A DNA stretch of 64,000 nt. Source: a bacterium. Lineage in GTDB: Bacteria; UBA10199; 2-02-FULL-44-16; JAAZCA01. Shown here piece by piece: positions 1 to 64,000 of the stretch. Positions within the stretch are counted from its first letter, which is position 1; each line of letters begins with the position of its first letter. The stretch lies in NCBI GenBank assembly GCA_963674695.2, contig CAXXGI010000001.1:192001-256000 (forward strand), given 5' to 3'. Both the position numbers and the translations under genes were made by a program. The notes beneath the pieces were generated by a model. It was not told the DNA's origin. It made no database searches and saw nothing but the letters and a program-made list of their open reading frames with translations.

Positions 1-938
1 ACGACATGACCGCCTTTCTGGATGCGGGCGGCATTCCCCACGAGGAACGCGGCGGCGGCGAACTCTTCTGCACCTGTGCGGCCGCACGATTGGTCGATTG
101 GCTCGTCGAAGCGTGTCGAACGGCGGGCGTGCAGATCCGCACCGAATGCGACATCCGCAGCGTCCAAAGGGATGCGCATTTTTCCATCAGCACCAATGAC
201 GGTACGATCGCATCGGAAGCACTGGTCATCGCGACAGGGGGGTTGAGCTATCCGGAACTCGGCGCGGGCGATTTCGGCCATCGCCTGGCCAAACAGTTCG
301 GCCTGCGCGTCACTCCCTGCCGCCCGGCGCTCGTCCCGCTGCGCTTGGGTGCATCGGACGCCCGTCGGTTCGGCGATTTGAGCGGCGTCTCGCTCGAGGC
401 GCGCGTGACCTGCGGGAAACGAACCCTCTCCGGCGGCCTGCTCTTCACCCACCATGGGCTCTCCGGCCCGGCGATCCTCAAGGCATCGCTGATCTGGGAG
501 AACGGGAAACCCATTCACATCGACCTGCTACCAAAGACCGATATCCTCGCGTCCCTGAAAGCAGCCCACGCCGACGGTCGCCGCGTGGAACTCAAGAACT
601 TCCTCGCGGGAATGCTGCCCCGACGACTGGCAGAGGCGTGGTGCACAGCATATGCCCCATCCAAGCCCCTCATCGACTATTCCCTCCCCCAGATCAAAGC
701 CATCGCCGACCAGCTGCACTGCTGGGAAGTCACCCCCGCACGCACCGAGGGATGGCAGCGAGCCGAAGTGACGCTGGGCGGTGTGGACACAAAGGCGATC
801 TCGTCGAAGACGATGGAGGCACGCGACGTCCCCAACCTCTTCTTCATCGGCGAAGTCCTCGACGTGACGGGGATGCTTGGCGGATACAACCTGCACTGGG
901 CCTGGGCCTCAGGCACCGCCGCGGGCACAGCGGTGTAA
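1..938 (+). CDS. HI0933/YhiN(BaiN)-family NAD(P)/FAD-dependent oxidoreductase, 5' end outside window
   Basis: Motifs LVIATGGLSYPELG, LLFTHHGLSGPAIL, AEVTLGGV and GEVLDVTGMLGGYNLHWAWASG. The N-terminal GxGxxG is missing, so the gene is truncated by the window edge. Confidence 0.92.
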   Translation, partial: DMTAFLDAGGIPHEERGGGELFCTCAAARLVDWLVEACRTAGVQIRTECDIRSVQRDAHFSISTNDGTIASEALVIATGGLSYPELGAGDFGHRLAKQFGLRVTPCRPALVPLRLGASDARRFGDLSGVSLEARVTCGKRTLSGGLLFTHHGLSGPAILKASLIWENGKPIHIDLLPKTDILASLKAAHADGRRVELKNFLAGMLPRRLAEAWCTAYAPSKPLIDYSLPQIKAIADQLHCWEVTPARTEGWQRAEVTLGGVDTKAISSKTMEARDVPNLFFIGEVLDVTGMLGGYNLHWAWASGTAAGTAV

Positions 939-951
939 ACAGCTCTCTTGT

Positions 952-1100
952 GAGCATTTTCCCGGAAGGACCTGTTCGGGGATCTCTTCTTTCATCGCTA
1001 TCCAAGCCTCTGATCATTGCGATGAAAGAAGAAAAAGCCGTCGAAGTGGCGTCTGAACGGAGACGGCGGTCCCCGAACAGGTCCTTCCGGGAAAATGCTC
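952..1100. repeat. 149-bp foldback element with perfect 31-bp terminal inverted repeats (MITE- or ncRNA-like)
   Basis: gagcattttcccggaaggacctgttcgggga (952-982) is the exact reverse complement of 1070-1100. There are two internal hairpins. Confidence 0.8.
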
Positions 1101-1234
1101 GCGCCGTAGCTTGCGCTCTTTGCTTGACCCTGTGCACGCGAAGGCGTACAAAGGCGTTCGTCGTTCGTTTCCGGAAAGGATAGCGGCCTCCCGGAAAACG
1201 CCGCCCGATCCGCTTTTCACGAAGGAGACCCACC

Positions 1235-1693
1235 ATGGCCGTCAAGAAGACCACCACGAAAAAGGTTTCGCCGAAGAAGGCCACATCCAGCAAGACGACA
1301 ATCGCCAGCGAACTGATCATCGTCACGACCAACAAACTCGGTGCCTTCGCCCGTCTCTCCGAACCGCTCACGAAGAAGAAGATCAACATCGAGTGCTACA
1401 CCGGCTATGAGTGGGGAGGCGAATCGGCCTTCCGCCTGATCACCGACAACAACGTGAAGGCCGCAAAGGTCCTGCGCGCTGAGGGGTATTTCGTCGAAGA
1501 GAACCCCGTCTGTCTCTGGCAGACAGCCAACACACCGGGAAAGGTGGCGAAGGCAACGGTGGCGCTCGAGAACGCCAACATCAACACCTACTGCACCTAC
1601 ACGGCGGCCTATCCGACCGTGAAAAACGGCACGATCGCGTTCAACACGAGCGACGTCATGCGTACGGCGGAAATCCTCAACAACGTGAAGTAA
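1235..1693 (+). CDS. Tandem ACT-domain protein with Lys/Thr-rich N-terminal tail
   Basis: Two ACT-like repeats (NKLGAFARLSEPLTKKKINI; NTPGKVAKATVALENANINT). RBS aaggag. Confidence 0.8.
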   Translation: MAVKKTTTKKVSPKKATSSKTTIASELIIVTTNKLGAFARLSEPLTKKKINIECYTGYEWGGESAFRLITDNNVKAAKVLRAEGYFVEENPVCLWQTANTPGKVAKATVALENANINTYCTYTAAYPTVKNGTIAFNTSDVMRTAEILNNVK

Positions 1694-1714
1694 ACGAAGG
1701 AAACATTCGAATGC

Positions 1715-1745
1715 AAAAAAGGCCGCCTCGCGCGGCCTTTTTTTT
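1715..1745. terminator. Bidirectional intrinsic terminator
   Basis: aaaaaa-ggccgc-ctcgc-gcggcc-tttttttt between convergent genes. Confidence 0.85.
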
Positions 1746-1816
1746 GAGCAACTTCGCACCGTTCATACACTCTTCCATCCCAACACATCATCCGACTGTA
1801 CGCAGTTTGGATACAG

Positions 1817-2359
1817 TTAACACTCGCTTTGTTGTACTAAAGTGCCTTCTCCTGGAATTGAAATAAACTTCATTGCGTCGGCATTGACATCAAGCCTCTC
1901 ATTGTGGATGGAAATCACCTGAGCTCGCTGAATCATGTTTTCTAGTGATGAGATAATAGAATGCAACCGTTCGCACATCATCACCTTGAACGCCATCCGG
2001 ATAAGCCTATCGTTCGACTCGTCTTTATTTGCGTCCCCTTCATCATTTTCCCACCGCGACATCGTTACAGGAGAGACGCCAATCATCTCCGCAAATGCCT
2101 TACTGGTCATTCCAACTTCTTGTCGCATGAATCGAATTTCCGGACCAGTGAGCCGTTTTTTCAGACATGACAGAACGATCGCGAGGACTATATGGAGCTG
2201 CACCGGTTCGGGGATATCAACAAAACTGGCACCACACTTGGAACAGGTAAACTCAAAAACGCCATCAAGATAGACATTTCTCAACCCACTTTCAGTGTAG
2301 TGATAACTGATTTCCTTTTTCTTCATGACCTTCCCACACTCATAACATTTGGTATTCAT
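1817..2359 (-). CDS. MqsA-like antitoxin (zinc ribbon + XRE HTH)
   Basis: CYEC...CSKCG zinc finger, then LTGPEIRFMRQEVGMTSKAFAEMIGVSPVTMSRWE HTH. RBS GGAGGTG precedes the ATG at 2359. Confidence 0.85.
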   Translation of the reverse strand: MNTKCYECGKVMKKKEISYHYTESGLRNVYLDGVFEFTCSKCGASFVDIPEPVQLHIVLAIVLSCLKKRLTGPEIRFMRQEVGMTSKAFAEMIGVSPVTMSRWENDEGDANKDESNDRLIRMAFKVMMCERLHSIISSLENMIQRAQVISIHNERLDVNADAMKFISIPGEGTLVQQSEC

Positions 2360-2395
2360 AAAACACCTCCCATTCCCCACCCGACAAAAAAATCT

Positions 2396-2689
2396 TTATT
2401 TGCGCACGGCTGACTTTACGATAATTCTGCGTGCATCCTCATCTACGACAATAGGAACTTCAAGGGTTCTGCCATCATCGAGTTTCGTGCGCATGACACA
2501 TTCAAAACCCTTGACGTTTGCTGCCTGCATTGGCTCTCCTGTCATCAGCCCCCCACTCAGCGCTCGCATAATGTGTGGAGCCGTGAATTTACGTTCAGCC
2601 ATGCGTTCACGTGCATGCTTTGTATACGCCAAAGAACCTCTTCGCAGGAGTAACATTCGCAGTATGTGCTGGGCTTGAATCCGATCCAT
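2396..2689 (-). CDS. DUF4258-like (RelE-fold) putative toxin
   Basis: YTKHARERMAERKF motif, 97 aa, directly upstream of the MqsA-like gene. Confidence 0.75.
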   Translation of the reverse strand: MDRIQAQHILRMLLLRRGSLAYTKHARERMAERKFTAPHIMRALSGGLMTGEPMQAANVKGFECVMRTKLDDGRTLEVPIVVDEDARRIIVKSAVRK

Positions 2690-2724
2690 TTGCTTGATCT
2701 CCTCTTTTCGCCGACACCACCCTG

Positions 2725-2755
2725 TTAACGTGGCGTTAATGCGGAGTCAAGCAGA
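2725..2755 (-). promoter_or_regulatory. Putative TA promoter with palindromic operator
   Basis: Minus-strand TTGACT followed by the palindrome TTAACG-cca-CGTTAA. Confidence 0.45.
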
Positions 2756-2784
2756 ATCTGGACGGCCCTCTCTCCTATTGTATG

Positions 2785-2812
2785 TTATCGGCCGAGTAAA
2801 GGGAAGAGTTGC
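2785..2812 (-). promoter_or_regulatory. Sigma28-like promoter motif
   Basis: GCAAC-N15-GCCGATAA on the minus strand, upstream of the TA pair. Confidence 0.6.
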
Positions 2813-3016
2813 TTATTATTTACCTCAAGCTAATATTAACTTGAGGATAATTCTAAGGCGAGACGCTACAACCAACTGAACTCATTGAGTTTTTTGGTTC
2901 TAATGAACAACCTTCGCCTCGACCGCCACTTGGCTGCTTATGGGGATTTTGACATACAAAAAAATGGCTCGCGCCTCTTTTCTAAGCCCCACAACTATCT
3001 GATTATTATAGTATTT

Positions 3017-3037
3017 TTGAGCGGGTGATGGGAATCG
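3017..3037 (-). other. Duplicated 3' end of tRNA-Gly (att-like site)
   Basis: ttgagcgggtgatgggaatcg matches 3585-3605 (ttgagcgggtgaagggaatcg) at 20 of 21 positions. Confidence 0.85.
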
Positions 3038-3136
3038 CCGGCTCGCGCTCACACTCCGCCGACTCGCGGTACCCACTCATCGACACTTCAGCAGTATAAA
3101 GTTCGCCTATTCGGCGAACGACTTATTCGAAGGTCG

Positions 3137-3500
3137 CGGCACTTCATCTATCGGATGCCCACCTTCGGTGGACCCAAACCGCTGAAGGTCGGCCGGCTCG
3201 CGCACACACTCCCCGGCACTTCATCTATCGGATGCCCACCTTCGGTGGACCCAAACCGCTGAAGGTCGGCCGGCTCGCGCTCACACTCGCCGGCACTTCA
3301 TCTATCAGATGCCCACCTTCGGTGTGCCCAAACCGCTGAAGGTCGGCCGGCTCGCGCACACACTCCCCGGCACTTCATCTATCGGATGCCCACCTTTGGT
3401 GGGCCCAAACCGCTGAAGGTCGGCCGGCTCGCGCACACACTCCCCGGCACTTCATCTATCGGATGCCCACCTTTGGTGGGCCCAAACCGCTGAAGGTCGG
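3137..3500. repeat. Tandem array of 77-bp hairpin-forming units (about 4.7 copies)
   Basis: Units start at 3137, 3214, 3291, 3368 and 3445 (cggcacttcatctatcggatgcccaccttcggtgg...gaaggtcggccggctcgcgcacacactccc). Confidence 0.95.
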
Positions 3501-3543
3501 AACAAGCGGCCCTTTGGGCCGCGGTTCTATTCCATCCAAACCA

Positions 3544-3588
3544 TCAATGAGAAAGGGGTCCCAAAAAACGGGACCCCTTTCTCATTGA
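3544..3588. terminator. 19-bp-stem hairpin directly downstream of the tRNA
   Basis: tcaatgagaaaggggtccc-aaaaaac-gggacccctttctcattga. Confidence 0.7.
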
Positions 3589-3658
3589 GCGGGTGAAGGG
3601 AATCGAACCCTCATAACGAGCTTGGGAAGCTCGTGTTCTACCACTGAACTACACCCGC
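3588..3658 (-). tRNA. tRNA-Gly (anticodon CCC), CCA not encoded
   Basis: Reverse complement GCGGGTGTAGTTCAGTGGTAGAACACGAGCTTCCCAAGCTCGTTATGAGGGTTCGATTCCCTTCACCCGCT folds as a cloverleaf with discriminator U. Confidence 0.97.
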
Positions 3659-3662
3659 TGAT

Positions 3663-3817
3663 TAAAACCTATCAGGAAATGACGACTCCACTGGTTTTTG
3701 TCATTCCCGCGAAGGCGGGAATCTCGATTTTTAAGTACTTCGAGATTCCCGCTGGAGCCTGCCCTCGAATGATTGAATCGGGGGCGGGAATGACAGCAAA
3801 AACCATTTTCCCGTCAC
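3663..3817. mobile_element. Degenerate MITE family 2 copy carrying a REP doublet
   Basis: Shares ggaaatgacga.tccactggtttttgtcattcccgc...aagtacttcgagattcccgc with 33252-33381 in inverted orientation. The ends are eroded. Confidence 0.65.
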
Positions 3818-3893
3818 CCGCTGATTCCGGCGCAGTACTTGCCAGAAAATCCGCCCCATTGTCAACCTTGTGCTGCACAACCGCCAGGGCTTC

Positions 3894-5660
3894 TCACGGC
3901 TGGGCGAACAGGCGCTTCGGGATGTCGGAATCGACGTAGTAGCGCTTCCAGGCGGCGACCGATAGGGGCTTGCCCGTCGACTGTTTGAGGAACGCATCCC
4001 ACGGATAGCGCTCGCCCTGCGCGAGAAAATCGGTCATGAGCCAATCGCCCAGTGTCTTCTGATCGAAATAGGACAACCCCTGCGGCTTTGATGCCCCGAT
4101 GCGTTTGGCAAAGAGTTCGGCGAACTGCACGTTGGCCACCTGGCCGATCGCATAGTTGGCATAGTAGAGCGGCGGCACGTTGGGGATATGATATTTCGCC
4201 AGGGCATCCGGGTTCTCCCAGCCTTCGGGGCGCGCGAGGAGCTGATGCGTCTCCTTGCACTGCCACCAGAGGTCGCCGATATCCTGGTCGGGGTTCTCAT
4301 AAAAGTTCTTCTCGAAACAGAAGATCGTGGAGGCCCAGCGCAGGAAGATGAGTTGATCGACATATTCGATCATCTCGACCCCTTCGGCCGCCGCGCGCGC
4401 TGTTTCGGCATCGACCCCCAAACGTGCAAACCAATCGGCGGTCTTGGTCTGCCGCTCCATGAGCATGGCAAACGCCTCGGTGAGCATCGTCGGGTCGCGC
4501 AGCAGATACGGCAGCTGGGCATTACCGATGACCGCTTCATAGTTGATGTCGTGGCCGAGCTCGTGGGCAAGCGTGGCGGCGTTGTCGGCCGTGGGGTTCT
4601 GCGGCGAACGCGGCAAATTCATCAAGAGGACCGAAGAATTCGGCTTGTTCGGATCGAGATATTCCGCAAAGGCATGCGGGTTCTTTCCCGGCTTTGGAAA
4701 GAGGCTCGATCGCTCGATGATGGGGCGCACGTCCACCCCCATGCTGCCATAGAGCTTCTCGGTCAGACCGATCACATCGCTTGCATCCTTCGTGTCATAG
4801 AAGGCATCCAGGTCGACCTGGCCGAAGATGGCGTTCGGAGCGACCTGAAAGAAGGCGTTCTGATAGTGCCAGGGTTTGAGCTCCGAAACGCCAATTCCAT
4901 ATCGCTTGGCCAGACGCGGATCGATGTATTCCCCTTTGAGTTTTTTGAACGGCTTTTCGGTTGCACGCTTTACGTCGCGATAGAAGCGCTCGAGCACCTT
5001 CATGTCCATCTGCTGCGTGACCGCAGCAAGCTCCAACGCATTGGCATATCCGAGATCACGCGCGATCTCGTTGCGCAGCGCGACGAGTTCGCGGAAATCT
5101 TTTTCGAGTATACCCCCCGACGCCTTCTGCGCCTTCCAGTTTTTCTCGAGCTCCGCGCTGTCGGTCGATTTTGCCAACACCTGCGACACATCGACGGTGG
5201 AGACCTTCTTGCCATCGATCATCGGCTGATAGTCGTTGGTCGTCTCGCCAAGTCGTTTTTCCAGTTCCACGAGTCGCTTGAGCTTGTCCGGAGCGATCTG
5301 ATTCGGAAGGTGACGCAGATAGAGCAGCTCGACCTGTCGGCGCAGGATGTCGTTCTGAAACTTCTTGCGATGCCGATAGAGCTCTTTGAGCTTCGCAAAG
5401 CGGTCGGCATCGCTATCGAGCGTGCGCATCTTGAGATCGAGCTCAGCCGCACGATCGGAATATTTCTTATCCCCCGTCGTATTGTAGACCCACCACGCCT
5501 TGCGCGCCCCGACATCGAGCGGCTCGAATTCCGCCACATATTCCTGAATGATCTGTTGGGCTTGATTCTCCATCTGCGCCACATCCTTTCCCTTCGCGTT
5601 TACGCTGCCCCCCCCCGCACCTATTCCTACCATCACCAACAGCATGATCCATTTTCGCAT
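3894..5660 (-). CDS. Secreted M2/M3-type zinc metallopeptidase (peptidyl-dipeptidase A-like)
   Basis: Signal peptide MRKWIMLLVMVGIG, HELGH zinc motif, TEAFA third ligand, PWHYQNAFFQ and AKYHI...YYANY. Confidence 0.85.
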   Translation of the reverse strand: MRKWIMLLVMVGIGAGGGSVNAKGKDVAQMENQAQQIIQEYVAEFEPLDVGARKAWWVYNTTGDKKYSDRAAELDLKMRTLDSDADRFAKLKELYRHRKKFQNDILRRQVELLYLRHLPNQIAPDKLKRLVELEKRLGETTNDYQPMIDGKKVSTVDVSQVLAKSTDSAELEKNWKAQKASGGILEKDFRELVALRNEIARDLGYANALELAAVTQQMDMKVLERFYRDVKRATEKPFKKLKGEYIDPRLAKRYGIGVSELKPWHYQNAFFQVAPNAIFGQVDLDAFYDTKDASDVIGLTEKLYGSMGVDVRPIIERSSLFPKPGKNPHAFAEYLDPNKPNSSVLLMNLPRSPQNPTADNAATLAHELGHDINYEAVIGNAQLPYLLRDPTMLTEAFAMLMERQTKTADWFARLGVDAETARAAAEGVEMIEYVDQLIFLRWASTIFCFEKNFYENPDQDIGDLWWQCKETHQLLARPEGWENPDALAKYHIPNVPPLYYANYAIGQVANVQFAELFAKRIGASKPQGLSYFDQKTLGDWLMTDFLAQGERYPWDAFLKQSTGKPLSVAAWKRYYVDSDIPKRLFAQP

Positions 5661-5673
5661 GACGCCTCCGGTA

Positions 5674-7116
5674 TCAGTCGTTTGAATCCTCATCCTCCAA
5701 ACCCGCTTCGACGACTTCGCTGATGTCGTCTATGGGGGCGCGCTCGATCGGTGTGTCGGCCTCCAGCACATCCGGCGGCTGCGTCGTGTATTGACGCAGG
5801 GCCTTGGCGACCATGCCGGAGAGCAGCCACAGGGCCAACAAGTTCGGGAAGGCCATCAAGAGATTGGCTGCATCCGCATAGGCCCAAACCGTGGAGATCC
5901 AAGCTGCGGTCGACCCCGCCACCGCCCCCACGAAGAGGATGATGCAGTAGACAAGGCGGAAGGGGATGATGACGCGCGGACCGGCCAGATATTCTGCTGC
6001 GCGATCGCCGTAATAGCTCCAGGAGATGGCCGTCGAGTAGGCAAAGAAGACGATGCCGAAGGTGACGATATACTGCCCGCCGGGAAGGCCCGCTTCGAAG
6101 GCCGCAGACGTGAGCGGCGCGTCGCGCAGACCCGTCTCCCAAAGCCCGCTGGTGATGATGACGAGCGCGGTCATCGTACAGATGACGATCGTGTCGGTGA
6201 AGGGTTCGAGGAGGGCCACCAAGCCCTCGCGCACAGGGATCTTGGTCTTGGCCGCGGCGTGAATGATGGGCGCTGAGCCCAACCCCGCTTCATTGGAGAA
6301 GAGACCGCGCTGCACACCGGCGCGCATGGCGATCATGACCGTCGCACCGATGAAGCCGCCGGTGGCTGCGGTGGCGGAGAAGGCGCGCTCAAAGATAAGG
6401 GCAAATCCCGGAAGGATCGCGCCGGCGTTCAGGCCGAGGATGATGAGGGCGCCGCCGACATAGAAGGCAGCCATCACCGGGACGATCACGGCAGCGACTT
6501 TCCCGATGCGCTTCATCCCGCCAATGATAACGAGCCCCGTCATGATGGCGAGTACGATGCCGCTGGCGATCGGCGGGATGGCGAAGTTCACTTTCAGCAC
6601 CTGCGCCACCTGGTTGGCCTGCACCATGTTGCCGATGCCGAAGCAGGCGAAGACCGTGAAGAGCGCAAAGGCCACGGCCAGGGGTTTGAAGCGATGGCCC
6701 AGCCCCTTTTCGATGTAGTACATCGGCCCGCCCGAAACGGTGCCGTCGCGATGCACCGTGCGATAATGTTGTGAGAGCGTGCACTCGGTGAACTTGATCG
6801 CCATGCCGAGGAAAGCGGTCACCCACATCCAGAAGACGGCACCCGGCCCGCCGATGGCGATGGCGCTGGCCACGCCGGCGATATTGCCCACGCCTACGGT
6901 CGCGGAGAGCGCGCCGCACAGGGCCTTGAAGTGCGTGACATCCCCCGGGTGGTTCGGATCATTATACTTGCCCGCCGTGATCCGAATGCCCTCGACGAAT
7001 CCGCGCAGCTGGACGAAGCGCATGCGAACGGTCAGAAAAATGCCCGTACCCAAAAGGACGACGATGAGTACGGGACCGGTGATCAGTTCCAGGACGCGAT
7101 CGATATGTTCGAGCAT
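5674..7116 (-). CDS. Alanine/glycine:cation symporter (AGCS family)
   Basis: ALSATVGVGNIAGVA, GGPGAVFWMW, GGPMYY, RGLFSNEAGLGSAP and FTDTIVICTMTA motifs. Confidence 0.95.
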   Translation of the reverse strand: MLEHIDRVLELITGPVLIVVLLGTGIFLTVRMRFVQLRGFVEGIRITAGKYNDPNHPGDVTHFKALCGALSATVGVGNIAGVASAIAIGGPGAVFWMWVTAFLGMAIKFTECTLSQHYRTVHRDGTVSGGPMYYIEKGLGHRFKPLAVAFALFTVFACFGIGNMVQANQVAQVLKVNFAIPPIASGIVLAIMTGLVIIGGMKRIGKVAAVIVPVMAAFYVGGALIILGLNAGAILPGFALIFERAFSATAATGGFIGATVMIAMRAGVQRGLFSNEAGLGSAPIIHAAAKTKIPVREGLVALLEPFTDTIVICTMTALVIITSGLWETGLRDAPLTSAAFEAGLPGGQYIVTFGIVFFAYSTAISWSYYGDRAAEYLAGPRVIIPFRLVYCIILFVGAVAGSTAAWISTVWAYADAANLLMAFPNLLALWLLSGMVAKALRQYTTQPPDVLEADTPIERAPIDDISEVVEAGLEDEDSND

Positions 7117-7198
7117 GCAGCCCCCTCTCCTGCGAGATATCATCAACTCCTATCGCAATGAAATGAGCGATGCAAATGGAGATCTCCCCTGTCAAAGG

Positions 7199-7340
7199 TG
7201 TCATTCCCGCCCCCGATTCAATCATTCGGGGGTAAACTCCAGCGGGAATCTCGATGGTCACGAAACATCGAGATCCCCGCCTCCGCGGGGATGACAAAAG
7301 ACACTTGGGGATGACAAAAGACACTTGGGGACGACAAAAG
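7199..7340. repeat. REP-like palindromic doublet plus 20-bp tandem tail
   Basis: tgtcattcccgc...gcgggaatctc...gagatccccgc...gcggggatgaca, followed by repeated ggggatgacaaaagacactt. Confidence 0.85.
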
Positions 7341-7410
7341 CAGGGAATGATTAAAGGAAAGACGGCCATCCGAGAGAATGGCCGTCAAAAAATCCACGCT
7401 TGCGTATCCG

Positions 7411-10400
7411 CTACATCGCCGCGACATGGTTTGCAGCGTCGGCATCCGCAGGCAGACACTGCGCCACGGCGATCGATTCGAACATCGCGCTCTCGCGCTT
7501 CATGAGCTGGGCATACTCCACCTCAACCGCGGCCATCTTTGCTTCGCGCTCGACCTCGATCTGGGCGAGCATCTCGTCGCGCTTGGCGAGGATCTTCGCC
7601 TTCTTATCCTCTTTTCGTGCCGTATAGGTCGAACAGGTCTGCATGGTCGGCATGTCCATCCCATGCATCTTCGCCATGTAGAGACCACGACTTGATGCGG
7701 AGGCACTGCACCCGAGTTCATCCTCGACCATATCCTCATCGAGTTTCTCGAGCTTCATCTTGGCCAGCGCCTCGGCTCCTTCGCGCTTGGCCGCATAGAA
7801 GACGTCGAAGGTCTTGAGCGCTCGGATGGTATTGATGCCGGCCTGCTGAAATTCCTCTTTCGTCACGCTCTCGTCGCCCGCCTCCATGCGTTCGAGAATC
7901 GAGTGATAACCGGTGCGGGCGTCACTCCAAAAACCGTCCACCGCGCTCTCGTTGCGCCAACCGTCATAGGCCACGAGCCCATCGGCGAGATACCCGATCA
8001 CGACGAACTCGGCGGTCATCACGGCGATGGAACCGGCGAGCGTGAGCCCTCCCGTCTCACCGGCAGCGGCGAGTCCGCCGACCTTGACGAGCTTCCCCGC
8101 CTTGAGGCCGCGCTGGACCCACTTGAGCTTGTTCGCCATGTTGAGCGCCCCGTGCACGATGCCCACGCCCGCGGCCACGGTCGTGACGTTCGTCGCGATC
8201 GCCTTGGCATTGAACTCGCCCCTGTGCACCATGTCGGCAGCGGTGAGCGCCAGGACCAGCGGCACGGATCGTTTGATGAGCCGTCCAAATCCCGGCGTCG
8301 GTGCAAGAGCGGGGAAACGCGCCATGAATGGTTCGATCATGCGCTGTCCAACGCTTCCGCCGACGGCCAGCGGGCCGTATTCCTTCACAAACCCAAGCGC
8401 GCTGCGCTCGCTGAGCTTCTCCCAGTCGCCGCGAATGATATCCGCACCGATGCCGGCAGCGGCAAAGGGCAACGCCCCCATGCCGATGGCCTTGCCCTCG
8501 CTCACGAAGGCACGCTTCATCCCCGTCATACTCATCGCGCTCAGGTCGAACGGCGCGACATCGAGCACCATCGTCCCATCGGCCTGCACACGCGGAATAT
8601 AGCGGCGTCCATCGCGCGGGTCCTCGATCACATCGCCCGGCTCGAGCATGCGGCATTCCATGCCTTCGCCAGGCTTTCCGCCGGGAGCTTCCCGAGCTGT
8701 GCCTTTTTTCTCAGTTCGCTCCGGCACAGCATCCTCCGGCATCGACTGCTTGGCATCGCCATTGCGAAAGACGACATCCGGATCGACGGAAATGCCGAAC
8801 TCTTTTGCGGTCGCCTCAGCGACATCCACCTTGGTCACCACGATTTCTTTTGCTCCCTCAGGCGATCGATCGATGGCATACTCGATTGCGCTCAGGAGCG
8901 TCTGCTTGACGGCATCGACGCGTGGCCATCCATCCTGATGATGCCAGTATTCCAAACCGACATGCAGCACCGCCTTGACCGCATCAGGCGCCAACTTTAC
9001 GCCGTAATGAGAAGCATACCAGGGGGCGATACCCTTTCTGAGGATCACATCGATAATGGAGACCTGCATCTGTGACACGTTGATCACCGGAGAACGGCGT
9101 TTGAGATCCTTGATCATCGAGAGCAGGACCTTCATATTTTCCGTCGTCGTCGATGCACTCCATCGGCACCACTTTTCCGTCATGACAGGCTTGAGCATGG
9201 CGCCAAGCGATTCGGCGTCGCCGCCGGAATGGCTCCCCACCTTGATGAAGTCAGCGATCTCAGGAAAATAGATTGCCTCGCCCGCCCTCATCGCATCGAT
9301 GAGGACCTGATAGCGCGCCGTCATCTCACCGACGGTCATCTTTCCGCCCTTGGCCGACTGCAGCTTGTTCGGATCAACCTTTCTGAGAATGAGACCCTTA
9401 AGGCCTTTCGGAACACGTGGGTCATTGAGGGCAATCAGCTGTGCCGCGCGCTCGACAACCTTATCCTTACCCACGCCGGAATCACCGACGAGAACAGGGT
9501 TGGCATATTCCGGTCGGGCCAGGCCCTTGAGATATTCGATCGCCTCGGCATCACGCCCATGGATCTCGTTGAGCGCTCGATCTTCCTTGAGCAAACGGCG
9601 TTGTTCCTCGATCATGTCGACCGTGAAGTCCTTGAGACTGGCTTGTTCACCGATCCCCATCAACTTTTCCTGGTGCTTCATCTGACGATCGCCGAGCATC
9701 TTGAAGATAATTCCCATACCAAGCATACTGCCAGCCGACAGAACCGCCTGGAAGATTCTATTCCAAAACATCTGGTCATCTTGTCTCTCTTCCCTCCTGT
9801 CCGACAACGTCTTGCCATACATCACATCTTCGAAATTATCCTGGAGGTATGCACGGAGCTCTTTTCGGCGCGTGCCACCATCCTTATCCCATATGCCGAA
9901 ACCATTGGACGTATCATCCAATGCGGCGATCATGCGGGTGAGGTGATCCTCGTTTCGACTCAACCAGTAGATGCCACGAGGCTTCTCATCGTTGGGGCAC
10001 ATATTTTCTGCAATACAACAGAACGTCTTGTCCGAGAGCCGCATCTCCTCATTCTTGCCCAGCGCAATCGCCTCCGCCTCACTCATGGCGAAGCCCTCGT
10101 CCATCTCCACCACGCCTTTATGGTTGATGGCATTGAAGACGTTTCGGGCCAGCGCACCCGCACTGCCCAACTCGGACTCGCAGGCGAACCAGAGATAGCC
10201 GCCGCTGACACGGTTCGAACGCGTGAGGATGTGGAGACCGTGCTCCGCAAGGATATTCTCCTTGAGCAGAAACGTCGTCTCGGGATATTCGGCCCCCGGT
10301 GTGGCGGGATTGTTCTGATAGATCAGGTCATGCCATCCCGCAGGGACCTCCGCCTTGGGATCGATGAACTGAAATTGCGGCTCCGGCCCCATCGGGTTGG

Positions 10401-10554
10401 GATTGCCGGGGCTCAGCACCATCCCGCCACCCTTGGCGATGATGCGCTTACACCCATGAAAACCCTCTTTGTTATTTTGAGGGTTATAGACGGAATAATC
10501 CTGGGGTTCACAGACCTTCTGTCCCCGGCCGCACTTGTTGGTGTCGCCTGCCAT
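7411..10554 (-). CDS. Orphan membrane protein with a single degenerate ClpA/B-type AAA+ domain
   Basis: IHGRDAE...NPVLVGDSGVGK...MLKP...STT..RR aligns by eye with Clp NBD1. Hydrophobic segments lie on both sides. RBS GAGGAGA precedes the ATG at 10554. Confidence 0.75.
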   Translation of the reverse strand: MAGDTNKCGRGQKVCEPQDYSVYNPQNNKEGFHGCKRIIAKGGGMVLSPGNPNPMGPEPQFQFIDPKAEVPAGWHDLIYQNNPATPGAEYPETTFLLKENILAEHGLHILTRSNRVSGGYLWFACESELGSAGALARNVFNAINHKGVVEMDEGFAMSEAEAIALGKNEEMRLSDKTFCCIAENMCPNDEKPRGIYWLSRNEDHLTRMIAALDDTSNGFGIWDKDGGTRRKELRAYLQDNFEDVMYGKTLSDRREERQDDQMFWNRIFQAVLSAGSMLGMGIIFKMLGDRQMKHQEKLMGIGEQASLKDFTVDMIEEQRRLLKEDRALNEIHGRDAEAIEYLKGLARPEYANPVLVGDSGVGKDKVVERAAQLIALNDPRVPKGLKGLILRKVDPNKLQSAKGGKMTVGEMTARYQVLIDAMRAGEAIYFPEIADFIKVGSHSGGDAESLGAMLKPVMTEKWCRWSASTTTENMKVLLSMIKDLKRRSPVINVSQMQVSIIDVILRKGIAPWYASHYGVKLAPDAVKAVLHVGLEYWHHQDGWPRVDAVKQTLLSAIEYAIDRSPEGAKEIVVTKVDVAEATAKEFGISVDPDVVFRNGDAKQSMPEDAVPERTEKKGTAREAPGGKPGEGMECRMLEPGDVIEDPRDGRRYIPRVQADGTMVLDVAPFDLSAMSMTGMKRAFVSEGKAIGMGALPFAAAGIGADIIRGDWEKLSERSALGFVKEYGPLAVGGSVGQRMIEPFMARFPALAPTPGFGRLIKRSVPLVLALTAADMVHRGEFNAKAIATNVTTVAAGVGIVHGALNMANKLKWVQRGLKAGKLVKVGGLAAAGETGGLTLAGSIAVMTAEFVVIGYLADGLVAYDGWRNESAVDGFWSDARTGYHSILERMEAGDESVTKEEFQQAGINTIRALKTFDVFYAAKREGAEALAKMKLEKLDEDMVEDELGCSASASSRGLYMAKMHGMDMPTMQTCSTYTARKEDKKAKILAKRDEMLAQIEVEREAKMAAVEVEYAQLMKRESAMFESIAVAQCLPADADAANHVAAM

Positions 10555-10596
10555 AGGCACATCTCCTCGAAATGGACGTATCTCCCCCTCACCCCA

Positions 10597-10623
10597 TTAT
10601 CGGCGGATTTTCGGAGAAGTTGC
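10597..10623 (-). promoter_or_regulatory. Sigma28-like promoter motif
   Basis: GCAAC-N14-GCCGATAA. Confidence 0.7.
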
Positions 10624-10706
10624 GCGTTCTTTTAGATTGTCGAAGTGGTGGGAATTAGTTGATTTATTCAACATTCCAGTGCCGCACGTGTCATTTTTGC
10701 GTGTTA

Positions 10707-10854
10707 GGGCATGTCCTCATTTCACAAGGTGTCATTCCCGCGAAAGCGGGAATCTCGCTTATGAACAGTCAATCGAGATCCCCGCTTTCGCGGGGATGAC
10801 AAAAACCAAGATCCATTTTGTTTCAGGGGGTTATGGTCAAATGAGGACACGCCC
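10707..10854. mobile_element. 148-bp MITE family 1 (16-bp TIR, TA flanks) carrying a REP doublet
   Basis: TA|gggcatgtcctcattt...aaatgaggacacgccc|TA. A near-identical inverted copy lies at 40631-40778. Confidence 0.85.
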
Positions 10855-10979
10855 TAGAGGCGAGGCGGGCGAGAATGCGAGGATGACAACTTCCAGGAGA
10901 TCCCTCCACTTCGCCCGATACCGGACTCCGGTCGGGATAACAAGCCCTCCAAGCAGGTGCGCCCTGCCGAGCGCACGAC

Positions 10980-11020
10980 AAAAAAGCGCCCCTGCCAAAA
11001 CAGGGGCGCTTGCTCTTTTT
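10980..11020 (-). terminator. Intrinsic terminator after ndk
   Basis: aaaaaagcgcccctg-ccaaaa-caggggcgctt. Confidence 0.75.
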
Positions 11021-11056
11021 ACCGTTCACCGCTTACGGTTCACCGTTCACGGTCGC

Positions 11057-11491
11057 TCACATCCACTCATAGCTCACGATCTCGTTCGGCTCGAAGAAGT
11101 AGGAGATCTCGAAAGCGGCCGTATCCTTGGCATCTGAGCCATGCACGGCGTTGCGCTCGATGTTGGTGCCGAAATCGCAGCGAATCGTGCCCTCGGCGGC
11201 CTCTTCCGGATTGGTGACCCCGGTCGTCTCGCGCCACTTAGCAATGGCATTCTCGCCCTGCAACACCATGACCACGCACGGCCCTGAGGTCATGAATTTC
11301 ACGAGGCTGCCGAAGAAGGGCTTGTCCTCGTGCACATTATAGAAGCCCTTGGCGCGTGTTTCGTCCAGGTGCAGCATCTTCATGCCGACGATTTGAAGGT
11401 TGGCATCCTCGATGCGCTTGTTGATCTCGCCGATGATACCCTTCTCGAGCGAGTCGGGTTTGATGATCGCCAATGTCCGTTCCACTGCCAT
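11057..11491 (-). CDS. ndk: Nucleoside diphosphate kinase
   Basis: [23 protein letters not shown] and NAVHGSD. Confidence 0.98.
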
Positions 11492-11603
11492 GATAGTCTC
11501 CTTTTTTTCGCCCTACCCATTTTGAGCGGCCGAAGCTAGCCCACAACCCTCGATCTTGTAAACGGAATAATGCCTGAAAAACACCTCCAGGAGGAACAAT
11601 CCC

Positions 11604-12482
11604 TCAGGGCGTCCCATCCTTGGACGATTCAGCCTCCTTGGGCTCGAGCGGCGAATCCCCCCCCACACGGGGCAACTCTGCCAGGGGCTTTGTACCGCGC
11701 GCATCGATGCTCTTGAGCCTGGTCTCGATCACCTTCGGATTCGGATAATCGGGCCGGGCTCGCTGGGTCAACGCCTGCGCCGCGCCGAGCATGCCCATCT
11801 CCTCCAGGCAGGTGGCCAGGTGCAGGCGCGCCTCCCCGGCCAGATCCGAAGAGGGGAACTCGCGCAGCAGCGTCTGATAGACCGGCATCGCCTCCTGCGC
11901 GCGCCCCTCCAGGAAGAGGCTCTCGGCATAGACGAACAGGGCCTGCTCGCGCACCCCCTTGGGCGTATCGGAACCCTCCAAAAGGGAGCGCACCTCGGTG
12001 CGCGCCTGGCGCGTCTGCTGCTGCGATACATAGGCGCCCGCGAGCAGTACGCGATAGCGATAGCGGTCGGCGTGATCGGGAAAATAGCGTAACAGCGCAG
12101 AATAATCGGCGATAGCCGCATCGAAATCGCCAAAACGCTCCAGGGTCTGTGCACGGCGTTCGCGGGCGAGCATCGACGCCTCGGAGAGCGGATACTGATC
12201 GATGACCGCGCCATAGGCCTCAGCCGCCGTTCGGGGATCGGCCTTCATCACCCCATGGAGATCGCCGATACGGAGCAACACCCCCGGACGGCGTTCATCC
12301 TTCGGAAAGAGGCGCTCCACCTGGCGATAGACGCGCACCGACCCTTCGACATCGCCCAGACCCAACTTCGCCTCGGCGCGACGCACGCCTTCATCGAAGG
12401 TCTTGGGGCGAAAGCAAGCGGAGGTGGAGAGGATGATGAGGAGGAGAAGAATAGATACGAGACGTGAAAGAGAAGATGGCAT
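11604..12482 (-). CDS. TPR-repeat lipoprotein (BamD/CpoB-like repeats)
   Basis: Lipobox-like TSAC after a hydrophobic signal. Repeated helices end in YP/FP. Confidence 0.7.
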   Translation of the reverse strand: MPSSLSRLVSILLLLIILSTSACFRPKTFDEGVRRAEAKLGLGDVEGSVRVYRQVERLFPKDERRPGVLLRIGDLHGVMKADPRTAAEAYGAVIDQYPLSEASMLARERRAQTLERFGDFDAAIADYSALLRYFPDHADRYRYRVLLAGAYVSQQQTRQARTEVRSLLEGSDTPKGVREQALFVYAESLFLEGRAQEAMPVYQTLLREFPSSDLAGEARLHLATCLEEMGMLGAAQALTQRARPDYPNPKVIETRLKSIDARGTKPLAELPRVGGDSPLEPKEAESSKDGTP

Positions 12483-12493
12483 ATTCTTAAGCT

Positions 12494-12579
12494 GGTCACC
12501 CCCGAGTGGTGTTGTCGGGGGTCCAGTCCATGTTGAACAAACAAGACTGGATCCCCGATTCAGACTCTCGGGGATGACA
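12494..12579. repeat. Divergent REP-like doublet
   Basis: gtcacccccgag...gggggtccag...ctggatcccc...ctcggggatgaca. Confidence 0.7.
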
Positions 12580-12633
12580 GTCCAAAAACCAGGTTATCCG
12601 ATGTGCTCACTATGATAGTATAACGGATTCAAT

Positions 12634-12703
12634 CGCCCTTCGCCCTTCGCCCTTCGCCCTTCGCCCTTCGCCCTTCGCCCTTCGCCCTTCGCCCTTCGCC
12701 CTT
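12634..12703. repeat. Perfect heptamer microsatellite (CGCCCTT)x10
   Basis: Ten exact copies abut the gyrA stop codon. Confidence 0.97.
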
Positions 12704-15144
12704 CACTCCTCACCATCGTCTTCGACCACCTTTGCCACGGTGACGAGTTTTTCGTCTTTGCCCAGCGTGATCAGGCGCACGCCCTGCGTGTTGCGACCGA
12801 TCTTGGAGATCTCTTTCGCGCTCGAACGAATGATCTTGCCGCCATCGGTGACGATCATGATGTCGTCGGCGTCGGTCACCTGCAGCACGGCACAGACCGG
12901 CCCGTTGCGTTCAGCGACCTTGAGCGTGATGATGCCGGAGCCACCGCGCGACTGCACCCGATATTCGTCGAGTTCGCTGCGCTTGCCGTATCCGCGCTCG
13001 GTCACGGTGAGAATCGAGGCATCGGTCTCGAGCACCTCCATGCCGACGACCTCGTCCCCCTTGCGCAACGAAATACCGCGCACGCCACGCGCGGTGCGGC
13101 CCATGGCGCGAACATTCTTCTCATCGAAACGAATGGCCTGACCTTTCTTGGTGGTCAGAAAAATATGATGACCGCCGCTGGTCAGGCTCACGGAGATGAG
13201 GGCGTCGTCATCGTCGATGGTCGTGGCGATGATGCCGCCTGAACGCGGGTTGGCATAGGACATCAGATCGGTCTTTTTCACCACACCGTTGCGCGTGGCC
13301 ATGATGATGAACTGCCCCTCCTCGAACGCCTTCACCGACAGGATCGCTGCGATGCGATCGGTGCTGGGCATGTGGATGAGGTTGGTGATGGCCTGTCCGC
13401 GCGCAGCACGCCCCACCTGCGGAATCTCGTGAACCTTCAGCCAATAGACCCGGCCCGATGCCGTGAAGACCATCACATAGCTATGCGTCGAAGCGATAAA
13501 GAGATCGGAGACAAAGTCCTCCGAGCGCGTCGACATGCCGGTCTTGCCGCGGCCGCCGCGGCGCTGCGCGCGATAGACGCTGATCGGATTGCGCTTGATA
13601 TAGCCGCTGTGGGAGACGGTGACGACCATCTCCTCCTCCTGGATGAGATCTTCGACCGAGAGATCGTCGACCTTGCCCTGAATCTCGGTGCGCCGCGCAT
13701 CGGCGAACTTTGTGCGCACCTCGGAGAGCTCTTCGCGGATGAGTTTATAGACGAGTTTTTCATCGGCCAAAATCGCTTTCAGTTCGGCGATGAGTCCCTG
13801 AATGGCCTTGTATTCGGCGATGATCTTTTCGCGCTCAAGGCCGGTGAGGCGCTGCAAGCGCATTTCGAGAACGGCCTGCGCCTGAATCTCGGTGAACGTG
13901 AAGCGCTTGATGAGGGCGACCCGTGCAATCGATGGTTCCTTCGATTTCTTGATGAGCGCGATGACCTCGTCGATATTTTCGACGGCAATTTTGAGGCCCT
14001 CCAAGATGTGCGCACGCGCCTCCGCCTTTTTCAGCTCGAACGTGGTGCGCCGCACGACCACATCTTTGCGATGATCGAGGAAGAGCCGTAGCATCTCGAT
14101 GAGTCCCATGACCTTCGGCTGGCCGCCCACGATTGCCAAAAAGATAATACCAAACCCTGTCTTCATGGCCGTATGGGCATAGAGCTGGTTGAGCACCACG
14201 CCCGCCACGACGCCGCGTTTGAGTTCTATGACGATGCGCATGCCATCGCGATCGGATTCGTCGCGCAGATCGGAGATGCCCTCGAGTTTACCCTGTTTGA
14301 TGAGATCGGCGATGCGCTCGATGAGGCGCGACTTGTTGACCTGATAGGGAATCTCGGTGACCACGATACACTCGCGATCACCACGCGCCATGGGCTCGAT
14401 GGCCGCACGCGCTCGAATGGAAAGCTGGCCGCGCCCGGTCTCGTACGCCTTGGCGATCCCCTCGCGCCCACAGATGAACGCGCTGGTCGGAAAGTCCGGG
14501 CCGGGGATGATCCGCATGAGCTCCTTGAGCGTAATTTCAGGCTTGTCGATCATGGCGATACAACCGTCGACCACCTCACCCAGATTGTGCGGCGGAATTT
14601 TGGTGGCCATGCCCACGGCGATGCCATCGGAGCCGTTCACCAGCAAGCCCGGAACGCGGGTGGGCAGCACGGTGGGCTCCACCGTGGTGTCGTCGAAGTT
14701 CGGGATGAAGGCGACCGTCTCTTTATCGATGTCGGCCAAATATTCTTCGGCGATGGCCTTCAAACGCGCTTCGGTATAGCGGTAAGCGGCTGCTGGGTCG
14801 CCATCGATCGAACCGAAGTTTCCTTGCCCATCGATGAGCGGATAGCGAAGAGACCAACTCTGCGCCATGCGCACGAGGGTATCGTAGACCGAGGCATCGC
14901 CATGCGGATGGTATTTCTTGAGCACTTCACCCACGACACCGGCGCACTTGGAGAAGCGCTTGTTCGAAAGCAATCCTTCGCGATACATCGCATAGAGAAC
15001 GCGACGATGCGCAGGCTTGAGGCCATCGCGCACGTCAGGGATCGCGCGCCCGATGATCACGCTCATGGCGTAATCGAGATACGATCCCTTCATCTCGTCT
15101 TCGATATTGATCGGCAGAACTTCAGCGGCGTTTTTCATCGACAT
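12703..15144 (-). CDS. gyrA: DNA gyrase subunit A
   Basis: YHPHGD, catalytic YRYTE, GyrA-box QRRGGRG and C-terminal pinwheel repeats. Confidence 0.97.
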   Translation of the reverse strand: MSMKNAAEVLPINIEDEMKGSYLDYAMSVIIGRAIPDVRDGLKPAHRRVLYAMYREGLLSNKRFSKCAGVVGEVLKKYHPHGDASVYDTLVRMAQSWSLRYPLIDGQGNFGSIDGDPAAAYRYTEARLKAIAEEYLADIDKETVAFIPNFDDTTVEPTVLPTRVPGLLVNGSDGIAVGMATKIPPHNLGEVVDGCIAMIDKPEITLKELMRIIPGPDFPTSAFICGREGIAKAYETGRGQLSIRARAAIEPMARGDRECIVVTEIPYQVNKSRLIERIADLIKQGKLEGISDLRDESDRDGMRIVIELKRGVVAGVVLNQLYAHTAMKTGFGIIFLAIVGGQPKVMGLIEMLRLFLDHRKDVVVRRTTFELKKAEARAHILEGLKIAVENIDEVIALIKKSKEPSIARVALIKRFTFTEIQAQAVLEMRLQRLTGLEREKIIAEYKAIQGLIAELKAILADEKLVYKLIREELSEVRTKFADARRTEIQGKVDDLSVEDLIQEEEMVVTVSHSGYIKRNPISVYRAQRRGGRGKTGMSTRSEDFVSDLFIASTHSYVMVFTASGRVYWLKVHEIPQVGRAARGQAITNLIHMPSTDRIAAILSVKAFEEGQFIIMATRNGVVKKTDLMSYANPRSGGIIATTIDDDDALISVSLTSGGHHIFLTTKKGQAIRFDEKNVRAMGRTARGVRGISLRKGDEVVGMEVLETDASILTVTERGYGKRSELDEYRVQSRGGSGIITLKVAERNGPVCAVLQVTDADDIMIVTDGGKIIRSSAKEISKIGRNTQGVRLITLGKDEKLVTVAKVVEDDGEE

Positions 15145-15367
15145 CCTCTCTTACGTATTCGGGAAATGGCGGGCGATTGTGCCATTTGCCCGTAAAAAGT
15201 CAACGGGAAGTTCACTCAAAAACAAGAGGGGAATGCCCGGGAAACGCCTGATAATAGGAGATCTGCGGCGACGCCCCCATTCGCCCTGCCCGCGCTGTAT
15301 TCATGAAGATATCCACAGGGGACTCCCCGCAAGCCCTGTACAGATCGCCCTTTCTCGCTTTTTTTAT

Positions 15368-15396
15368 TTGACAGGTCGAGGTCGGATGCGTACTCT
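15368..15396 (+). promoter_or_regulatory. Sigma70-type promoter for HU
   Basis: TTGACA-N17-TACTCT. Confidence 0.6.
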
Positions 15397-15485
15397 TGCG
15401 TTCAACGGACGGCTGCAAATGCACGTCCATCCAGGGCTGGCAGCGCACCACCGTCTGAATCCATGACCAGAAAGGGGGTGACATC

Positions 15486-15758
15486 ATGACCAAGGCCGAA
15501 CTCATCAATTACATCGCGAAGGACTGCAAGATCTCGAAGGCGCTGGCAGAGAACGTGCTGAACTCGGTGACGCACAATGTCTCGAAGTGCTTGCGCAAGA
15601 AAGACAAGATCACGCTGACCGGTTTCGGGACGTTCTACGTCACGAAGCGTCGCGCGCGTACGGGCCGTAACCCGCAGACGGGTGCGGAGATCAACATCAA
15701 GGCTCGCAGCGTTCCGCGTTTTAAGCCGGGCAAGCAGTTGAAGGACTGGGTTTCGTAA
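15486..15758 (+). CDS. hup: HU-family DNA-binding protein
   Basis: MTKAELI...GFGTF...RTGRNPQTG...PRFKPGKQLK. Confidence 0.93.
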   Translation: MTKAELINYIAKDCKISKALAENVLNSVTHNVSKCLRKKDKITLTGFGTFYVTKRRARTGRNPQTGAEINIKARSVPRFKPGKQLKDWVS

Positions 15759-15780
15759 AGACATCGTTCTCGAAGAGTTT

Positions 15781-15815
15781 AAAAAAGGCACTCCCTACTC
15801 GGAGTGCCTTTTTTT
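15781..15815. terminator. Bidirectional intrinsic terminator
   Basis: aaaaaaggcactcc-ctactc-ggagtgccttttttt. Confidence 0.88.
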
Positions 15816-15827
15816 ATATGTGTGAGC

Positions 15828-15917
15828 TGTCATCCTGAGCGAGGCCGGAACGGACGAGTCGAAGGATCCCATGAGATCCCTCCACGCACTCGCATTGCTC
15901 GCTTGGTCGGGATGACA
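15828..15917. repeat. REP-like doublet, second subfamily (tgtcatcctgagc type)
   Basis: tgtcatcctgagcga...gaaggatccc...gagatccctc...gggatgaca. Confidence 0.75.
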
Positions 15918-15920
15918 GAA

Positions 15921-16586
15921 TCACCTCGTCACGTGAATATTCTCGATCATCCAATCGACATCGCGCTGGTCGCGTGACTGCACATCGGCGACGATGCGTA
16001 TGACCACGCCGAGTTCCTCGTCGGTGAAGTAGTAGAGTTTCTTCGTGCCATCCGAGCCGGCATACCCCTTGAGCGCCAGCGTCTCGAATGACTCGAACCC
16101 GCCGCGCGGATACTCCTCGCGCGCCAGGGCCCAGAGATCGATCATGTTCAACCGCTGATGCTGAAGGTCGATCTCGACAGTGGACTGATTCGATCCGGAA
16201 CTCGTGAACGTGAACGCGCTGCGCTCATCCGAGCGCGCATCCGTGGCCATCGTCCAGTCCTTCGGATAACCGACGGTATACCCAAACCCTTCGATCTCAT
16301 ACCAGTTGTGCTCGGCATCCCCGGTCGTGGTGCCCGAGTCATCGTCGTCATCGGGAGGCGCGCCGGCCATATCGCTCCCATCCTCATCCCCCGCCTGCGG
16401 TGATTGGGGATCGCCCGCGGGAATGTCGCCCACTCCGCCCTGGTCGTCCGGTTCATCCTGGACCACGCCCGGCTTCTCGCACTCGCCGCCCGGACACCCG
16501 GTCTCGGTCACCCCGCTCTTACAGGGGCCGAAGGCGAGCAGACCGATAAGGAGAAAGGGAAGCAACAGAAGTGTCAGTCGATTCAT
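15921..16586 (-). CDS. Hypothetical exported protein with acidic linker and possible PsbP-like C-domain
   Basis: Hydrophobic N-terminus, D/G/P-rich linker, and GYTVGYPKDW motif. Confidence 0.6.
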   Translation of the reverse strand: MNRLTLLLLPFLLIGLLAFGPCKSGVTETGCPGGECEKPGVVQDEPDDQGGVGDIPAGDPQSPQAGDEDGSDMAGAPPDDDDDSGTTTGDAEHNWYEIEGFGYTVGYPKDWTMATDARSDERSAFTFTSSGSNQSTVEIDLQHQRLNMIDLWALAREEYPRGGFESFETLALKGYAGSDGTKKLYYFTDEELGVVIRIVADVQSRDQRDVDWMIENIHVTR

Positions 16587-16683
16587 AGATACCCTCCACA
16601 TTGATGAGTATAGCAGAAAAAAGCCCGTTCATCCTTATGTTGTTCCCGCGTGCCACGCCTGTCAATCCCGTTCACCCTCGCAT

Positions 16684-16754
16684 TGTCATTCCCGCGAAGG
16701 CGGGAATCTCGATTATCAGCGCACATCGAGATCCCCGCTTCCGCGGGGATGACA
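16684..16754. repeat. REP-like doublet
   Basis: tgtcattcccgcgaaggcgggaatctc...gagatccccgcttccgcggggatgaca. Confidence 0.9.
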
Positions 16755-16777
16755 AACAACGAATTAATTCCATGCAC

Positions 16778-17614
16778 TCACTCCCCACCCTGAACCGAAA
16801 CACGACTCAAGTTAAAGAGCTGCATGTTGAACTGATAGACCGCGTCGGCCGCATTCTCCTCGGCCAGAAAGCCGGAGAGCGTCGAGCGAAATTCGCGGAT
16901 CATCGTGCGCGCGGCATCGAGTTTCTCGCGCGAGACGGCGAAGGTGACCGAACCGACCTCACGCTGCGCATAGGGCAGATCTTCGATCGTCGCGGCGGCG
17001 CGCTCGATCATCTCGCGCTGATAGTTGCTCATGGCCAGCGACATCACCGCATCGCCGCTGGAGATATGCCGTGTGCGCTGCACGAGTTTGCCCTTCGCAT
17101 CGCGATCGATGAGCCCCAGCTCCAGCAATAGGTCGATCGCCTCACGCGCCTCGCGCGGCGTGATGTTCGGAACGATGTGCCGTGCGATCCATTCCGGATC
17201 CTCCTGAAAATCGGCGAGCAAAATCATCTCGCGGATAACCGGCACATACCAGCGCGAGTAGTATTCGAACTGCCCGTGTTCCAGGCGATGGACCTCGGCG
17301 TATTTTCGATTCGCCGCGATGCGCTCGTAGTAGATGTTGCGTTCGGCGTCGGTCTTGGCCTGATCGAAGAGGACGAGGTTTTCGAAGAAGAGCGACTCGT
17401 CCCGCTTGAGCTTGAGCGCGCGCGCCACCTTCTGCACGCCCGCGATCGAGAGGTTGCGTTTGCCCTGCATGACCAGGTGCACGAAGTTCGACGAGGCAAA
17501 CCCGGCCTGCCGCGCGAACGCGCGATGCGAAAACCCACGCCGTTCACGCTTGAGCTCCACAAACGCGTCGCGCAAAAACTGCCGATAATCCCGATAGGCA
17601 AAGACGTTCACCAT
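16778..17614 (-). CDS. TIGR02147-family protein (HTH + DUF4423-like)
   Basis: VFAYRDYRQFL, FSHRAFARQAGF, GKRNLS, WYVPVIRE and VYQFNMQLF. RBS GGAGG. Confidence 0.85.
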   Translation of the reverse strand: MVNVFAYRDYRQFLRDAFVELKRERRGFSHRAFARQAGFASSNFVHLVMQGKRNLSIAGVQKVARALKLKRDESLFFENLVLFDQAKTDAERNIYYERIAANRKYAEVHRLEHGQFEYYSRWYVPVIREMILLADFQEDPEWIARHIVPNITPREAREAIDLLLELGLIDRDAKGKLVQRTRHISSGDAVMSLAMSNYQREMIERAAATIEDLPYAQREVGSVTFAVSREKLDAARTMIREFRSTLSGFLAEENAADAVYQFNMQLFNLSRVSVQGGE

Positions 17615-17858
17615 TGCCGCCTCCACTTCTATTATCGTCTGGTCGCACCCAGAAGTTGACCAATACTTTCTTTTTCTGTGTTCTGTTCGTATTCGCGTCA
17701 ATCATCACGAGTATAGCACCTCATTGCCATCATTGGCACCACAATATTGCTCGTATCGTTATTTCTACTTTATTATCGAATAGTTATACGGAATCCCCCG
17801 CAAGACGGAGCACATCCATTCCGTGTTCTTCAAAGAACACACTTCTTCCATTTACTAC

Positions 17859-17886
17859 GCAACATGGAACACCCATCTGCCGATAA
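17859..17886 (+). promoter_or_regulatory. Sigma28-like promoter motif
   Basis: GCAAC-N15-GCCGATAA. Confidence 0.65.
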
Positions 17887-17923
17887 CACTAGAGAGAACA
17901 CGGAACACAACTGGAGGCCGGAT

Positions 17924-19108
17924 ATGAAGAAAATCAGCGCACTCATCATTATGATCATCGCCATCGCCCTCGTTGGATGCAGTGGATCGAGCAATCCGGA
18001 CGTTATCGTCGATCCCACCTTCGATACCGATGCGGATGAAATCGTCGACATCGAAGACAACTGCCCCGATATCGCCAATGCCGATCAGGAGGATACAGAC
18101 AACGACGGCGTCGGCGATGCGTGTGATGAATGCCCCGGCATCAATGAAATATATATCTCTGATAACACCGGTGAAATCATCACATACGCTGAATGTTTCA
18201 TTTATGCTGACGATGCTCCGATCCACGCCTTCATCTGTTCCCCAAGGGATGGTGTGAAGGATGGATGTTCCGGCGATCCAGACCAATGCACGATCGGCCA
18301 GTGGGAGGGAGACCTCTGTCAGTGCGTAAACAATGGTCGCGGACACGGCTCCTGGCTCTGCGCTGACCCCATTCCCCCTGATGCCGACGGCGACAGCATT
18401 ACCGACAGCATGGACAACTGCCCCGCGTTTGCCAACCCGGATCAGGAAGACACCGACTTAGACGGCGTGGGCGACGCCTGCGACGCCTGCCCCGTGGGGG
18501 TCATCGATGGCACCATCCCGGAACCGACGAGAGACGGATATCGAAATTTAAGTCGGGTTCAGGCCAAATTCGTCAGCGGTACGCTGGAGTTTACGACGAA
18601 CGTGGTAGCGTATGTAAGCCCCCGCGCGGTTGACTCCTCTCTGAACTCATATCTTGAACTCACATCGTCATTAAGACGCAACAATGATCGCTTCTCCTGG
18701 GGCGGACATAATTCAGAACTGTTCTTCGATGAACCAATAGAAGATGCATTCCGCAACCTTCTCCTTAATGCGGCCATGCCCCCAATGCACACAATGGCAA
18801 CGGCCAAGACAACACCGGTCTCCCCTCCCGCCCCCACAATGGCAAGACCCGTCCTCCTGCTCATCAATGATGTGGACATCGAACCGGATCTGATCTGTGG
18901 AAATGGTTGGTGTGATCCTCCCTATTTCCCGAGCATGACCGCCCCCAGCACCGACTCCGTCACGATCCTCACCGACGGCTGTGCGGAGCTCGAAAACCGC
19001 TGCGCACCCGGTTCGGCATCCTTTACCGACAGCTCACTGGGGCACTGCACCTGCCGCGTACGTGAAGGCGGCACTGACAGCAGCTGGTCCTGCTGGGTCC
19101 CGGATTGA
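17924..19108 (+). CDS. Lipoprotein with thrombospondin type-3 (Ca-binding) repeats and Cys-rich domains
   Basis: Lipobox LVGC. DNCPxxANxDQEDTDxDGVGDACD occurs twice. Confidence 0.85.
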   Translation: MKKISALIIMIIAIALVGCSGSSNPDVIVDPTFDTDADEIVDIEDNCPDIANADQEDTDNDGVGDACDECPGINEIYISDNTGEIITYAECFIYADDAPIHAFICSPRDGVKDGCSGDPDQCTIGQWEGDLCQCVNNGRGHGSWLCADPIPPDADGDSITDSMDNCPAFANPDQEDTDLDGVGDACDACPVGVIDGTIPEPTRDGYRNLSRVQAKFVSGTLEFTTNVVAYVSPRAVDSSLNSYLELTSSLRRNNDRFSWGGHNSELFFDEPIEDAFRNLLLNAAMPPMHTMATAKTTPVSPPAPTMARPVLLLINDVDIEPDLICGNGWCDPPYFPSMTAPSTDSVTILTDGCAELENRCAPGSASFTDSSLGHCTCRVREGGTDSSWSCWVPD

Positions 19109-19152
19109 GCCGCATGCTCAATATTGAACGCACACTAAAAGGAGACACGACT

Positions 19153-21489
19153 ATGAAAACGACCCGCACGAAGATAACGATTTTGGCAACGATCCTGGCC
19201 CTGGCGCTCGCAGCGTGTTCGAGCGGCGTGGGAAACGGCGGCAACGACCCTGATCCGCGGCCGCACCCCACTCCGAACGATGATACCGGACGGCTTCTGA
19301 CCGAGGCGATCGACCTCTCGGCCATGTCCGCGGCCGATGCCTTCTCGCGCTTCTATACGCTCGACGCGCTCGATGTGGAGCTGAAAGTCCCCGGGTTTGC
19401 GCTGCCGCTACGCACAACCGAGATCGCCAACTTCGATGACGTCGCCGCAAAGATCGATCTCGGCGTGGGGCAGGAGCTGCTCCTGCACAACGGCTTCGCC
19501 GTGCGTCCCAATCCCTTCGATGAAAAGGAGGAGGATATCGTCGCGATGTACAAGACGCTGCGCACGAAAGAGATCCCGCTCTTCGTGACGGTCGATTCGC
19601 TCCTGCACCTCTATCACATCCAGTTCGACGAGACGCTGCGCCAGATCGAGGAGCGCATCTTCTATGCCGACCTCTTCGAGATCAGCAAAGTGATGATGGA
19701 GAATCACCTCTCGATGATGGCTGGCACCACCGGAGACGAGGCGACCCAACACCGCATGGCCGCGACGTTTTTCGCCGTAGCCCTGAGCATGCTTGAACCG
19801 CAGGCGAATCAGGTCTGCCGGGGTGAACCCTGGGAGTGCGATGACGGCCTCTTCGAGGCGGAAGAGGAAGTGACCTTCGCGGTCGACATCCCCACATCGC
19901 TCGCCCAAGGGGTCGCCGCCGAACGCGAGCTGATCGACGCGCACCGCGGTTTCGTCCCCTCGCCATTGATGACGTACAAGGAGGACTATTCGCAGTACGT
20001 CCCGCGCGGACACTACACCCGTTCGGAGAAGCTCAAGAACTACTTCCGCGCGATGATGTGGATGGGGCGGATCACCTTCCGCCTCCATCCCGATTCCGAG
20101 ACGGCGACCGAGGGCGTCACCGAAGCGATCGCCCAGCAGCAGACGCGCACGGCGGTCGCGATCACCCGCGCGCTACAGGGAAACCTCGACCTCCTGCACA
20201 AATGGAAACGAATCGAGCGAATCACCGGTTTTTATGTGGGACACGCTGACGATCTGGACATCAACGACTATGATGCGGCGATCACATCGGCAACGAACAG
20301 CGGCACGCTCGACATCGAAGCACTGCGCGCGGATCTCGATGTGCGCAACGATTCGCGCATCGGCAGCGGACAGGGGGAGTGCACGGTGAATCCGGGCGGC
20401 GATGCAAACGCGCAGTATGAAGCATGCCTCAATCGTCTGGCGGGCCTGCGCCTCTTCGGCCAGAAGTTCGTGCCGGATTCCTATTACTTCCAGAATCTCG
20501 TCTCACACGACGCGCGCCCCGAGGCCGTCGACGCATTCACGTATGTGCCGACGCAAGTGGGACCGATCCGCGGCTTCCCGCGCGGTCTGGACGTGATGTC
20601 GCTGCTCGGTTCGGACGTCGCGCGCACGATCCTCAGTGAGACGAACGACGATGCCTACGACGGATACGATGAGGCGCATGGCGATCTCACCGACGAGATC
20701 GACGCCTACTCTGCCTTGGAATGGAACCAGAATCTCTACTGGAGCTGGCTCTTCGGCCTCAAACCCCTGCTCAAGGAGTTCGGCGCGGGCTATCCGACCG
20801 CGATGCAGACGGACGCCTGGGCGCGCAAGAGCATGACCGGGGCGCTCGCCTCCTGGGCCGCGCTGCGCCACGACACGATCCTCTATGCCAAACAGAGCTA
20901 TACGGGTGGCGCAACCAGTTGTGGCCCCGGTTGCGAAGGGGAAACCCCTCCCCCCGTGCGCGGCTATGTGGAGCCGGTGCCAGAAGCCTACAACCGCCTG
21001 CTGGCCATCGCCCGGATGACGCGCCTGGGACTCGAATCGATGGAGGTCCTCGACGAATTCGGCACCGCCAGGCTCGAAAAACTCGAGGAGATCCTCGCAC
21101 GACTCGTCTCGATCTCTGTGCGCGAATTGGAAAACGAGGAGCTCACCGAAGAGGACTACGACTTCATCAAGTCCTTCGGCACGAAGGTCGAGGGCGTCAT
21201 TGCTGGTGTCACCGAAAAGGCGAAGAAGACGACGATCGTCGCGGACGTCCACACCGACGGAAACACAGCGAAGGTCCTCGAAGAAGGCCTGGGCTATGTC
21301 GACATGATCACGGTCGCCTATCGCCTCCCCGACGGCCGCGTCCTCGTGGGCGCGGGCCCGGTGACGAGCTACTACGAGTTCAAGCACCCGATGAGCGACC
21401 GCCTCACCGACGAAGCCTGGCGCACAATGCTCGAACGCAACGCTCCCGATCGCCCCGAGTGGTTTTCCGATTTCGGTGTGACGCGGTAA
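19153..21489 (+). CDS. DUF3160-like lipoprotein
   Basis: Lipobox LAAC, EDYSQYVPRGHYT, LASWAALRHDTILYAKQSY, VADVHTD and RLTDEAWR. Confidence 0.85.
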   Translation: MKTTRTKITILATILALALAACSSGVGNGGNDPDPRPHPTPNDDTGRLLTEAIDLSAMSAADAFSRFYTLDALDVELKVPGFALPLRTTEIANFDDVAAKIDLGVGQELLLHNGFAVRPNPFDEKEEDIVAMYKTLRTKEIPLFVTVDSLLHLYHIQFDETLRQIEERIFYADLFEISKVMMENHLSMMAGTTGDEATQHRMAATFFAVALSMLEPQANQVCRGEPWECDDGLFEAEEEVTFAVDIPTSLAQGVAAERELIDAHRGFVPSPLMTYKEDYSQYVPRGHYTRSEKLKNYFRAMMWMGRITFRLHPDSETATEGVTEAIAQQQTRTAVAITRALQGNLDLLHKWKRIERITGFYVGHADDLDINDYDAAITSATNSGTLDIEALRADLDVRNDSRIGSGQGECTVNPGGDANAQYEACLNRLAGLRLFGQKFVPDSYYFQNLVSHDARPEAVDAFTYVPTQVGPIRGFPRGLDVMSLLGSDVARTILSETNDDAYDGYDEAHGDLTDEIDAYSALEWNQNLYWSWLFGLKPLLKEFGAGYPTAMQTDAWARKSMTGALASWAALRHDTILYAKQSYTGGATSCGPGCEGETPPPVRGYVEPVPEAYNRLLAIARMTRLGLESMEVLDEFGTARLEKLEEILARLVSISVRELENEELTEEDYDFIKSFGTKVEGVIAGVTEKAKKTTIVADVHTDGNTAKVLEEGLGYVDMITVAYRLPDGRVLVGAGPVTSYYEFKHPMSDRLTDEAWRTMLERNAPDRPEWFSDFGVTR

Positions 21490-21539
21490 AGCCGTGACAC
21501 GTAACACGTGAACCGTGACCATAAAAACACGACTGATCA

Positions 21540-21766
21540 CTTCATTATGACAACACACGGGATCCTTCGCTTCGCCCCGAACCACATGGTTCGGGGCGAA
21601 ACTTGAGGATGACAGGAGTGGAGAGATGGCTTGAGTCGGTGCTTTCGGGGAGGGGGGTAAGTGCCTGGCGACGCTTTGGCCGGAGTCGTATGACGATCGA
21701 AAAAACCGATGCCGCGCATGGCAGGGCTCTCAATCGAGATCCCCGATTCAAGCACTCGGGGATGAC
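21540..21766. repeat. Cluster of degenerate REP-like palindromes
   Basis: ggatccttcgcttcgc...ggatgaca and gagatccccgattcaagcactcggggatgaca. Confidence 0.65.
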
Positions 21767-22203
21767 AAAGATGGAGGAAAGACGGGGATAGTCTGCAAAC
21801 GATAGGTCTACGGCATCATCTGCTGCCAGGTGGTGAGGGATTTGAGTTCGACCTTGGTGGGGTCGATCGATGACACCGCACCTCAGCCATACTACCCAAC
21901 AGCAAAATCCCGGACGGGTTGGCTTTCAGTCCAACCCACGCATTCATTTCAAACGTCAATTTATCCATCGACGCGTCACTTTCAACCCATCAACCACCTT
22001 TTCATACAACAATTTGAAATAATTAACATTTTCCCATAAACCACACAAAAGACACTGCAATGCAGCGTTTATATCGTATTTTTCCACCCCCCTTCCTTGA
22101 ATATTCGGAGACCAAAATCAACTATTTCACAATTATATTAAGGACTTATAAAAGCTGATCTTCAGGCACAGCCCTTGCATAACAATAGAGTAGAGGTATT
22201 TTT

Positions 22204-25200
22204 ATGCGTTACCAGTCGACCCATCGTTGGATTGGGAAGGTTGACGTCTGCGCCCTCCTTCTGCTCGCATTGGCGAGCCTGCTCGTCGGTCTCTCTCCCG
22301 CATGGGCCGCCGATGTCACGATCGACGCCGACACGACTATAAGCGACGGCAGTTGCGACAACTCGGGCGACGACGTGACGATCGATGGCGGCGTCACGGT
22401 GACGTTGAGCTGCCCTGCACCAAACGGCTGGCAGGTTGGATCCCTCACGATCAACGGAACCGTCACGCACGCCGCAGAGGACGCCGACGGCGCCTTCATA
22501 AACGCAACAGGAACGGTGATCGTAAACGATGACGGTATCGACGTCACCGGCAAGGGGTGTCGGGGCGGGCAGGATCGCGTACACGGATGGACGTTCAGCG
22601 GCGGTTCCTGTGGAGCGGATGCCGACTGTGACGCCGGCCGCTGTTTGGCCGGTCAATCCTGCGGCGCGACGGACAAGTACCTCAAGCCCGCCGGCGGCGG
22701 CGGACACGGCGGCTGGGGCGGCGATTCCATCGGAACCTACAATTACGGAGAGGCAGACAACGGTCATGGCGGCATTGCGTTCGGCGATTCGCTCGAACCG
22801 GAATCGCTGGGCGCCGGCGGCGGCGGATGCAGCACGACCATTCTCGGCGGAAACGGCGGCGGTATGGTCCGCATCGCGGCGGCCACCGTCACCTTGAGCG
22901 ATCACGCCATCGCGGCCGACGGCGATGACGGCAACATCTCCGACCATGTCGGCAATGCCGGCTCAGGTGCGGGCGCCGGCGGCAGCGTCTGGATTGATGT
23001 CGGCACCCTCTCGGGCAGCGGATACATCACCGCTAACGGCGGTATCGGTGGGGACGGATACGACAGCGGTCCGAGCCGATGGAACCGCGGCGGTGGCGGC
23101 GGTGGCGGCGGACGAATCGCCATCCATTACGACAACAAGTCAGCCTTCAGCGGTTTCGACAACACCGAGGCGGCGGGTGGGCGAGCGGCCATCGGCCTAT
23201 GCGTCAACGGCGCCACCTGGACATGCGACACCGACACCTACAGCTATGCCGGCGCCGAAGAGGGACAGGCGGGAACCGTCGTCTATCTCAAGAACGACAA
23301 CTCGCTCGCAGAGGTGAAGAATGGATTCGACATCTCATCTCCGCCCTTTGCCGTCACGACGCTCAACATCCACGGCAACGCCCGCATCGTTGCAACCGCC
23401 GCAACGCCCGACGGCCAAAAGACGCTCGACGTAGACACCCTCACCCTCATAGGCAATACGGACAAGATCGTGGTCAGCTGCAACGACGCCGGCTACGATA
23501 TGGTCATCGATGTGGAAAACGGCATCGACCTCAACGATTTTCAGCTGGAGAACGAGTACCACCTGTATCGATATTATTACTATTCAGGCACTCTCTACAA
23601 TCATCTCCATTACTTCGACGACTACTACTGCAACGACATCGACGTTACGACGACCGTCTCCGACACAGTTCTCGACGGCTTCAGCGTTCGTGCCTACGGA
23701 AATATCACGTTCGATATTGGAGAGACCCTCATCTTCAGGGGAAGCACCATCAGAACTTACGGCAATGCGAAATCCATCGACATCGAAAACGCCGCCTCCA
23801 TCACGCTCACGGGCGACGAGGGAGACCCAACGACCGACCCGTCCACCATCCTTGGAGGTGCTGACTGGACGGCCGACAACCTCACGATCGACTCCGGCAG
23901 TTCCATCAATGCCACCGGAAAGGGGTACGCGGGCGGCGTGAACCCGGGCGGCGGTGCCGACGGATACGGCGCCGACATCGACGACGACTCTGTCTCAGAC
24001 GCAGGATCCGCGGCCGGCGGCGGGCAGCAGGGATATGCGCTCACACGAATGGGCGGCGGCGGAGCCGGATGCGGGGCCGGCGGAAACGGGTACAACAGAA
24101 GCGACCCCTACGGAACCGGCGGAACGGATATGAACACCGTCCTGGAACTGGTCGCACTGGACCATGAATCGCCCACCTATCCGGGCGGCGGCGGCGGTTC
24201 GGGCGGCGGCGGTTCGGGCGGAAACGCCGGAAACGGCGGCGGCGTGGTCACGCTGGAAATCACCGGCACCTTTGAACTCGACGGACAGGTCATCGCAGAC
24301 GGGGCGGACGGCAGCAGCTCCGGAAACGGCGGCGGCGGTGGAGGCGGCGGCGGAAGCGTCTGGATCACCGCAGGCGAATTCAACGGCAGCGGTTCGGTCC
24401 AGGCAAACGGCGGCGACGGCGCAGCCGGAACCGACAACCATGGCGGCGCGGGAGGCGGTGCTGGCTTCATGCGCGTTCACTACGGCAGCGGCGCATTCGA
24501 CGTGGACAACGACGTCACGAACGACCCCGGCGCTTGCGGCGGCAACGATGACTGCAACTCCGCAGCGGATGCGTGCAGCGCTCCCGCCGACGTTCGCATC
24601 GATGAGGACCCGACGCTTCTCAACCAAGCACCGGTTGCAAGCGCAGGTGACGACGAAACGGTCGACCCCGCCGCGCTCTCGCTCGACGGAACGGGAAGTT
24701 CGGATGCGGACGTGGGCGACGTACTCACCTACGCCTGGACCTGCACCGCATGCCCGCAGGTGGACGACTGCGCCACGGCGATCGATCTCACGGATGCCGA
24801 CACATCCACGCCCGATTTCGACGGCTATCGCGCGGGCGTCTACACCTTCTCACTCGTCGTGAACGATGGATTGGAGGACAGCACGGCGGATACGGTTACG
24901 ATCACGGTGAACGACTCGGCTCCTGTCGTTGCAACGCCATCGGCAGCGATAGCAGATGACAGCGCCACCATGTCGGTCGATACCGATCCAGCAAACACCT
25001 ATGATCCAAATGATCCCGACGGCGACCTCGGCGCGATGACATATGCCTGGCAGTTCCTGAGCGGTCCCGGAGGTCCCTTCGATGAAGACGGACAGCGTCA
25101 GGGCAGCGACGCCGATACGGAAAACGTCGATCTCGACGGCACGGATACGTCCTCGGCAACCTTCCCTCTGCCGCACTGGTATGCTGCGGGCGATGTCTTC

Positions 25201-26712
25201 CATTTCCGTCTGACGGTCACCGACACCACCGGACAGACGACGACCAAAGACGTCGACGTCTCGATGACAAATTTCGATCCGATCATCGACGTCCTCACCA
25301 GCACACGTCAAAGCGAACTCGCACATCAATTGAGCTATGAGATCATCGACTACAACCGCGACGACGTCACCAATTCCTGGAGCGTAACCAGCGCCCCATC
25401 CGGCGCACAGTACACCATCACGAACGGACAATTCTCCGGCGATCGCGTCGGCAACTATATCATTCGACTCTCGTCGGACGACGGAGAAGGAGGGACGATA
25501 ACAAGGGATGTCACCGTTACCGTCGAAAACGTGGCCCCTGAAATCAGCGCAACGCTCGATACGGGAGAAAGTCGGATCACCCTTGCCTATACCGACGCCA
25601 ACCGCGACGCCGTCACGCTCGCGGCATCGCCCGTCGATCGTTCCGACGGCGAGGTGTTGAGCCTCACCGAGCTCAGCGATACCCAGTGGGAAATCGACGA
25701 CAGCCGGAGATATCGCCGCGGGTATTACGATGTCAATTTCGTGGGAACGGATGAAAACGGCGGAGCCGATACCATCACCGAACAATTCCTAATGCCGAAC
25801 AACGCGCCGGAGCTAACCGACATCGCGGCGACAGCAGGAGGGGAAACCCTCGATATCAGCGAGGAGGACGGTGCAACGCTCATCGCCAGCCCCGTCTACG
25901 GCAACATCGTCACCATCATGGTGGACGGCGACGACTACGACGCCGATGCACTCTCATTCGGTTGGAGCGCTTTGACCGACAGCATAACGTCACAGCTTTC
26001 CGCCATCGAGTTTTCCAAGGCAAAGTCGACTGAGGCAGACGACGTCGTCGCCGGATTCACATCGGTCCAGACCGATCCGGACGATCCGAGCAGATCGATC
26101 GTGGAATTCTTCTCAAAAGTCGCCGGAACGGTCGATATCCGCATGGACATGACGGACAATTTTGAAACGATCGTCGTCGCGGGCATTGCCGCAGATATCG
26201 CACCCGACACGACCACGCAGACGATCAAAGTTTCACAACCGATACCGAATGAGGAGGACATCGAGGACGATGTGCAGTTCGAAGTCACCTCGGTCGACGA
26301 AGGTACGGTTAAAGGAACGGTCACAACGCCAGTCGTCCCGTGCGTAGTGGTCAACGATGTGGACGCCGACATCAGCCACCAGAGTTCCAGCGTCTACACG
26401 AGCACGAACGGACTCAATTATGACCGCTACGGTTTTCAGGCCAACAACGTGCAGTATAATTCAGCGGGAGCACTCGACGTCGTCATCTGCACGTATGTCA
26501 ACGGCGAGAAGGTAACGCTCGTCGGCACACCGGGGGCGGAGGGCGATGGCCGCACCTACTACACCAACGAGTTCGCCGGCCAAATGATGTGCGCCTTCGT
26601 TCCCAATCGAGCGACAGCGCCCGCACCGCAAGCCATTGCACTGCTGGCACTCATGATCGCCGCAACCATCATCCCGATAGCGCGACTGCGCCGTTCCAAA
26701 CGAACTCGCTAG
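22204..26712 (+). CDS. Large Gly-rich cell-surface protein with PKD/Ig-like domains and a C-terminal anchor
   Basis: Signal peptide, repeated GGGG-GG-(I/V)xI beta-helix-like motifs, NQAPVASAG/LDGTGSSD PKD-like domain, and a C-terminal Cys + TM + RLRRSKR. Confidence 0.8.
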   Translation: MRYQSTHRWIGKVDVCALLLLALASLLVGLSPAWAADVTIDADTTISDGSCDNSGDDVTIDGGVTVTLSCPAPNGWQVGSLTINGTVTHAAEDADGAFINATGTVIVNDDGIDVTGKGCRGGQDRVHGWTFSGGSCGADADCDAGRCLAGQSCGATDKYLKPAGGGGHGGWGGDSIGTYNYGEADNGHGGIAFGDSLEPESLGAGGGGCSTTILGGNGGGMVRIAAATVTLSDHAIAADGDDGNISDHVGNAGSGAGAGGSVWIDVGTLSGSGYITANGGIGGDGYDSGPSRWNRGGGGGGGGRIAIHYDNKSAFSGFDNTEAAGGRAAIGLCVNGATWTCDTDTYSYAGAEEGQAGTVVYLKNDNSLAEVKNGFDISSPPFAVTTLNIHGNARIVATAATPDGQKTLDVDTLTLIGNTDKIVVSCNDAGYDMVIDVENGIDLNDFQLENEYHLYRYYYYSGTLYNHLHYFDDYYCNDIDVTTTVSDTVLDGFSVRAYGNITFDIGETLIFRGSTIRTYGNAKSIDIENAASITLTGDEGDPTTDPSTILGGADWTADNLTIDSGSSINATGKGYAGGVNPGGGADGYGADIDDDSVSDAGSAAGGGQQGYALTRMGGGGAGCGAGGNGYNRSDPYGTGGTDMNTVLELVALDHESPTYPGGGGGSGGGGSGGNAGNGGGVVTLEITGTFELDGQVIADGADGSSSGNGGGGGGGGGSVWITAGEFNGSGSVQANGGDGAAGTDNHGGAGGGAGFMRVHYGSGAFDVDNDVTNDPGACGGNDDCNSAADACSAPADVRIDEDPTLLNQAPVASAGDDETVDPAALSLDGTGSSDADVGDVLTYAWTCTACPQVDDCATAIDLTDADTSTPDFDGYRAGVYTFSLVVNDGLEDSTADTVTITVNDSAPVVATPSAAIADDSATMSVDTDPANTYDPNDPDGDLGAMTYAWQFLSGPGGPFDEDGQRQGSDADTENVDLDGTDTSSATFPLPHWYAAGDVFHFRLTVTDTTGQTTTKDVDVSMTNFDPIIDVLTSTRQSELAHQLSYEIIDYNRDDVTNSWSVTSAPSGAQYTITNGQFSGDRVGNYIIRLSSDDGEGGTITRDVTVTVENVAPEISATLDTGESRITLAYTDANRDAVTLAASPVDRSDGEVLSLTELSDTQWEIDDSRRYRRGYYDVNFVGTDENGGADTITEQFLMPNNAPELTDIAATAGGETLDISEEDGATLIASPVYGNIVTIMVDGDDYDADALSFGWSALTDSITSQLSAIEFSKAKSTEADDVVAGFTSVQTDPDDPSRSIVEFFSKVAGTVDIRMDMTDNFETIVVAGIAADIAPDTTTQTIKVSQPIPNEEDIEDDVQFEVTSVDEGTVKGTVTTPVVPCVVVNDVDADISHQSSSVYTSTNGLNYDRYGFQANNVQYNSAGALDVVICTYVNGEKVTLVGTPGAEGDGRTYYTNEFAGQMMCAFVPNRATAPAPQAIALLALMIAATIIPIARLRRSKRTR

Positions 26713-26716
26713 GCAA

Positions 26717-26939
26717 ACCAAACCTCACATCGGGGACGGTTCGAGTTGCCTATTTATCCATTTATTTCAGGGAGATGCACGTCTCACTGCAACAGCGGGG
26801 ACGGATCTATTATTGGCATATTGATCCTTATTCAAACTGCCAATAATAGATCCGTCCCCGCTGTAGGGGGTTCGTCGGGAACCTTTTGAAATGATTGAAT
26901 AATAGTGAAACTAGAACCGTCCCCGCTGTGAGGTTTGGT
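26717..26939. repeat. Nested 223-bp inverted repeat with four GGGGACGG-containing arms
   Basis: Outer arms 26717-26742/26914-26939 (1 mismatch). Inner arms 26792-26818/26838-26864 (27 bp, perfect). Confidence 0.9.
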
Positions 26940-26940
26940 G

Positions 26941-29346
26941 TTACCACGGTTGGAAGGATTCGAGTTGGACCTTGTCGAGGTCGATGGCGATGAGATTGAA
27001 GCCGGCGCCGACGTAGAGGGTGCCGCCTTGGAGGGCCATGGCGGTGGGGGCGGCCGGGAGGGTGGCGTATCCCTGGAACTCCTCGCCGCCGTCGGCGCTC
27101 ATGTCGATGAAGAGGACGTGACCGATCTCGCCGCCGGCGCGCGTCCACATGGGGAGTTCGTCCTCGCCCTCCGGGCGGATGGCGATGTAGGCCTTCGATC
27201 CATCGACCGCGATGTCGACGATGCGCATATCCTGAACCGGAAGCGAAATCGAACGCTCGATGGGGGTGACCTCGTCCTCCAGATCGACCGTGAACAGCGC
27301 AGCGTTCGGCTGTTCGACGCCGAGATAGACGCGCCGTCCGGTCTCATCGAAGACGATCTCCGACATCGGGGCGATACGAACCTCGCCGAGCGGGATGATG
27401 CGCTTGCGCTGGATCTCGAACGGCTCCGGATCGAAAAGCGAGATGCTGGCCTCGTAATCGTCGTCTGGATTCACCTGTCCCGCATTGAGCGCGACGAGGA
27501 TCTCCTGATCGCCCTCGCCCACGTCGAGCATCGTGGTACCGAGCGCGGAGAGATTGATGCCGCCGGTAAAACCAAGATGTTCCAAATCGCCGTAGGGTTC
27601 TCCCTCGTCGCCGAAGCAGAGGATCGTGCCCTGCACGAAACGTCCCGGCGCATCGCCCACATCGCGCGTCCTCATGACAAAACGGCTGCGATCCAGATCG
27701 ATGGTCAGCGAAGGGAAATCACCAAACGCCTGAGCCAACGGATTGATCCCCTGCTCCTTCAGCGAAGGCAGGATGCCCGTGAATCGAAACTCCGCCTCTT
27801 CATCGCCCCCTTCGGCATCATCGATCTCAGGGGAGAGTGCCTCGACAAAACCGACTTCGATATGACGCACACCGGAAGCGTCCACCCCGCCGCGACGTAC
27901 GATGGCAAAGGGCTCTCCCTCTTCCGGCAGCATCATCTCGTCATCCTCGATATCGCCACCCGCATCCGGCATGGGCGCAACAGCGCTGCGCATATATTCC
28001 ACGCCCGCATGATACCAATTGGCACTGGAGATGAAGATACGATCGCGATCGGGCGCGGTGGAATGATGATAGGCGATTCCGCCCGGATAGGTGGGCGTGT
28101 AGAGCGGCCCGATGCCGGGGATGACGATCTCATCGATCTGCGTATGAGAGACGAGAGCCTCCTCGGCTTCAAGGCCCTCTTCCATCACGAGGTAATCGAT
28201 CGGCGTGCCCACATCCATCGGGGCCCCGTCGGCGACGATATAACCATGCGAGAGCGCGGCGCGCGCAACGGGTGAAACCCCCTCGGGGAGCTCGGCGCTC
28301 ACCTGGCAATCGACATCCTCGATGCCATCGACGGCACAGGCATAGGTCGCCATCGGGGCATCGCCATAGAGGGCGAGCCCGCCATCGACGGCATCGATGT
28401 CGACGATCGGCGCATCGAAGACCGCAGCGGTGTAGTTGATCCCCGGCGGCGGCGGATCCTCCTCCTCCAATTCCGCATCCGGCTCGGGGTCGACATCCTC
28501 GTCGATATCGCCATCAACGTCATGCTCGGGTTCGAGTTCCGGCTCGAGTTCGGGTTCGAGTTCGGGTTCGAGTTCGGGCTCGAGCTCCGGCTCGAGTTCG
28601 GGTTCGAGTTCGGGCTCGAGCTCGGGCTCGAGTTCGGGCTCGAGTTCGGGTTCGAGTTCGGGCTCGGCATCGACCTCTTCATCACCGTCGACGGGATGCT
28701 CCTCTTCAATATCAGGATCCTCATCAACATCAGCATCATCATCGATGTCAGGCTCTTCGTCGACCTCCTCGTCGCCGTCGACCGGTTCGTCCTCTTCGAT
28801 CTCCGGTTCTTCGTCGACCTCCTCGTCGCCATCGATCGGCTTCTCCTCGATATCCCGATCCCCATCGATCGGCTCGAGCTCCCCATCGACATCCCCATCC
28901 TCGGAGATATCGACGTCCTCGGGCCGATCCCCATCAACGGAAGGATCGCCGTCCGCTTCATACTCATCGCCATCGAAAGGCGTCGTATGCGGCGAGGAAC
29001 AACCGAAGCCGACACTCGCCCCGTGGCCGATGGAGACATGCAGTCGATCGAGCGCATGTTCGAGCTTTGCAGCGGCACTGGAGAGACCGGCGGCCTCACC
29101 GTAATACAACAGGGGACTTCCGAAGAGGCTGACCGCCCCCCCGCCAACGCCACCACGCAGGAGATACTGCAGCAGATGATACTGGTCCTGGGCAAGCCCC
29201 AACGTGCCGGGCTTGACGAGGGGATCGTTGATGTCGGTGGGATCGAGGCGCCCGTCGCCGGGAGTGGCGTCGAGCCGACGCAGCGTCTCGTTATAGCGCT
29301 GCATCAGAAGTCGTGCCCTGGTTTCGAGGTCGTTCACGGCGCTCAT
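26941..29346 (-). CDS. Orphan protein with acidic repeat stalk and probable C-terminal beta-propeller
   Basis: DGDEE repeats and (EPEL)n, then beta-rich blades (IVDIAVDGSKAYIA, LALQGG-like MALQGGTLYVG). RBS GGGAG. Confidence 0.7.
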   Translation of the reverse strand: MSAVNDLETRARLLMQRYNETLRRLDATPGDGRLDPTDINDPLVKPGTLGLAQDQYHLLQYLLRGGVGGGAVSLFGSPLLYYGEAAGLSSAAAKLEHALDRLHVSIGHGASVGFGCSSPHTTPFDGDEYEADGDPSVDGDRPEDVDISEDGDVDGELEPIDGDRDIEEKPIDGDEEVDEEPEIEEDEPVDGDEEVDEEPDIDDDADVDEDPDIEEEHPVDGDEEVDAEPELEPELEPELEPELEPELEPELEPELEPELEPELEPELEPELEPEHDVDGDIDEDVDPEPDAELEEEDPPPPGINYTAAVFDAPIVDIDAVDGGLALYGDAPMATYACAVDGIEDVDCQVSAELPEGVSPVARAALSHGYIVADGAPMDVGTPIDYLVMEEGLEAEEALVSHTQIDEIVIPGIGPLYTPTYPGGIAYHHSTAPDRDRIFISSANWYHAGVEYMRSAVAPMPDAGGDIEDDEMMLPEEGEPFAIVRRGGVDASGVRHIEVGFVEALSPEIDDAEGGDEEAEFRFTGILPSLKEQGINPLAQAFGDFPSLTIDLDRSRFVMRTRDVGDAPGRFVQGTILCFGDEGEPYGDLEHLGFTGGINLSALGTTMLDVGEGDQEILVALNAGQVNPDDDYEASISLFDPEPFEIQRKRIIPLGEVRIAPMSEIVFDETGRRVYLGVEQPNAALFTVDLEDEVTPIERSISLPVQDMRIVDIAVDGSKAYIAIRPEGEDELPMWTRAGGEIGHVLFIDMSADGGEEFQGYATLPAAPTAMALQGGTLYVGAGFNLIAIDLDKVQLESFQPW
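28525..28665 (-). repeat. Coding 12-bp tandem repeat encoding (EPEL)x11
   Basis: Repeated gagttcgggytc units. Confidence 0.95.
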
Positions 29347-29373
29347 CACAACTCCCGTAAAGAGCAACAGACT

Positions 29374-29404
29374 GGATTCCCGCTTTCCCCTTGCGGGAAT
29401 GACA
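29374..29404. repeat. Single REP-like half element
   Basis: ggattcccgc...gcgggaatgaca. Confidence 0.65.
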
Positions 29405-29413
29405 TGCTCCCCC

Positions 29414-29440
29414 TTATCGCATAACTCCCGAAAAAGTTGC
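29414..29440 (-). promoter_or_regulatory. Sigma28-like promoter motif
   Basis: GCAAC-N14-TGCGATAA. Confidence 0.65.
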
Positions 29441-29491
29441 GTCTTTTTTGGCCAGACCGCAAACCCGCATTCAGAAGAGCATTGCGGCCCG

Positions 29492-30922
29492 TCACCCCAC
29501 GTTCATATATTCCCGGACCCGCAGTTCAACGCCGAGCTGGGCCGCTTTTTTGCGGCAGGCCTCGACATCGACTCCCGGCATCGCCACGATCGAGGCGACC
29601 ACCTCCGGGATAAAGCGCTTTGCATCCGTGATAAAGGCGCAGACCGCCTTATAAGCCGCTTCCCCATGTTTGGAGGGGCAGATCCCGACATAAGCCTTCG
29701 CCTCCGGCGCATTGAGCGAAACGCTCACCGCGTCGATGAGGCCCGCCAGCTCTGACGGAATGTCACGGCCATGCACGAGACTGGCCAACCCGTCGGTGTT
29801 GAGCCGGATGCGACGCACCCCGCGTTTCTTCAACGCACGCGCCACCTCTTCGACCACATCGATGCGCAGCGTCGGCTCCCCATAACCGCAGAAGACGATC
29901 TCCTCATACGCATTCGGATCGCCGATCGCGTCGAGCACTTCCTGCACACTCGGTTCGCGCTCGAGTTTCAAGTAGTGCCCCTTCACCTCGAAGTCGATCG
30001 CCTTCGTACAGAAGCGACAGGCGAGCGAACAGCGATTGGTGATGTTGAGGTAGAGCGCGTTGCGAATGGGATAGGCGATCTGCGCGGCGAGCACCACACC
30101 CGGAAGACCGAAGAGACGCCGCGCATTGAGCGTGGTGATGCGCGCGACATCCTCGAACGCCAGCCCTTTGAGCGCAGCGATCTTCTCGGCAACACCGCGC
30201 ACAAAGGCCGGTTCGTTGCGCTTCCCCCGATGCGGCACCGGCGCGAGAAAGGGACAATCGGTCTCGATGAGCATGCGTTCGATGGGAATGGCACGCACCA
30301 CATCGTGCAGGACGCTGGCCTTCGGGAAGGTGACGATGCCGGGGATGGAGATCAAAAAACCCGCATCGATCGCACGCTCGGCAAAAGCGACGTCGCCTGA
30401 GAAACAGTGAAAGACGCCGCCGCAGTGCCCGACGCCCGATTCCTCGATGAGCGCCCAGGTCTCCTCATGCGCTTCGCGATCGTGGATGACGACCGGTTTA
30501 TCGATGCGACGTGCCAACGCCAACATTTCGGCAAAGATGCGACGCTGCACATCGTGTGGCGAGTGATCGTAGTGAAAATCGAGGCCGATCTCACCGATGG
30601 CGACCACCTTCTCGTTCGCCGCCAACTGCTCCATCCGCTCCATCCAGGCGGCATCAACTTCGCTCGCCTCGTGCGGATGTCCACCGACGGTGGCAAAGAG
30701 GCGCGCGTCAGTCTCGGCCAGCGCAATCGCCTCCTCGTTTCCCTTCAACCCCGCACCGGAACCGACGAGGACAATCGCCCCCAGGCCCGCCTCCCATGCG
30801 CGCGCGAGCGCCGCGTCGCGGTCGTCGTCGAACGCCGGAAAGGAGAGGTGCGCGTGCGTGTCGATGAGCTCGACCTCGCACGCGTGCACGCCATCACCGT
30901 TGTTATTCGTGGTTGTGGTCAT
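29492..30922 (-). CDS. TatD-family hydrolase fused to a TatD-associated radical SAM domain
   Basis: IDTHAH, GEIGLDF and ETDCPF, followed by LYLNITNRCSLACRFC (CxxxCxxC) and FCGYGEP. Confidence 0.92.
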   Translation of the reverse strand: MTTTTNNNGDGVHACEVELIDTHAHLSFPAFDDDRDAALARAWEAGLGAIVLVGSGAGLKGNEEAIALAETDARLFATVGGHPHEASEVDAAWMERMEQLAANEKVVAIGEIGLDFHYDHSPHDVQRRIFAEMLALARRIDKPVVIHDREAHEETWALIEESGVGHCGGVFHCFSGDVAFAERAIDAGFLISIPGIVTFPKASVLHDVVRAIPIERMLIETDCPFLAPVPHRGKRNEPAFVRGVAEKIAALKGLAFEDVARITTLNARRLFGLPGVVLAAQIAYPIRNALYLNITNRCSLACRFCTKAIDFEVKGHYLKLEREPSVQEVLDAIGDPNAYEEIVFCGYGEPTLRIDVVEEVARALKKRGVRRIRLNTDGLASLVHGRDIPSELAGLIDAVSVSLNAPEAKAYVGICPSKHGEAAYKAVCAFITDAKRFIPEVVASIVAMPGVDVEACRKKAAQLGVELRVREYMNVG

Positions 30923-31625
30923 TCGGGTTGTCGATCACTTTTCCGGACAACGTTATTTCCGTCTCGTCCCTGCGGGGAAAGTCGTCATCGAAAGCAGCGA
31001 GCATCCGGTCAAAGAGTTGGACGAAGGGAGCCTCGGCGGTTGCCTGTGCAAAACGACGTGCGCGGGTCAAATAATTGCGACTCTCATCCACACCCCAACC
31101 CCGTTTGAGCAAAGCCTCGACCAGCTCAAAATCGATATTCTTGGCCGAAACGAAGCCATGAAAATCATCGCCAAAGGATTTATTCAGCATCTCGACCGCT
31201 TTGCGCTTTTCGCCCTTGCGCACGTGGGCCAGACCCATGGTGCTGTAGGCCTGATGTGCAAAGACCGGATTGTCGGGGATGATCTCGAGCACCTTCTTCG
31301 CCTTTCGAATGGCCTGGCCATATTCAGCGAACTGATCGATGAGCAGGCGCGCCGAGATAATCTTGAGCGCCGGATCCTGGGGGAGGAGTTTTTCCGCGCG
31401 CTGGTAGTGTTTCCAGGCGGTCTTGTATTCCCCCTGCACCTTGGACAGAACGCCCATCACCGAATGATAGAGGGCGATGGCCGCATCGTCATCGGTGCGC
31501 GCCATGTTCGAGGCGATGAGCTTTTCGGCGTCATCGTACTGCTTCGCGCCGATGAGCTCGAATGCGCGCATACAGACATCCGAAGGGTTCACCGATGAGT
31601 TCTCTTTTTTGTTTGGATCAATCAT
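30903..31625 (-). CDS. TPR-repeat hypothetical protein
   Basis: Helical TPR-like pattern, overlapping the TatD gene start. Confidence 0.65.
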   Translation of the reverse strand: MIDPNKKENSSVNPSDVCMRAFELIGAKQYDDAEKLIASNMARTDDDAAIALYHSVMGVLSKVQGEYKTAWKHYQRAEKLLPQDPALKIISARLLIDQFAEYGQAIRKAKKVLEIIPDNPVFAHQAYSTMGLAHVRKGEKRKAVEMLNKSFGDDFHGFVSAKNIDFELVEALLKRGWGVDESRNYLTRARRFAQATAEAPFVQLFDRMLAAFDDDFPRRDETEITLSGKVIDNPNDHNHE

Positions 31626-31672
31626 AACACCCGTGATTCGTGAACCGTGACCCGTGACCCGAAAAAAACCGT

Positions 31673-32449
31673 TTACGGCATGGCCAGTACAGTCATCATC
31701 TCTTCGTGAATATGCCCATTCGATGCCAGGATCTCGCGACCATAGAGATCGTAGGGCGAGGCGTCAAATGCCGTCACACGACCGCCGGCCTCGCGGATGA
31801 GCAGCACGCCCGCGGCCATATCCCAGGGTTTCAAAAAGAACTCCCAGAACCCATCGACGCGCCCACAGGCAACCCATGCCAGATCGATGGCCGCTGAACC
31901 GGGACGGCGCACCGCGCGCGCCGTCTTCACAAAATGCCCGAAATGATCGAGATTGTCGAGGGCCTCTCCCTCCTGCACGTTATAGGCGAACCCCGTGGCG
32001 ACGAGCGATTGGCGAAGGCCCGCGGCCTCGGAGACATGAATCGGCGCCCCATTCAGCCGCGCGCCCTGGCCGCGCTGGGCCGTAAAGCACTCATCCCGGT
32101 TCGGATCGTAGATGACCGCGGCCTCGAGCTGGCCGTCGCACTCCAAGGCGATGGAGACGCAGAAGAAGGGGAAGGCATGGGCGTAGTTGACCGTGCCGTC
32201 GAGCGGATCGATGATCCAGCGCCGCCCGGAGGCACTGCGCTCGCCGCTGCCCTCCTCGGCGAGGATGTCGTCGCCCGGAAAACGACGCCCAATGGCACCG
32301 ACGATGAGGTCCTCGCACTGCCGATCGACCTCGGTGACGAGGTTGATGACGCCCTTATATTCGATCTGATGGGAACGCCCGAGACCATCGAGCTGGATGC
32401 GGCCGGCCTGACGGGCGATTTCTTCCATGAAGGCGATAGGATCGTTCAT
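31673..32449 (-). CDS. suhB: Inositol monophosphatase family protein
   Basis: LVTEVD, WIIDPLDGT, RRPGSAA and PWDMAAG. Confidence 0.92.
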   Translation of the reverse strand: MNDPIAFMEEIARQAGRIQLDGLGRSHQIEYKGVINLVTEVDRQCEDLIVGAIGRRFPGDDILAEEGSGERSASGRRWIIDPLDGTVNYAHAFPFFCVSIALECDGQLEAAVIYDPNRDECFTAQRGQGARLNGAPIHVSEAAGLRQSLVATGFAYNVQEGEALDNLDHFGHFVKTARAVRRPGSAAIDLAWVACGRVDGFWEFFLKPWDMAAGVLLIREAGGRVTAFDASPYDLYGREILASNGHIHEEMMTVLAMP

Positions 32450-32532
32450 TCAATTTCCCCTGATTTTTCAAGAGGGTAGCACGGAGATGCCGGGAGAGTC
32501 AACCACAGCCCCGGATAGGACGCGGCATCCGA

Positions 32533-33216
32533 TTAGAGTGTCCGGGCGATGGTGATCACATCCACCTGCTCCGCGCCGGCCCGCATCAGCACGCGTGCGC
32601 ATTCGTTGACCGTGGCGCCGGTGGTGAGGACATCGTCGATGAGAAGCAGACGCTGTCCCTTGAGGCGCACCGCGTCAGCACGCCTGACAGCGAACGCGCC
32701 GCGCATGTTCTGCAGGCGCTCGCTCCGAGAGAGATCCACCTGCGGAGGAACATCGCGCAGACGTTCGAGCGCCTCGCACCAGACCGGGCAATCGAGCGTG
32801 CGGCCCAATCGCTTCGCGATGAGCGCGCTCTGGTTGTAGCCGCGCGCGCGCAGTCGCTTGGCGTGGAGGGGAACCGGAACGATGGCATCGAAGGGGCCGA
32901 GCGATCGCGCCTCCTCGGCGAGCAGATCGCCCCCGTATCGCGCCAGATCCAGGCGCGCCCCATACTTATAGGCGTGCAACGCCTCGCGCAGTTTTCCCTC
33001 GAAGGCAAATCGAGAGCGACAGCGTGAAAACCAGATGCGATCCAGATGGGAAAGGGAGGGTTCGGCGATGAGCGGCCGAAGCAAAAGCGCACACTCGTGG
33101 CACGGACGGTCTCGAACGAATACGAGCTGATCACAGAGGGGACAACGCGGGGGGTAGAGGGCGTCTCCAACAGCAGCGGCCATTCGTTGCCACCATGTCG
33201 ATGCGCCATCGGTCAT
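32533..33216 (-). CDS. comF: ComF-family phosphoribosyltransferase-like protein
   Basis: YPPRCPLC, PVPLH...RGYNQS and LLIDDVLTTGAT. Confidence 0.88.
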   Translation of the reverse strand: MTDGASTWWQRMAAAVGDALYPPRCPLCDQLVFVRDRPCHECALLLRPLIAEPSLSHLDRIWFSRCRSRFAFEGKLREALHAYKYGARLDLARYGGDLLAEEARSLGPFDAIVPVPLHAKRLRARGYNQSALIAKRLGRTLDCPVWCEALERLRDVPPQVDLSRSERLQNMRGAFAVRRADAVRLKGQRLLLIDDVLTTGATVNECARVLMRAGAEQVDVITIARTL

Positions 33217-33251
33217 CGCTATCGGCTCCTTATTACGCGGGCGATTAAATA

Positions 33252-33381
33252 GAACCTGTCGGGAAAAGGGTTTTGTCGTCATTCCCGCGGAGGCGGGAAT
33301 CTCGAAGTACTTGAAAAATCGAGATTCCCGCCTGCGCGGGAATGACAAAAACCAGTGGAATCGTCATTTCCCGACAGACAC
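33252..33381. mobile_element. 130-bp MITE family 2 (imperfect 15-bp TIR, TA flanks) carrying a REP doublet
   Basis: TA|gaacctgtcgggaaa...tttcccgacagacac|TA. Confidence 0.75.
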
Positions 33382-33395
33382 TATTTATCGCCGGA

Positions 33396-33761
33396 TTAAT
33401 ATTGTGCAGTGATCCCCTTGAAGTTCACCCGCGGGGCGTCGAACCAGAGTTTTTCGAGGGCATAGTGTTCGCGATCGTCGCGATAGAAGACGTGCGTGAC
33501 CACATCACCATAGTCGAGCAGCGCCCAATGGCCGGAACCCACACCCTCTTCCCCCAGCGGAATACGACCGCCCTCCTTCTTGACGTCATCGTGCACCGCC
33601 CGCGCGATCGCCTGCACCTGCCGATCGGAATTTCCGCTGCAGATCACAAAGTAATCGGTGAAACTCGTGAGCTTACGCAGATCGAGGACGAGGATCTCCT
33701 CGCCCTTCATCTCACCTGCAATCGTTGCGATCTGTTTAGCCAAAGCTCGAGATGTCATCAT
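33396..33761 (-). CDS. rsfS: Ribosome silencing factor
   Basis: TDYFVICSGNSDRQV, WALLDYGDVVTHVF and YALEKLW. Confidence 0.95.
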   Translation of the reverse strand: MMTSRALAKQIATIAGEMKGEEILVLDLRKLTSFTDYFVICSGNSDRQVQAIARAVHDDVKKEGGRIPLGEEGVGSGHWALLDYGDVVTHVFYRDDREHYALEKLWFDAPRVNFKGITAQY

Positions 33762-34780
33762 CCCTCCTGATTTGTATTCTGCGTCGCCAACTTTGCATTG
33801 ACTGCATGCAGAAGAGGCGCAATTCCCTCACGGGTTGCGGCTGAAACAGAATAAATTTCCCCTGCCCCTGCCGCCTTGAGTGCAGAGATGGCGTCGTCGT
33901 GAATGGCGACGACATCGGGCAGATCCATCTTGGTGAGCACGACGATCTCCGGACGCTCGGCCATGTCGGCACGATAGGATTCCAGTTCATGCCGAATGCC
34001 GCGCCAACTCTCGACCGGATCGGGATGCGCGGGATCGTTGAGATCGATCAGATGCAACAGGACGCGCGTGCGCTCGATATGGCGCAAGAACTGGATGCCC
34101 ATCCCCGCGCCCTGGTGCGCGCCCTCGATGAGGCCGGGGATATCGGCCATGACAAAGCTCGACCCTTCATCCATGCGCACGAGTCCCAAGCTCGGAACCT
34201 TGGTCGTGAAGGGATAATCGGCGACCTTCGGCCGCGCATTCGACACCGCTGAAATGAGCGTCGACTTTCCCGCATTGGGCAGGCCCACGAGTCCGACATC
34301 GGCCAGGAGCTTGAGTTCCAGCCGCAGCTTGCGGCTCTCGCCCTTCGTTCCCAGCGTGGCCTCGCGCGGCGCCTGGTTGGTCGCCGTGGCGAAGTGCATA
34401 TTGCCCAGCCCCCCGCGCCCGCCTTTCGCCGCGATCCACTCGGATCCAGCATCATCCAGATCGGCGATCGCCTCATTGCTGTCGGCATCGAAGACCATCG
34501 TCCCCTGCGGCACGCGCACGATGCAATCATCGCCACCGGCACCGTTCATCTGTTTGCCCAAACCGTGGTTGCCGCGCCCCGACTTAAAGCGGCGCCGATA
34601 ACGCACATCCAGGAGCGTCGAGAGACCTTCGTCCACCCGCAGAATCACGTCGCCGCCGCTGCCGCCATCGCCGCCGTTTGGCCCGCCCAGGGGGACATAC
34701 TTCTCCCGACGGAAGCTGACACATCCGTTGCCGCCATCTCCGGCGATGACTTCAATTGTGGTTTCGTCGATGAAATGCAT
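33758..34780 (-). CDS. obgE: GTPase Obg/CgtA
   Basis: FIDE...GDGGNGCVSFRREK, GLPNAGKS and ADIPGLIEGA. Confidence 0.97.
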   Translation of the reverse strand: MHFIDETTIEVIAGDGGNGCVSFRREKYVPLGGPNGGDGGSGGDVILRVDEGLSTLLDVRYRRRFKSGRGNHGLGKQMNGAGGDDCIVRVPQGTMVFDADSNEAIADLDDAGSEWIAAKGGRGGLGNMHFATATNQAPREATLGTKGESRKLRLELKLLADVGLVGLPNAGKSTLISAVSNARPKVADYPFTTKVPSLGLVRMDEGSSFVMADIPGLIEGAHQGAGMGIQFLRHIERTRVLLHLIDLNDPAHPDPVESWRGIRHELESYRADMAERPEIVVLTKMDLPDVVAIHDDAISALKAAGAGEIYSVSAATREGIAPLLHAVNAKLATQNTNQEG

Positions 34781-34824
34781 GTGAGAACAGTTGAAAGTTA
34801 AAAGCTAAAAGTTGAAAGCCAACC

Positions 34825-34854
34825 AAAAGAAAACCCTCTGACATGCAGAGGGTT
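34825..34854 (-). terminator. Intrinsic terminator between rpmA and obgE
   Basis: Minus strand aaccctctg-catgt-cagagggtt-ttctttt. Confidence 0.6.
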
Positions 34855-34881
34855 ATCGGTCCTCATCAATTCCCACCACGA

Positions 34882-35136
34882 TCACTCCGGCATGACATGG
34901 GCATATTTGCGATCGCCTCGACAAACCTGATAGGAGACGACGCCGTCGATCTTGGCAAAGAGCGTGCAGTCCTTACCCATACCGACGTTCCGGCCCGGAT
35001 GGATCTTCGTGCCACACTGCCGCGTCAGAATGTTGCCCGCCTTGACGACCTGACCACCGTAGCGCTTCACGCCCCGGCGCTGTCCCCGGCTGTCACGACC
35101 ATTTTTTGCCGCACCTGCTGATTTTTTATGTGCCAT
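34882..35136 (-). CDS. rpmA: 50S ribosomal protein L27
   Basis: MAHKKSAG...NGRDS..QRRGVK. Confidence 0.97.
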
Positions 35137-35150
35137 TGTTCCCTCCGGGA

Positions 35151-35263
35151 GAAATCCAAAATCCAAAACTCAAAATCCAAAACAATTCCTCAATTTCAAT
35201 TTCTACAACAGTGAATGCACATTGGACATTGGAACTTGAGGCTTGCTTCGTCATTTGGATTTC
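35151..35263. repeat. Heptamer-periodic foldback insertion between rplU and rpmA
   Basis: The ends gaaatccaaa and tttggatttc are complementary. Internal units follow the aaatcca / ttggaca pattern. Confidence 0.7.
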
Positions 35264-35575
35264 TTATGCATTGATCTTCGTGATCTTGATCTCCGTAAAC
35301 AGCTGACGATGGCCGCGCTTGACCTCATAGCCCTTGCGACGCTTTTTCTTATAGACCATGACTTTGCGGTCCTTGGCCTGACGGCGAATCTCGATCGACA
35401 CGGTCGCACCATCGACCTGAGGCGTCCCAATTTTCGGCGCCCCATTTCCACCGATCATGAGCACCTCGCTCAAATCGATCGTCTGGCCGACCTCACCCTC
35501 GAGTTTTTCGACTTTGAGGAGAGCCCCCTCATTGACCTTGTATTGTTTCCCACCTGTTTGAATGACAGCGTACAC
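35264..35575 (-). CDS. rplU: 50S ribosomal protein L21
   Basis: YAVIQTGGKQYKV...KKKRRKGY..KRGHRQ. Confidence 0.97.
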   Translation of the reverse strand: MYAVIQTGGKQYKVNEGALLKVEKLEGEVGQTIDLSEVLMIGGNGAPKIGTPQVDGATVSIEIRRQAKDRKVMVYKKKRRKGYEVKRGHRQLFTEIKITKINA

Positions 35576-35722
35576 GGCAAACTCCTTTATTATTCGAATA
35601 GCTAGCTGCTCGAAAATGAGCGCACCTCTCTAGCCCGAGAGGCCAGGGCAAGTCAACGAAAAAGCCGTTTTTCCGTGCGGGCATGCCGGAAGCGAGGAAA
35701 GGGCACAAGAGAAAGAAACCGC

Positions 35723-35750
35723 GCAACTTTCGGGGCCCTGCAACCGAGAA
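35723..35750 (+). promoter_or_regulatory. Sigma28-like promoter motif (weaker)
   Basis: GCAAC-N15-ACCGAGAA, 7 nt before an ATG with no RBS (possibly leaderless). Confidence 0.5.
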
Positions 35751-35757
35751 TCATTAT

Positions 35758-36015
35758 ATGAAGGTCCTGATCACAGCACTCATCCTGCTCGCCCTCATCC
35801 TGGCGCTCTCTCCCACAGCAGTGGCGCGTGAACCGCGTAACCCCCTGGATAAACGGGACAAATCAGACATCGCTGTGCCCGACCGGAGGCCCCAGTCCGA
35901 CCTGCTGCACGCGGCCGAGCGCTTCTCGAACGGCACCACCATGCGCCCCCGGGAGGTCGACAACGTCCGCGTCCACCTGGAACCGACCCGAGCAGCGATT
36001 TCGATTTCATTTTAA
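35758..36015 (+). CDS. Small secreted hypothetical protein
   Basis: Signal peptide MKVLITALILLALILALSPTAVA and C-terminal Phe. Confidence 0.6.
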   Translation: MKVLITALILLALILALSPTAVAREPRNPLDKRDKSDIAVPDRRPQSDLLHAAERFSNGTTMRPREVDNVRVHLEPTRAAISISF

Positions 36016-36055
36016 GAGAACCTTCCGAGACCTTCACTCCACCCAGTCGGGGCAT

Positions 36056-36264
36056 TCACCCCGCCTGAAGTCGTTTTTCGATCGCCTCCCAGACATCCTC
36101 GAGCCCCATGCGCTCGACCCAGACAACGATATAGTCACGATCGATCTGATCGCTCGACACCTTGAGCATACCGACGATGTCACGAAGGTGTTTTTCCGAA
36201 CCCCCTTCGCGATAATAGGCCATCTTTTTTCCGACACATACGCGATGAGCTCAGACAGCTCCAT
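36056..36264 (-). pseudogene. Internally deleted, frameshifted nucleotidyltransferase-like gene
   Basis: The MELSELIAYVSEK start is joined out of frame to KKMAYYREGGSEKHLRDIVGMLKVSSDQIDRDYIVVWVERMGLEDVW. Confidence 0.7.
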
Positions 36265-36466
36265 GCGACATCCTCCTGGCCACCTCATGTTCGAGCCGAG
36301 CCTCATCCCAATCGGAAAAACGCGATCGAAGTGAAAACAGCAAGAGGTTCCGCGTCGAGCGCCACATGCCATCCGCAATCTCGAGACGTTCCTGATGAGA
36401 CTTTCCGCGAAGAACGCCCACCATCACATCATCGATTGCTTCAATTTGCCCGGCATCGAGCCTCAT
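36251..36466 (-). CDS. Small hypothetical protein, probable partner of the nucleotidyltransferase
   Basis: IEAIDDVMVGVLRGKS..ERLEIA..MW...EVARRM, overlapping the downstream start. Confidence 0.65.
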   Translation of the reverse strand: MRLDAGQIEAIDDVMVGVLRGKSHQERLEIADGMWRSTRNLLLFSLRSRFSDWDEARLEHEVARRMSHGAV

Positions 36467-36488
36467 GAACAACTCCTATCGCCCCCAT

Positions 36489-37994
<1,506 letters not shown>

Positions 37995-38124
37995 AATGAA
38001 GTCCGTAACTCGTGACTCGTGACTCGTGAAATCGAAGATCGTGTCGCCGCGAGGGGGAATCATGTGTGCCTGGAACAAGCTTCATCTGTGAAGGTGCACA
38101 TGATTCCCCCGGGAGGCGACCTCG

Positions 38125-40614
38125 CTACTCGGCTCTCGTGTCGCACCATTCCACCGCCACCTTGCGCACACGCACATGGCGCAACGCCTCGTCGTTCAAT
38201 CCAAAGACAGCGGTGAGGATTTCCCCCATTCGCAACGCGGGCGTCTGATTGCGAACGGCCACCCCTACCACACCGTCCGGGCGCACGGCAAGTTCAGCGA
38301 TGAGCGGCTTGATATCCACCTCACGACGCTTTCCCTTGCGGATGCGCACGGCCAGCACCGAGGGCGCCTGGGCAAAGGCCGCGCAGGCACCGGCCACATC
38401 GATGACAACGGGCAAACCGCTCACCTCATAGCGCACCGCCTCGATCGCGTCGGCAATCGAGGGGGCTCCTTCGGGGAGGAGCGCGGCCGCACAGACGGCC
38501 ATTCCCTCAGGCAAGCGCCCCTGCAGACGTTGGACGATCTGCTCCGGCGCCACCGCTTCGAAGAGCTCGATGTCGGCGCACTCGTCCTGGCTCTCCACCC
38601 CCACGGGACAGGCCGGCCCCGCCGAGATGCGCGCACGAGGATGATATCCCTCGCTGTAACAGAGGGGAAATCCCGCTGCGCGCACGCCGCGCCGAATCGC
38701 ATCGAGGGTTTCGAGCGAACCCAGGAAGACGGCGCGGTCTGCCTTGGTGTAGTGGAGGCGATAGCGAAAGGCCGTGACACGTGACTCGTGACTCGTGACT
38801 CGTTGTTCAGGCGGTGCGACTGGTGTCTCATCGGGTGCATCGACGTGAGCCATTCGATTTTTGATCGCATCGAAATCACACATGCCGCACTGCGAGCAGG
38901 CGCCGCTCGTGCAGTCTGGCGTGAATGCCAGCTCTTCGGCACGGTCGCGCTCGCGCTGGAGAAAAACGGGGTCCGGTCCGATGCCGAATGCATCCCACGA
39001 AAGCGGGGCCGCACGATCGCGCGCTTCGAGATAGGTCTCCGGCACGATGCCACAGGCGGCGAAGGCCTCGCGCCAACGGGCGAGCGAAAAACATTCGTCC
39101 CAGCCGTCGAAACGCGCGCCAGCGCGCCAGGCCGCCTCGATCGCATCGGCCAGCTCCGCACCGCCGCGCGAGAGCACGCCCTCCAAAAAACTCTGTTCGG
39201 CGTCATGCCAGCGATAGTAGAGACCCGGCCGGCGCAGCCGCCGTTTGCATTCGCGTTGAATCGCCAGCGTCTCCTCGATGCCGATCTGGCGATCCCACTG
39301 AAAGGGGGTGTGCGCCTTGGGCACGAACGTCGATGTGGAAACCGTGACATCCGGACGCTTGTGATATTTTTTTCCGATATCGAGGCAGCGGTTGGCCGTG
39401 GTCACGATGCCATCGATGTCAGCTGCGGTCTCCGTCGGCAGACCCACCATGAAGTAGAGTTTGATCTTGGAAAATCCCGCGCTGAAGACGCGCTCGACCG
39501 ATGCGAAGAGATCGTCGTCAACATTGCCCTTGTTGATGAAGCGGCGCATCCGCTCGGTGCCCGCCTCGGGCGCGAGGGTGAAGCTCTGCGCCCGCGCCGC
39601 ACCGAGTTCGGCGATGATGGCATCGCTCAAGGACTCGACGCGCATACTGGGGAGCGACGCATTGATCGGCATGCCGGGGCAGCCCTCATGCACGCCCTTG
39701 AGCGTCGCGGACAGCGGCGCCCAATCGCCGATCGAGAGCGAGAGGAAGGAAAAATCCTCGCGGCCCGTGGCGGCAAGCCCCGCGCAGGAGATTGCCGTCG
39801 CGGTGTCCTCGCTGCGCTGGCGCACCGGGCGATAGATGTAACCCGCCTGACAGAAGCGACAGCCGCGCGCACAGCCACGGGCCGCCTCGACGGCCAAACG
39901 TTCCTGCGTCGCTTTGTGCGCGACAACCGGTTTTTCCGGAAACGGGGCGCGATCGAGGTCGGCGACAATAGCACGATTCATCCCTTGGGCCTGACCATCC
40001 CGGCCCTGCACAGCGATCCCCCGAATCCGGCCCAAGCGATCGAGCAGATCGCGCCGCCCGATTCCGTCGCGCTTGGTGTCGCGGATGCATTCGGCGAGCT
40101 GAACGGTCACCTCCTCGCCATCGCCGATGACGATCGCATCGAAGAAGGGCGCCATCGGCCCGGGGTTGGAGGTGCACGGCCCCCCCGCGATGATCAGCGG
40201 ATGGGCATCGGTGCGATCGGCCGCGCGCAGCGGAATGCCGGCCAGATCGAGCGTCGTCAGGACATTGGTGGCGGAGAGTTCCGAGGCGAGCGAAAACCCG
40301 ATGACATCGAACGCCCCCAGCTCTCGATACGATTCGAGCGAAAAGAGCTTCATCCCCTTCTCGCGCAACGCCGCTTCCATATCGGCCCAGGGGGTGAAGG
40401 CCCGCTCAGCAACCATCCCGTCCCTATCATTTATAAGGTGATACAGAATCGAGAGCCCCAGGTGGCTCATCCCGATCTCGTAGACATCGGGGAAGACGAG
40501 ACAAAAGCGCACATCGCAGCGCTCCCAATCTTTGACGCGACTGCCCACCTCGCCGCCGACGTAGCGGTCGGGGCGGCTCACACGTGCCAATATGTCTCGA
40601 ATGTCCGGGCGCAT
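38125..40614 (-). CDS. B12-binding radical SAM protein (TIGR03960-like) fused to a TIGR03936/DUF2344-like domain
   Basis: FPDVYEIGMSHLG, RGCARGCRFCQAG, FVPKAHTPFQW and C-terminal YSEGYHPR. The true start is probably MRPDIR. Confidence 0.9.
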   Translation of the reverse strand: MRPDIRDILARVSRPDRYVGGEVGSRVKDWERCDVRFCLVFPDVYEIGMSHLGLSILYHLINDRDGMVAERAFTPWADMEAALREKGMKLFSLESYRELGAFDVIGFSLASELSATNVLTTLDLAGIPLRAADRTDAHPLIIAGGPCTSNPGPMAPFFDAIVIGDGEEVTVQLAECIRDTKRDGIGRRDLLDRLGRIRGIAVQGRDGQAQGMNRAIVADLDRAPFPEKPVVAHKATQERLAVEAARGCARGCRFCQAGYIYRPVRQRSEDTATAISCAGLAATGREDFSFLSLSIGDWAPLSATLKGVHEGCPGMPINASLPSMRVESLSDAIIAELGAARAQSFTLAPEAGTERMRRFINKGNVDDDLFASVERVFSAGFSKIKLYFMVGLPTETAADIDGIVTTANRCLDIGKKYHKRPDVTVSTSTFVPKAHTPFQWDRQIGIEETLAIQRECKRRLRRPGLYYRWHDAEQSFLEGVLSRGGAELADAIEAAWRAGARFDGWDECFSLARWREAFAACGIVPETYLEARDRAAPLSWDAFGIGPDPVFLQRERDRAEELAFTPDCTSGACSQCGMCDFDAIKNRMAHVDAPDETPVAPPEQRVTSHESRVTAFRYRLHYTKADRAVFLGSLETLDAIRRGVRAAGFPLCYSEGYHPRARISAGPACPVGVESQDECADIELFEAVAPEQIVQRLQGRLPEGMAVCAAALLPEGAPSIADAIEAVRYEVSGLPVVIDVAGACAAFAQAPSVLAVRIRKGKRREVDIKPLIAELAVRPDGVVGVAVRNQTPALRMGEILTAVFGLNDEALRHVRVRKVAVEWCDTRAE

Positions 40615-40630
40615 AGCGGCAGGCTCTCTA

Positions 40631-40778
40631 GGGCGTGTCCTCATTTGACCATAACCCCCTGAAACAAAAGGGATCTTGGCTTTTGTCATCCCCGCGAAAG
40701 CGGGGATCTCGATTGACTGTTCATAAGCGAGATTCCCGCTTTCGCGGGAATGACACCTTGTGAAATGAGGACATGCCC
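40631..40778. mobile_element. 148-bp MITE family 1, second copy (inverted)
   Basis: TA|gggcgtgtcctcattt...aaatgaggacatgccc|TA in a CTAG context. Confidence 0.85.
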
Positions 40779-40811
40779 TAGCAGGAAAGGTGATCGAAAA
40801 GCAAACACCGA

Positions 40812-42614
40812 TCACTCGACGAGGGCGAGCGCGGCCTCCAGGGCCGCATCGCGATAGGACGTGTATCCGTTCATCATGTCCTCGATGGTGAGGGCATAAG
40901 GGATATCGGGCGAAATACCCATGTTCTCGATATAGGGCGTCGTCGTCCCGTCGGCCAGCGGCACCTGAACCGTGCGCACCCCCATGCTGATGGTGTAACT
41001 CAGCCGCATCTCGGCATAGCCGATCGTCTCATCGATCCTCTTGATCGATCCGCCGGCACCCAAGGTCGTGGCACCGAAGAGTGTCGCGCGCCCCAGGTCC
41101 TTGAGGTGAGCCGGGAAGTAGTCGCCGCAAGAAGCAGCGAGCTCATCGATGAGCAGAAGCACGGGCCCGGTGAAGACGATGCGCTCGCCATCCGCTGTCG
41201 TATACGGTTCGATCATGCCATCATGGTCGCACATGGGAAAGGGGTCGGTCAGGCGCTCGCCGCGCTCCATCGCTGAACGGATGCCGTCGGCCAGTTGTGA
41301 AAGGATTGCACGATCACCCGCATCTTCCATATCCTCGAGATCCGACTCAATCCAGAGGAGCGTATCCCGGTTGGCGCGCCACCGATCCTGAATCTCCGGA
41401 AAGGGTTCGTCGAAGAGAAAGGAAGCGACCTTCATCATGATTGAACAATATAAGCCACCGGCGTTGCCTGTCTGGTCGATGATGAGGACGTCGGCCTCCT
41501 CCTCGAAGAAGCGGATCTCCTCGGCCAACTCCGCAAAGATATCATCGGCCGAAAAACTGCGACTGCTACTATAGGTATGGAGACGCAGAAACCCGACGCG
41601 TTTATCCCCCATCGTAAAGACGCCACTGAAGTAGGGCTCCTCGCGGCGCACCTCGAACGATTCCCCCAGGTCGAAGAAGGGTCGCACCTCACCATGATTG
41701 CCGAGGCGCATGCGCTCCCACCGAGGAGCCAGGCGCAAGCGCGCATTCTCCAGGAATCCTTTCGGACGATCATCCTCGCGATACACGTTCACCCCTTCGC
41801 CGCCAGCCACGCCCTGTGCCTTCGCAAGCGTGATCCCCGGATCGTTGATCGTCGCCAGCTCGCGCCCCTTGACCTCCCAGGTGAGTGGGATATCGCGGAG
41901 TTCACCGGTCGCGTATGAGCGCAGCGAAACCACCACATCCCCCTCGGGCACATTCGGAAAACGCTCCTGAGATCGAAACGTGAGATAGTCGGTCGCGCGA
42001 CGGATCTCGGTGCGCGCATTCCCCTCGCCGAAGAAGGGGAGGAGCTCGTCACGCACCTCCTCGGCAGGAACACCGTCGATGGCCACGAGTTCATCTCCCA
42101 CCGCGATGGGGAGACCGCGCTCGACATACTCCTCATACACCTTCGTCACGATGATGCGCCCCTCGATGTCATCGGCATCAAACCGGAGCAGCGCCCGTTT
42201 GGTCGATGGAATGTAATGCGAAACGTGCGAGTCGTGCAGGCCCTGCAGGTAGGTGCCGACGGCGGCATAAAAGGCATAATCGTCCTCGGCGGCGAGCGCT
42301 GCCGCGAGAAACGCGCTTGCGTGCGCCTCGGGATCGACGCCGAGCAAAACAGTCTTCCACTCGAGCGGCGCATAGCCCCGATCGATGAGGGCGATGATCG
42401 CGCGCGCGTCCGTCTCGCGCTGTGAGCGGCTGAGTCCGCCGGAGTATTCCTCATCCGGTACGAGATCCGGCACAGGCTTTGGGTCTTCCAACGGCGCCGC
42501 AACGACCTCCTCGTCGGCGTTTGTTGTCACGTCGGTCTTCGCCTTCTGGCTGCATCCGATCGAGAACGCCATCATCACCAGGAGGCCGATCATCATGGAG
42601 GTTCGTATATGCAT
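40812..42614 (-). CDS. S41-family PDZ-containing lipoprotein protease, CPAF-like
   Basis: Lipobox SIGC, YAPLEWK, LHDSH, IIDQTGNAGG, ASCGDYFP and GAGG. Confidence 0.85.
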   Translation of the reverse strand: MHIRTSMMIGLLVMMAFSIGCSQKAKTDVTTNADEEVVAAPLEDPKPVPDLVPDEEYSGGLSRSQRETDARAIIALIDRGYAPLEWKTVLLGVDPEAHASAFLAAALAAEDDYAFYAAVGTYLQGLHDSHVSHYIPSTKRALLRFDADDIEGRIIVTKVYEEYVERGLPIAVGDELVAIDGVPAEEVRDELLPFFGEGNARTEIRRATDYLTFRSQERFPNVPEGDVVVSLRSYATGELRDIPLTWEVKGRELATINDPGITLAKAQGVAGGEGVNVYREDDRPKGFLENARLRLAPRWERMRLGNHGEVRPFFDLGESFEVRREEPYFSGVFTMGDKRVGFLRLHTYSSSRSFSADDIFAELAEEIRFFEEEADVLIIDQTGNAGGLYCSIMMKVASFLFDEPFPEIQDRWRANRDTLLWIESDLEDMEDAGDRAILSQLADGIRSAMERGERLTDPFPMCDHDGMIEPYTTADGERIVFTGPVLLLIDELAASCGDYFPAHLKDLGRATLFGATTLGAGGSIKRIDETIGYAEMRLSYTISMGVRTVQVPLADGTTTPYIENMGISPDIPYALTIEDMMNGYTSYRDAALEAALALVE

Positions 42615-42747
42615 ACCCCCTCTTCGGCCGAACGACGCATTTGTTGTGTCTTTTTTGAATCGATATGAGCATTCTTTTCAGTACACGATAGAAATGACGT
42701 CCATCGACAAAAAACACGCATTTTGCCCTACTCTGAAGAGTTTTTAC

Positions 42748-42774
42748 GCAACTTTTCCTTGCATGTACCGAAGA
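42748..42774 (+). promoter_or_regulatory. Sigma28-like promoter motif
   Basis: GCAAC-N14-ACCGAAGA. Confidence 0.55.
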
Positions 42775-42812
42775 CATGGGCGAGAAATCGCGCCGTTTGG
42801 AGTCCACAGACC

Positions 42813-44555
42813 ATGAGCAAGACGATCGACCAACAGATTGAAGGAATGAGACGAAGCGCTGCGACCCAAGCGATCTTTCAGCGCACCTTTCAGACCACCT
42901 GCGCAACCGATTCGCGAAAGGGGCTTGAGACAACCCTCGATCGCTTCTTCCGCTATGCCTTTCAGCACACGCTTCGAGGCCTTCACCTCGACAACCCGCG
43001 CAACCACAGCGCGGCCTTCTTCGCGACCGATTTCGGCGAGTTCTTGCGCGAACGCCGCGGCTGTCCGGAACACTGCGCCGGCTACTGGCGCAACCACATC
43101 GCGGCACTCATGCGACACACCAGCCAGTTTCCCGCGATGAAACAGGTCGCAGAGATCCGTGGGCTCATCGTGGACATCGACGACTCGGTCGTGCTGGCCA
43201 CAGCGCTGCGCGGATATCTGATGGCCATGAACGCGCTGCTCGAGAAGGGACGCGATCATCTCCTCCTGCAGCGCAACGGACGGGATGCGGTCACTCAAAT
43301 CGCCCGCGCCGATGATCTGCGCAATGTATACTCCGCGTTCACGGCACATCCGCACCTGCATCGTTTCCCCATGCGTCGACACACGCCAGACCTCAAATCG
43401 ATCGATGGACCGTTCGAAGCGATGGCAAAAGTGGCGATCCACCACCAGAGTCCACACATCGAAGAGGCGACCGCCCACTACATCGCAAACGCGATCGACG
43501 TCGTCATAAAGCACATCGAAACCTCGCTGCTGCCCCAGACGGAGAAACTCAAGGATGCCGCGGGACCGATGGTTCCGCCGCCCAATCCGGATCTCCTCTT
43601 CGACGCCATCTTCTTCGATCCGCCGATTCTCCGGGAAGAGAAACAGATGCTTCAGGACATGCTCGACGTGGTCGAACAGGTGGTGCGGCATTCCCTCGCG
43701 GTCACCTCACGCCGAACGACCGCGGTGGAACAGACCATCAACGAAGCACTCATGGATGGGTCGCTCCTCCCGAAGGTCGAAAACGAAATCGACGCGGATC
43801 CATCGGTGGAGGCGCTGCTCTATCGCAGCAAGCTCATCCTGGAAGGAAGCAAAGCAGAGAGAATCACCGCGCCAACGGCTCAAGAACTCTACAACGATCT
43901 CCATCGCATGGTCGACAACATCATCACAAAGGGGGTCGAGCAATATCGACTGACCGAGCCGGAACTGCTCAAGGCCATGCTCCATAGCACACCGGGACTC
44001 AATGCCTCCTATACGCTCTATCGCGATCGGCTCCGCCAGGACCTCCCCCTTCTGGAACATGATATCCTGCAGGAGTTCTTTCAATTCCTCTCGTTCGAAG
44101 CGGGCATCGTCATGCCCACGTCGGCCCAACACAATGGGCAGACCCATATCGCTCCGAACGAAATTCAGGCAGCGTGGTCGCGTTTCCAGATCCTGGATGT
44201 TATCCACCACGACATCAAGGACCGCCTCCTGCCCGTACAGCGTAAACGCTGGGCGATCCTCCGGCAGATCCTGCGCGGGCTTGCACACCCCACGCCGCCA
44301 CAGGGCAACGGATCATCGAACGGAACGCCAACGGGGCAGAAGATGCCAAAGACCGGCCCTGTGCATCAGGCGGAACCGCTGGCCCAGGCACCAAACCCCA
44401 GCGTCGCCGAACAGCTCATCACCGATACCCTGACCAGAAACGACACCGAAGCGCTGACGCTGGATCCGGACACCTTCAATCCCCTCGATATCAATCCCAC
44501 CCCTTTCCCAAATGAAATCGGGGTATTACCTGCCACCCCCCTCAGGTTCATATGA
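42813..44555 (+). CDS. Orphan protein A (shared C-terminal tail)
   Basis: Long ORF with RBS ggag and no recognisable domain. Confidence 0.75.
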   Translation: MSKTIDQQIEGMRRSAATQAIFQRTFQTTCATDSRKGLETTLDRFFRYAFQHTLRGLHLDNPRNHSAAFFATDFGEFLRERRGCPEHCAGYWRNHIAALMRHTSQFPAMKQVAEIRGLIVDIDDSVVLATALRGYLMAMNALLEKGRDHLLLQRNGRDAVTQIARADDLRNVYSAFTAHPHLHRFPMRRHTPDLKSIDGPFEAMAKVAIHHQSPHIEEATAHYIANAIDVVIKHIETSLLPQTEKLKDAAGPMVPPPNPDLLFDAIFFDPPILREEKQMLQDMLDVVEQVVRHSLAVTSRRTTAVEQTINEALMDGSLLPKVENEIDADPSVEALLYRSKLILEGSKAERITAPTAQELYNDLHRMVDNIITKGVEQYRLTEPELLKAMLHSTPGLNASYTLYRDRLRQDLPLLEHDILQEFFQFLSFEAGIVMPTSAQHNGQTHIAPNEIQAAWSRFQILDVIHHDIKDRLLPVQRKRWAILRQILRGLAHPTPPQGNGSSNGTPTGQKMPKTGPVHQAEPLAQAPNPSVAEQLITDTLTRNDTEALTLDPDTFNPLDINPTPFPNEIGVLPATPLRFI

Positions 44556-44688
44556 TAGGTATCACTCGTTTTCCTTTCACAGAAAAACCGCTTGAATGTC
44601 GTCGCATAATATGGTCTGTCCCGTTATCCGACCCTCGTTCTGGGCGTGATGACAGCTCTGTCATTTTTTGACTGAGGAGGAACCCTTC

Positions 44689-46296
44689 ATGATCGCAGCA
44701 GGAGAGATCAAAGTCGGCGGCGCCAGCACCGATGGCAACCCCGCCCCTATCAGCGCTCCCGATAACACCGCTGCATCGAACACATCGGGGGCTTCCAGAG
44801 GATCCACGCCGCCGCCTTCCGATCCGAAGGATATGGCCGCACTCGCACAGCGCAGCCTCGAACTGATTCGAAAGCTCTCCGCTCACGCCGGCCCTGCGCG
44901 GAAACTCTCGCGTCCCTTCATCAAGCCGGAGACCTGGCAGGCGCAGATGTTCCTGCGCATGCCGTCCCTCTATGAACGCCTGGAGACAGAGGCCAGCGAT
45001 GGCCCGCACTTCTTCGCTCACTACGTCGATGCGCTGGAGACGTTTACCGAGGACTTTGTCGCGCAGCCGCGACACAAACGCTGGCATCTCTTCCCGGGAC
45101 TGAATCTGCTGGCATCGTTTGCCGAATATATCCGTGTCGAGCAATCCTACGGCTCCGACGGTTTTTGGGGATTCGGATCCTTGGCACTCTTTGAACATGC
45201 CGCCGAAGAACAATTCGCGATAACCCGCCTGCAGGAAGAGATCGACGAACTGCGAAAGAGCGCGCAGCTCGCGCCGCAGCCGGACGTCATGCGCGAAGTC
45301 GAACGCGTGCAGCGCGCCTTTCCCTATGTCGCACCCATCGAAGAGAGCAGCTTTGCGCGCAACCTCGAACGCACGCCCGAAGGAAACCTCGCCTGGATAC
45401 ATATGCTGCGCAGCACCCTTGTCGCGATGAACCAGACGACACCGATGATCGATCATGCCGATATCGTTCTGGCCGCAGCAGGAAAGGGGCAACAGCTCCT
45501 CACGCCAGTGGAGTTGGCGGCCTTCGCCAGCGGCATGGCTCACCGCCTGCAACAGGGGAAACACGACGCCACGCGTCCGAAGCTCACAATCGACCGAATC
45601 ATGGGACTGAATTTTGCCAACCAGAAAAGCCCCAACATGTTCGTCGCCAAGACGATCCACGCGGCGTTTCTGCGGGCAGGATCACAAAGCCGTGAGGGGA
45701 TCGAAAAGACGCCCAACCATCCGCGCTTTCATGCCCGCATCATCCCCAGCACGGCGGACATCATCGCGATGGGCGCCTACAACGCCGCCCAGGCCGAATC
45801 GATCCGCGAACAGTTTCGTTTTGCGCCGACAAGTGCTGCATTCCTCGCGTTCCTCTTTGACGAGGTCGGGCTGACCGTCGATGCCAACCAACGTTTCACG
45901 CCCGAGAGCAAGCGCTGGGCCGGACAGATCCTGCCAAAGCTCGCCGCATTCGACGCCGAAGAACGCGTCCTTCCCGAAGCGCGCCACGAAGCGCTGGCGG
46001 CCGCAGCGAGCGCCGGACAGAACCTGCTTTCAGGAGCCCTGCCCGCACTGCCCGACCTGCGCGGACAAGCGCCGGGTGGCAGCACCAACCCCCCATCGAC
46101 ATCCGGCAGCGGCGGGAAGGACGACCCGATCGTGGTCGATGAGGGCAGCACCGCAGGAGCCAGCGCGATGACGGCCGACGGTATCGATATCGCCCCTGCC
46201 ATCAAAACCGCGATGGATGAAGTCCATAACCCGGAAATGAACATGCTCGGACCCTGGGGGCAAATGATCACCCCACAACTGTCGTTGAAGTTTTGA
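44689..46296 (+). CDS. Orphan protein B (shared C-terminal tail)
   Basis: Long ORF with RBS gaggagg and a disordered S/P/A-rich N-terminus. Confidence 0.78.
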   Translation: MIAAGEIKVGGASTDGNPAPISAPDNTAASNTSGASRGSTPPPSDPKDMAALAQRSLELIRKLSAHAGPARKLSRPFIKPETWQAQMFLRMPSLYERLETEASDGPHFFAHYVDALETFTEDFVAQPRHKRWHLFPGLNLLASFAEYIRVEQSYGSDGFWGFGSLALFEHAAEEQFAITRLQEEIDELRKSAQLAPQPDVMREVERVQRAFPYVAPIEESSFARNLERTPEGNLAWIHMLRSTLVAMNQTTPMIDHADIVLAAAGKGQQLLTPVELAAFASGMAHRLQQGKHDATRPKLTIDRIMGLNFANQKSPNMFVAKTIHAAFLRAGSQSREGIEKTPNHPRFHARIIPSTADIIAMGAYNAAQAESIREQFRFAPTSAAFLAFLFDEVGLTVDANQRFTPESKRWAGQILPKLAAFDAEERVLPEARHEALAAAASAGQNLLSGALPALPDLRGQAPGGSTNPPSTSGSGGKDDPIVVDEGSTAGASAMTADGIDIAPAIKTAMDEVHNPEMNMLGPWGQMITPQLSLKF

Positions 46297-46306
46297 GGAG
46301 AACGGT

Positions 46307-49300
46307 ATGGTCATGACACGCGCACCACAAGCACTCGATGCCGCCCGCAAAGCCGCCCGAGCGATGCTCCCCCGAGGAGCATCCGAAGCAGCGGAGTTGG
46401 GGCTCGCCACGGCGCTCATCGAAGAGTATCAGCATTCCGAACGGCTCGAATCCGATGCGAGCATCGCGCGCTTTGAGGCGACGCTCGTCGATGCCGTCGA
46501 TCGCTACGTTCAGCAACCGACCCACAAGCGATTGCACCTCACCACGGCCGGCCACCGCGCCCAGGCCGAGCGCTTTTTCGCGGCATTCCGCAAAGAAACA
46601 TTCGCGCCCTTCGGTCCGCGGCGCAACTATGGCCACCTCAAACTCATCGTCTGGCTCATCAGCCCCAAAACCGCTTCGAATGAGCGCAACGCGCTGCTCG
46701 CGCAGACCCTTCCGAAACTCTCCGAGGAGGGATTTGATGCCACCACCCTGCGCGACGGCATCATCGGTTCGATGAACCTGCCCCCGCGCGCAGCCACACA
46801 CCTGATGGAACGCGCGCGTCGTTTCCTGATGACACTCGATTCGTTCAGAGAAATACCTCCTCAGGCATCACCCGCGAAGCTCTTCGCCCTGCTCAACGAG
46901 AGGCGATTCGGAAACATGAAGCTCTCGCTCCCGCAGTGGCTGGCCCGGGTCGATGACGCCATTGCGGAGGCCGAACGCACCGGTGAGACCGGCACGCTCT
47001 TCGCTACACTCAATGATCTCACTCGCGGAGTCGTTCGGCTGCAATCAGACCTCTTCGCAGAGGGGCAGCTGCTCGACGCGTTTCCCCAGCTCTTCGATGT
47101 GGATCGAACCCCCGCATTCGACGCACCGAGCGCACCGGATCTACTGCTCGAAGGCCACCGCACGCTCGAAGGGGCACGCACCCTGCTCAAACAATTTCCT
47201 GATCTCAAAGCCCCGATGGCCTCTCTGGATGAAATCGCAATCCTGGAACGACTGCTGACATTCCTCGTCGACCGCACGGTACCAGAAGCGCTTCGGCTGG
47301 ATCTGGCCCAACACCTGATGACGATGCCGCTGCCGGATCCGCTCACCAACACCCATATCGTCCTCGACCGTGGACCCAACACGCTCTATGCCCAGGTGCG
47401 CCTCCTCACCGAAAACCCGATGGCCTGGTCGCACAAGGATATCACCTCCGCCGTCTCTTACAGCCTGGCCCCGAATGTGGGATCTTTTCTCAAACGCCTC
47501 GCGCTGGCCTCACCCGTGCTGGCACAGGAACTCCACCAGGAAATTGCACCAGCAGAGGCGAGCGAGGATTCCTGGAGCGAGCACTTCACCCCGCAACTGC
47601 ATCTTGACGCACAACAACCAGCGCCGCTGTCGATCACGCCCTGGAACCTCGACGCGATGACCCTCAACGACGCGATCGAACCGCACGCGGGGCTGCGCGA
47701 TGAAATTATCGCGACGACGCGCGAGCTGACCGCCATCGATGCACAGCTCGCCCGACACGCCAACGAATACGGCATCGACGATGCCTACCTCCACAGCCTC
47801 GATCGGCTGCTGATGGTCGAAACGCGCGCCCATGAGGGGAATGCGCTGCGCAGTGCCATCGTCGCACGCACCGTGGCGGCACATGCCTGGGCGGCCATGG
47901 CGCTCGCCCCCGATCGGTCGCACGAACTCGAAGAGACGCTCATCAGCGCCGCTGTTCGACTGGCTCGACACCTGAAACCGGCAACGGCTATCGCCAACAG
48001 CATCTTCGACACCAAATATCCGCTCGGAAGACACCGCATCGTCTCGCCAGGGCCGACGCATCGGGGCGACCCGAACTGGCAGCTGTCCGGCGTACACCTG
48101 CTCCCCGACGGCATGGGGCTGACCGAGAGCCACATCACGCCGTCGGAGATCATCGCCCACGCTGGAGTAATCGCTGCAGGGCGAGGTCATCCCGTCTGGG
48201 CCAGCACCTTCCTTTCAAACGCGGCACAGCTCGACAACGCCGCTCCGTTCGCCTTTCCGCTCATCACCTCCGCGATGTTGGCCGCTGCACCGATGATGTC
48301 CACGCCCCTGCTGGCGCGTGGATTGGGACAGCGTCCGGTCGTCATGAAGGAGACACCGCGAAATCTGGTACATCTCAGCCGCATGAGCACATCCGATCGA
48401 CAGTGGCTGATGCAGTCGGGCTATATGCGCCAGACGCGCGACGGTTTTTCGCTCAACACCGATCTGCGATTCGGGGGAAAACCGCTCTCGATCGCGTATC
48501 CGGCCACCTTTTCTGAAATCGCCGCGCGGTTGAGCGACGACGATCCGCTGCGCGATCGCCAGCTGCTGTCGACCTATCTCCTCCCCTTCGGCGGTGAAAT
48601 CGGCATTACCAATCGCAGGAGCGAACCGATCGCCCACCTCATGCCATTGACGGGCGACCCACGCGAAGGGCTCCTCGATACACGCAGCCCCGACCGCATC
48701 GCCGGGCAGCTGCAGCGCTTTCTCCAAGACGAACAACTCGAAGGGAAAGATCAAAACGCGATTGGGCGCGCGGTCACGATGCGTCTGTTTCCCTATTCTG
48801 ACTTGAACGGACACAACCCGATCGTCGCCACCATGACCAACGGCTATATCGTTCGCGCAGCGGTGAACGATGACGGCACGCCGATCCCTGGGGCCTACAC
48901 GGTCGAGACTCGCGTCTATGGACGCGACGACACCGTCGCCCGGGAAGAGCTGAATACGGAACTCTTCATCCCGGATACTACACCCGATTCGCTCTGGGGG
49001 AAGGAGGAGTTCCTCCGCGTCAACCTGCGGCTCGCCGTCAACGACGGACATGTCACACAGGCCGATCTCATCACCCGCCAGAATGACACACTGGTGCGCT
49101 ATGAGTTCGCGCCGCCGGAGATCAGGGCCCTGCAGGGAATCGTGCCGCCATTGGAACGATTTCATCTCCATGCGCCCGATGCGCCGACGCTGCTGGGATG
49201 GCAGGTCTTTCCGACACACCTCTGGGCCGAGGACATCTCGAAGGAACAGGCCAACCGCATCGACCCGTGGGATTCGAGCCGCGGCATCTTGAACCTCGAC

Positions 49301-50545
49301 CTTCCCCAGTCGCTGACCAGCCGGCTGGGGCTCTCCCATGAAGCGCTCCTGCGCCTGCAGGGGTTGCGCTCGCTGCGAGAGAAAGAATGGGATCAGATCG
49401 ACCGCTATAGCACAGACCTCCACATTCATCCCACGACGGGTTCCAAACATCCCTTTGCGGAGCTGGATGACGAGGCGCTGACCAAAATCGTCTTCCCGGA
49501 CGTCGAAGCACAGGCTGGCGCGACGGTCGACTGGATCAATCGTTTGATCGAACGATATACCGATCACCCACAACCGACGCTGCTGGGCGATCTCGCCGCT
49601 CTGCGTTTGACGATCCAAGCCGCGGTCGAAGGGCAGGTCGATTATAATCGGCTGGCTGGTGCCGTGCGCGAAGCGCTGCGCTTGCATGCTTCGGCAACCC
49701 CTGCCTCCGAGCTGGAATTGATCGAACGATCGCGAAAGGAATTGAAGGATACCATCACCGCGCACACCGCCCCCTTAGGAGCGCGCATGCTCGAAGAGCG
49801 CGCTCGTATCGTCAGCGAACACGCCCATCGCTTTGACCCGAACTTTCTCCACGCGTTCGCCTATGACACGAAGCTGCGCACCCCGACCTTTTCCGAATAC
49901 GAACCTCCGTTTCTGGCGAACATGCCGAGGGAGATGCAGACGCTGGTCGCAGCCAATCGTTCGATCACGCCGGGCTTTGACAAGGCACACGAGCGCTATC
50001 TCGCGGAAGCCGAGAAACTGGGACTTCCCGAAAACGATGACGGCTTCGGATCCTTTCTCGTCAACGAAACGATGCTCACGTTCGAAAAAGACGGACGCAT
50101 CGATCCCCACAGCATCCGCTGGGAGATCGACCTGCTCAATCACCTTCGCCCGCACCTGGACATCGATCGGCTCTCGGAAGATCGCCTGGCCGCCTGGAAT
50201 CTGGCCACCGACATCGCCATCATCCTCGACCTGGCGCAGCCGAGTTCGCCCTCCTCGACCCCACCGGCGTCGGGGAACACCGAGAACTCACCTCCTACGC
50301 CATCGAACGCCGGCGATCAGGGAAGCGGCACGCCCGGTGCGAGCACCGCAGAGACCCGAGCGATGCAACCGCTCGTCGTCGAAGCCAGCGCCATCTATGC
50401 CGACCCCCTGGCCAACCCTCTGGCCGTCGGCTCCGAACGCGTCATCGATGATGGCATGGCGGGAGTGACCTCGGATCCGTTCCTGGGTATGGGTCCCGCA
50501 TCGACCTTCGGCAACGCTTTTGCCCTGCGCGCCCTGATGCCTTGA
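46307..50545 (+). CDS. Orphan protein C, 1412 aa (shared C-terminal tail)
   Basis: Long ORF with RBS gaggag, 10 nt after gene B. Confidence 0.82.
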   Translation: MVMTRAPQALDAARKAARAMLPRGASEAAELGLATALIEEYQHSERLESDASIARFEATLVDAVDRYVQQPTHKRLHLTTAGHRAQAERFFAAFRKETFAPFGPRRNYGHLKLIVWLISPKTASNERNALLAQTLPKLSEEGFDATTLRDGIIGSMNLPPRAATHLMERARRFLMTLDSFREIPPQASPAKLFALLNERRFGNMKLSLPQWLARVDDAIAEAERTGETGTLFATLNDLTRGVVRLQSDLFAEGQLLDAFPQLFDVDRTPAFDAPSAPDLLLEGHRTLEGARTLLKQFPDLKAPMASLDEIAILERLLTFLVDRTVPEALRLDLAQHLMTMPLPDPLTNTHIVLDRGPNTLYAQVRLLTENPMAWSHKDITSAVSYSLAPNVGSFLKRLALASPVLAQELHQEIAPAEASEDSWSEHFTPQLHLDAQQPAPLSITPWNLDAMTLNDAIEPHAGLRDEIIATTRELTAIDAQLARHANEYGIDDAYLHSLDRLLMVETRAHEGNALRSAIVARTVAAHAWAAMALAPDRSHELEETLISAAVRLARHLKPATAIANSIFDTKYPLGRHRIVSPGPTHRGDPNWQLSGVHLLPDGMGLTESHITPSEIIAHAGVIAAGRGHPVWASTFLSNAAQLDNAAPFAFPLITSAMLAAAPMMSTPLLARGLGQRPVVMKETPRNLVHLSRMSTSDRQWLMQSGYMRQTRDGFSLNTDLRFGGKPLSIAYPATFSEIAARLSDDDPLRDRQLLSTYLLPFGGEIGITNRRSEPIAHLMPLTGDPREGLLDTRSPDRIAGQLQRFLQDEQLEGKDQNAIGRAVTMRLFPYSDLNGHNPIVATMTNGYIVRAAVNDDGTPIPGAYTVETRVYGRDDTVAREELNTELFIPDTTPDSLWGKEEFLRVNLRLAVNDGHVTQADLITRQNDTLVRYEFAPPEIRALQGIVPPLERFHLHAPDAPTLLGWQVFPTHLWAEDISKEQANRIDPWDSSRGILNLDLPQSLTSRLGLSHEALLRLQGLRSLREKEWDQIDRYSTDLHIHPTTGSKHPFAELDDEALTKIVFPDVEAQAGATVDWINRLIERYTDHPQPTLLGDLAALRLTIQAAVEGQVDYNRLAGAVREALRLHASATPASELELIERSRKELKDTITAHTAPLGARMLEERARIVSEHAHRFDPNFLHAFAYDTKLRTPTFSEYEPPFLANMPREMQTLVAANRSITPGFDKAHERYLAEAEKLGLPENDDGFGSFLVNETMLTFEKDGRIDPHSIRWEIDLLNHLRPHLDIDRLSEDRLAAWNLATDIAIILDLAQPSSPSSTPPASGNTENSPPTPSNAGDQGSGTPGASTAETRAMQPLVVEASAIYADPLANPLAVGSERVIDDGMAGVTSDPFLGMGPASTFGNAFALRALMP

Positions 50546-50573
50546 CCCCCTGATCGACAGATTAAAACAGCAC

Positions 50574-50600
50574 GAAACTTTTCGGGGTATGCGCCGATAT
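50574..50600 (+). promoter_or_regulatory. Sigma28-like promoter motif
   Basis: GAAAC-N14-GCCGATAT. Confidence 0.62.
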
Positions 50601-50654
50601 ACCCGTGCACGGCATCGCCTGCTGTGGTAATTATTTTTTCAGGAAAGGCTTTTC

Positions 50655-51776
50655 ATGAAGTCAAAGCTGGAACACCTCATCATCCTCCATCGGCCACAGC
50701 TGCGCACCGTCCTCGAAGAGAGTGCGCAGTCGATGAGCATGAGCGATGCCACGATCGTCGGCATGGCGCTCAAGCGACCCGAGGTCGTTCACAACAATTC
50801 CATCGCCCAGGATGTCTTGCATCATTTTCTCGATCGCCCAGAGACACGGGAAGCGATCGGGACCGAAGCCGCCGCACATATTCAGCACGAGATTCGTTCG
50901 CGCATGGAGCAGTCGACGTTTGCATCGGCCAAACGATTTGCTTCCGAGGCACCTCCCGCAAAACCAACGCTACGCACACTCGGCGCACTCCCCCCCATCG
51001 ACGTCATGCTCCTCTCCCGCTTGAGCGCCGAAGAGATCGAAATGCGCCTCGATGCCCTCGGGATACTGCCGCCGCTGGACACGCCGGAACTCATGGCGCT
51101 CATCGAGGCCTGGAGGATGAGCCACTTTGAGACCTTTCGTTCTGATCCCGCATCGCTGATCATCTCACCGCAGACCAGCCCCTACCTCCTGGAACTCCTC
51201 CCCGAAGGGGAGCCCGACTGGAAGTGGCAAGCGGCGACTCGCGCCTTTCGAAATGCCATGGTGTACTACCCTCAGACCTATATCATGCAATCGCTGATCA
51301 TCGAACGACTCAATCTGAGCGAGGCATTTGTACACTTCTCAAGCCAACAACCCGAATTCGCATTCCATGCCATGGACCGAACTTCCATCCCCTCCTACAA
51401 CGGCATCGACGCGCCCTTTATCATATCGATCCCAAACCTCTCGGCCATTCGCACGACCTATCTCTTTTTACTCCTCCACCGCGATCATATCCTCAGCATG
51501 AGCCATCGCGGAACCATGACCTCCGAAGAAATCATCACAAACAAACCGGAGAGCGGAGAAAACCAGAGCGGTACGCCGAGCACTTCCAATCACAACCCGC
51601 CGACCTCATCAAACCCCGGGAATGACATATCCTCCATGCACAGTGGTGCATTCGACGAGGCGATGATCGCCGGCGCCCTGATGCAGACGGATACATCGAT
51701 CATGGATATGGGCACGTTTCAGACAGATCCTCTCTTCGGCGTCATGCCGCTGCCGGTCACATCGCTGATGCATTAA
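50655..51776 (+). CDS. Orphan protein D, 373 aa (shared C-terminal tail)
   Basis: Long ORF with no recognisable domain. Confidence 0.75.
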   Translation: MKSKLEHLIILHRPQLRTVLEESAQSMSMSDATIVGMALKRPEVVHNNSIAQDVLHHFLDRPETREAIGTEAAAHIQHEIRSRMEQSTFASAKRFASEAPPAKPTLRTLGALPPIDVMLLSRLSAEEIEMRLDALGILPPLDTPELMALIEAWRMSHFETFRSDPASLIISPQTSPYLLELLPEGEPDWKWQAATRAFRNAMVYYPQTYIMQSLIIERLNLSEAFVHFSSQQPEFAFHAMDRTSIPSYNGIDAPFIISIPNLSAIRTTYLFLLLHRDHILSMSHRGTMTSEEIITNKPESGENQSGTPSTSNHNPPTSSNPGNDISSMHSGAFDEAMIAGALMQTDTSIMDMGTFQTDPLFGVMPLPVTSLMH

Positions 51777-51815
51777 ACTGTTGCACACCCCCGATGCGAC
51801 AGTTCTAAACAGCAC

Positions 51816-51842
51816 GCAACTTTCCTTGCATTTCTGCGAAAA
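51816..51842 (+). promoter_or_regulatory. Sigma28-like promoter motif
   Basis: GCAAC-N14-TGCGAAAA, preceded by agttctaaacagcac. Confidence 0.58.
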
Positions 51843-51881
51843 GACGGGGACGAAGCGACCCTACCGCATGCATGGAGAGAT

Positions 51882-54800
51882 ATGAGCATCAACAGCATTT
51901 CGATCCAAATCGCGCAGACGCTCGCACAGTCGGTCACGACGGCGATCGATGAGGGCGACGGTTCCTCCGTATCCGATCGCGCCGATCAGTTCCTGCCGGA
52001 CGCGGCAACTCGCGAGAGTACGTTCGCGTTCACACCGAAACAGCTCGGCGATGTGATCGACGCGATGACCGAGACTTTCCTGCGCAACACGAGGGCCTCG
52101 TCGCTGGCGCGCTATGACATCGCCACTACCTTCCGCAACGCCTTTCATATCCTCACAAACGAACAATTTCCGAAAATGCGCGAACGCATCGCCAAGGGCG
52201 AAACACCGAGCCCAAAGCAGATTGCCCAGCTTATCACCGCGAGCCTCAAGAAGGGATATGCCGAGGCCCACCGCACCACACAGAAGAGCGCCGCCCTTCA
52301 TATTGCTCCCTACGCCGAGATCCTCGCCCCGTTCGTCGAGCGCTATGCTGCGCGCCTCGATCTCGTCGGGAGCAAAGATCCCGCAAGCACCCCAAAGCGA
52401 ACCCAGAAGAAATCGCCGAGCCAAGCGGCACAAACCATTTCACCGACGGCAGCGGCGAAGATCATTGTGCGCGCACGTACACGCATCGATGCCATGCAAG
52501 CATGGATCCTTACGCTCGACGGAGATGCGCAGCAACGCGCGGAAGAGAACCTCAATCGCGCCACCTCGCTCATCACAGAGACCGGGCTCACCTCACTCGG
52601 AGCCGATGAAATCGAGATCGCCGATGCATTGGAACGCCTGGGGGCAGTGCAGATCCTCGCAGCGACGGAGGCCGTCCTCGAGATCGAAGAGGCCTTCATC
52701 GCCGTGCGCGCGCTCGTTCATAAGGCCGCCATCGACGACAGCACCCTGCAGACCGATCGCTTTCTCGATCGCGCGATCGTCGCCCAGGGACGGGCACGCA
52801 CCCTGCGGGATGACCTGAACGACTGGATCGCCGCACGGCCGGAATGCGCGGAACACGACGCAGCACTGCGAACCGCGCTCGATCACTATCTACGCTTTTG
52901 GCTGAACGCCCATCGTGAGGATACGAGCCAACGCCTCACGCTCATTCCGGAGATGCGCGAAGACGCCGTCGCCCTCACGCTGTCCGCGGCGGGCGATGAA
53001 CGGCATGCGTTCAACGCGATCTTTCGCCAACTGCTCGCGCATCTGGTCATCAGCGCTCAGCAGCGCAGTCTGCAATCCATTGCAGACGGCATCGAGCGAA
53101 AGCCGGAGACCAAACAGGAAGGCACGTCACACCCGCAACAGGAATCCGACGTGCGCACGCGTCTGGCCCACCGACGCAAACAGCTGCAGGGCGAACGAGG
53201 CAGCGACATCCTCACGGCCTCTCAAACGGCGTCCACGCGAAAAACAACACCCACGAGTGCTACAACACCGCCGAGCCGCAGACGTCCGTTCATCCCGGGC
53301 GGAACACAGGGACTCGGTTCACTCATCGACGAATATGAACGCCTCATCGGACCGATCGATCCGGATCAATTCGAGCGAGAGACCGGCTCGGATCTCAAAC
53401 GCGTTCGGCAGTATGGGGAGATCCGACGCGATCGCCTCGCCTCTGCCGCGCGCTGGAATATCCTGCGTCGGCTCATGCAGGGAACCCCATGGGAAACCCT
53501 CGTGGCCGATGCCGAGGAGAACGAAACACTCGATCGACTCATCCTGCGCTATCCGCCGGCAAACGCCTCAACCGCATGGCCTCAACAGGTTTGGCAGGCC
53601 AGGCAGCAGGATCGCCTCGTCGAACTGGCTCGCTCCTATACCCCGAGCGCCTTCCTCCTCGGCATGAACCTGCGCGCGATGCTCGAGCGCAATCCACCGA
53701 AGGATGCCGACGAAAAGAAGTGGAAGAAGACGGTCACCGAATACGCAGAGGCGGGGCTCGTCACCGATTTTGAACTCTCGGAATACGATCGCCCCCCGTA
53801 CCTGGCGAAGCAGGATTGGGAGCTCGTCATCGCCCATCACATCGCAAACGACGATCTCGAACGCATCTCGACCGAGCCGCGGCACGCGAATGCCAACGCG
53901 GAGCTGTTGGCGATCTTCGATGCCCTCTGGACCCGGGCGCGCCGCCACGGCTTTGAACTCGACCCGATCGATCTTCTCGCGGGCGCCTCCCCGATCATCC
54001 GCAGTATGCGCGATCGGGCAACGGCCAACGGCACCATCGACGTCTTCGTTCCTCGCTTTATGGCCGAACTCAAATATGAAAATTTCGGCACGCCGACGCT
54101 GGCGCGCTTGCTCGGCGGTCTGGACCAGATCCCCGAAGCAACGCGACTCAACCAGGAGCGCGGCGGCGTCATCCGCATGAGCTGGATGACCCTCGATCGC
54201 ATCAACACGCCGCTGGCGGTCGCCGACATCAGCGGCCTGGACGATCAGGAACGCCGCCACAAAGAGTTCGACGGCGGCTTTATGCGCTGGGTGGATCTCG
54301 CGCTCAACATCACGCCGCAGATTCAGGATGCCTCCGGACGCGCGCAGGGTCGCGCCGCACTCCCTGCGGCAAGTCGATATCGTTTCCAACTCACGCCCAA
54401 CCCCGCCGAATACGTCGTCGACGAATCCGAGGGTGCCGCTCACGATATCTCGAGTGTTCTGACTAACGCGGGCCGCGGATATTACGGCCGGCTCCTGCAC
54501 CGGGTGGACGACTATCTGAACGCGATCATTTCGCTCCCGTTTGAAGTGACGATCACCAGCATTCCCCAACAGGGCCGCGAAGAGACGCAGACCATACCCG
54601 TGGAAACGCTGCGCGAAGAGGTCAGTGCGCTCATGAGCGAAGAGGAAGAAAACCGCGTGCTGCTCCAGGTCGGTTCGATGGATGCGGAACTCCAGAGCGA
54701 TCTGGAATCCTTCTATGCGGCGCTCGGCCGAAGACTGCGTGAAATGCTCTATCACATGCCGGCACGCGGCACGGCTGTGATCGGCGACCATGCGATCCCC

Positions 54801-57800
54801 TTTCAGGCCGTCTCCGCACTCGTACGCACGCGGATCGCTGCCCAGGCGGGCAACAGAACAACGCTCATCGTCGACAACACCACAGCGGCATCGCTCTCGA
54901 ACGACCGTCGAAATGCCTTGGCAACAATTCGCCTGCTCATCCCTCTTGCACACCGCGAGGGAAGACTCGCGCCCGGCGCGGAATCGAGCATGGCCCTGCT
55001 TCACGATGGTATCGCCCCGCTCTGGACAGACGACATCCATCGCCTGGATCAGGCCGTGCAGGATTATCAGCGATACGCCAACGCCAGACCGCTCGACGAT
55101 GCCGGCACGGACCTCGCTCAGATCCTGCGCACCGGAGGAGCCGGCGCACACGTACGCGTTCTTCCGATCGGCCCGATGCTGCCGGGGGGCAGCGCCGCCT
55201 GGCGCGAACAGTTTCCGTCCTTCGCCCGCAAGCGCGATGCCGATCACAGCATGATCGATGCCGGGATCGAGGCGATGACCGAATACTTCGCCACCAGCAA
55301 GGGATTCACGGGACACTTCTGGAAGCGCGACCTCGACCGCATCACGTCGAAGTGGGCAGACTACGCCGACGTCGACGCGCAAACCCTTCGCGCCCACATC
55401 GTCGCCTTCCTGCCGACCATCGGCGTCGCAAACGGCAAACCGAAGGATTGGATCGTTTCGATCGATCCGAGCGCACCGGAAGGAATCGCGCGCACGGATC
55501 TGGCCAACCGCGCCCTGCACATCTATCTCGAACTCTTCGCCCAAACGCCTCACATGACCACGAAGGTTCCGATCGAGGAGACGCTCCTCACGGATGTCAT
55601 CAATCGCACCTTCGCGGAATATGGCGCCGAGCTCGCCCATCGACCGAAACAACGCCTCGTGTTGCGCGAGACGCGCCTGCTGCTCGAGCGCCACAATGCG
55701 CAATCGAGCACCCCCACGATGCGAGCACAGGTCACGCTCCCCAGAACGGGACTCGGGCAGAAGACGGATGCGGAGGCGATGGAGCGGTGGCAACGGCTCA
55801 CCACGCACGCACGCTTCGGCATCGCTGCATTCGCGCGCCAGCACTTTCACGCACCGTATGCCACCGACGCCGCCATCGAGGAACTCGCGCTGCGCTTTGC
55901 CAATGAACGGCTCTTCTCGGCAGGAGCCATCGCGACGGAAACGATCGCATTGGAACTCGTCGGCGAAAATTTCCTCCCCTTCGAAGCAATCGCGCATCGC
56001 ATGGCGCTGGGAATGGCCCAGATTCTCGACGCCTATCTCACGCACGTCACCGAACACACCGATGCCATACACGCGCGCGCGATCGAGGCGATCGAGGCAA
56101 CCGCGAATGACGACGCCTTCTTTGCAGCGAACGAAGCCGAGTTTCGCGAGACTCTCGTTGCACGGCACGACCTGCCCGCATTCACAACGCTCATCGAAAC
56201 CGAAGCGAATGGAAGGCTCGCGCACGCGCTCGCCGGGAGCGAAGCGCCCGAGATCTCGATCGAGACATACACACAGGAACGCTACGCCGAGACCGTTGCC
56301 CCGCGCTATGAACACGCTCGCGCCGCGCGCGAGACGAGCGCGACCGAGATGGAGCAGCACCTTGCGGCCATCGGAGAGCTGCATGCCCAGGTGATGGCGC
56401 TCTCGGCTCGATACATGACGGCGATCGACGCCTCCGACATGAACCGCAATATCATCGAGCGCTGGAGCAAAACCCTCGAGGCGGGAGCGACCGCACTCGC
56501 AACGGCTCGCGAGAAGAAACCGGCGCTCATGTCATGGCTCGATGCGATCCAGGCCATCGCGCTCGACCTGGCCGACGCCCCGCACCCGACGCTCGAACGC
56601 CCGGGCGTGATGGACCGGGCGGTCGCCGCCGAAACAAGCGCTGAGGAAATCGCGACAACGCTCGACGCGACCGATGCGCGCGTGAAGGAAAATCGCCAGG
56701 CTCTCGATGATCGTCTGAAGGACATTGAAGCGAGGGAAGAGGCGCAGGCGATCGCGCAGACGGCACATACCCTCACCGGAGCGTTGACCACACAGAAAGA
56801 CATGCTGCAGCAAGCCGTGCAGCAGGCAACTGCCGACATCGATGCGATTCAGACGGATGATATCGATGCCATCGAACGGATCATCGCGTCTCTCAAAAAA
56901 GAGCTCTCCGACGAAAAAATCGGCCACGATCGCTTCGATGATGGCAGGAGCGCACAGGTGGTGATCGGCAACACGTCCGAAAAACTCCACGGACGCCTTC
57001 GGGAAATCGAAGCGCACCTTGAAAAGGCATGCAAAGGGGAAAAGGGGAACCTGACATCTACGCTCAAACAGGCCCGGACAATCCTCCAGAGAATCGACGG
57101 CGAAGATCCAGCCCTTGCGGCGCAGATCGCAGCGATCGAGGAAACGCTTGGGAAAACAGAGACGCTCATCGCTCGGATCACTGCCCTTCATGTGCAGATC
57201 GACGCCTTCTCCGAAACGGTCGCGCAGACGATCACCGCAGCAGAACCCAAACTCACCGTCGCCGATGCGATCGACTTGAGCCCCTTCCGCACGTCACCCA
57301 GGGCAGCCGCATCACCGTCCGATCTCGTCCTGAACGATGAAGCCATCGCGGGAAACCCGCACTTCAAGGCCAAACAGCGTCTCGCGCCGATTCTTGATGG
57401 AGGCGTGTTCTCGTATGCGGGCAAAGCACATCTACTCTCAGCTGATACGATAAAGCGGATCACAATCTGGATGACGAATGGTCGAACAGAAACGCTCACC
57501 TTTACCGACCTCTTCGACACGAACATCAAACTGGCGGCAGGAACATACGGCCTGCGCCTCGACGCGCGCAGCGATCTCATCGAGCACAATCCCGATCACG
57601 CCTATGCGCGTATCATCGCGACGCTGACGCTGGTCATCGAGGAAAAGGGGGGCGCCTCTGAAATCCTCTGGCGACTGGCGAGTCAATCACTCGGACAGAC
57701 AACGAACACCAAGGCACAGGCGCTGATGCGCAACCTCATGGCCACGCTGGCCGAACAGAAGACACCCGCCAACGCCGCATCCGCGCGCGCAGCCCTGAAC

Positions 57801-60800
57801 GACTGGGCCGTGCGTTATCGCGAGAATCTCTCCCAGGCGCTGGACACTGCCACCATCTCGAAGATTTTTCGAACTCCAGAAACGAAGAGCAAAGCCCCGA
57901 CGGAAACACCGCTCGGAATCGAGAGCGTCTACAGCTCGAACCTGCACGCAGCGATGGCACGACATTTTCAAGCACAGATCGAGATGCCACACCTGGAAAC
58001 GGTCCTGATTCGGAGCGCGAACGCGTTCACCGGCCTCCTCATTGATCCGAAAACGATGCAGCGCAGGCCGGGCCACAGCAATCCCCTCCAGATGAACGAG
58101 ACCACCCGCGTGTACGATTCGGGTCGGGGGAAATGGATACGGTTCAGAGAGATAATGAGCACAGTGGGAACCATCGACCTCAAACGAAATGTCTTCCTCG
58201 TGGACAACCCGCTGACCTCTCCCCGCAATACACGCGTGATGCGTCTGTATACGCGCATCTTTTCCAACCCCGAGTTCATGGATCTGGGATGGCTGATCCT
58301 GCAAGCGCTCACCAACAACATGCCCGCCCCGCTCACCCTGAGCATCATGGGGCTGCTCGAACCGATCACTCAGGCCTCCGAAGAGATGCCGCCGCCGAAG
58401 GAGCTGCACGACGTCCAGCGAACGGCGGTCGAACTCTACCGGATCTGGACGGAACCCGTCGAAGCGATGCCCGAGGTCGAGCGCTTCGATGTTGAGAATG
58501 CGAGCGCGACCATCGATGTCTTCCTCGACAAGGTCTCGATCAATTCCGAACTCGTCTCGCATAAGCTCACAACCGAGATACCGCGAAACCCGAAGCTGCG
58601 CCGTGAAATCGCCATGCTCCTCATGCTCTCGGCGGTCACATCCGACGACTATGTCGACGCACGAACGATCGATCAGGAGAAATCGAAGCAGATCTACGAG
58701 TTCATCATGGAGCGCTTCGCCACCATCGCCAGAGCGATGCTCTTTGGGAACGCCTCAAAACGCGACCATACGTTCAACGCCGTGCTCAAGGACGGAAAGA
58801 CCGAAGCGCTCTATCGAGAGCTCCGCCCCCTGATCCTGGCCGACCGCACCAGAAACATCATTCGTTTCAAGGAGGCGAAACAGGTCGACAACGCCATGAT
58901 GCAGCGACGAGTCCTCTTTGCCGAGCCGAGCCCGGCGATGATCGCTCGATTTCCGGAGCTGGGCCGCGTTCCGATCGACGCCATCTTGAAGGCCCTCGAC
59001 CTGGATATCGAAACCGGTTTCGGCGAATTCGGCTATGTCCTGCCGGAGCTGGCCCCCTTGCTGACAATCCTGGCGATCGCGGAGCCATGTCTCCCACAAT
59101 CGTTGCGCCAGGAAACGGAGAAGCTCTTTGAACAGATCACCAACGAGGCTATCGACCTCTCACAGAACAGGAAACGCGACCGGAGCGCCATCCTCGATGG
59201 CATCGCGGAACAGACCATCGAACTCTACGCCGCCCACCGCGAGGCGATCCACGATGCGCTGCGCGAAACCGACCCGCGGACGGGGCGCACCTTCGCCTAC
59301 GGTCTCTTCGGCACCGACGCCTTCGCGCGCGAAGAGGAGCCGACCTGGGAAGAGATGCGAGCCTATCCGCTTGTGCGACTCCTCATGCCGGAGAGCGCAC
59401 AGGTCGCGCCTTCATCGCAGAAGATGATGCACTCGGACATGCTGCAGGGAAAGCTCACACTCCCCGGAGTGCCGTCTCCAACGGCAGACGCCATCCGCGA
59501 CTATGCGCTCGCCTTTCGCGAACACGTCGATCCGGGGTTCGTCTTTATCCTGCTCGGCCTCGAAAATGCCGAGCAGCTCCCCCGGCCGCTGGCCGATTAT
59601 TTCACGCAGCGGGAATGGTCGCGACCGGCCGTGCCCGAGCGCGGGGCGCCGGACTATCTCGCACGCAAGACCGACACGATGGCAGAAATTTTTATCACCT
59701 TTCAGCGAACCACCTTCGAGATCGCCGACATCCTGCGTGAGCCCGGCGTCCTGGCCGAGATGCGCGAAAGTCTCTCGGAAAACAACGGCCACCCTTCGAT
59801 CGCACTCGTCGGTACCGGCATGGAAGAGCCCTGGCTCCCCCTTCTCGTCCGACCGAAGCAGGTGGTCGATCGCCGGCTCGTCGAGATCATCCCGGAGCTC
59901 GGAGCATTCCAAACCCTTCCGGACGGGTATGATCGGCAGGACCCCATCACCGAGGCCGAGCCCCTGCTGCTGCTCTTCGACATCGCTCGCACGCACTTCT
60001 CGAAGCGGATGGAGCATGATTTCAAAGCGATCGCCAAGTGGATACGACAACATCTAGACGATGCAGCTGAACTCAATACGCCCAGGGCCCTCAAGCGAAA
60101 CGAATCATTCATGGCGCATCTCATCCCCTTCGTGCAACGGCATCGGGATGAGATCCGGGGCATGCTCTACACGCCGCTCAATAGCTTCCCGCGCGCGACG
60201 TTCAAACCCTATCTCGACGAGGGATCGTTCTCGCTCGACGATCATCTGCTCGAACTGATCACCGGCGATCATTTTCCACTCGACCCGCAGCTGCGCAACG
60301 CCCTGCCGATGCGCGCCGACGATCTGACCGAACACGACATCAACACCGCGCGCGCGATCCTGGGATCACACGCCTGGCTCGGGGATGCGATCGGCGATGA
60401 CAACCGCATCGCGCTGCGCGGCCAGATCGCCTGGCGTCTGGAAAACGCGATCGCGTCAGCAGAAAGCAAACCCCTTGGCGCGACGCTCATCACGCAGCTC
60501 GCCGACATTCCGGATGAATTCTATCCGGCCATGATGCTGCCCTGGTCGCAGGCGCTCCCCGAAGTTCATCACGATATGTTTGCCCATACCCTTCAGTCGA
60601 GCGGTGCCCTCGACGCCGAGCACGGCATCGTCGACCCGGATCGTCTCCTCTACGAACACGCCTGGATCCTCGTCGACGACCACGCGCACTTCTTTCCCCT
60701 CGTCAACCGCGCGCGATTCGACGAAAGAGCCACTCCCCTGCCGCGTCTCATACCGACGCAGGAACACCTATCACTCCCCGATCCGGCAGACGCCACCGTC

Positions 60801-61511
60801 GCCGATATCGACGCCTTCTTCAATGGGCTCCTCCAACGGGGAGAGCGCTCCGACCCGATCGGGCGAGAATACGCCATCGAGAGTGCCGTCAACAATTTTC
60901 AGGGCCAGATGAAAGGGACCTTTTTTTCATTCGAACCACCGTGGCTCAAGGGCACGCGCAAGAACAATTTTCTGGAGACCCTCCATCCGGCGGGAAGAAA
61001 GATCCTCTTTCTCGAAGCCATGTTCTGTATGCGCCCGGGGGACATGAACAAGTGGGGATATACCCTCGTATCCGAATTTCTGGAACGATTGACCAAGGAA
61101 CGGATCAAAGAGACCGATATCGACGGCATCGTGCGCATGCTCTACACGGTCTTTTGCGAACAGCGCCGATACGAGCTCCAGGAGATCATCGCAAACCCCG
61201 CGCGCCTCGAAGAGATCCTGGATGATGTCCAATCACGGCCGCTCAAAAATCGAAAGGGCGGCGGATCGAACACGCCGCCGACGAGCAGCGCGCCGCCCAC
61301 GAGCGGCACGCCGCCGACGACACCATCGGGCCCGGGCGGATCGCAGGCCAGCGCTCTGACCACCGACACCGCGCTCGCTTCGGGCCTGGATCTTATCATT
61401 GCGGATACGAACGCCCTCATGCCGGTGGAAACCGAGATGATGGATATGAGCGCCGACACCTATCTCTACCCCATGCTCACCGCACCGATGACAGCGGCGA
61501 TGATACTCTAG
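51882..61511 (+). CDS. Giant orphan protein E, 3209 aa, helical with a central coiled coil (shared C-terminal tail)
   Basis: 9.6-kb ORF with RBS ggag and an A/E/L-rich heptad region near 56.3-57.25 kb. Confidence 0.88.
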   Translation: MSINSISIQIAQTLAQSVTTAIDEGDGSSVSDRADQFLPDAATRESTFAFTPKQLGDVIDAMTETFLRNTRASSLARYDIATTFRNAFHILTNEQFPKMRERIAKGETPSPKQIAQLITASLKKGYAEAHRTTQKSAALHIAPYAEILAPFVERYAARLDLVGSKDPASTPKRTQKKSPSQAAQTISPTAAAKIIVRARTRIDAMQAWILTLDGDAQQRAEENLNRATSLITETGLTSLGADEIEIADALERLGAVQILAATEAVLEIEEAFIAVRALVHKAAIDDSTLQTDRFLDRAIVAQGRARTLRDDLNDWIAARPECAEHDAALRTALDHYLRFWLNAHREDTSQRLTLIPEMREDAVALTLSAAGDERHAFNAIFRQLLAHLVISAQQRSLQSIADGIERKPETKQEGTSHPQQESDVRTRLAHRRKQLQGERGSDILTASQTASTRKTTPTSATTPPSRRRPFIPGGTQGLGSLIDEYERLIGPIDPDQFERETGSDLKRVRQYGEIRRDRLASAARWNILRRLMQGTPWETLVADAEENETLDRLILRYPPANASTAWPQQVWQARQQDRLVELARSYTPSAFLLGMNLRAMLERNPPKDADEKKWKKTVTEYAEAGLVTDFELSEYDRPPYLAKQDWELVIAHHIANDDLERISTEPRHANANAELLAIFDALWTRARRHGFELDPIDLLAGASPIIRSMRDRATANGTIDVFVPRFMAELKYENFGTPTLARLLGGLDQIPEATRLNQERGGVIRMSWMTLDRINTPLAVADISGLDDQERRHKEFDGGFMRWVDLALNITPQIQDASGRAQGRAALPAASRYRFQLTPNPAEYVVDESEGAAHDISSVLTNAGRGYYGRLLHRVDDYLNAIISLPFEVTITSIPQQGREETQTIPVETLREEVSALMSEEEENRVLLQVGSMDAELQSDLESFYAALGRRLREMLYHMPARGTAVIGDHAIPFQAVSALVRTRIAAQAGNRTTLIVDNTTAASLSNDRRNALATIRLLIPLAHREGRLAPGAESSMALLHDGIAPLWTDDIHRLDQAVQDYQRYANARPLDDAGTDLAQILRTGGAGAHVRVLPIGPMLPGGSAAWREQFPSFARKRDADHSMIDAGIEAMTEYFATSKGFTGHFWKRDLDRITSKWADYADVDAQTLRAHIVAFLPTIGVANGKPKDWIVSIDPSAPEGIARTDLANRALHIYLELFAQTPHMTTKVPIEETLLTDVINRTFAEYGAELAHRPKQRLVLRETRLLLERHNAQSSTPTMRAQVTLPRTGLGQKTDAEAMERWQRLTTHARFGIAAFARQHFHAPYATDAAIEELALRFANERLFSAGAIATETIALELVGENFLPFEAIAHRMALGMAQILDAYLTHVTEHTDAIHARAIEAIEATANDDAFFAANEAEFRETLVARHDLPAFTTLIETEANGRLAHALAGSEAPEISIETYTQERYAETVAPRYEHARAARETSATEMEQHLAAIGELHAQVMALSARYMTAIDASDMNRNIIERWSKTLEAGATALATAREKKPALMSWLDAIQAIALDLADAPHPTLERPGVMDRAVAAETSAEEIATTLDATDARVKENRQALDDRLKDIEAREEAQAIAQTAHTLTGALTTQKDMLQQAVQQATADIDAIQTDDIDAIERIIASLKKELSDEKIGHDRFDDGRSAQVVIGNTSEKLHGRLREIEAHLEKACKGEKGNLTSTLKQARTILQRIDGEDPALAAQIAAIEETLGKTETLIARITALHVQIDAFSETVAQTITAAEPKLTVADAIDLSPFRTSPRAAASPSDLVLNDEAIAGNPHFKAKQRLAPILDGGVFSYAGKAHLLSADTIKRITIWMTNGRTETLTFTDLFDTNIKLAAGTYGLRLDARSDLIEHNPDHAYARIIATLTLVIEEKGGASEILWRLASQSLGQTTNTKAQALMRNLMATLAEQKTPANAASARAALNDWAVRYRENLSQALDTATISKIFRTPETKSKAPTETPLGIESVYSSNLHAAMARHFQAQIEMPHLETVLIRSANAFTGLLIDPKTMQRRPGHSNPLQMNETTRVYDSGRGKWIRFREIMSTVGTIDLKRNVFLVDNPLTSPRNTRVMRLYTRIFSNPEFMDLGWLILQALTNNMPAPLTLSIMGLLEPITQASEEMPPPKELHDVQRTAVELYRIWTEPVEAMPEVERFDVENASATIDVFLDKVSINSELVSHKLTTEIPRNPKLRREIAMLLMLSAVTSDDYVDARTIDQEKSKQIYEFIMERFATIARAMLFGNASKRDHTFNAVLKDGKTEALYRELRPLILADRTRNIIRFKEAKQVDNAMMQRRVLFAEPSPAMIARFPELGRVPIDAILKALDLDIETGFGEFGYVLPELAPLLTILAIAEPCLPQSLRQETEKLFEQITNEAIDLSQNRKRDRSAILDGIAEQTIELYAAHREAIHDALRETDPRTGRTFAYGLFGTDAFAREEEPTWEEMRAYPLVRLLMPESAQVAPSSQKMMHSDMLQGKLTLPGVPSPTADAIRDYALAFREHVDPGFVFILLGLENAEQLPRPLADYFTQREWSRPAVPERGAPDYLARKTDTMAEIFITFQRTTFEIADILREPGVLAEMRESLSENNGHPSIALVGTGMEEPWLPLLVRPKQVVDRRLVEIIPELGAFQTLPDGYDRQDPITEAEPLLLLFDIARTHFSKRMEHDFKAIAKWIRQHLDDAAELNTPRALKRNESFMAHLIPFVQRHRDEIRGMLYTPLNSFPRATFKPYLDEGSFSLDDHLLELITGDHFPLDPQLRNALPMRADDLTEHDINTARAILGSHAWLGDAIGDDNRIALRGQIAWRLENAIASAESKPLGATLITQLADIPDEFYPAMMLPWSQALPEVHHDMFAHTLQSSGALDAEHGIVDPDRLLYEHAWILVDDHAHFFPLVNRARFDERATPLPRLIPTQEHLSLPDPADATVADIDAFFNGLLQRGERSDPIGREYAIESAVNNFQGQMKGTFFSFEPPWLKGTRKNNFLETLHPAGRKILFLEAMFCMRPGDMNKWGYTLVSEFLERLTKERIKETDIDGIVRMLYTVFCEQRRYELQEIIANPARLEEILDDVQSRPLKNRKGGGSNTPPTSSAPPTSGTPPTTPSGPGGSQASALTTDTALASGLDLIIADTNALMPVETEMMDMSADTYLYPMLTAPMTAAMIL

Positions 61512-61603
61512 TCCTCATTGAAGGTGTCATTCCCGCGAACGCGGGAATCTCGCTTATCAACGCTCAATCGAGATCCCCGTTTTCACGGGGATGACAAAAA
61601 CCA
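61511..61603. repeat. REP doublet / truncated MITE family 1 remnant
   Basis: gtcctcatt-gaaggtgtcattcccgc...ctcgcttat....tcaatcgag...gatgacaaaaaccaa matches the MITE-1 interior. Confidence 0.75.
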
Positions 61604-61660
61604 AACTCCACCTGTATTTAACCCTGCGCTTTCCAAACTCACGTCAGTTCTAATCAGCAC

Positions 61661-61687
61661 GCAACATTCCTGGTATTTCCGCGATAC
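61661..61687 (+). promoter_or_regulatory. Sigma28-like promoter motif
   Basis: GCAAC-N14-CGCGATAC, preceded by agttctaatcagcac. Confidence 0.6.
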
Positions 61688-61723
61688 ATACGCTACGCGC
61701 TCGTGCGCGAAAGAGGGAGAACT

Positions 61724-64000
61724 ATGTCTGTGGATGGCATCAACAATCAGGGCAAACCGCCCGCACAGGGGGACCTCCCCCGGGGCGATGACGCTCGCCC
61801 GGAAACGGAGGCGCGGCATGAAGCACCGGCGCGTGCGGTGGATGCGTTTGTGCTCGCTGCACCGGCGACGGCGGCATACACGGTTTCGCGCAACGGCGAT
61901 GATGATGGTGGTGATGATGATCGAGCGTTGACCAAGGCACAGATCGAGGCGGCGCTCACGGCGATGATCCCCCGCATCTTTCGCAACACCCCGACCAGCC
62001 TCGAGACACACGACGCGGGCATCATCCTCAACGACGTCATCAAGACCTTTCAGGATAAGATCCAGCCCAAGCGCAAACGCACGCTCGAAGGGGAAGTCGT
62101 CGACACCGAGGCGATGAAAAAGACCCTGCGCCCTATCGTCGTGCGCGCCTACGCCGAACGATATGAAATCGGGCAGAAGAAGGTGAGCGATTTCCAGATC
62201 GATGGCTATCTGCGCGAACTCACCGCATTCATCACGACAAACGCACGCCGATTGCATCTCATGGGAACGAAGGCGATCGCTCGAAAACAGACATCCCCCC
62301 CTCCTTCCGAACAAGTCCCCACGCCGGCGGCCACCGCTGCACTCGTGGTGGAAGCGATCGCGCGGCTGGCCGAGATCGAACGCAGCGCGGCCATGTTTTC
62401 CGAACGGGATCGGAAATTCATCGAAACGGCGTGGATGACGGCGACCGAGGCCTACGAGGAAGCGCTTGCACCGTTGGGTCTCCAGATGGAAGAGATCATC
62501 CGCGCACTCGCACCGGAAGCGGCACGCACGCGGGCGGTGGAGGCGGCACGCATCATCGCCGACGAGGGGCAGAGGGTGCGCACGCGTCTGCTCATCCATC
62601 AATCCGATCTCGACGATCCCGCCATCGACGCCTTCCTCGACCGACCCGCTGCGATCCGGGGAAGCAGGGCGAGCATGCGCGACGAACTCGAGACCTGGAG
62701 CGAAAAACAGAAATGGATGGACGTCGAGGGGCAGGAACTCATGCTCGCCGTGCGCGCCTACATCTCCCTCTGGAGGCAAACGCCCGAGGGACAATCCGGC
62801 AGCCCGCTCGCGCTGCGATCCGAATTGCGTCGCGACGCCTCGCAGCTCGCAGCTCACCTCGAGGGAAACAGCACGCGCGCCAACATCCTGAGCGGTGCCC
62901 TGCGACGCGCGATCGTCCACCTGATCCGCTGTGCCGCAGGCCGATCGCCCCGCCGTGAATCGACGGGTGCCGTCGCGATGAGCACCGAAGACGACAACAC
63001 CGTCGCCATCTCATCCGAGCCGCGCCGTCTTCTCAGCGCGCAGCTGCGCGAGGAACAGCGCAGCTTCACCTCCCGCGTTCGCGCCGGCGCGTTCGGTCTC
63101 GATGATCTTCCGGAGGAGATCCGAAGACAGCTCGCCACGCGATTTATCGGATTTCTGAACCACTATGCGATCGCGGCACGCGAGATGCTCGGCGATGCCT
63201 TCGACCCGGAGACCCTCTTCGAATCCCCGCTCGACACCCGTGCCATCGCCGCGATCTTTCGCACCGTCCCCGGAGCGCGGGAGCGCTATCCACAACAGAT
63301 CATCGAGCTGCTGCGCGCCTTCGCCCACGATGTGAGCGGGCAGGAGCAGCCGCCGATGGAATCGCTCCTGCCCAGCGGCGCGGCCACAGCGAACCGTCAG
63401 GCCCGTGTCATGCGCATCATTCCTTATGATGGCGAAGGCGGCATGAACGGCCTCATCCGCGAGATCGAAAAGGCGATCGGTCCGATCGACGCCGCGCGCT
63501 TTCGACAGCAGACCGGAGTCGCGCTGACCACCATCCGCGGCTACGGCGAGGTGCGAAAGATGCGCCGCGTCTCCGATGCCGTCTGGAAGGAGATCGTCGA
63601 CCTCGTGGCATCGGGCAACCCGTGGCACCGACTGATCGTGCGCGCCGAAGAAAACGGAACGCTCGAGGCATTGCTCATGCGTTTTCCGAAGCGCGGCGAT
63701 GTCGATGCCTGGCGCGAAGACATCAACGCCGCCGCCGAATCCGGGCTACTTTCAGAGCTCGCGCATTCCTACACCCCAAAGGACTTTCGTCCGACCGAGG
63801 GCATGACGCTGCACGGCCTCATGGTGCGCAACGCCGAGGATCCGGACGATCCCGAATGGCGCGAAACACTCACCGTCTTCGAGGCGGATGGAGAGCTGGC
63901 CCTCCTGGCGCGCGATGAAGCCCCCAAACAGCTCTCGCCCCAGGACTGGGAACTCTTCATCGGACACACCATCGCCGACGGCCGTCCCGAGCAGGCCACC
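61724..64000 (+). CDS. Orphan protein F, paralog of E, runs off the window (not in the ORF track)
   Basis: RBS gaggga and ATG at 61724 (MSVDGINNQG...). The frame appears open to the window end and aligns with the N-terminal ~670 aa of protein E. Confidence 0.85.
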   Translation, partial: MSVDGINNQGKPPAQGDLPRGDDARPETEARHEAPARAVDAFVLAAPATAAYTVSRNGDDDGGDDDRALTKAQIEAALTAMIPRIFRNTPTSLETHDAGIILNDVIKTFQDKIQPKRKRTLEGEVVDTEAMKKTLRPIVVRAYAERYEIGQKKVSDFQIDGYLRELTAFITTNARRLHLMGTKAIARKQTSPPPSEQVPTPAATAALVVEAIARLAEIERSAAMFSERDRKFIETAWMTATEAYEEALAPLGLQMEEIIRALAPEAARTRAVEAARIIADEGQRVRTRLLIHQSDLDDPAIDAFLDRPAAIRGSRASMRDELETWSEKQKWMDVEGQELMLAVRAYISLWRQTPEGQSGSPLALRSELRRDASQLAAHLEGNSTRANILSGALRRAIVHLIRCAAGRSPRRESTGAVAMSTEDDNTVAISSEPRRLLSAQLREEQRSFTSRVRAGAFGLDDLPEEIRRQLATRFIGFLNHYAIAAREMLGDAFDPETLFESPLDTRAIAAIFRTVPGARERYPQQIIELLRAFAHDVSGQEQPPMESLLPSGAATANRQARVMRIIPYDGEGGMNGLIREIEKAIGPIDAARFRQQTGVALTTIRGYGEVRKMRRVSDAVWKEIVDLVASGNPWHRLIVRAEENGTLEALLMRFPKRGDVDAWREDINAAAESGLLSELAHSYTPKDFRPTEGMTLHGLMVRNAEDPDDPEWRETLTVFEADGELALLARDEAPKQLSPQDWELFIGHTIADGRPEQAT

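Follow-up and report, generated by a model that had tools for sequence, protein, structure and literature searches.

Which sigma factor would read a promoter-like motif that recurs before nine genes of one bacterial window (the whole stretch of DNA analysed here, 64,000 nucleotides), and what the genes behind it have in common, is the question raised by this locus. The initial annotation listed nine intergenic sites, and the motif was found at 9/9 of the coordinates, each on the strand claimed, with scores of 20.8-32.2 bits under a two-box matrix trained solely on DNA outside the window, the chance expectation being 0.025 sites of at least 18 bits in the window's 7,997 non-coding bases (200 Markov simulations). 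The exact GCCGATAA does occur in three of the sites (2785, 10597 and 17859), and the TTGAC-type boxes ascribed to HU (TTGACA..TACTCT) and gyrA (TTGACT..CACAAT) are likewise present. While the sites are real, the loose pattern by which they had been described is unspecific, with 21 matches in the window, 12 of them beyond the nine. The matrix adds one further window site of at least 18 bits, which is coding (62579, minus strand, 18.9 bits), and two weaker intergenic sites absent from the earlier list, given below as extra, together with the genes concerned.

2785..2812, minus strand: promoter motif, gap 17, 23.9 bits; precedes a DUF4258/MqsA-like toxin-antitoxin pair
2396-2689, minus strand: DUF4258 toxin-like gene (Pfam)
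1817-2380, minus strand: MqsA/HTH antitoxin-like gene (Pfam)
10597..10623, minus strand: promoter motif, gap 16, 32.2 bits; 43 nt to gene 7411..10554
7411..10554, minus strand: 1047-aa orphan, the earlier pseudo-AAA protein, in which a degenerate P-loop/AAA-like stretch is visible
17632..17659, minus strand: extra promoter motif, gap 17, 17.1 bits; precedes DUF4423/HTH regulator gene 16778-17614
17823..17840, no strand assigned: palindrome GTGTTC-N6-GAACAC lying upstream of the 17859 promoter, a candidate site for an activator
17859..17886, plus strand: promoter motif, gap 17, 23.4 bits; precedes the TSP3 lipoprotein and DUF3160 genes
17924-19108, plus strand: TSP3 lipoprotein gene
19153-21489, plus strand: DUF3160 gene
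29414..29440, minus strand: promoter motif, gap 16, 30.4 bits
26941..29346, minus strand: 801-aa acidic orphan with 11 EPEL repeats
35723..35750, plus strand: promoter motif, gap 17, 20.8 bits; 8 nt to orphan 35758-36015
35758-36015, plus strand: 85-aa orphan with a signal peptide
42621..42647, minus strand: extra weak motif, gap 16, 15.8 bits; precedes S41 peptidase/PDZ gene 40812-42614
42748..42774, plus strand: promoter motif, gap 16, 25.1 bits; heads the orphan run 42813-44555, 44689-46296, 46307-50545
50574..50600, plus strand: promoter motif, GAAAC variant, gap 16, 25.8 bits; precedes the 373-aa orphan
50655-51776, plus strand: 373-aa orphan
51816..51842, plus strand: promoter motif, gap 16, 25.7 bits; precedes the 3209-aa orphan
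51882-61511, plus strand: 3209-aa orphan
61661..61687, plus strand: promoter motif, gap 16, 22.4 bits; precedes the 3763-aa orphan
From 61724, past the window end, plus strand: 3763-aa orphan, paralogue of the 3209-aa protein

That orphan genes follow the sites holds overall, with the exceptions of 2785 (the toxin-antitoxin pair) and 17859 (TSP3 lipoprotein and DUF3160). The sole Pfam match of the 1047-aa orphan is AAA_5 at E=0.11, and an ESM Atlas search with a 580-aa orphan gave no usable match; the only RNA gene found in the window (Rfam, ARAGORN) is tRNA-Gly at 3587-3658.

Genome-wide, the consensus is acGCAACttt, a gap of 16 (17, 18) nt and then CGATAa, with -10 box frequencies for C, G, A, T and A of 0.99, 1.0, 0.99, 0.87 and 0.95, in agreement with GCCGATAA, and of 0.56/0.62 for the GC preceding CGATA. 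Sites of at least 18 bits lie upstream of a same-strand gene in 183 of 217 cases; this enrichment is partly built in, the matrix having been seeded on upstream sites, and the weight therefore rests on the window sites kept out of training, on counts made without the model and on the gap shifts. In the model-free genome count of same-strand upstream non-coding DNA, GCAAC-N16-CGA has 107 copies, GCAAC-N17-CGA 24 and GCAAC-N18-CGA 26, as compared with 1-12 copies at each gap of 10-15 and 19-23, and shifting the matrix gap by -5, -4, +4, +5 or +8 reduces the upstream sites from 183 to 0-5. The gap is 16 in 146, 17 in 26 and 18 in 30 of the 203 strong non-coding sites, the 16-nt distance from the -35 pentamer to CGA being the sigma28 register, and the start codon follows at a median of 45 nt. 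The earlier label sigma28-like fits the -10 box and the register, and in the -35 GCAAC replaces TAAAG; the classic sigma28 promoter TAAA-N15-GCCGA was rejected, with 1 upstream site genome-wide. On the sequence evidence, the repeated motif is a genuine promoter signal before about 200 mostly uncharacterised genes; in the open-access literature no paper on a GCAAC-N16-CGATA promoter or regulon was found.

The initial annotation had proposed a divergent FliA/WhiG-like (or ECF) sigma factor and a search for group 3/4 members. Among seven PF04542 matches in the genome (G000), that search yielded one FliA/WhiG-like sigma, P0001 (C3:8530-9399). The first half of the proposal stands as the likely reader, and the ECF half does not. 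FliA is among the best PDB matches of P0001, and TIGR02479 is its best family, yet at 132.4 bits against a cut-off of 189.6. Its neighbours are SctJ, FliG-like, SctL, SctN, FliJ-like, FliM/FliN-like, FliO-like, SctRST and two SycD chaperones, and motif sites C3:4378 and C3:7674 head operons of this T3SS cluster, that of P0001 included. The SctJ/L/N/Q/R/S/T/U/V core is present without a dedicated secretin or a flagellar rod, the three secretins of the genome lying in T2SS-like, pilus-like and Tad-like clusters; by these core genes and the absence of secretin and rod, the cluster is classed as a secretin-less system of the Myxococcus T3SS* type. Flagellin (PF00669) and rod (PF00460) have no match in this genome, rated 100% complete, nor has the FlgM anti-sigma (PF04316), of which a diverged copy might escape. 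The genome also carries a Tad cluster. No motif was found within 900 nt of the separately located SctU and SctV, of SctT or of the Tad cluster head.

Regions 2.4/3.0 of P0001 keep the -10-reading R99, R115, D122, R125 and R132, while R94, R95 and R98 of E. coli FliA are not kept. Pseudomonas sigma28 R80, D87 and R97, which contact the -10 and the extended -10 (PMC12784957), align to P0001 R115, D122 and R132. The region 4.2 helix reads SKSWTSRLH in P0001 versus SESRVSQLH in FliA: in the -35 helix, Pseudomonas S224 is kept and Q228 becomes R258, and E. coli K208 and R220 become E243 and W255. KSW..R is present in 60/60 homologues examined, chosen by their likeness to P0001. It is very probable, as we infer, that P0001 binds the motif sites.

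Relatives carry both elements together. A P0001 match was found in 80/81 genomes of its own phylum, and among the 41 relatives in which the motif was counted, the exact pattern occurs in 41/41, with 11-88 copies each versus 0-7 at wrong spacing, and the sigma in 40/41. Of the 30 own-phylum loci retaining up to 1.5 kb of flank, 18 have a site of at least 14 bits, positioned upstream of the sigma match by 727-1318 nt. A distant homologue (L026) lies outside a T3SS locus and has no matrix match, with 4 exact sites in its genome. Flagellin matches occur in 2/41 relatives, both of which encode a second sigma whose helix reads ESRISQ; TCAAG-N16/17-CCGTT stands upstream of 2/5 of their flagellin-family matches.

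The same predicted sigma and motif are shared by the phylum to which the predatory myxobacteria belong, and the motif may therefore lead to proteins that such bacteria deploy against prey. A P0001-like sigma was found in 45/81 sampled Myxococcota genomes, and the excess of gap-16 over gap-13 patterns is significant in 23/45 genomes with the sigma versus 1/36 without it; these co-occurrence statistics ignore kinship and so overstate independence. The gap-13 pattern served as the control, the reversed pattern having been dropped as too lenient for GC-rich coding DNA. There remain 22/45 sigma-bearing genomes without a significant excess and one genome (G105) with 54 motif sites and no sigma match. 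At 20 Myxococcota sigma loci, the motif stands at the operon head or directly after the sigma gene in 17; at a distance of up to about 10 kb from the sigma, the TPR gene is present in 18 and SctJ in 7. In M. xanthus, the portion of Table S1B of PMC9548883 covering this locus gives the order hypothetical, TPR, hypothetical, sigma70 (MXAN_2437, 837 nt), hypothetical, SctJ, which resembles the G000 cluster; by annotation and synteny, MXAN_2437 is the putative P0001 orthologue. Its counts in the same table are flat across conditions (225-308). SigF was rejected as this sigma, since it is a different gene, MXAN_0785, in the supplement of that paper.

The initial annotation saw the regulon within one window; its predicted scale is genome-wide, with about 200 sites, and reaches a second phylum. 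The expected enrichment of orphans, to which the AAA-like gene 7411-10554 and the EPEL-repeat gene 26941-29346 belong, was borne out: 24/40 first genes behind the motif lack Pfam domains versus 9/40 controls (p=0.001). The converse claim, that housekeeping genes are avoided, is a tendency: Pfam domains are present in 16 of the 40 first genes sampled, which encode, for instance, a glucanotransferase, a serpin, SLT/LysM transglycosylases and proteins of the GGDEF and MFS types. Of the predicted proteome, the 161 first genes make up roughly one tenth. Sec-like N-termini occur in 29/161, and those proteins therefore cannot be T3SS substrates; among 126 first genes without a signal peptide, two or more membrane helices are predicted in none, versus 5.7% of controls, and the N-termini are poor in K/R/L/E, with a modest S/T/N/P/G bias (6.6 versus 5.5 per 20 residues) that rests on a home-made gene caller.

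Taken as a whole, we put at roughly 85% the reading that the motif is the promoter of P0001, a sigma28/FliA-derived factor from a flagellum-less, secretin-less T3SS cluster. Regions 2.4 and 3.0 would still read (GC)CGATAA, and the changed region 4.2 helix would read GCAAC instead of TAAAG in the same register. P0001 would thereby drive two T3SS-cluster operons, its own included, and about 200 other promoters, whose targets would mostly be large soluble lineage-specific proteins, besides surface lipoproteins, lytic enzymes, regulators and probably a few small RNAs. Whether the programme is specific to one life stage, as first suggested, is speculative and could fall either way, two promoter sub-classes arguing against a single uniform programme; the idea that many gap-16 orphans are candidate T3SS substrates or attack proteins is also speculative, its chances lying just under even.

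A general developmental or surface programme, with the promoter and sigma as described, the T3SS as one member and the orphans not being substrates, is a serious alternative, though we would sooner bet against it. WhiG or Chlamydia sigma28 would be precedents; the members include lipoproteins, GGDEF, glucanotransferase and MFS proteins, HTH and DUF4423 regulators and a toxin-antitoxin pair; Tad and several T3SS genes have no motif, and SctJ is missing from the surroundings of the sigma-TPR cassette in many Myxococcota. Weighing the other way are the position of the own-phylum sigma in a T3SS operon under a conserved promoter and the 0/126 first genes without a signal peptide in which at least two membrane helices are predicted, their K/R/L/E-poor N-termini being as for exported soluble proteins.

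That the sites are read by RpoD or RpoH, perhaps aided by an activator, or that the boxes form a repressor site, is very unlikely: both sigmas are present in the genome and presumably conserved, but the motif has a strand polarity, is no palindrome, keeps to a sharply defined gap of 16-18 and has the short median distance to the start codon, the housekeeping genes HU and gyrA carry TTGAC-type boxes, and among Myxococcota the motif excess follows P0001 homologues. The known consensus of RpoD and RpoH-like sigma factors differs from the motif. ECF promoters have AAC-containing -35 boxes, which GCAACTT resembles, and the genome has three ECF-sized sigma genes, one of them (C1:31327-31905) one gene downstream of motif site C1:32852; an ECF reader is nevertheless the least credible. 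Two of the ECFs, all but the one on C2 at about 171 kb, match (E<=1e-12) in 7/41 and 10/41 genomes, mostly at 24-39% identity, as against 41/41 for the motif and 40/41 for P0001, and the -10 agrees with the consensus of sigma28 (PMC12784957).

With P0001 as the reader, the motif would give a rule by which the largest block of orphan genes in this uncultured phylum can be recognised from sequence, and the regulon hints at contact-dependent predation or parasitism. A tentative and rather doubtful extension is that a flagellar late sigma was retained as the flagellum became a needle-less T3SS, changed its -35 specificity, and now serves in two phyla as the switch of a prey- or host-contact arsenal. 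If true, GCAAC-N16-CGATA would be the 'hrp box' of bacterial predators, with some 100 or more candidate substrates here, promoters with a long spacer would be a class of their own, tuned separately and serving the machine together with its regulators and lipoproteins, and the effectors of the M. xanthus T3SS* could be found via MXAN_2437. What controls that T3SS* and what it exports also becomes testable in a laboratory strain. A genome holding both the ESRISQ/TCAAG and the SKSWTSR/GCAAC pair would offer a natural example of orthogonal sigma28 specificity.

Among known systems, HrpL of plant pathogens is an alternative sigma encoded at a T3SS locus, and scattered effector genes can be recognised by its hrp box; it belongs to the ECF group, whereas P0001 comes from group 3 FliA and the secretion of its targets is putative. 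Class-3 promoters of sigma28/FliA share with the motif the -10 GCCGATAA and the register from the -35 pentamer to CGA (PMC12784957; bioRxiv 10.1101/2020.01.02.893370), P. aeruginosa fliC having TCTAAAG at -36..-30 and CGA at -13 (PMC12784957), and the region 2.4/3.0 residues are conserved in P0001; their -35, however, is tcTAAAG as opposed to acGCAAC, and the present system differs in its about 200 predicted targets and in having no flagellin, rod or FlgM match. The needle-less T3SS* of M. xanthus (mxan_2434-2464) has, as here, a secretin-less core and a FliO homologue, and in the available portions of its literature no promoter or regulon was found assigned to MXAN_2437 (PMC12075869, PMC10849154, PMC3459982, PMC12248157). 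Chlamydia trachomatis also retains sigma28 in a non-flagellated bacterium, using it for late genes, with two bound promoters (hctB, tsp) versus about 200 predicted here (PMC12282069). In Bdellovibrio bacteriovorus, a FliA-type sigma is likewise a global regulator, TTAAG-N16-CCGATA being present in 92/140 attack-phase promoters and the FliA promoters including many of non-flagellar and uncharacterised genes (Karunker et al. 2013, PMC3627812). There, both the canonical -35 and the flagellum persist, whereas here the -35 is changed, the flagellum absent and the sigma placed in a T3SS operon; P0001 would act like Bdellovibrio FliA, as a flagellar sigma turned master switch of contact or attack, in this case linked to secretion.

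The initial annotation had proposed a recurrent sigma28-like promoter, and all nine of its sites, at 2785(-), 10597(-), 17859(+), 29414(-), 35723(+), 42748(+), 50574(+), 51816(+) and 61661(+), were found on those strands in the window sequence. The window spans C1:192001-256000 of the source genome G000 (3.03 Mb, completeness rating 100%), in which a model-free count gave 107 occurrences of GCAAC-N16-CGA in same-strand upstream non-coding DNA, which makes up 5% of strand positions, and 1-12 for each other gap between the two boxes, except gap 17 (24) and gap 18 (26). A scoring matrix whose training excluded the window had the consensus acGCAACtttt ... gcCGATAa; it gave the nine sites 20.8-32.2 bits and picked up two weaker ones, 17659(-) and 42647(-). 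By chance, 0.025 sites of at least 18 bits would be expected in the window. Against 2,387 genes called by a home-made hexamer model, 183 of the 217 sites of at least 18 bits genome-wide lay upstream on the same strand, 20 in other non-coding DNA and 14 touched coding DNA; shifted matrix gaps left 0-5 upstream sites. The motif is a real feature and a novel variant of the sigma28 promoter, and no published description was found in the literature searched, which was mostly open-access. The distance from site to start codon was 45 nt in the median, at most 100 nt in 160 of 201 sites and above 500 nt in 12, which may represent sigma-driven small RNAs or missed genes; examples of these 12 on contigs C1 to C3 are:

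C1:805956, strong motif site, no called gene within 500 nt
C1:840825, strong motif site, no called gene within 500 nt
C2:858630, strong motif site, no called gene within 500 nt
C3:470659, strong motif site, no called gene within 500 nt

The gap-16 sites (146/203) carry an A-tract upstream and TTTT, and the 56 gap-17/18 sites a more complete GCCGATAATA without the A-tract; the long-gap sites precede type III secretion system (T3SS) operons and three DUF4423 regulator genes, and signal-peptide genes make up 14/44 behind them versus 15/117 otherwise (p=0.01). A palindromic box, a pattern picked after inspection, lies at offset -34 of the promoter at window 17859 and of 11 others among about 224. 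The classic sigma28 form, TAAA-N15-GCCGA, was rejected, with a single upstream same-strand non-coding site genome-wide. Separately, a near-perfect 24-nt palindrome (window 2823-2846, arms CCTCAAG/CTTGAGG), probably an antitoxin operator, lies directly upstream of the -35 box before the DUF4258/MqsA-like toxin-antitoxin pair, and two near-identical short ORF-like repeats (3225-3436), possibly an integration scar, lie by tRNA-Gly(CCC) (3587-3658) upstream of that pair.

Sigma70 region 2 was matched by seven genes of G000: RpoD and RpoH-like (labels by our own reading of the sequences), three of ECF size, a 910-aa protein and P0001, which we consider, with a probability of about 0.85, to be the sigma factor for these promoters. 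Its best family is FliA/WhiG, with a score under the family cut-off, and its closest solved structures include FliA. Of the suggested FliA/WhiG-like or ECF factor, the former is supported as the likely reader; two ECFs were matched in only 7 and 10 of 41 relatives. P. aeruginosa sigma28 R80, D87 and R97 (PMC12784957) align to P0001 R115, D122 and R132, and in the -35 helix S224 is retained, Q228 is replaced by R258, and the E and R on either side by K253 and W255. The E. coli residues that contact the -35 backbone according to bioRxiv 2020.01.02.893370, K208 and R220, correspond to E243 and W255, and E. coli R94, R95 and R98 are lost. Judged from sequence, these substitutions would predict a retained -10 with an altered -35; the motif keeps the canonical register, and therefore TAAAG is replaced by GCAAC. 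The 910-aa protein (C3:147960-150692) carries whole regions 2, 3 and 4 C-terminally after a 680-aa unknown part, and its gene sits under a 28.5-bit motif; a lone region 4 lies at C3:358688-359542.

P0001 was matched in 40 of the 41 relatives, those named being MAGs of uncultured Deltaproteobacteria type, and in 80/81 genomes of the phylum, probably UBA10199. The exact pattern occurs 11-88 times per genome in all 41 (0-7 with the gap two shorter). Of the 18 own-phylum loci with a motif match before the sigma operon, 17 show gap 18 there. Two relatives have flagellin, and both also a second sigma bearing an ESRISQ helix; in a small, post hoc check, TCAAG-N16/17-CCGTT stood upstream of 2/5 of their flagellin-family matches, both in G033, and GCAAC upstream of 0/5. 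Judged from loci in G033 and G002, the FliA of these flagellated genomes seems to pair a -35 of canonical type with a changed -10 (CCGTT/CCGTA), mirroring the T3SS sigma. A shorter second sigma paralogue with SKSWASRLH is seen in some relatives (G036, G075).

In Myxococcota, homologues with 29-44% identity occur in 45/81 sampled genomes, and the KSW..R helix is common to all 30 examined. Gap-16 versus gap-13 counts over the 81 genomes were 1222 versus 264 where the sigma occurs and 279 versus 207 where it does not; a significant gap-16 excess was seen in 23/45 genomes with it and 1/36 without, kin being counted as if independent, the lone exception being G105 (54 sites; sigma match not found). 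Twenty of the 45 loci were retrieved with 13-20 kb of sequence each: the motif stood at what looks like the head of the operon, 0.7-3.8 kb upstream, in 15, there or past the sigma gene in 17, and nowhere in 3; its gap was 16 or 17, and neighbours included a TPR gene (18) and SctJ (7). PMC9548883 Table S1B places M. xanthus MXAN_2437, annotated as a sigma70 region 2/4 protein, between a TPR gene and sctJ in mxan_2434-2464, the needle-less T3SS required for prey lysis (PMC12075869); in the same table, its column names as we interpret them, MXAN_2437 counts are flat and MXAN_2434 is about twofold higher with prey at 2 h (721, 579 versus 287, 293).

P0001 (C3:8530-9399) lies inside a T3SS cluster (C3:4045-24918) with SctJ, FliG-, SctL-, SctN-, FliJ-, FliM-, FliN/SctQ-, FliO-like, SctRST and SycD-like genes, whose operons are headed by two motif sites, one preceding P0001's own operon. 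Its holoenzyme would transcribe the motif sites, amplify its own expression, and switch on the secretion machine with a large set of lineage-specific proteins. Remote from this cluster, the sole SctV/FlhA gene stands immediately behind a secA-like gene (C1:140901-145830), and SctU is at C3:761006-762082; near-identical 110-aa ORFs recur between T3SS genes and elsewhere (C3:6717-7472, 18475-18810; C2:896623-897380). At C3:573661-577005, a set of three small proteins occurs in two copies, each behind its own gap-18 promoter; these proteins have hydrophobic and coiled-coil-like segments and might resemble translocators or filaments.

For regulon content, 40 first genes were drawn at random from the 161 behind strong sites, leaving aside those in the window and scanning up to 900 N-terminal residues, and were compared with 40 of 983 motif-free genes having a long upstream gap. 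Enrichment before orphan genes, as anticipated, was borne out: 24/40 versus 9/40 had no Pfam match at 1e-5 (p=0.001). The matches included lytic transglycosylases, peptidase C25, serpin, LRR, HEAT, TSP3 and PKD repeats, GGDEF, HTH, MFS and glucanotransferase, and many first-gene proteins form small paralogue families, including four of 2,900-3,800 aa, two of which begin in the window. Sec-like N-termini were found in 29/161 first genes and 282/983 controls; non-Sec N-termini are enriched in S/T/N/P/G and Cys and depleted in L/K/E/R/I. Their second residue is Gly in 25/126 versus 34/701 controls, and 0/126 proteins are polytopic, features compatible with a putative non-Sec export. The soluble orphans are tentatively predicted, from context and at slightly under even odds, to be cargo that the T3SS exports on contact with prey or a host; the rival reading sees the regulon as a general programme for development or the cell surface. 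The motif also precedes genes whose N-termini we take to resemble SMC (C1:467243(-), 25.0 bits) and FtsZ (C1:878310(-), 16.8 bits), hinting at a cell-cycle link.

Flagellin, rod protein and FlgM were looked for in G000 and none was found, and its three secretins belong to T2SS-like, pilus-like and Tad-like clusters; the T3SS resembles the Myxo system, likewise without a secretin, that Abby and Rocha describe (PMC3459982). The Tad-like cluster (C2:682693-692453; Flp pilins, secretin, two TadB/C-type genes), at whose head the motif was not found, accompanies a needle-less T3SS in G000 as in M. xanthus. The closest model is Bdellovibrio FliA, to which PMC3627812 assigns 92/140 attack-phase promoters: the G000 system would work like that global FliA regulon, but differs in the -35, the region 4.2 helix, flagellar targets and FlgM.

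Follow-up and report, generated by a model that had tools for sequence, protein, structure and literature searches.

Cluster of large co-oriented genes

Six co-oriented genes, A–F, lie on the plus strand of the window, the 64,000-nucleotide stretch of DNA analysed here. ORF calls place them where an earlier note on this DNA had reported them. The cluster is real, but it is larger than the six genes described: its true extent is ten co-oriented genes over ~50.5 kb (16,457 codons), of which those in the window form the first 21 kb, and the class of C-terminal tail that marks its products is genome-wide. The features are as follows, in window numbering.

42723 to 93232 (C1:234723 to C1:285232), whole ten-gene cluster, chromosomal, in a 3.03-Mb genome
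40812-42614, minus strand, S41 peptidase with a PDZ domain and a lipoprotein-type start, directly upstream of A and divergent from it
42813..44555, plus strand, gene A, 580 aa from ATG (the longest ORF starts from TTG at 42723), orphan body
44298..44552, plus strand, A linker and tail, last 85 codons
44668..46296, plus strand, gene B, 542 aa, no cysteine, orphan, N-terminus apparently disordered and Ser/Pro/Thr-rich
46039..46293, plus strand, B linker and tail, last 85 codons, PIVVD 56 residues from the end
46307..50545, plus strand, gene C, 1412 aa, no cysteine, orphan
50288..50542, plus strand, C linker and tail, last 85 codons, PLVVE 58 residues from the end
50655..51776, plus strand, gene D, 373 aa, no cysteine, orphan
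51519..51773, plus strand, D linker and tail, last 85 codons
51882..61511, plus strand, gene E, 3209 aa, giant paralogue family E/F/H/K
61254..61508, plus strand, E linker and tail, last 85 codons, no secondary structure predicted
61703..64000, plus strand, gene F, first 766 codons; the full gene (3770 aa) runs to 73015, beyond the window

The gaps between cluster genes measure 10-249 bp, and no small chaperone-like ORFs were found in them. Pfam searches of A–F returned zero families above threshold, and NCBIfam and PADLOC searches of A–E gave no meaningful match. Specifically, C and E have no match in a sequence search of the PDB, C matches only itself among 5.8 billion proteins (length range searched, 776-2471 residues), D is unmatched in 40 related genomes, and a phmmer search with A matched neither the rest of the cluster nor any ORF from 14 loci in relatives. 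The description of the bodies as largely unrelated holds for A–D as orphans, but B and C have a common 39-residue N-terminal motif (pairwise E 1e-4), and E and F are paralogues of each other and of H and K, which lie outside the window.

The giant family formed by E, F, H and K is rare and lineage-restricted: a search of 1.84 billion proteins gave 62 cluster representatives, and members occur in 12 of the 41 genomes of the class; F is 27% identical to E across 1710 residues. The core of E (residues 594-1288) was modelled with a pLDDT of 81, and a search of the PDB and BFVD with this model found no structural match. The family core is thus predicted to fold confidently into a structure that resembles no solved or viral one, as the structure prediction proposed earlier for the bodies has now indicated. 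The giant gene occurs in several genera in conserved synteny, with housekeeping genes on either side, an arrangement that suits a core component of the cell better than it does mobile effectors.

A common linker and tail

All ten cluster products share one architecture, in which the body is followed by a flexible G/S/T/P/N linker and then by a tail of 55-65 residues. The tail is acidic, with hardly any Lys or Arg and with abundant Met, Pro, Ala and Gly. A PLVVE-type motif often stands at its start, and it closes with an uncharged hydrophobic segment in which Leu or Met takes the third-last position. The strings given in the earlier note for five tails agree with the translations of A–E, the tail in the full-length product of F is of the same kind, and the same architecture is found on K, L and M, encoded on contig 2. 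AlphaFold2 run on an alignment of 17 tails predicts disorder (pLDDT 62, pTM 0.14), as for linear signals and unlike folded sorting domains.

The order of the motifs is kept throughout this alignment, which includes two tails from one related genome (G001). Comparison of the tail-coding ends at the nucleotide level revealed no similarity, indicating that the likeness is maintained at the protein level and does not reflect recent copying. In syntenic clusters of related genomes, large proteins also end in a linker and Pro/Met/Ala-rich hydrophobic ends; the acidic part of the tail is not conserved across the giant family. One related genome bears the label 'uncultured Myxococcales bacterium'.

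The tail measured against the proteome

The last 60 residues of the tail proteins contain 0-3 Lys+Arg and 6-18 Met+Pro, compared with proteome means of 7.8 and 4.5 (1963 ORFs). Leu or Met occupies the third position from the end in 9/10 cluster proteins and 11/20 tail proteins, against a proteome background of 11.5%; when the last 12 residues were shuffled, the mean was 5.0/20, and 11 or more were reached in 0.3% of 2000 shuffles. In addition, the motif P[LIM]VV[EDAT], which was picked after the tails had been inspected, occurs 19 times in the proteome, with 11 occurrences 40-100 residues from a C-terminus (2.6 expected), and a PLVVE-type motif stands 47-64 residues from the end in nine tail proteins.

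Profile searches gave a more restrained picture. A six-tail profile matched only its own seeds. The tail-profile scan suggested earlier, performed with 17 tails, recovered 14 proteins of this genome at E values of 3e-15 to 6e-6, B among them; every one is a seed, so the result demonstrates coherence and not discovery. The same profile had zero matches in the 40 related genomes, its two G001 seeds included, and one non-seed protein of this genome, C1_991398, matched at E 0.012. In leave-one-out tests against 2186 ORF ends, 7 of the 13 tails had at most two non-seed ORFs ranked above them, and the number ranked above was 10 for C3_265814, 21 for C, 110 for D, 229 for H and 474 for C2_281353; C3_137177 was unmatched. 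The tail of A was missed by the 17-tail profile at E <= 0.001, and A is, judged by sequence, the weakest member. At this level the resemblance between tails is weak, consisting for the most part of composition and motif order.

Tail carriers and their bodies

The tail is present on at least eight proteins outside the cluster, and a looser compositional reading extends the set to ~29 proteins. The carrier bodies are of three kinds: the four giant paralogues, enzyme-like proteins, and pure orphans. The enzyme-like bodies comprise helicase-like, alpha/beta-hydrolase, ABC1 kinase-like, GHKL ATPase and UDPGP-like proteins and a metallo-beta-lactamase with a cNMP-binding domain, and a nucleotidyltransferase-type domain also occurs among the tail-bearers. 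Three tail-bearer genes lie near histidine-kinase and response-regulator genes, and one adjoins a PilZ gene.

The UDPGP-like protein allows a comparison with tail-less relatives: 8 of its 10 closer homologues (39-56% identity) stop at the end of the domain, and the other two carry a different, basic extension ending in a similar VMLPTAG-type stretch. This comparison supports the view that the tail is a real add-on to otherwise tail-less families, common to a cargo-like repertoire. The earlier note had held that a match to known cytoplasmic families would speak against such a repertoire. None was found for A–E, but several carriers outside the window have ordinary cytoplasmic-type domains (GHKL ATPase, cNMP-binding, helicase), so the tail may have a non-secretory targeting role.

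Export-type features

A hydropathy check and a reading of the N-termini found no N-terminal hydrophobic signal or clear membrane span in A–F; together with the Pfam and NCBIfam results, this bears out the earlier statement that these proteins lack a Sec signal and a recognised domain. B, F, H and K begin with polar stretches that are rich in Ser, Pro and Asp and look disordered.

The tail proteins are depleted of cysteine five-fold relative to the proteome, with 0.26% in 18 tail proteins (26,260 residues) and 1.36% in the remaining ORFs of 300 aa or more. Cysteine is lacking altogether in B, C, D and G and in one tail protein of 2257 aa. Among 586 ORFs of at least 500 aa, 42 are low in cysteine, and the six longest of these are all tail proteins; by a manual count from the table, ~17 of the other 31 low-cysteine ORFs have N-terminal hydrophobic, export-type starts.

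Secretion machines encoded in the genome

The survey of secretion machines recommended earlier yielded a flagellar-type core and a Tad-like locus, but no T4SS, T6SS, contractile-sheath or classical T1SS parts. For the T4SS, the search consisted of two Pfam models, PF02534 and PF03135 (VirD4 and VirB4 families), which gave 0 matches in this genome (100% complete) and matched control genomes. A single PF00664 ABC exporter is encoded; its sequence begins directly with the membrane domain, no membrane-fusion or OEP partner was found beside it, and it is probably of the lipid flippase type. Five TolC-like OEP proteins are encoded in the genome. The model of the family-1 encapsulin shell (PF04454) matched nothing in this genome; in 12 relatives no match passed the cut-off, with one sub-threshold match in a related genome (G002).

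The flagellar-type export core includes FlhA/SctV, FliP, FliG-like, FliH/SctL, ATPase, FliM, FliQ and FliR, with further YscO/FliJ-like, FliN and FHA/YscD-type parts. Flagellin, rod and hook domains and the FliS chaperone family were not found in the genome. This core is the only putative Sec-independent protein exporter found. It occurs in 40 of the 41 genomes of the class, compared with 12 for the giant family, and therefore does not discriminate between carriers and non-carriers of that family. The Tad-like pilus locus lies 6.75 kb from the giant paralogue K.

Comparison with known targeting systems

Dot/Icm signals are C-terminal, unstructured and acidic, and have a hydrophobic residue at about the third-last position. 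The tails resemble the signals of this type IVB system (Legionella, Coxiella) in their predicted disorder, acidity and third-from-end Leu or Met (9/10), and also in being carried by many unrelated proteins that are often large and have no Sec signal. However, the two Pfam models detected neither a VirD4-family coupling protein nor a VirB4-family ATPase in this genome, and the tails are longer, stand behind a Pro/Thr/Gly linker, and are Met/Pro-rich with a PLVVE-type motif. Type I substrates are giant, acidic and Cys-poor, without an N-terminal signal and with an uncleaved C-terminal signal of ~50-60 residues. The tail proteins share the size, acidity, low cysteine and missing N-terminal signal of HlyA/RTX and LapA-type adhesins, but lack RTX, Ca-binding or adhesin repeats (A–F; the other tail-bearers were scanned and have no tandem repeat domains), their bodies mix helices and strands with enzyme-like domains, and the lone ABC exporter of the needed type is unlinked to a membrane-fusion protein or TolC.

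Encapsulin and microcompartment cargo likewise combines unrelated enzymes with a flexible linker and a short C-terminal targeting peptide, but this genome has no family-1 shell, and cargo of 3000-3800 residues would be very large for such shells. A common C-terminal element on large, variable, cysteine-poor proteins also recalls the T9SS, whose cargo has a Sec signal and a folded beta-sandwich end domain; the tail proteins have neither, and assignment to T9SS cargo was rejected, there being no N-terminal hydrophobic segment, no predicted secondary structure in the tail and no Pfam tail domain. Exosortase and rhombosortase signals consist of a short motif, a membrane-spanning helix and a basic cluster at the very end. 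PEP-CTERM/MYXO-CTERM-type ends are present on other proteins of this genome; sorting of this type was rejected for the tails, which end without Lys/Arg clusters and contain helix-breaking Pro and Gly.

In Myxococcus xanthus, predation involves a needle-less T3SS (T3SS*) and the Tad-like Kil machinery, with effectors reported as unknown (PMC12075869). The present genome is similar in its related lineage label, in a type III core without needle or filament alongside a Tad-like locus, and in candidate cargo that lacks a route; the core here differs in its flagellar-type parts, FliG-like, FliM and FliH. Type III secretion signals are N-terminal, whereas the candidate signal here is C-terminal.

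Weighing the possible roles of the tail

The tail looks like an address label for an undescribed delivery or docking route. Our leading reading, to which we give a probability of about 0.4, is that it serves an effector-like repertoire as a C-terminal signal for targeting or export. In such a mechanism the tail would act as a transferable C-terminal address that hands the repertoire to one common receptor, most likely a route that exports or delivers it from the cytoplasm, and the cargo would be effector-like and belong to a predatory or host-associated lifestyle. We infer a signal function for the tail, and likewise the exit of the cargo from the cell. The idea of a common tail on a cargo repertoire, put forward in the earlier note, gains from the add-on character, predicted disorder and cysteine depletion, and is weakened in that the survey turned up no machine of a kind that reads C-terminal signals. 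That gap also favours intracellular docking, in which a tethered short linear motif, comparable to the C-terminal peptides of FtsZ and SSB, would gather large cytoplasmic scaffold, signalling and enzyme proteins at a single hub, pole or membrane patch with no secretion. A predicted disordered region on a long linker would suit such a role, as would the GHKL ATPase, cNMP-binding, ABC1 kinase-like, helicase and nucleotidyltransferase domains, the housekeeping synteny of the giant gene and the adjacent two-component and PilZ genes. Two-component genes are common, however, and their adjacency may be chance; no candidate hub has emerged; and the cysteine depletion, which is complete in proteins of 1346-2257 aa, departs from what is usual among the cytoplasmic proteins of this genome. 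On balance we consider docking somewhat unlikely.

That the tails are export signals for the flagellum-derived type III core, possibly with the Tad-like pilus, appears doubtful. Still less probable is a type I-like route, one-step ABC-dependent export through a TolC-like channel with an uncleaved C-terminal signal: substrate size, acidity, low cysteine, the missing signal peptide, the acidic and hydrophobic C-terminal end and the five TolC-like proteins fit it, but the probable flippase without partner genes and the missing RTX or other repeats do not, and 14 to ~29 substrates would be unusually many. The S41 peptidase beside A raises the question of a stability or processing tag, with the hydrophobic end as a degron or cleaved pro-piece, since PDZ proteases bind non-polar C-termini. 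This we find improbable, given that the syntenic loci of three related genomes (G012, G007 and G006) lack the peptidase gene at the corresponding place, that an envelope protein could act only after export, and that a 55-65-residue tail with ordered motifs and a linker exceeds the needs of a degron. It is equally hard to credit that the tails are fast-evolving, disordered, low-complexity ends with no specific function, alike through composition bias and the ancestry of a few families. The weak profile similarity, the missing profile matches in relatives and the variable acidic part would agree with this, but identical ordered architecture on bodies with unrelated domains, position-specific features (PLVVE-type motif, third-from-end Leu or Met), the lack of copying at the DNA level and the tail-less UDPGP-like homologues argue against it.

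Implications

The class-wide flagellar export core without axial parts raises a separate question, that of its cargo. Even as a docking tag, a tether-plus-peptide address on 400-kDa proteins of unmatched fold and on ordinary enzymes would represent an unusual cell organisation. If the tail is a delivery signal, it would identify the cargo of an uncultured Myxococcales-like lineage with a small genome, 14 to ~29 proteins and at least 2.6% of that genome, by a sequence rule open to reporter tests and for a route not explained by any searched secretion-system marker. Should the tails be signals for the type III core, they would bring to light a secretion pathway, with effectors of its own, that had not been recognised before, and would provide an initial lead to the cargo handled by the needle-less T3SS/Kil-type predation machinery of Myxococcota.

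Extent of the gene cluster

From position 42813 onward, the window is filled by six plus-strand ORFs (A-F), the last of which continues beyond the window end to a full length of 3770 aa. Four further co-oriented genes (G-J) follow F, so the cluster comprises ten genes; the earlier note had correctly described six co-oriented genes in the window, but these are only part of the set. The cluster spans about 50.5 kb (16,457 codons) with intergenic gaps of 10-249 bp, and ends at C1:285232, followed by a MiaB/RimO-like gene on the opposite strand. The genome measures 3.03 Mb in three contigs (C1-C3), with an estimated completeness of 100%; the window is the chromosomal segment C1 192001-256000, and its GC content is ~0.6 throughout. 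Promoter and terminator signals, scanned for at 42400-62000, showed no excess over shuffles.

Genes of the cluster and its surroundings, with a paralogue on C2
Window, upstream of the cluster: ordinary genes (GyrA, Obg, RNase G, radical-SAM proteins, S41 peptidase)
Window 42813 to end, + strand: A-F
Outside the window, co-oriented with A-F: G, 1346 aa, with a ResIII/DEAD helicase domain
Outside the window, co-oriented with A-F: H, 3622 aa
Outside the window, co-oriented with A-F: I, 1099 aa, with an alpha/beta hydrolase domain
Outside the window, co-oriented with A-F: J, 504 aa
C2:669784-678492, outside the window: K, 2902 aa, a paralogue of E, F and H with the same tail

Elsewhere in the window lie two large minus-strand ORFs without a Pfam family (7411-10560, 1049 aa; 26941-29367, 808 aa) and a 1502-aa plus-strand protein with PKD/REJ-type domains (22204-26712), none of them flagged as tail-bearing. 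A 476-aa minus-strand ORF (29492-30922) carries full TatD-type DNase and radical-SAM domains, an unusual fusion if real. At 16778-21489, a DUF4423/HTH regulator stands beside a thrombospondin-type-3-repeat protein and a DUF3160 protein, a combination characteristic of deltaproteobacterial-type predators.

A common C-terminal tail

All ten cluster proteins close in the same way. Specifically, a Gly/Ser/Thr/Pro/Asn-rich linker precedes a 55-65-residue tail that holds 6-11 Asp+Glu, 0-3 Lys+Arg and much Met, Pro, Ala and Gly, and an uncharged hydrophobic stretch forms the very end. The shared linker and acidic, Met/Pro-rich tail first noticed in the window proteins thus hold for the entire cluster. 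In the aligned tails, motifs recur in one order: the linker leads to a PLVVE-type motif, SG-hydrophobic-x-D, hydrophobic-hydrophobic-P-x-D, an M-D-M-G/S-A-D/E-x-F/Y-type stretch and finally a Pro-initiated Met/Ala-rich end. Screened by composition, 1963 ORF ends yielded 48 candidates, about 28 of which were judged on reading to belong to the tail class.

A 17-tail profile run on 41 genomes produced 14 hits, every one a seed and from this genome (E 3e-15 to 6e-6). Gene A escaped it, and so did everything in the 40 related genomes, its own two seeds from relative G001 included. A six-tail profile (70 residues each) recovered only its own six among 11,693 ORF ends, the next best hit having an E-value of 0.12, while a 13-seed profile added one non-seed protein at E 0.012. 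Leave-one-out profiles placed only 7 of 13 tails at top ranks among 2186 ORF ends. A profile scan of the kind proposed by the earlier note shows the matched seeds of this genome to cohere, and does not extend to relatives.

Two positional features are enriched. Leu or Met stands third from the end in 11 of 20 tail proteins (shuffle mean 5.0; 0.3% of 2000 shuffles reach 11), and 11 of the 19 PLVVE-type motifs in the proteome lie 40-100 residues from an end, against 2.6 expected, for a motif picked after the tails had been inspected. Both features speak for the tail; the leave-one-out ranks are mixed, and the failure of the profile in relatives speaks against it, so that the statistical support for tail likeness is mixed. 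A class-II chaperone-type motif, P-x-hydrophobic-x-x-P, was also considered in the last 30 residues (4 of 20 tails, 1.5 expected, P 0.05) and dropped.

Tail-coding DNA shares matches of only 16-40 bases, and AlphaFold2 run on the tail alignment predicts no secondary structure (pLDDT 62, pTM 0.14). The tail is thus a disordered, fast-evolving linear element, for which architecture and composition are better guides than sequence. No N-terminal motif common to the tail proteins was seen by eye; only B and C share one, of 39 residues. Three ORFs outside the window (C2:663188-664351, C3:1319-3979 and C2:391890-396479) end differently from the tails studied here, in a Gly-Gly-Cys-type motif, a hydrophobic helix and an Arg cluster, ends that resemble MYXO-CTERM-like sorting signals.

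Giant paralogues, orphans and domain proteins carry the tail

The tail closes several kinds of body. E and F are paralogues (27% identity over 1710 residues), to which H is related in the same way. The remaining cluster proteins (A-D, G, I and J) showed no match to one another or to ORFs in 14 loci of relatives. The largely unrelated bodies of the earlier note hold for A-D, apart from the B/C motif, and not for E and F. No match to D came up in 40 related genomes; a search with C through 5.8 billion proteins, within a set length range, retrieved nothing but C itself.

Consistent with the first reading, no domain was recognised in the cluster genes of the window: Pfam holds no family for A-F, and NCBIfam none for A-E, G and J. 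PADLOC gave nothing meaningful for A-E, and a PDB sequence search gave no match for C or E. A menH-type assignment of I (NCBIfam match far below threshold) and an LmuB-type coiled-coil identity for E (weak PADLOC match, E 0.0014) were rejected. Other tail-bearers do have domains.

Tail proteins with domains outside the cluster and the window
2257-aa protein: ABC1 kinase-like domain
Two proteins: GHKL ATPase domain
One protein: UDPGP nucleotidyltransferase-like domain
One protein: metallo-beta-lactamase and two cNMP-binding domains

Among ten closer homologues of the UDPGP-like protein, eight stop where the domain ends and two carry a different, basic extension closing in a similar stretch, which indicates that the tail is an appended module. 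Two-component genes adjoin some tail genes. A PilZ-domain gene (C3:272685-273362) directly follows the 2257-aa tail protein, and a small paralogue 31% identical to it (C2:286383-286739) lies near another tail gene, both outside the window.

Matches to the giant family (E, F, H, K) came from 12 of the 41 class genomes, this one counted, and from 62 cluster representatives in 1.84 billion proteins (46 at E < 1e-30), most of them 1900-4400 aa long with 0-0.7% cysteine. A word-based search through 5.8 billion proteins returned just three, E, F and one more, and a search with a four-sequence alignment found one locus, on the MAG contig of relative G008. In several genera, one or a few giant genes are flanked by RNase G and radical-SAM genes at one end and by a MiaB/RimO-like gene at the other, which makes this an old locus, expanded in the present genome. 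Many family members end in a linker and a Pro/Met/Ala-rich hydrophobic stretch; the acidic part is not conserved. The conserved core of E (residues 594-1288) has a predicted fold (mean pLDDT 81, pTM 0.56) with no match at E <= 0.001 in PDB or BFVD and no usable match in the ESM Atlas. No family library, solved structure or viral model among those searched matched the tail or the giant family, and literature searches, which were not aimed at the tail sequence and are weak evidence of absence, found no description of either.

Cysteine depletion and secretion machines

In 18 tail proteins, which total 26,260 residues and take up 2.6% of the genome, cysteine makes up 0.26%, versus 1.36% in other long ORFs; five of the 18, with lengths up to 2257 aa, have none. 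Of the 586 ORFs with 500 aa or more, 42 contain no more than 0.25% cysteine, and tail proteins account for the six longest of them. By our count, ~17 of the 31 other low-cysteine ORFs have a hydrophobic, export-type N-terminus. The tail proteins examined have no such start and no clear membrane span, in agreement with the reported lack of a Sec signal. A single 12,808-codon ORF with a Cys-rich end (C2:526741-565167, outside the window) differs in class from them.

We searched the genome for machines that could serve the tail. VirD4 and VirB4 families, a type VI sheath, a contractile phage-type sheath, family-1 encapsulin and FliS were not found. Of the machines that the earlier note had listed, only a flagellar-type type III export core was found; flagellin N and C domains are absent, as is the rod/hook N-terminal domain. 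The genome encodes five TolC-like proteins. Type I-like export is a less likely route, the only ABC exporter of type I secretion type having no partner genes beside it.

Candidate machines outside the window
C3:6001-26000 and C1:136001-147000: flagellar-type type III export core (FliG-like, FliH, ATPase, YscO/FliJ-like, FliK-like, FliM, FliN, FliP, FliQ, FliR, FlhA), accompanied by an FHA/YscD-type protein and nearby TPR proteins
6.75 kb downstream of K: Tad-like locus (RcpC, secretin, CpaF-type ATPase, two TadB/C-type proteins)

Two further tail proteins, L and M, are encoded 7-13 kb upstream of K. The other two secretins of the genome lie in what neighbouring ORFs suggest are type II- and type IV-pilus-like contexts. 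Three small ORFs with nearly identical C-terminal sequence (C3:6717-7307, 18475-18909, 18953-19285) lie among the type III core genes.

FlhA is present in 40 of 41 genomes of the class, and rod and hook genes in only two, both with a second FlhA copy, which indicates that the core is a conserved class trait. Because the giant family occurs in only 12 of these genomes, the core alone cannot explain that cargo. The bolder reading, in which the tail would be a C-terminal signal for this flagellum-derived core, is improbable.

Prey killing and lysis by Myxococcus xanthus are the joint work of a Tad-like Kil pilus and a needle-less T3SS; the effectors of these systems are reported as not known (PMC12075869). 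In Omnitrophota, a preprint describes Tad/type II-like loci and PilZ genes adjoining giant genes (10.1101/2023.11.21.568195). The Tad-like locus with the type III core, and the PilZ gene after the 2257-aa tail protein, are parallels to these systems, not evidence.

Interpretation of the tail

Export or delivery, to which we assign a probability of roughly 0.4, is favoured by the low cysteine content, the missing Sec signals and the fact that the tail is an add-on. This reading is held back by several observations: the searches brought up no machine that is known for reading C-terminal signals, several bodies belong to cytoplasmic types, two-component genes adjoin some tail genes, the giant gene sits in conserved synteny with housekeeping genes, and the sequence-level support is weak. 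The same observations keep alive a purely intracellular docking role, as a minority reading that we rate below export. A tag read by a protease, for which the candidate would be the S41 lipoprotein protease adjoining A, is again less likely, and so is disorder with no function.

A C-terminal signal on varied cargo is known in principle. The present tail is best accounted for as a C-terminal address that can be transferred, sits on a flexible tether and would be read by a common receptor. A repertoire of proteins, some giant and scaffold-like, others enzyme-like or orphan, would share this address.
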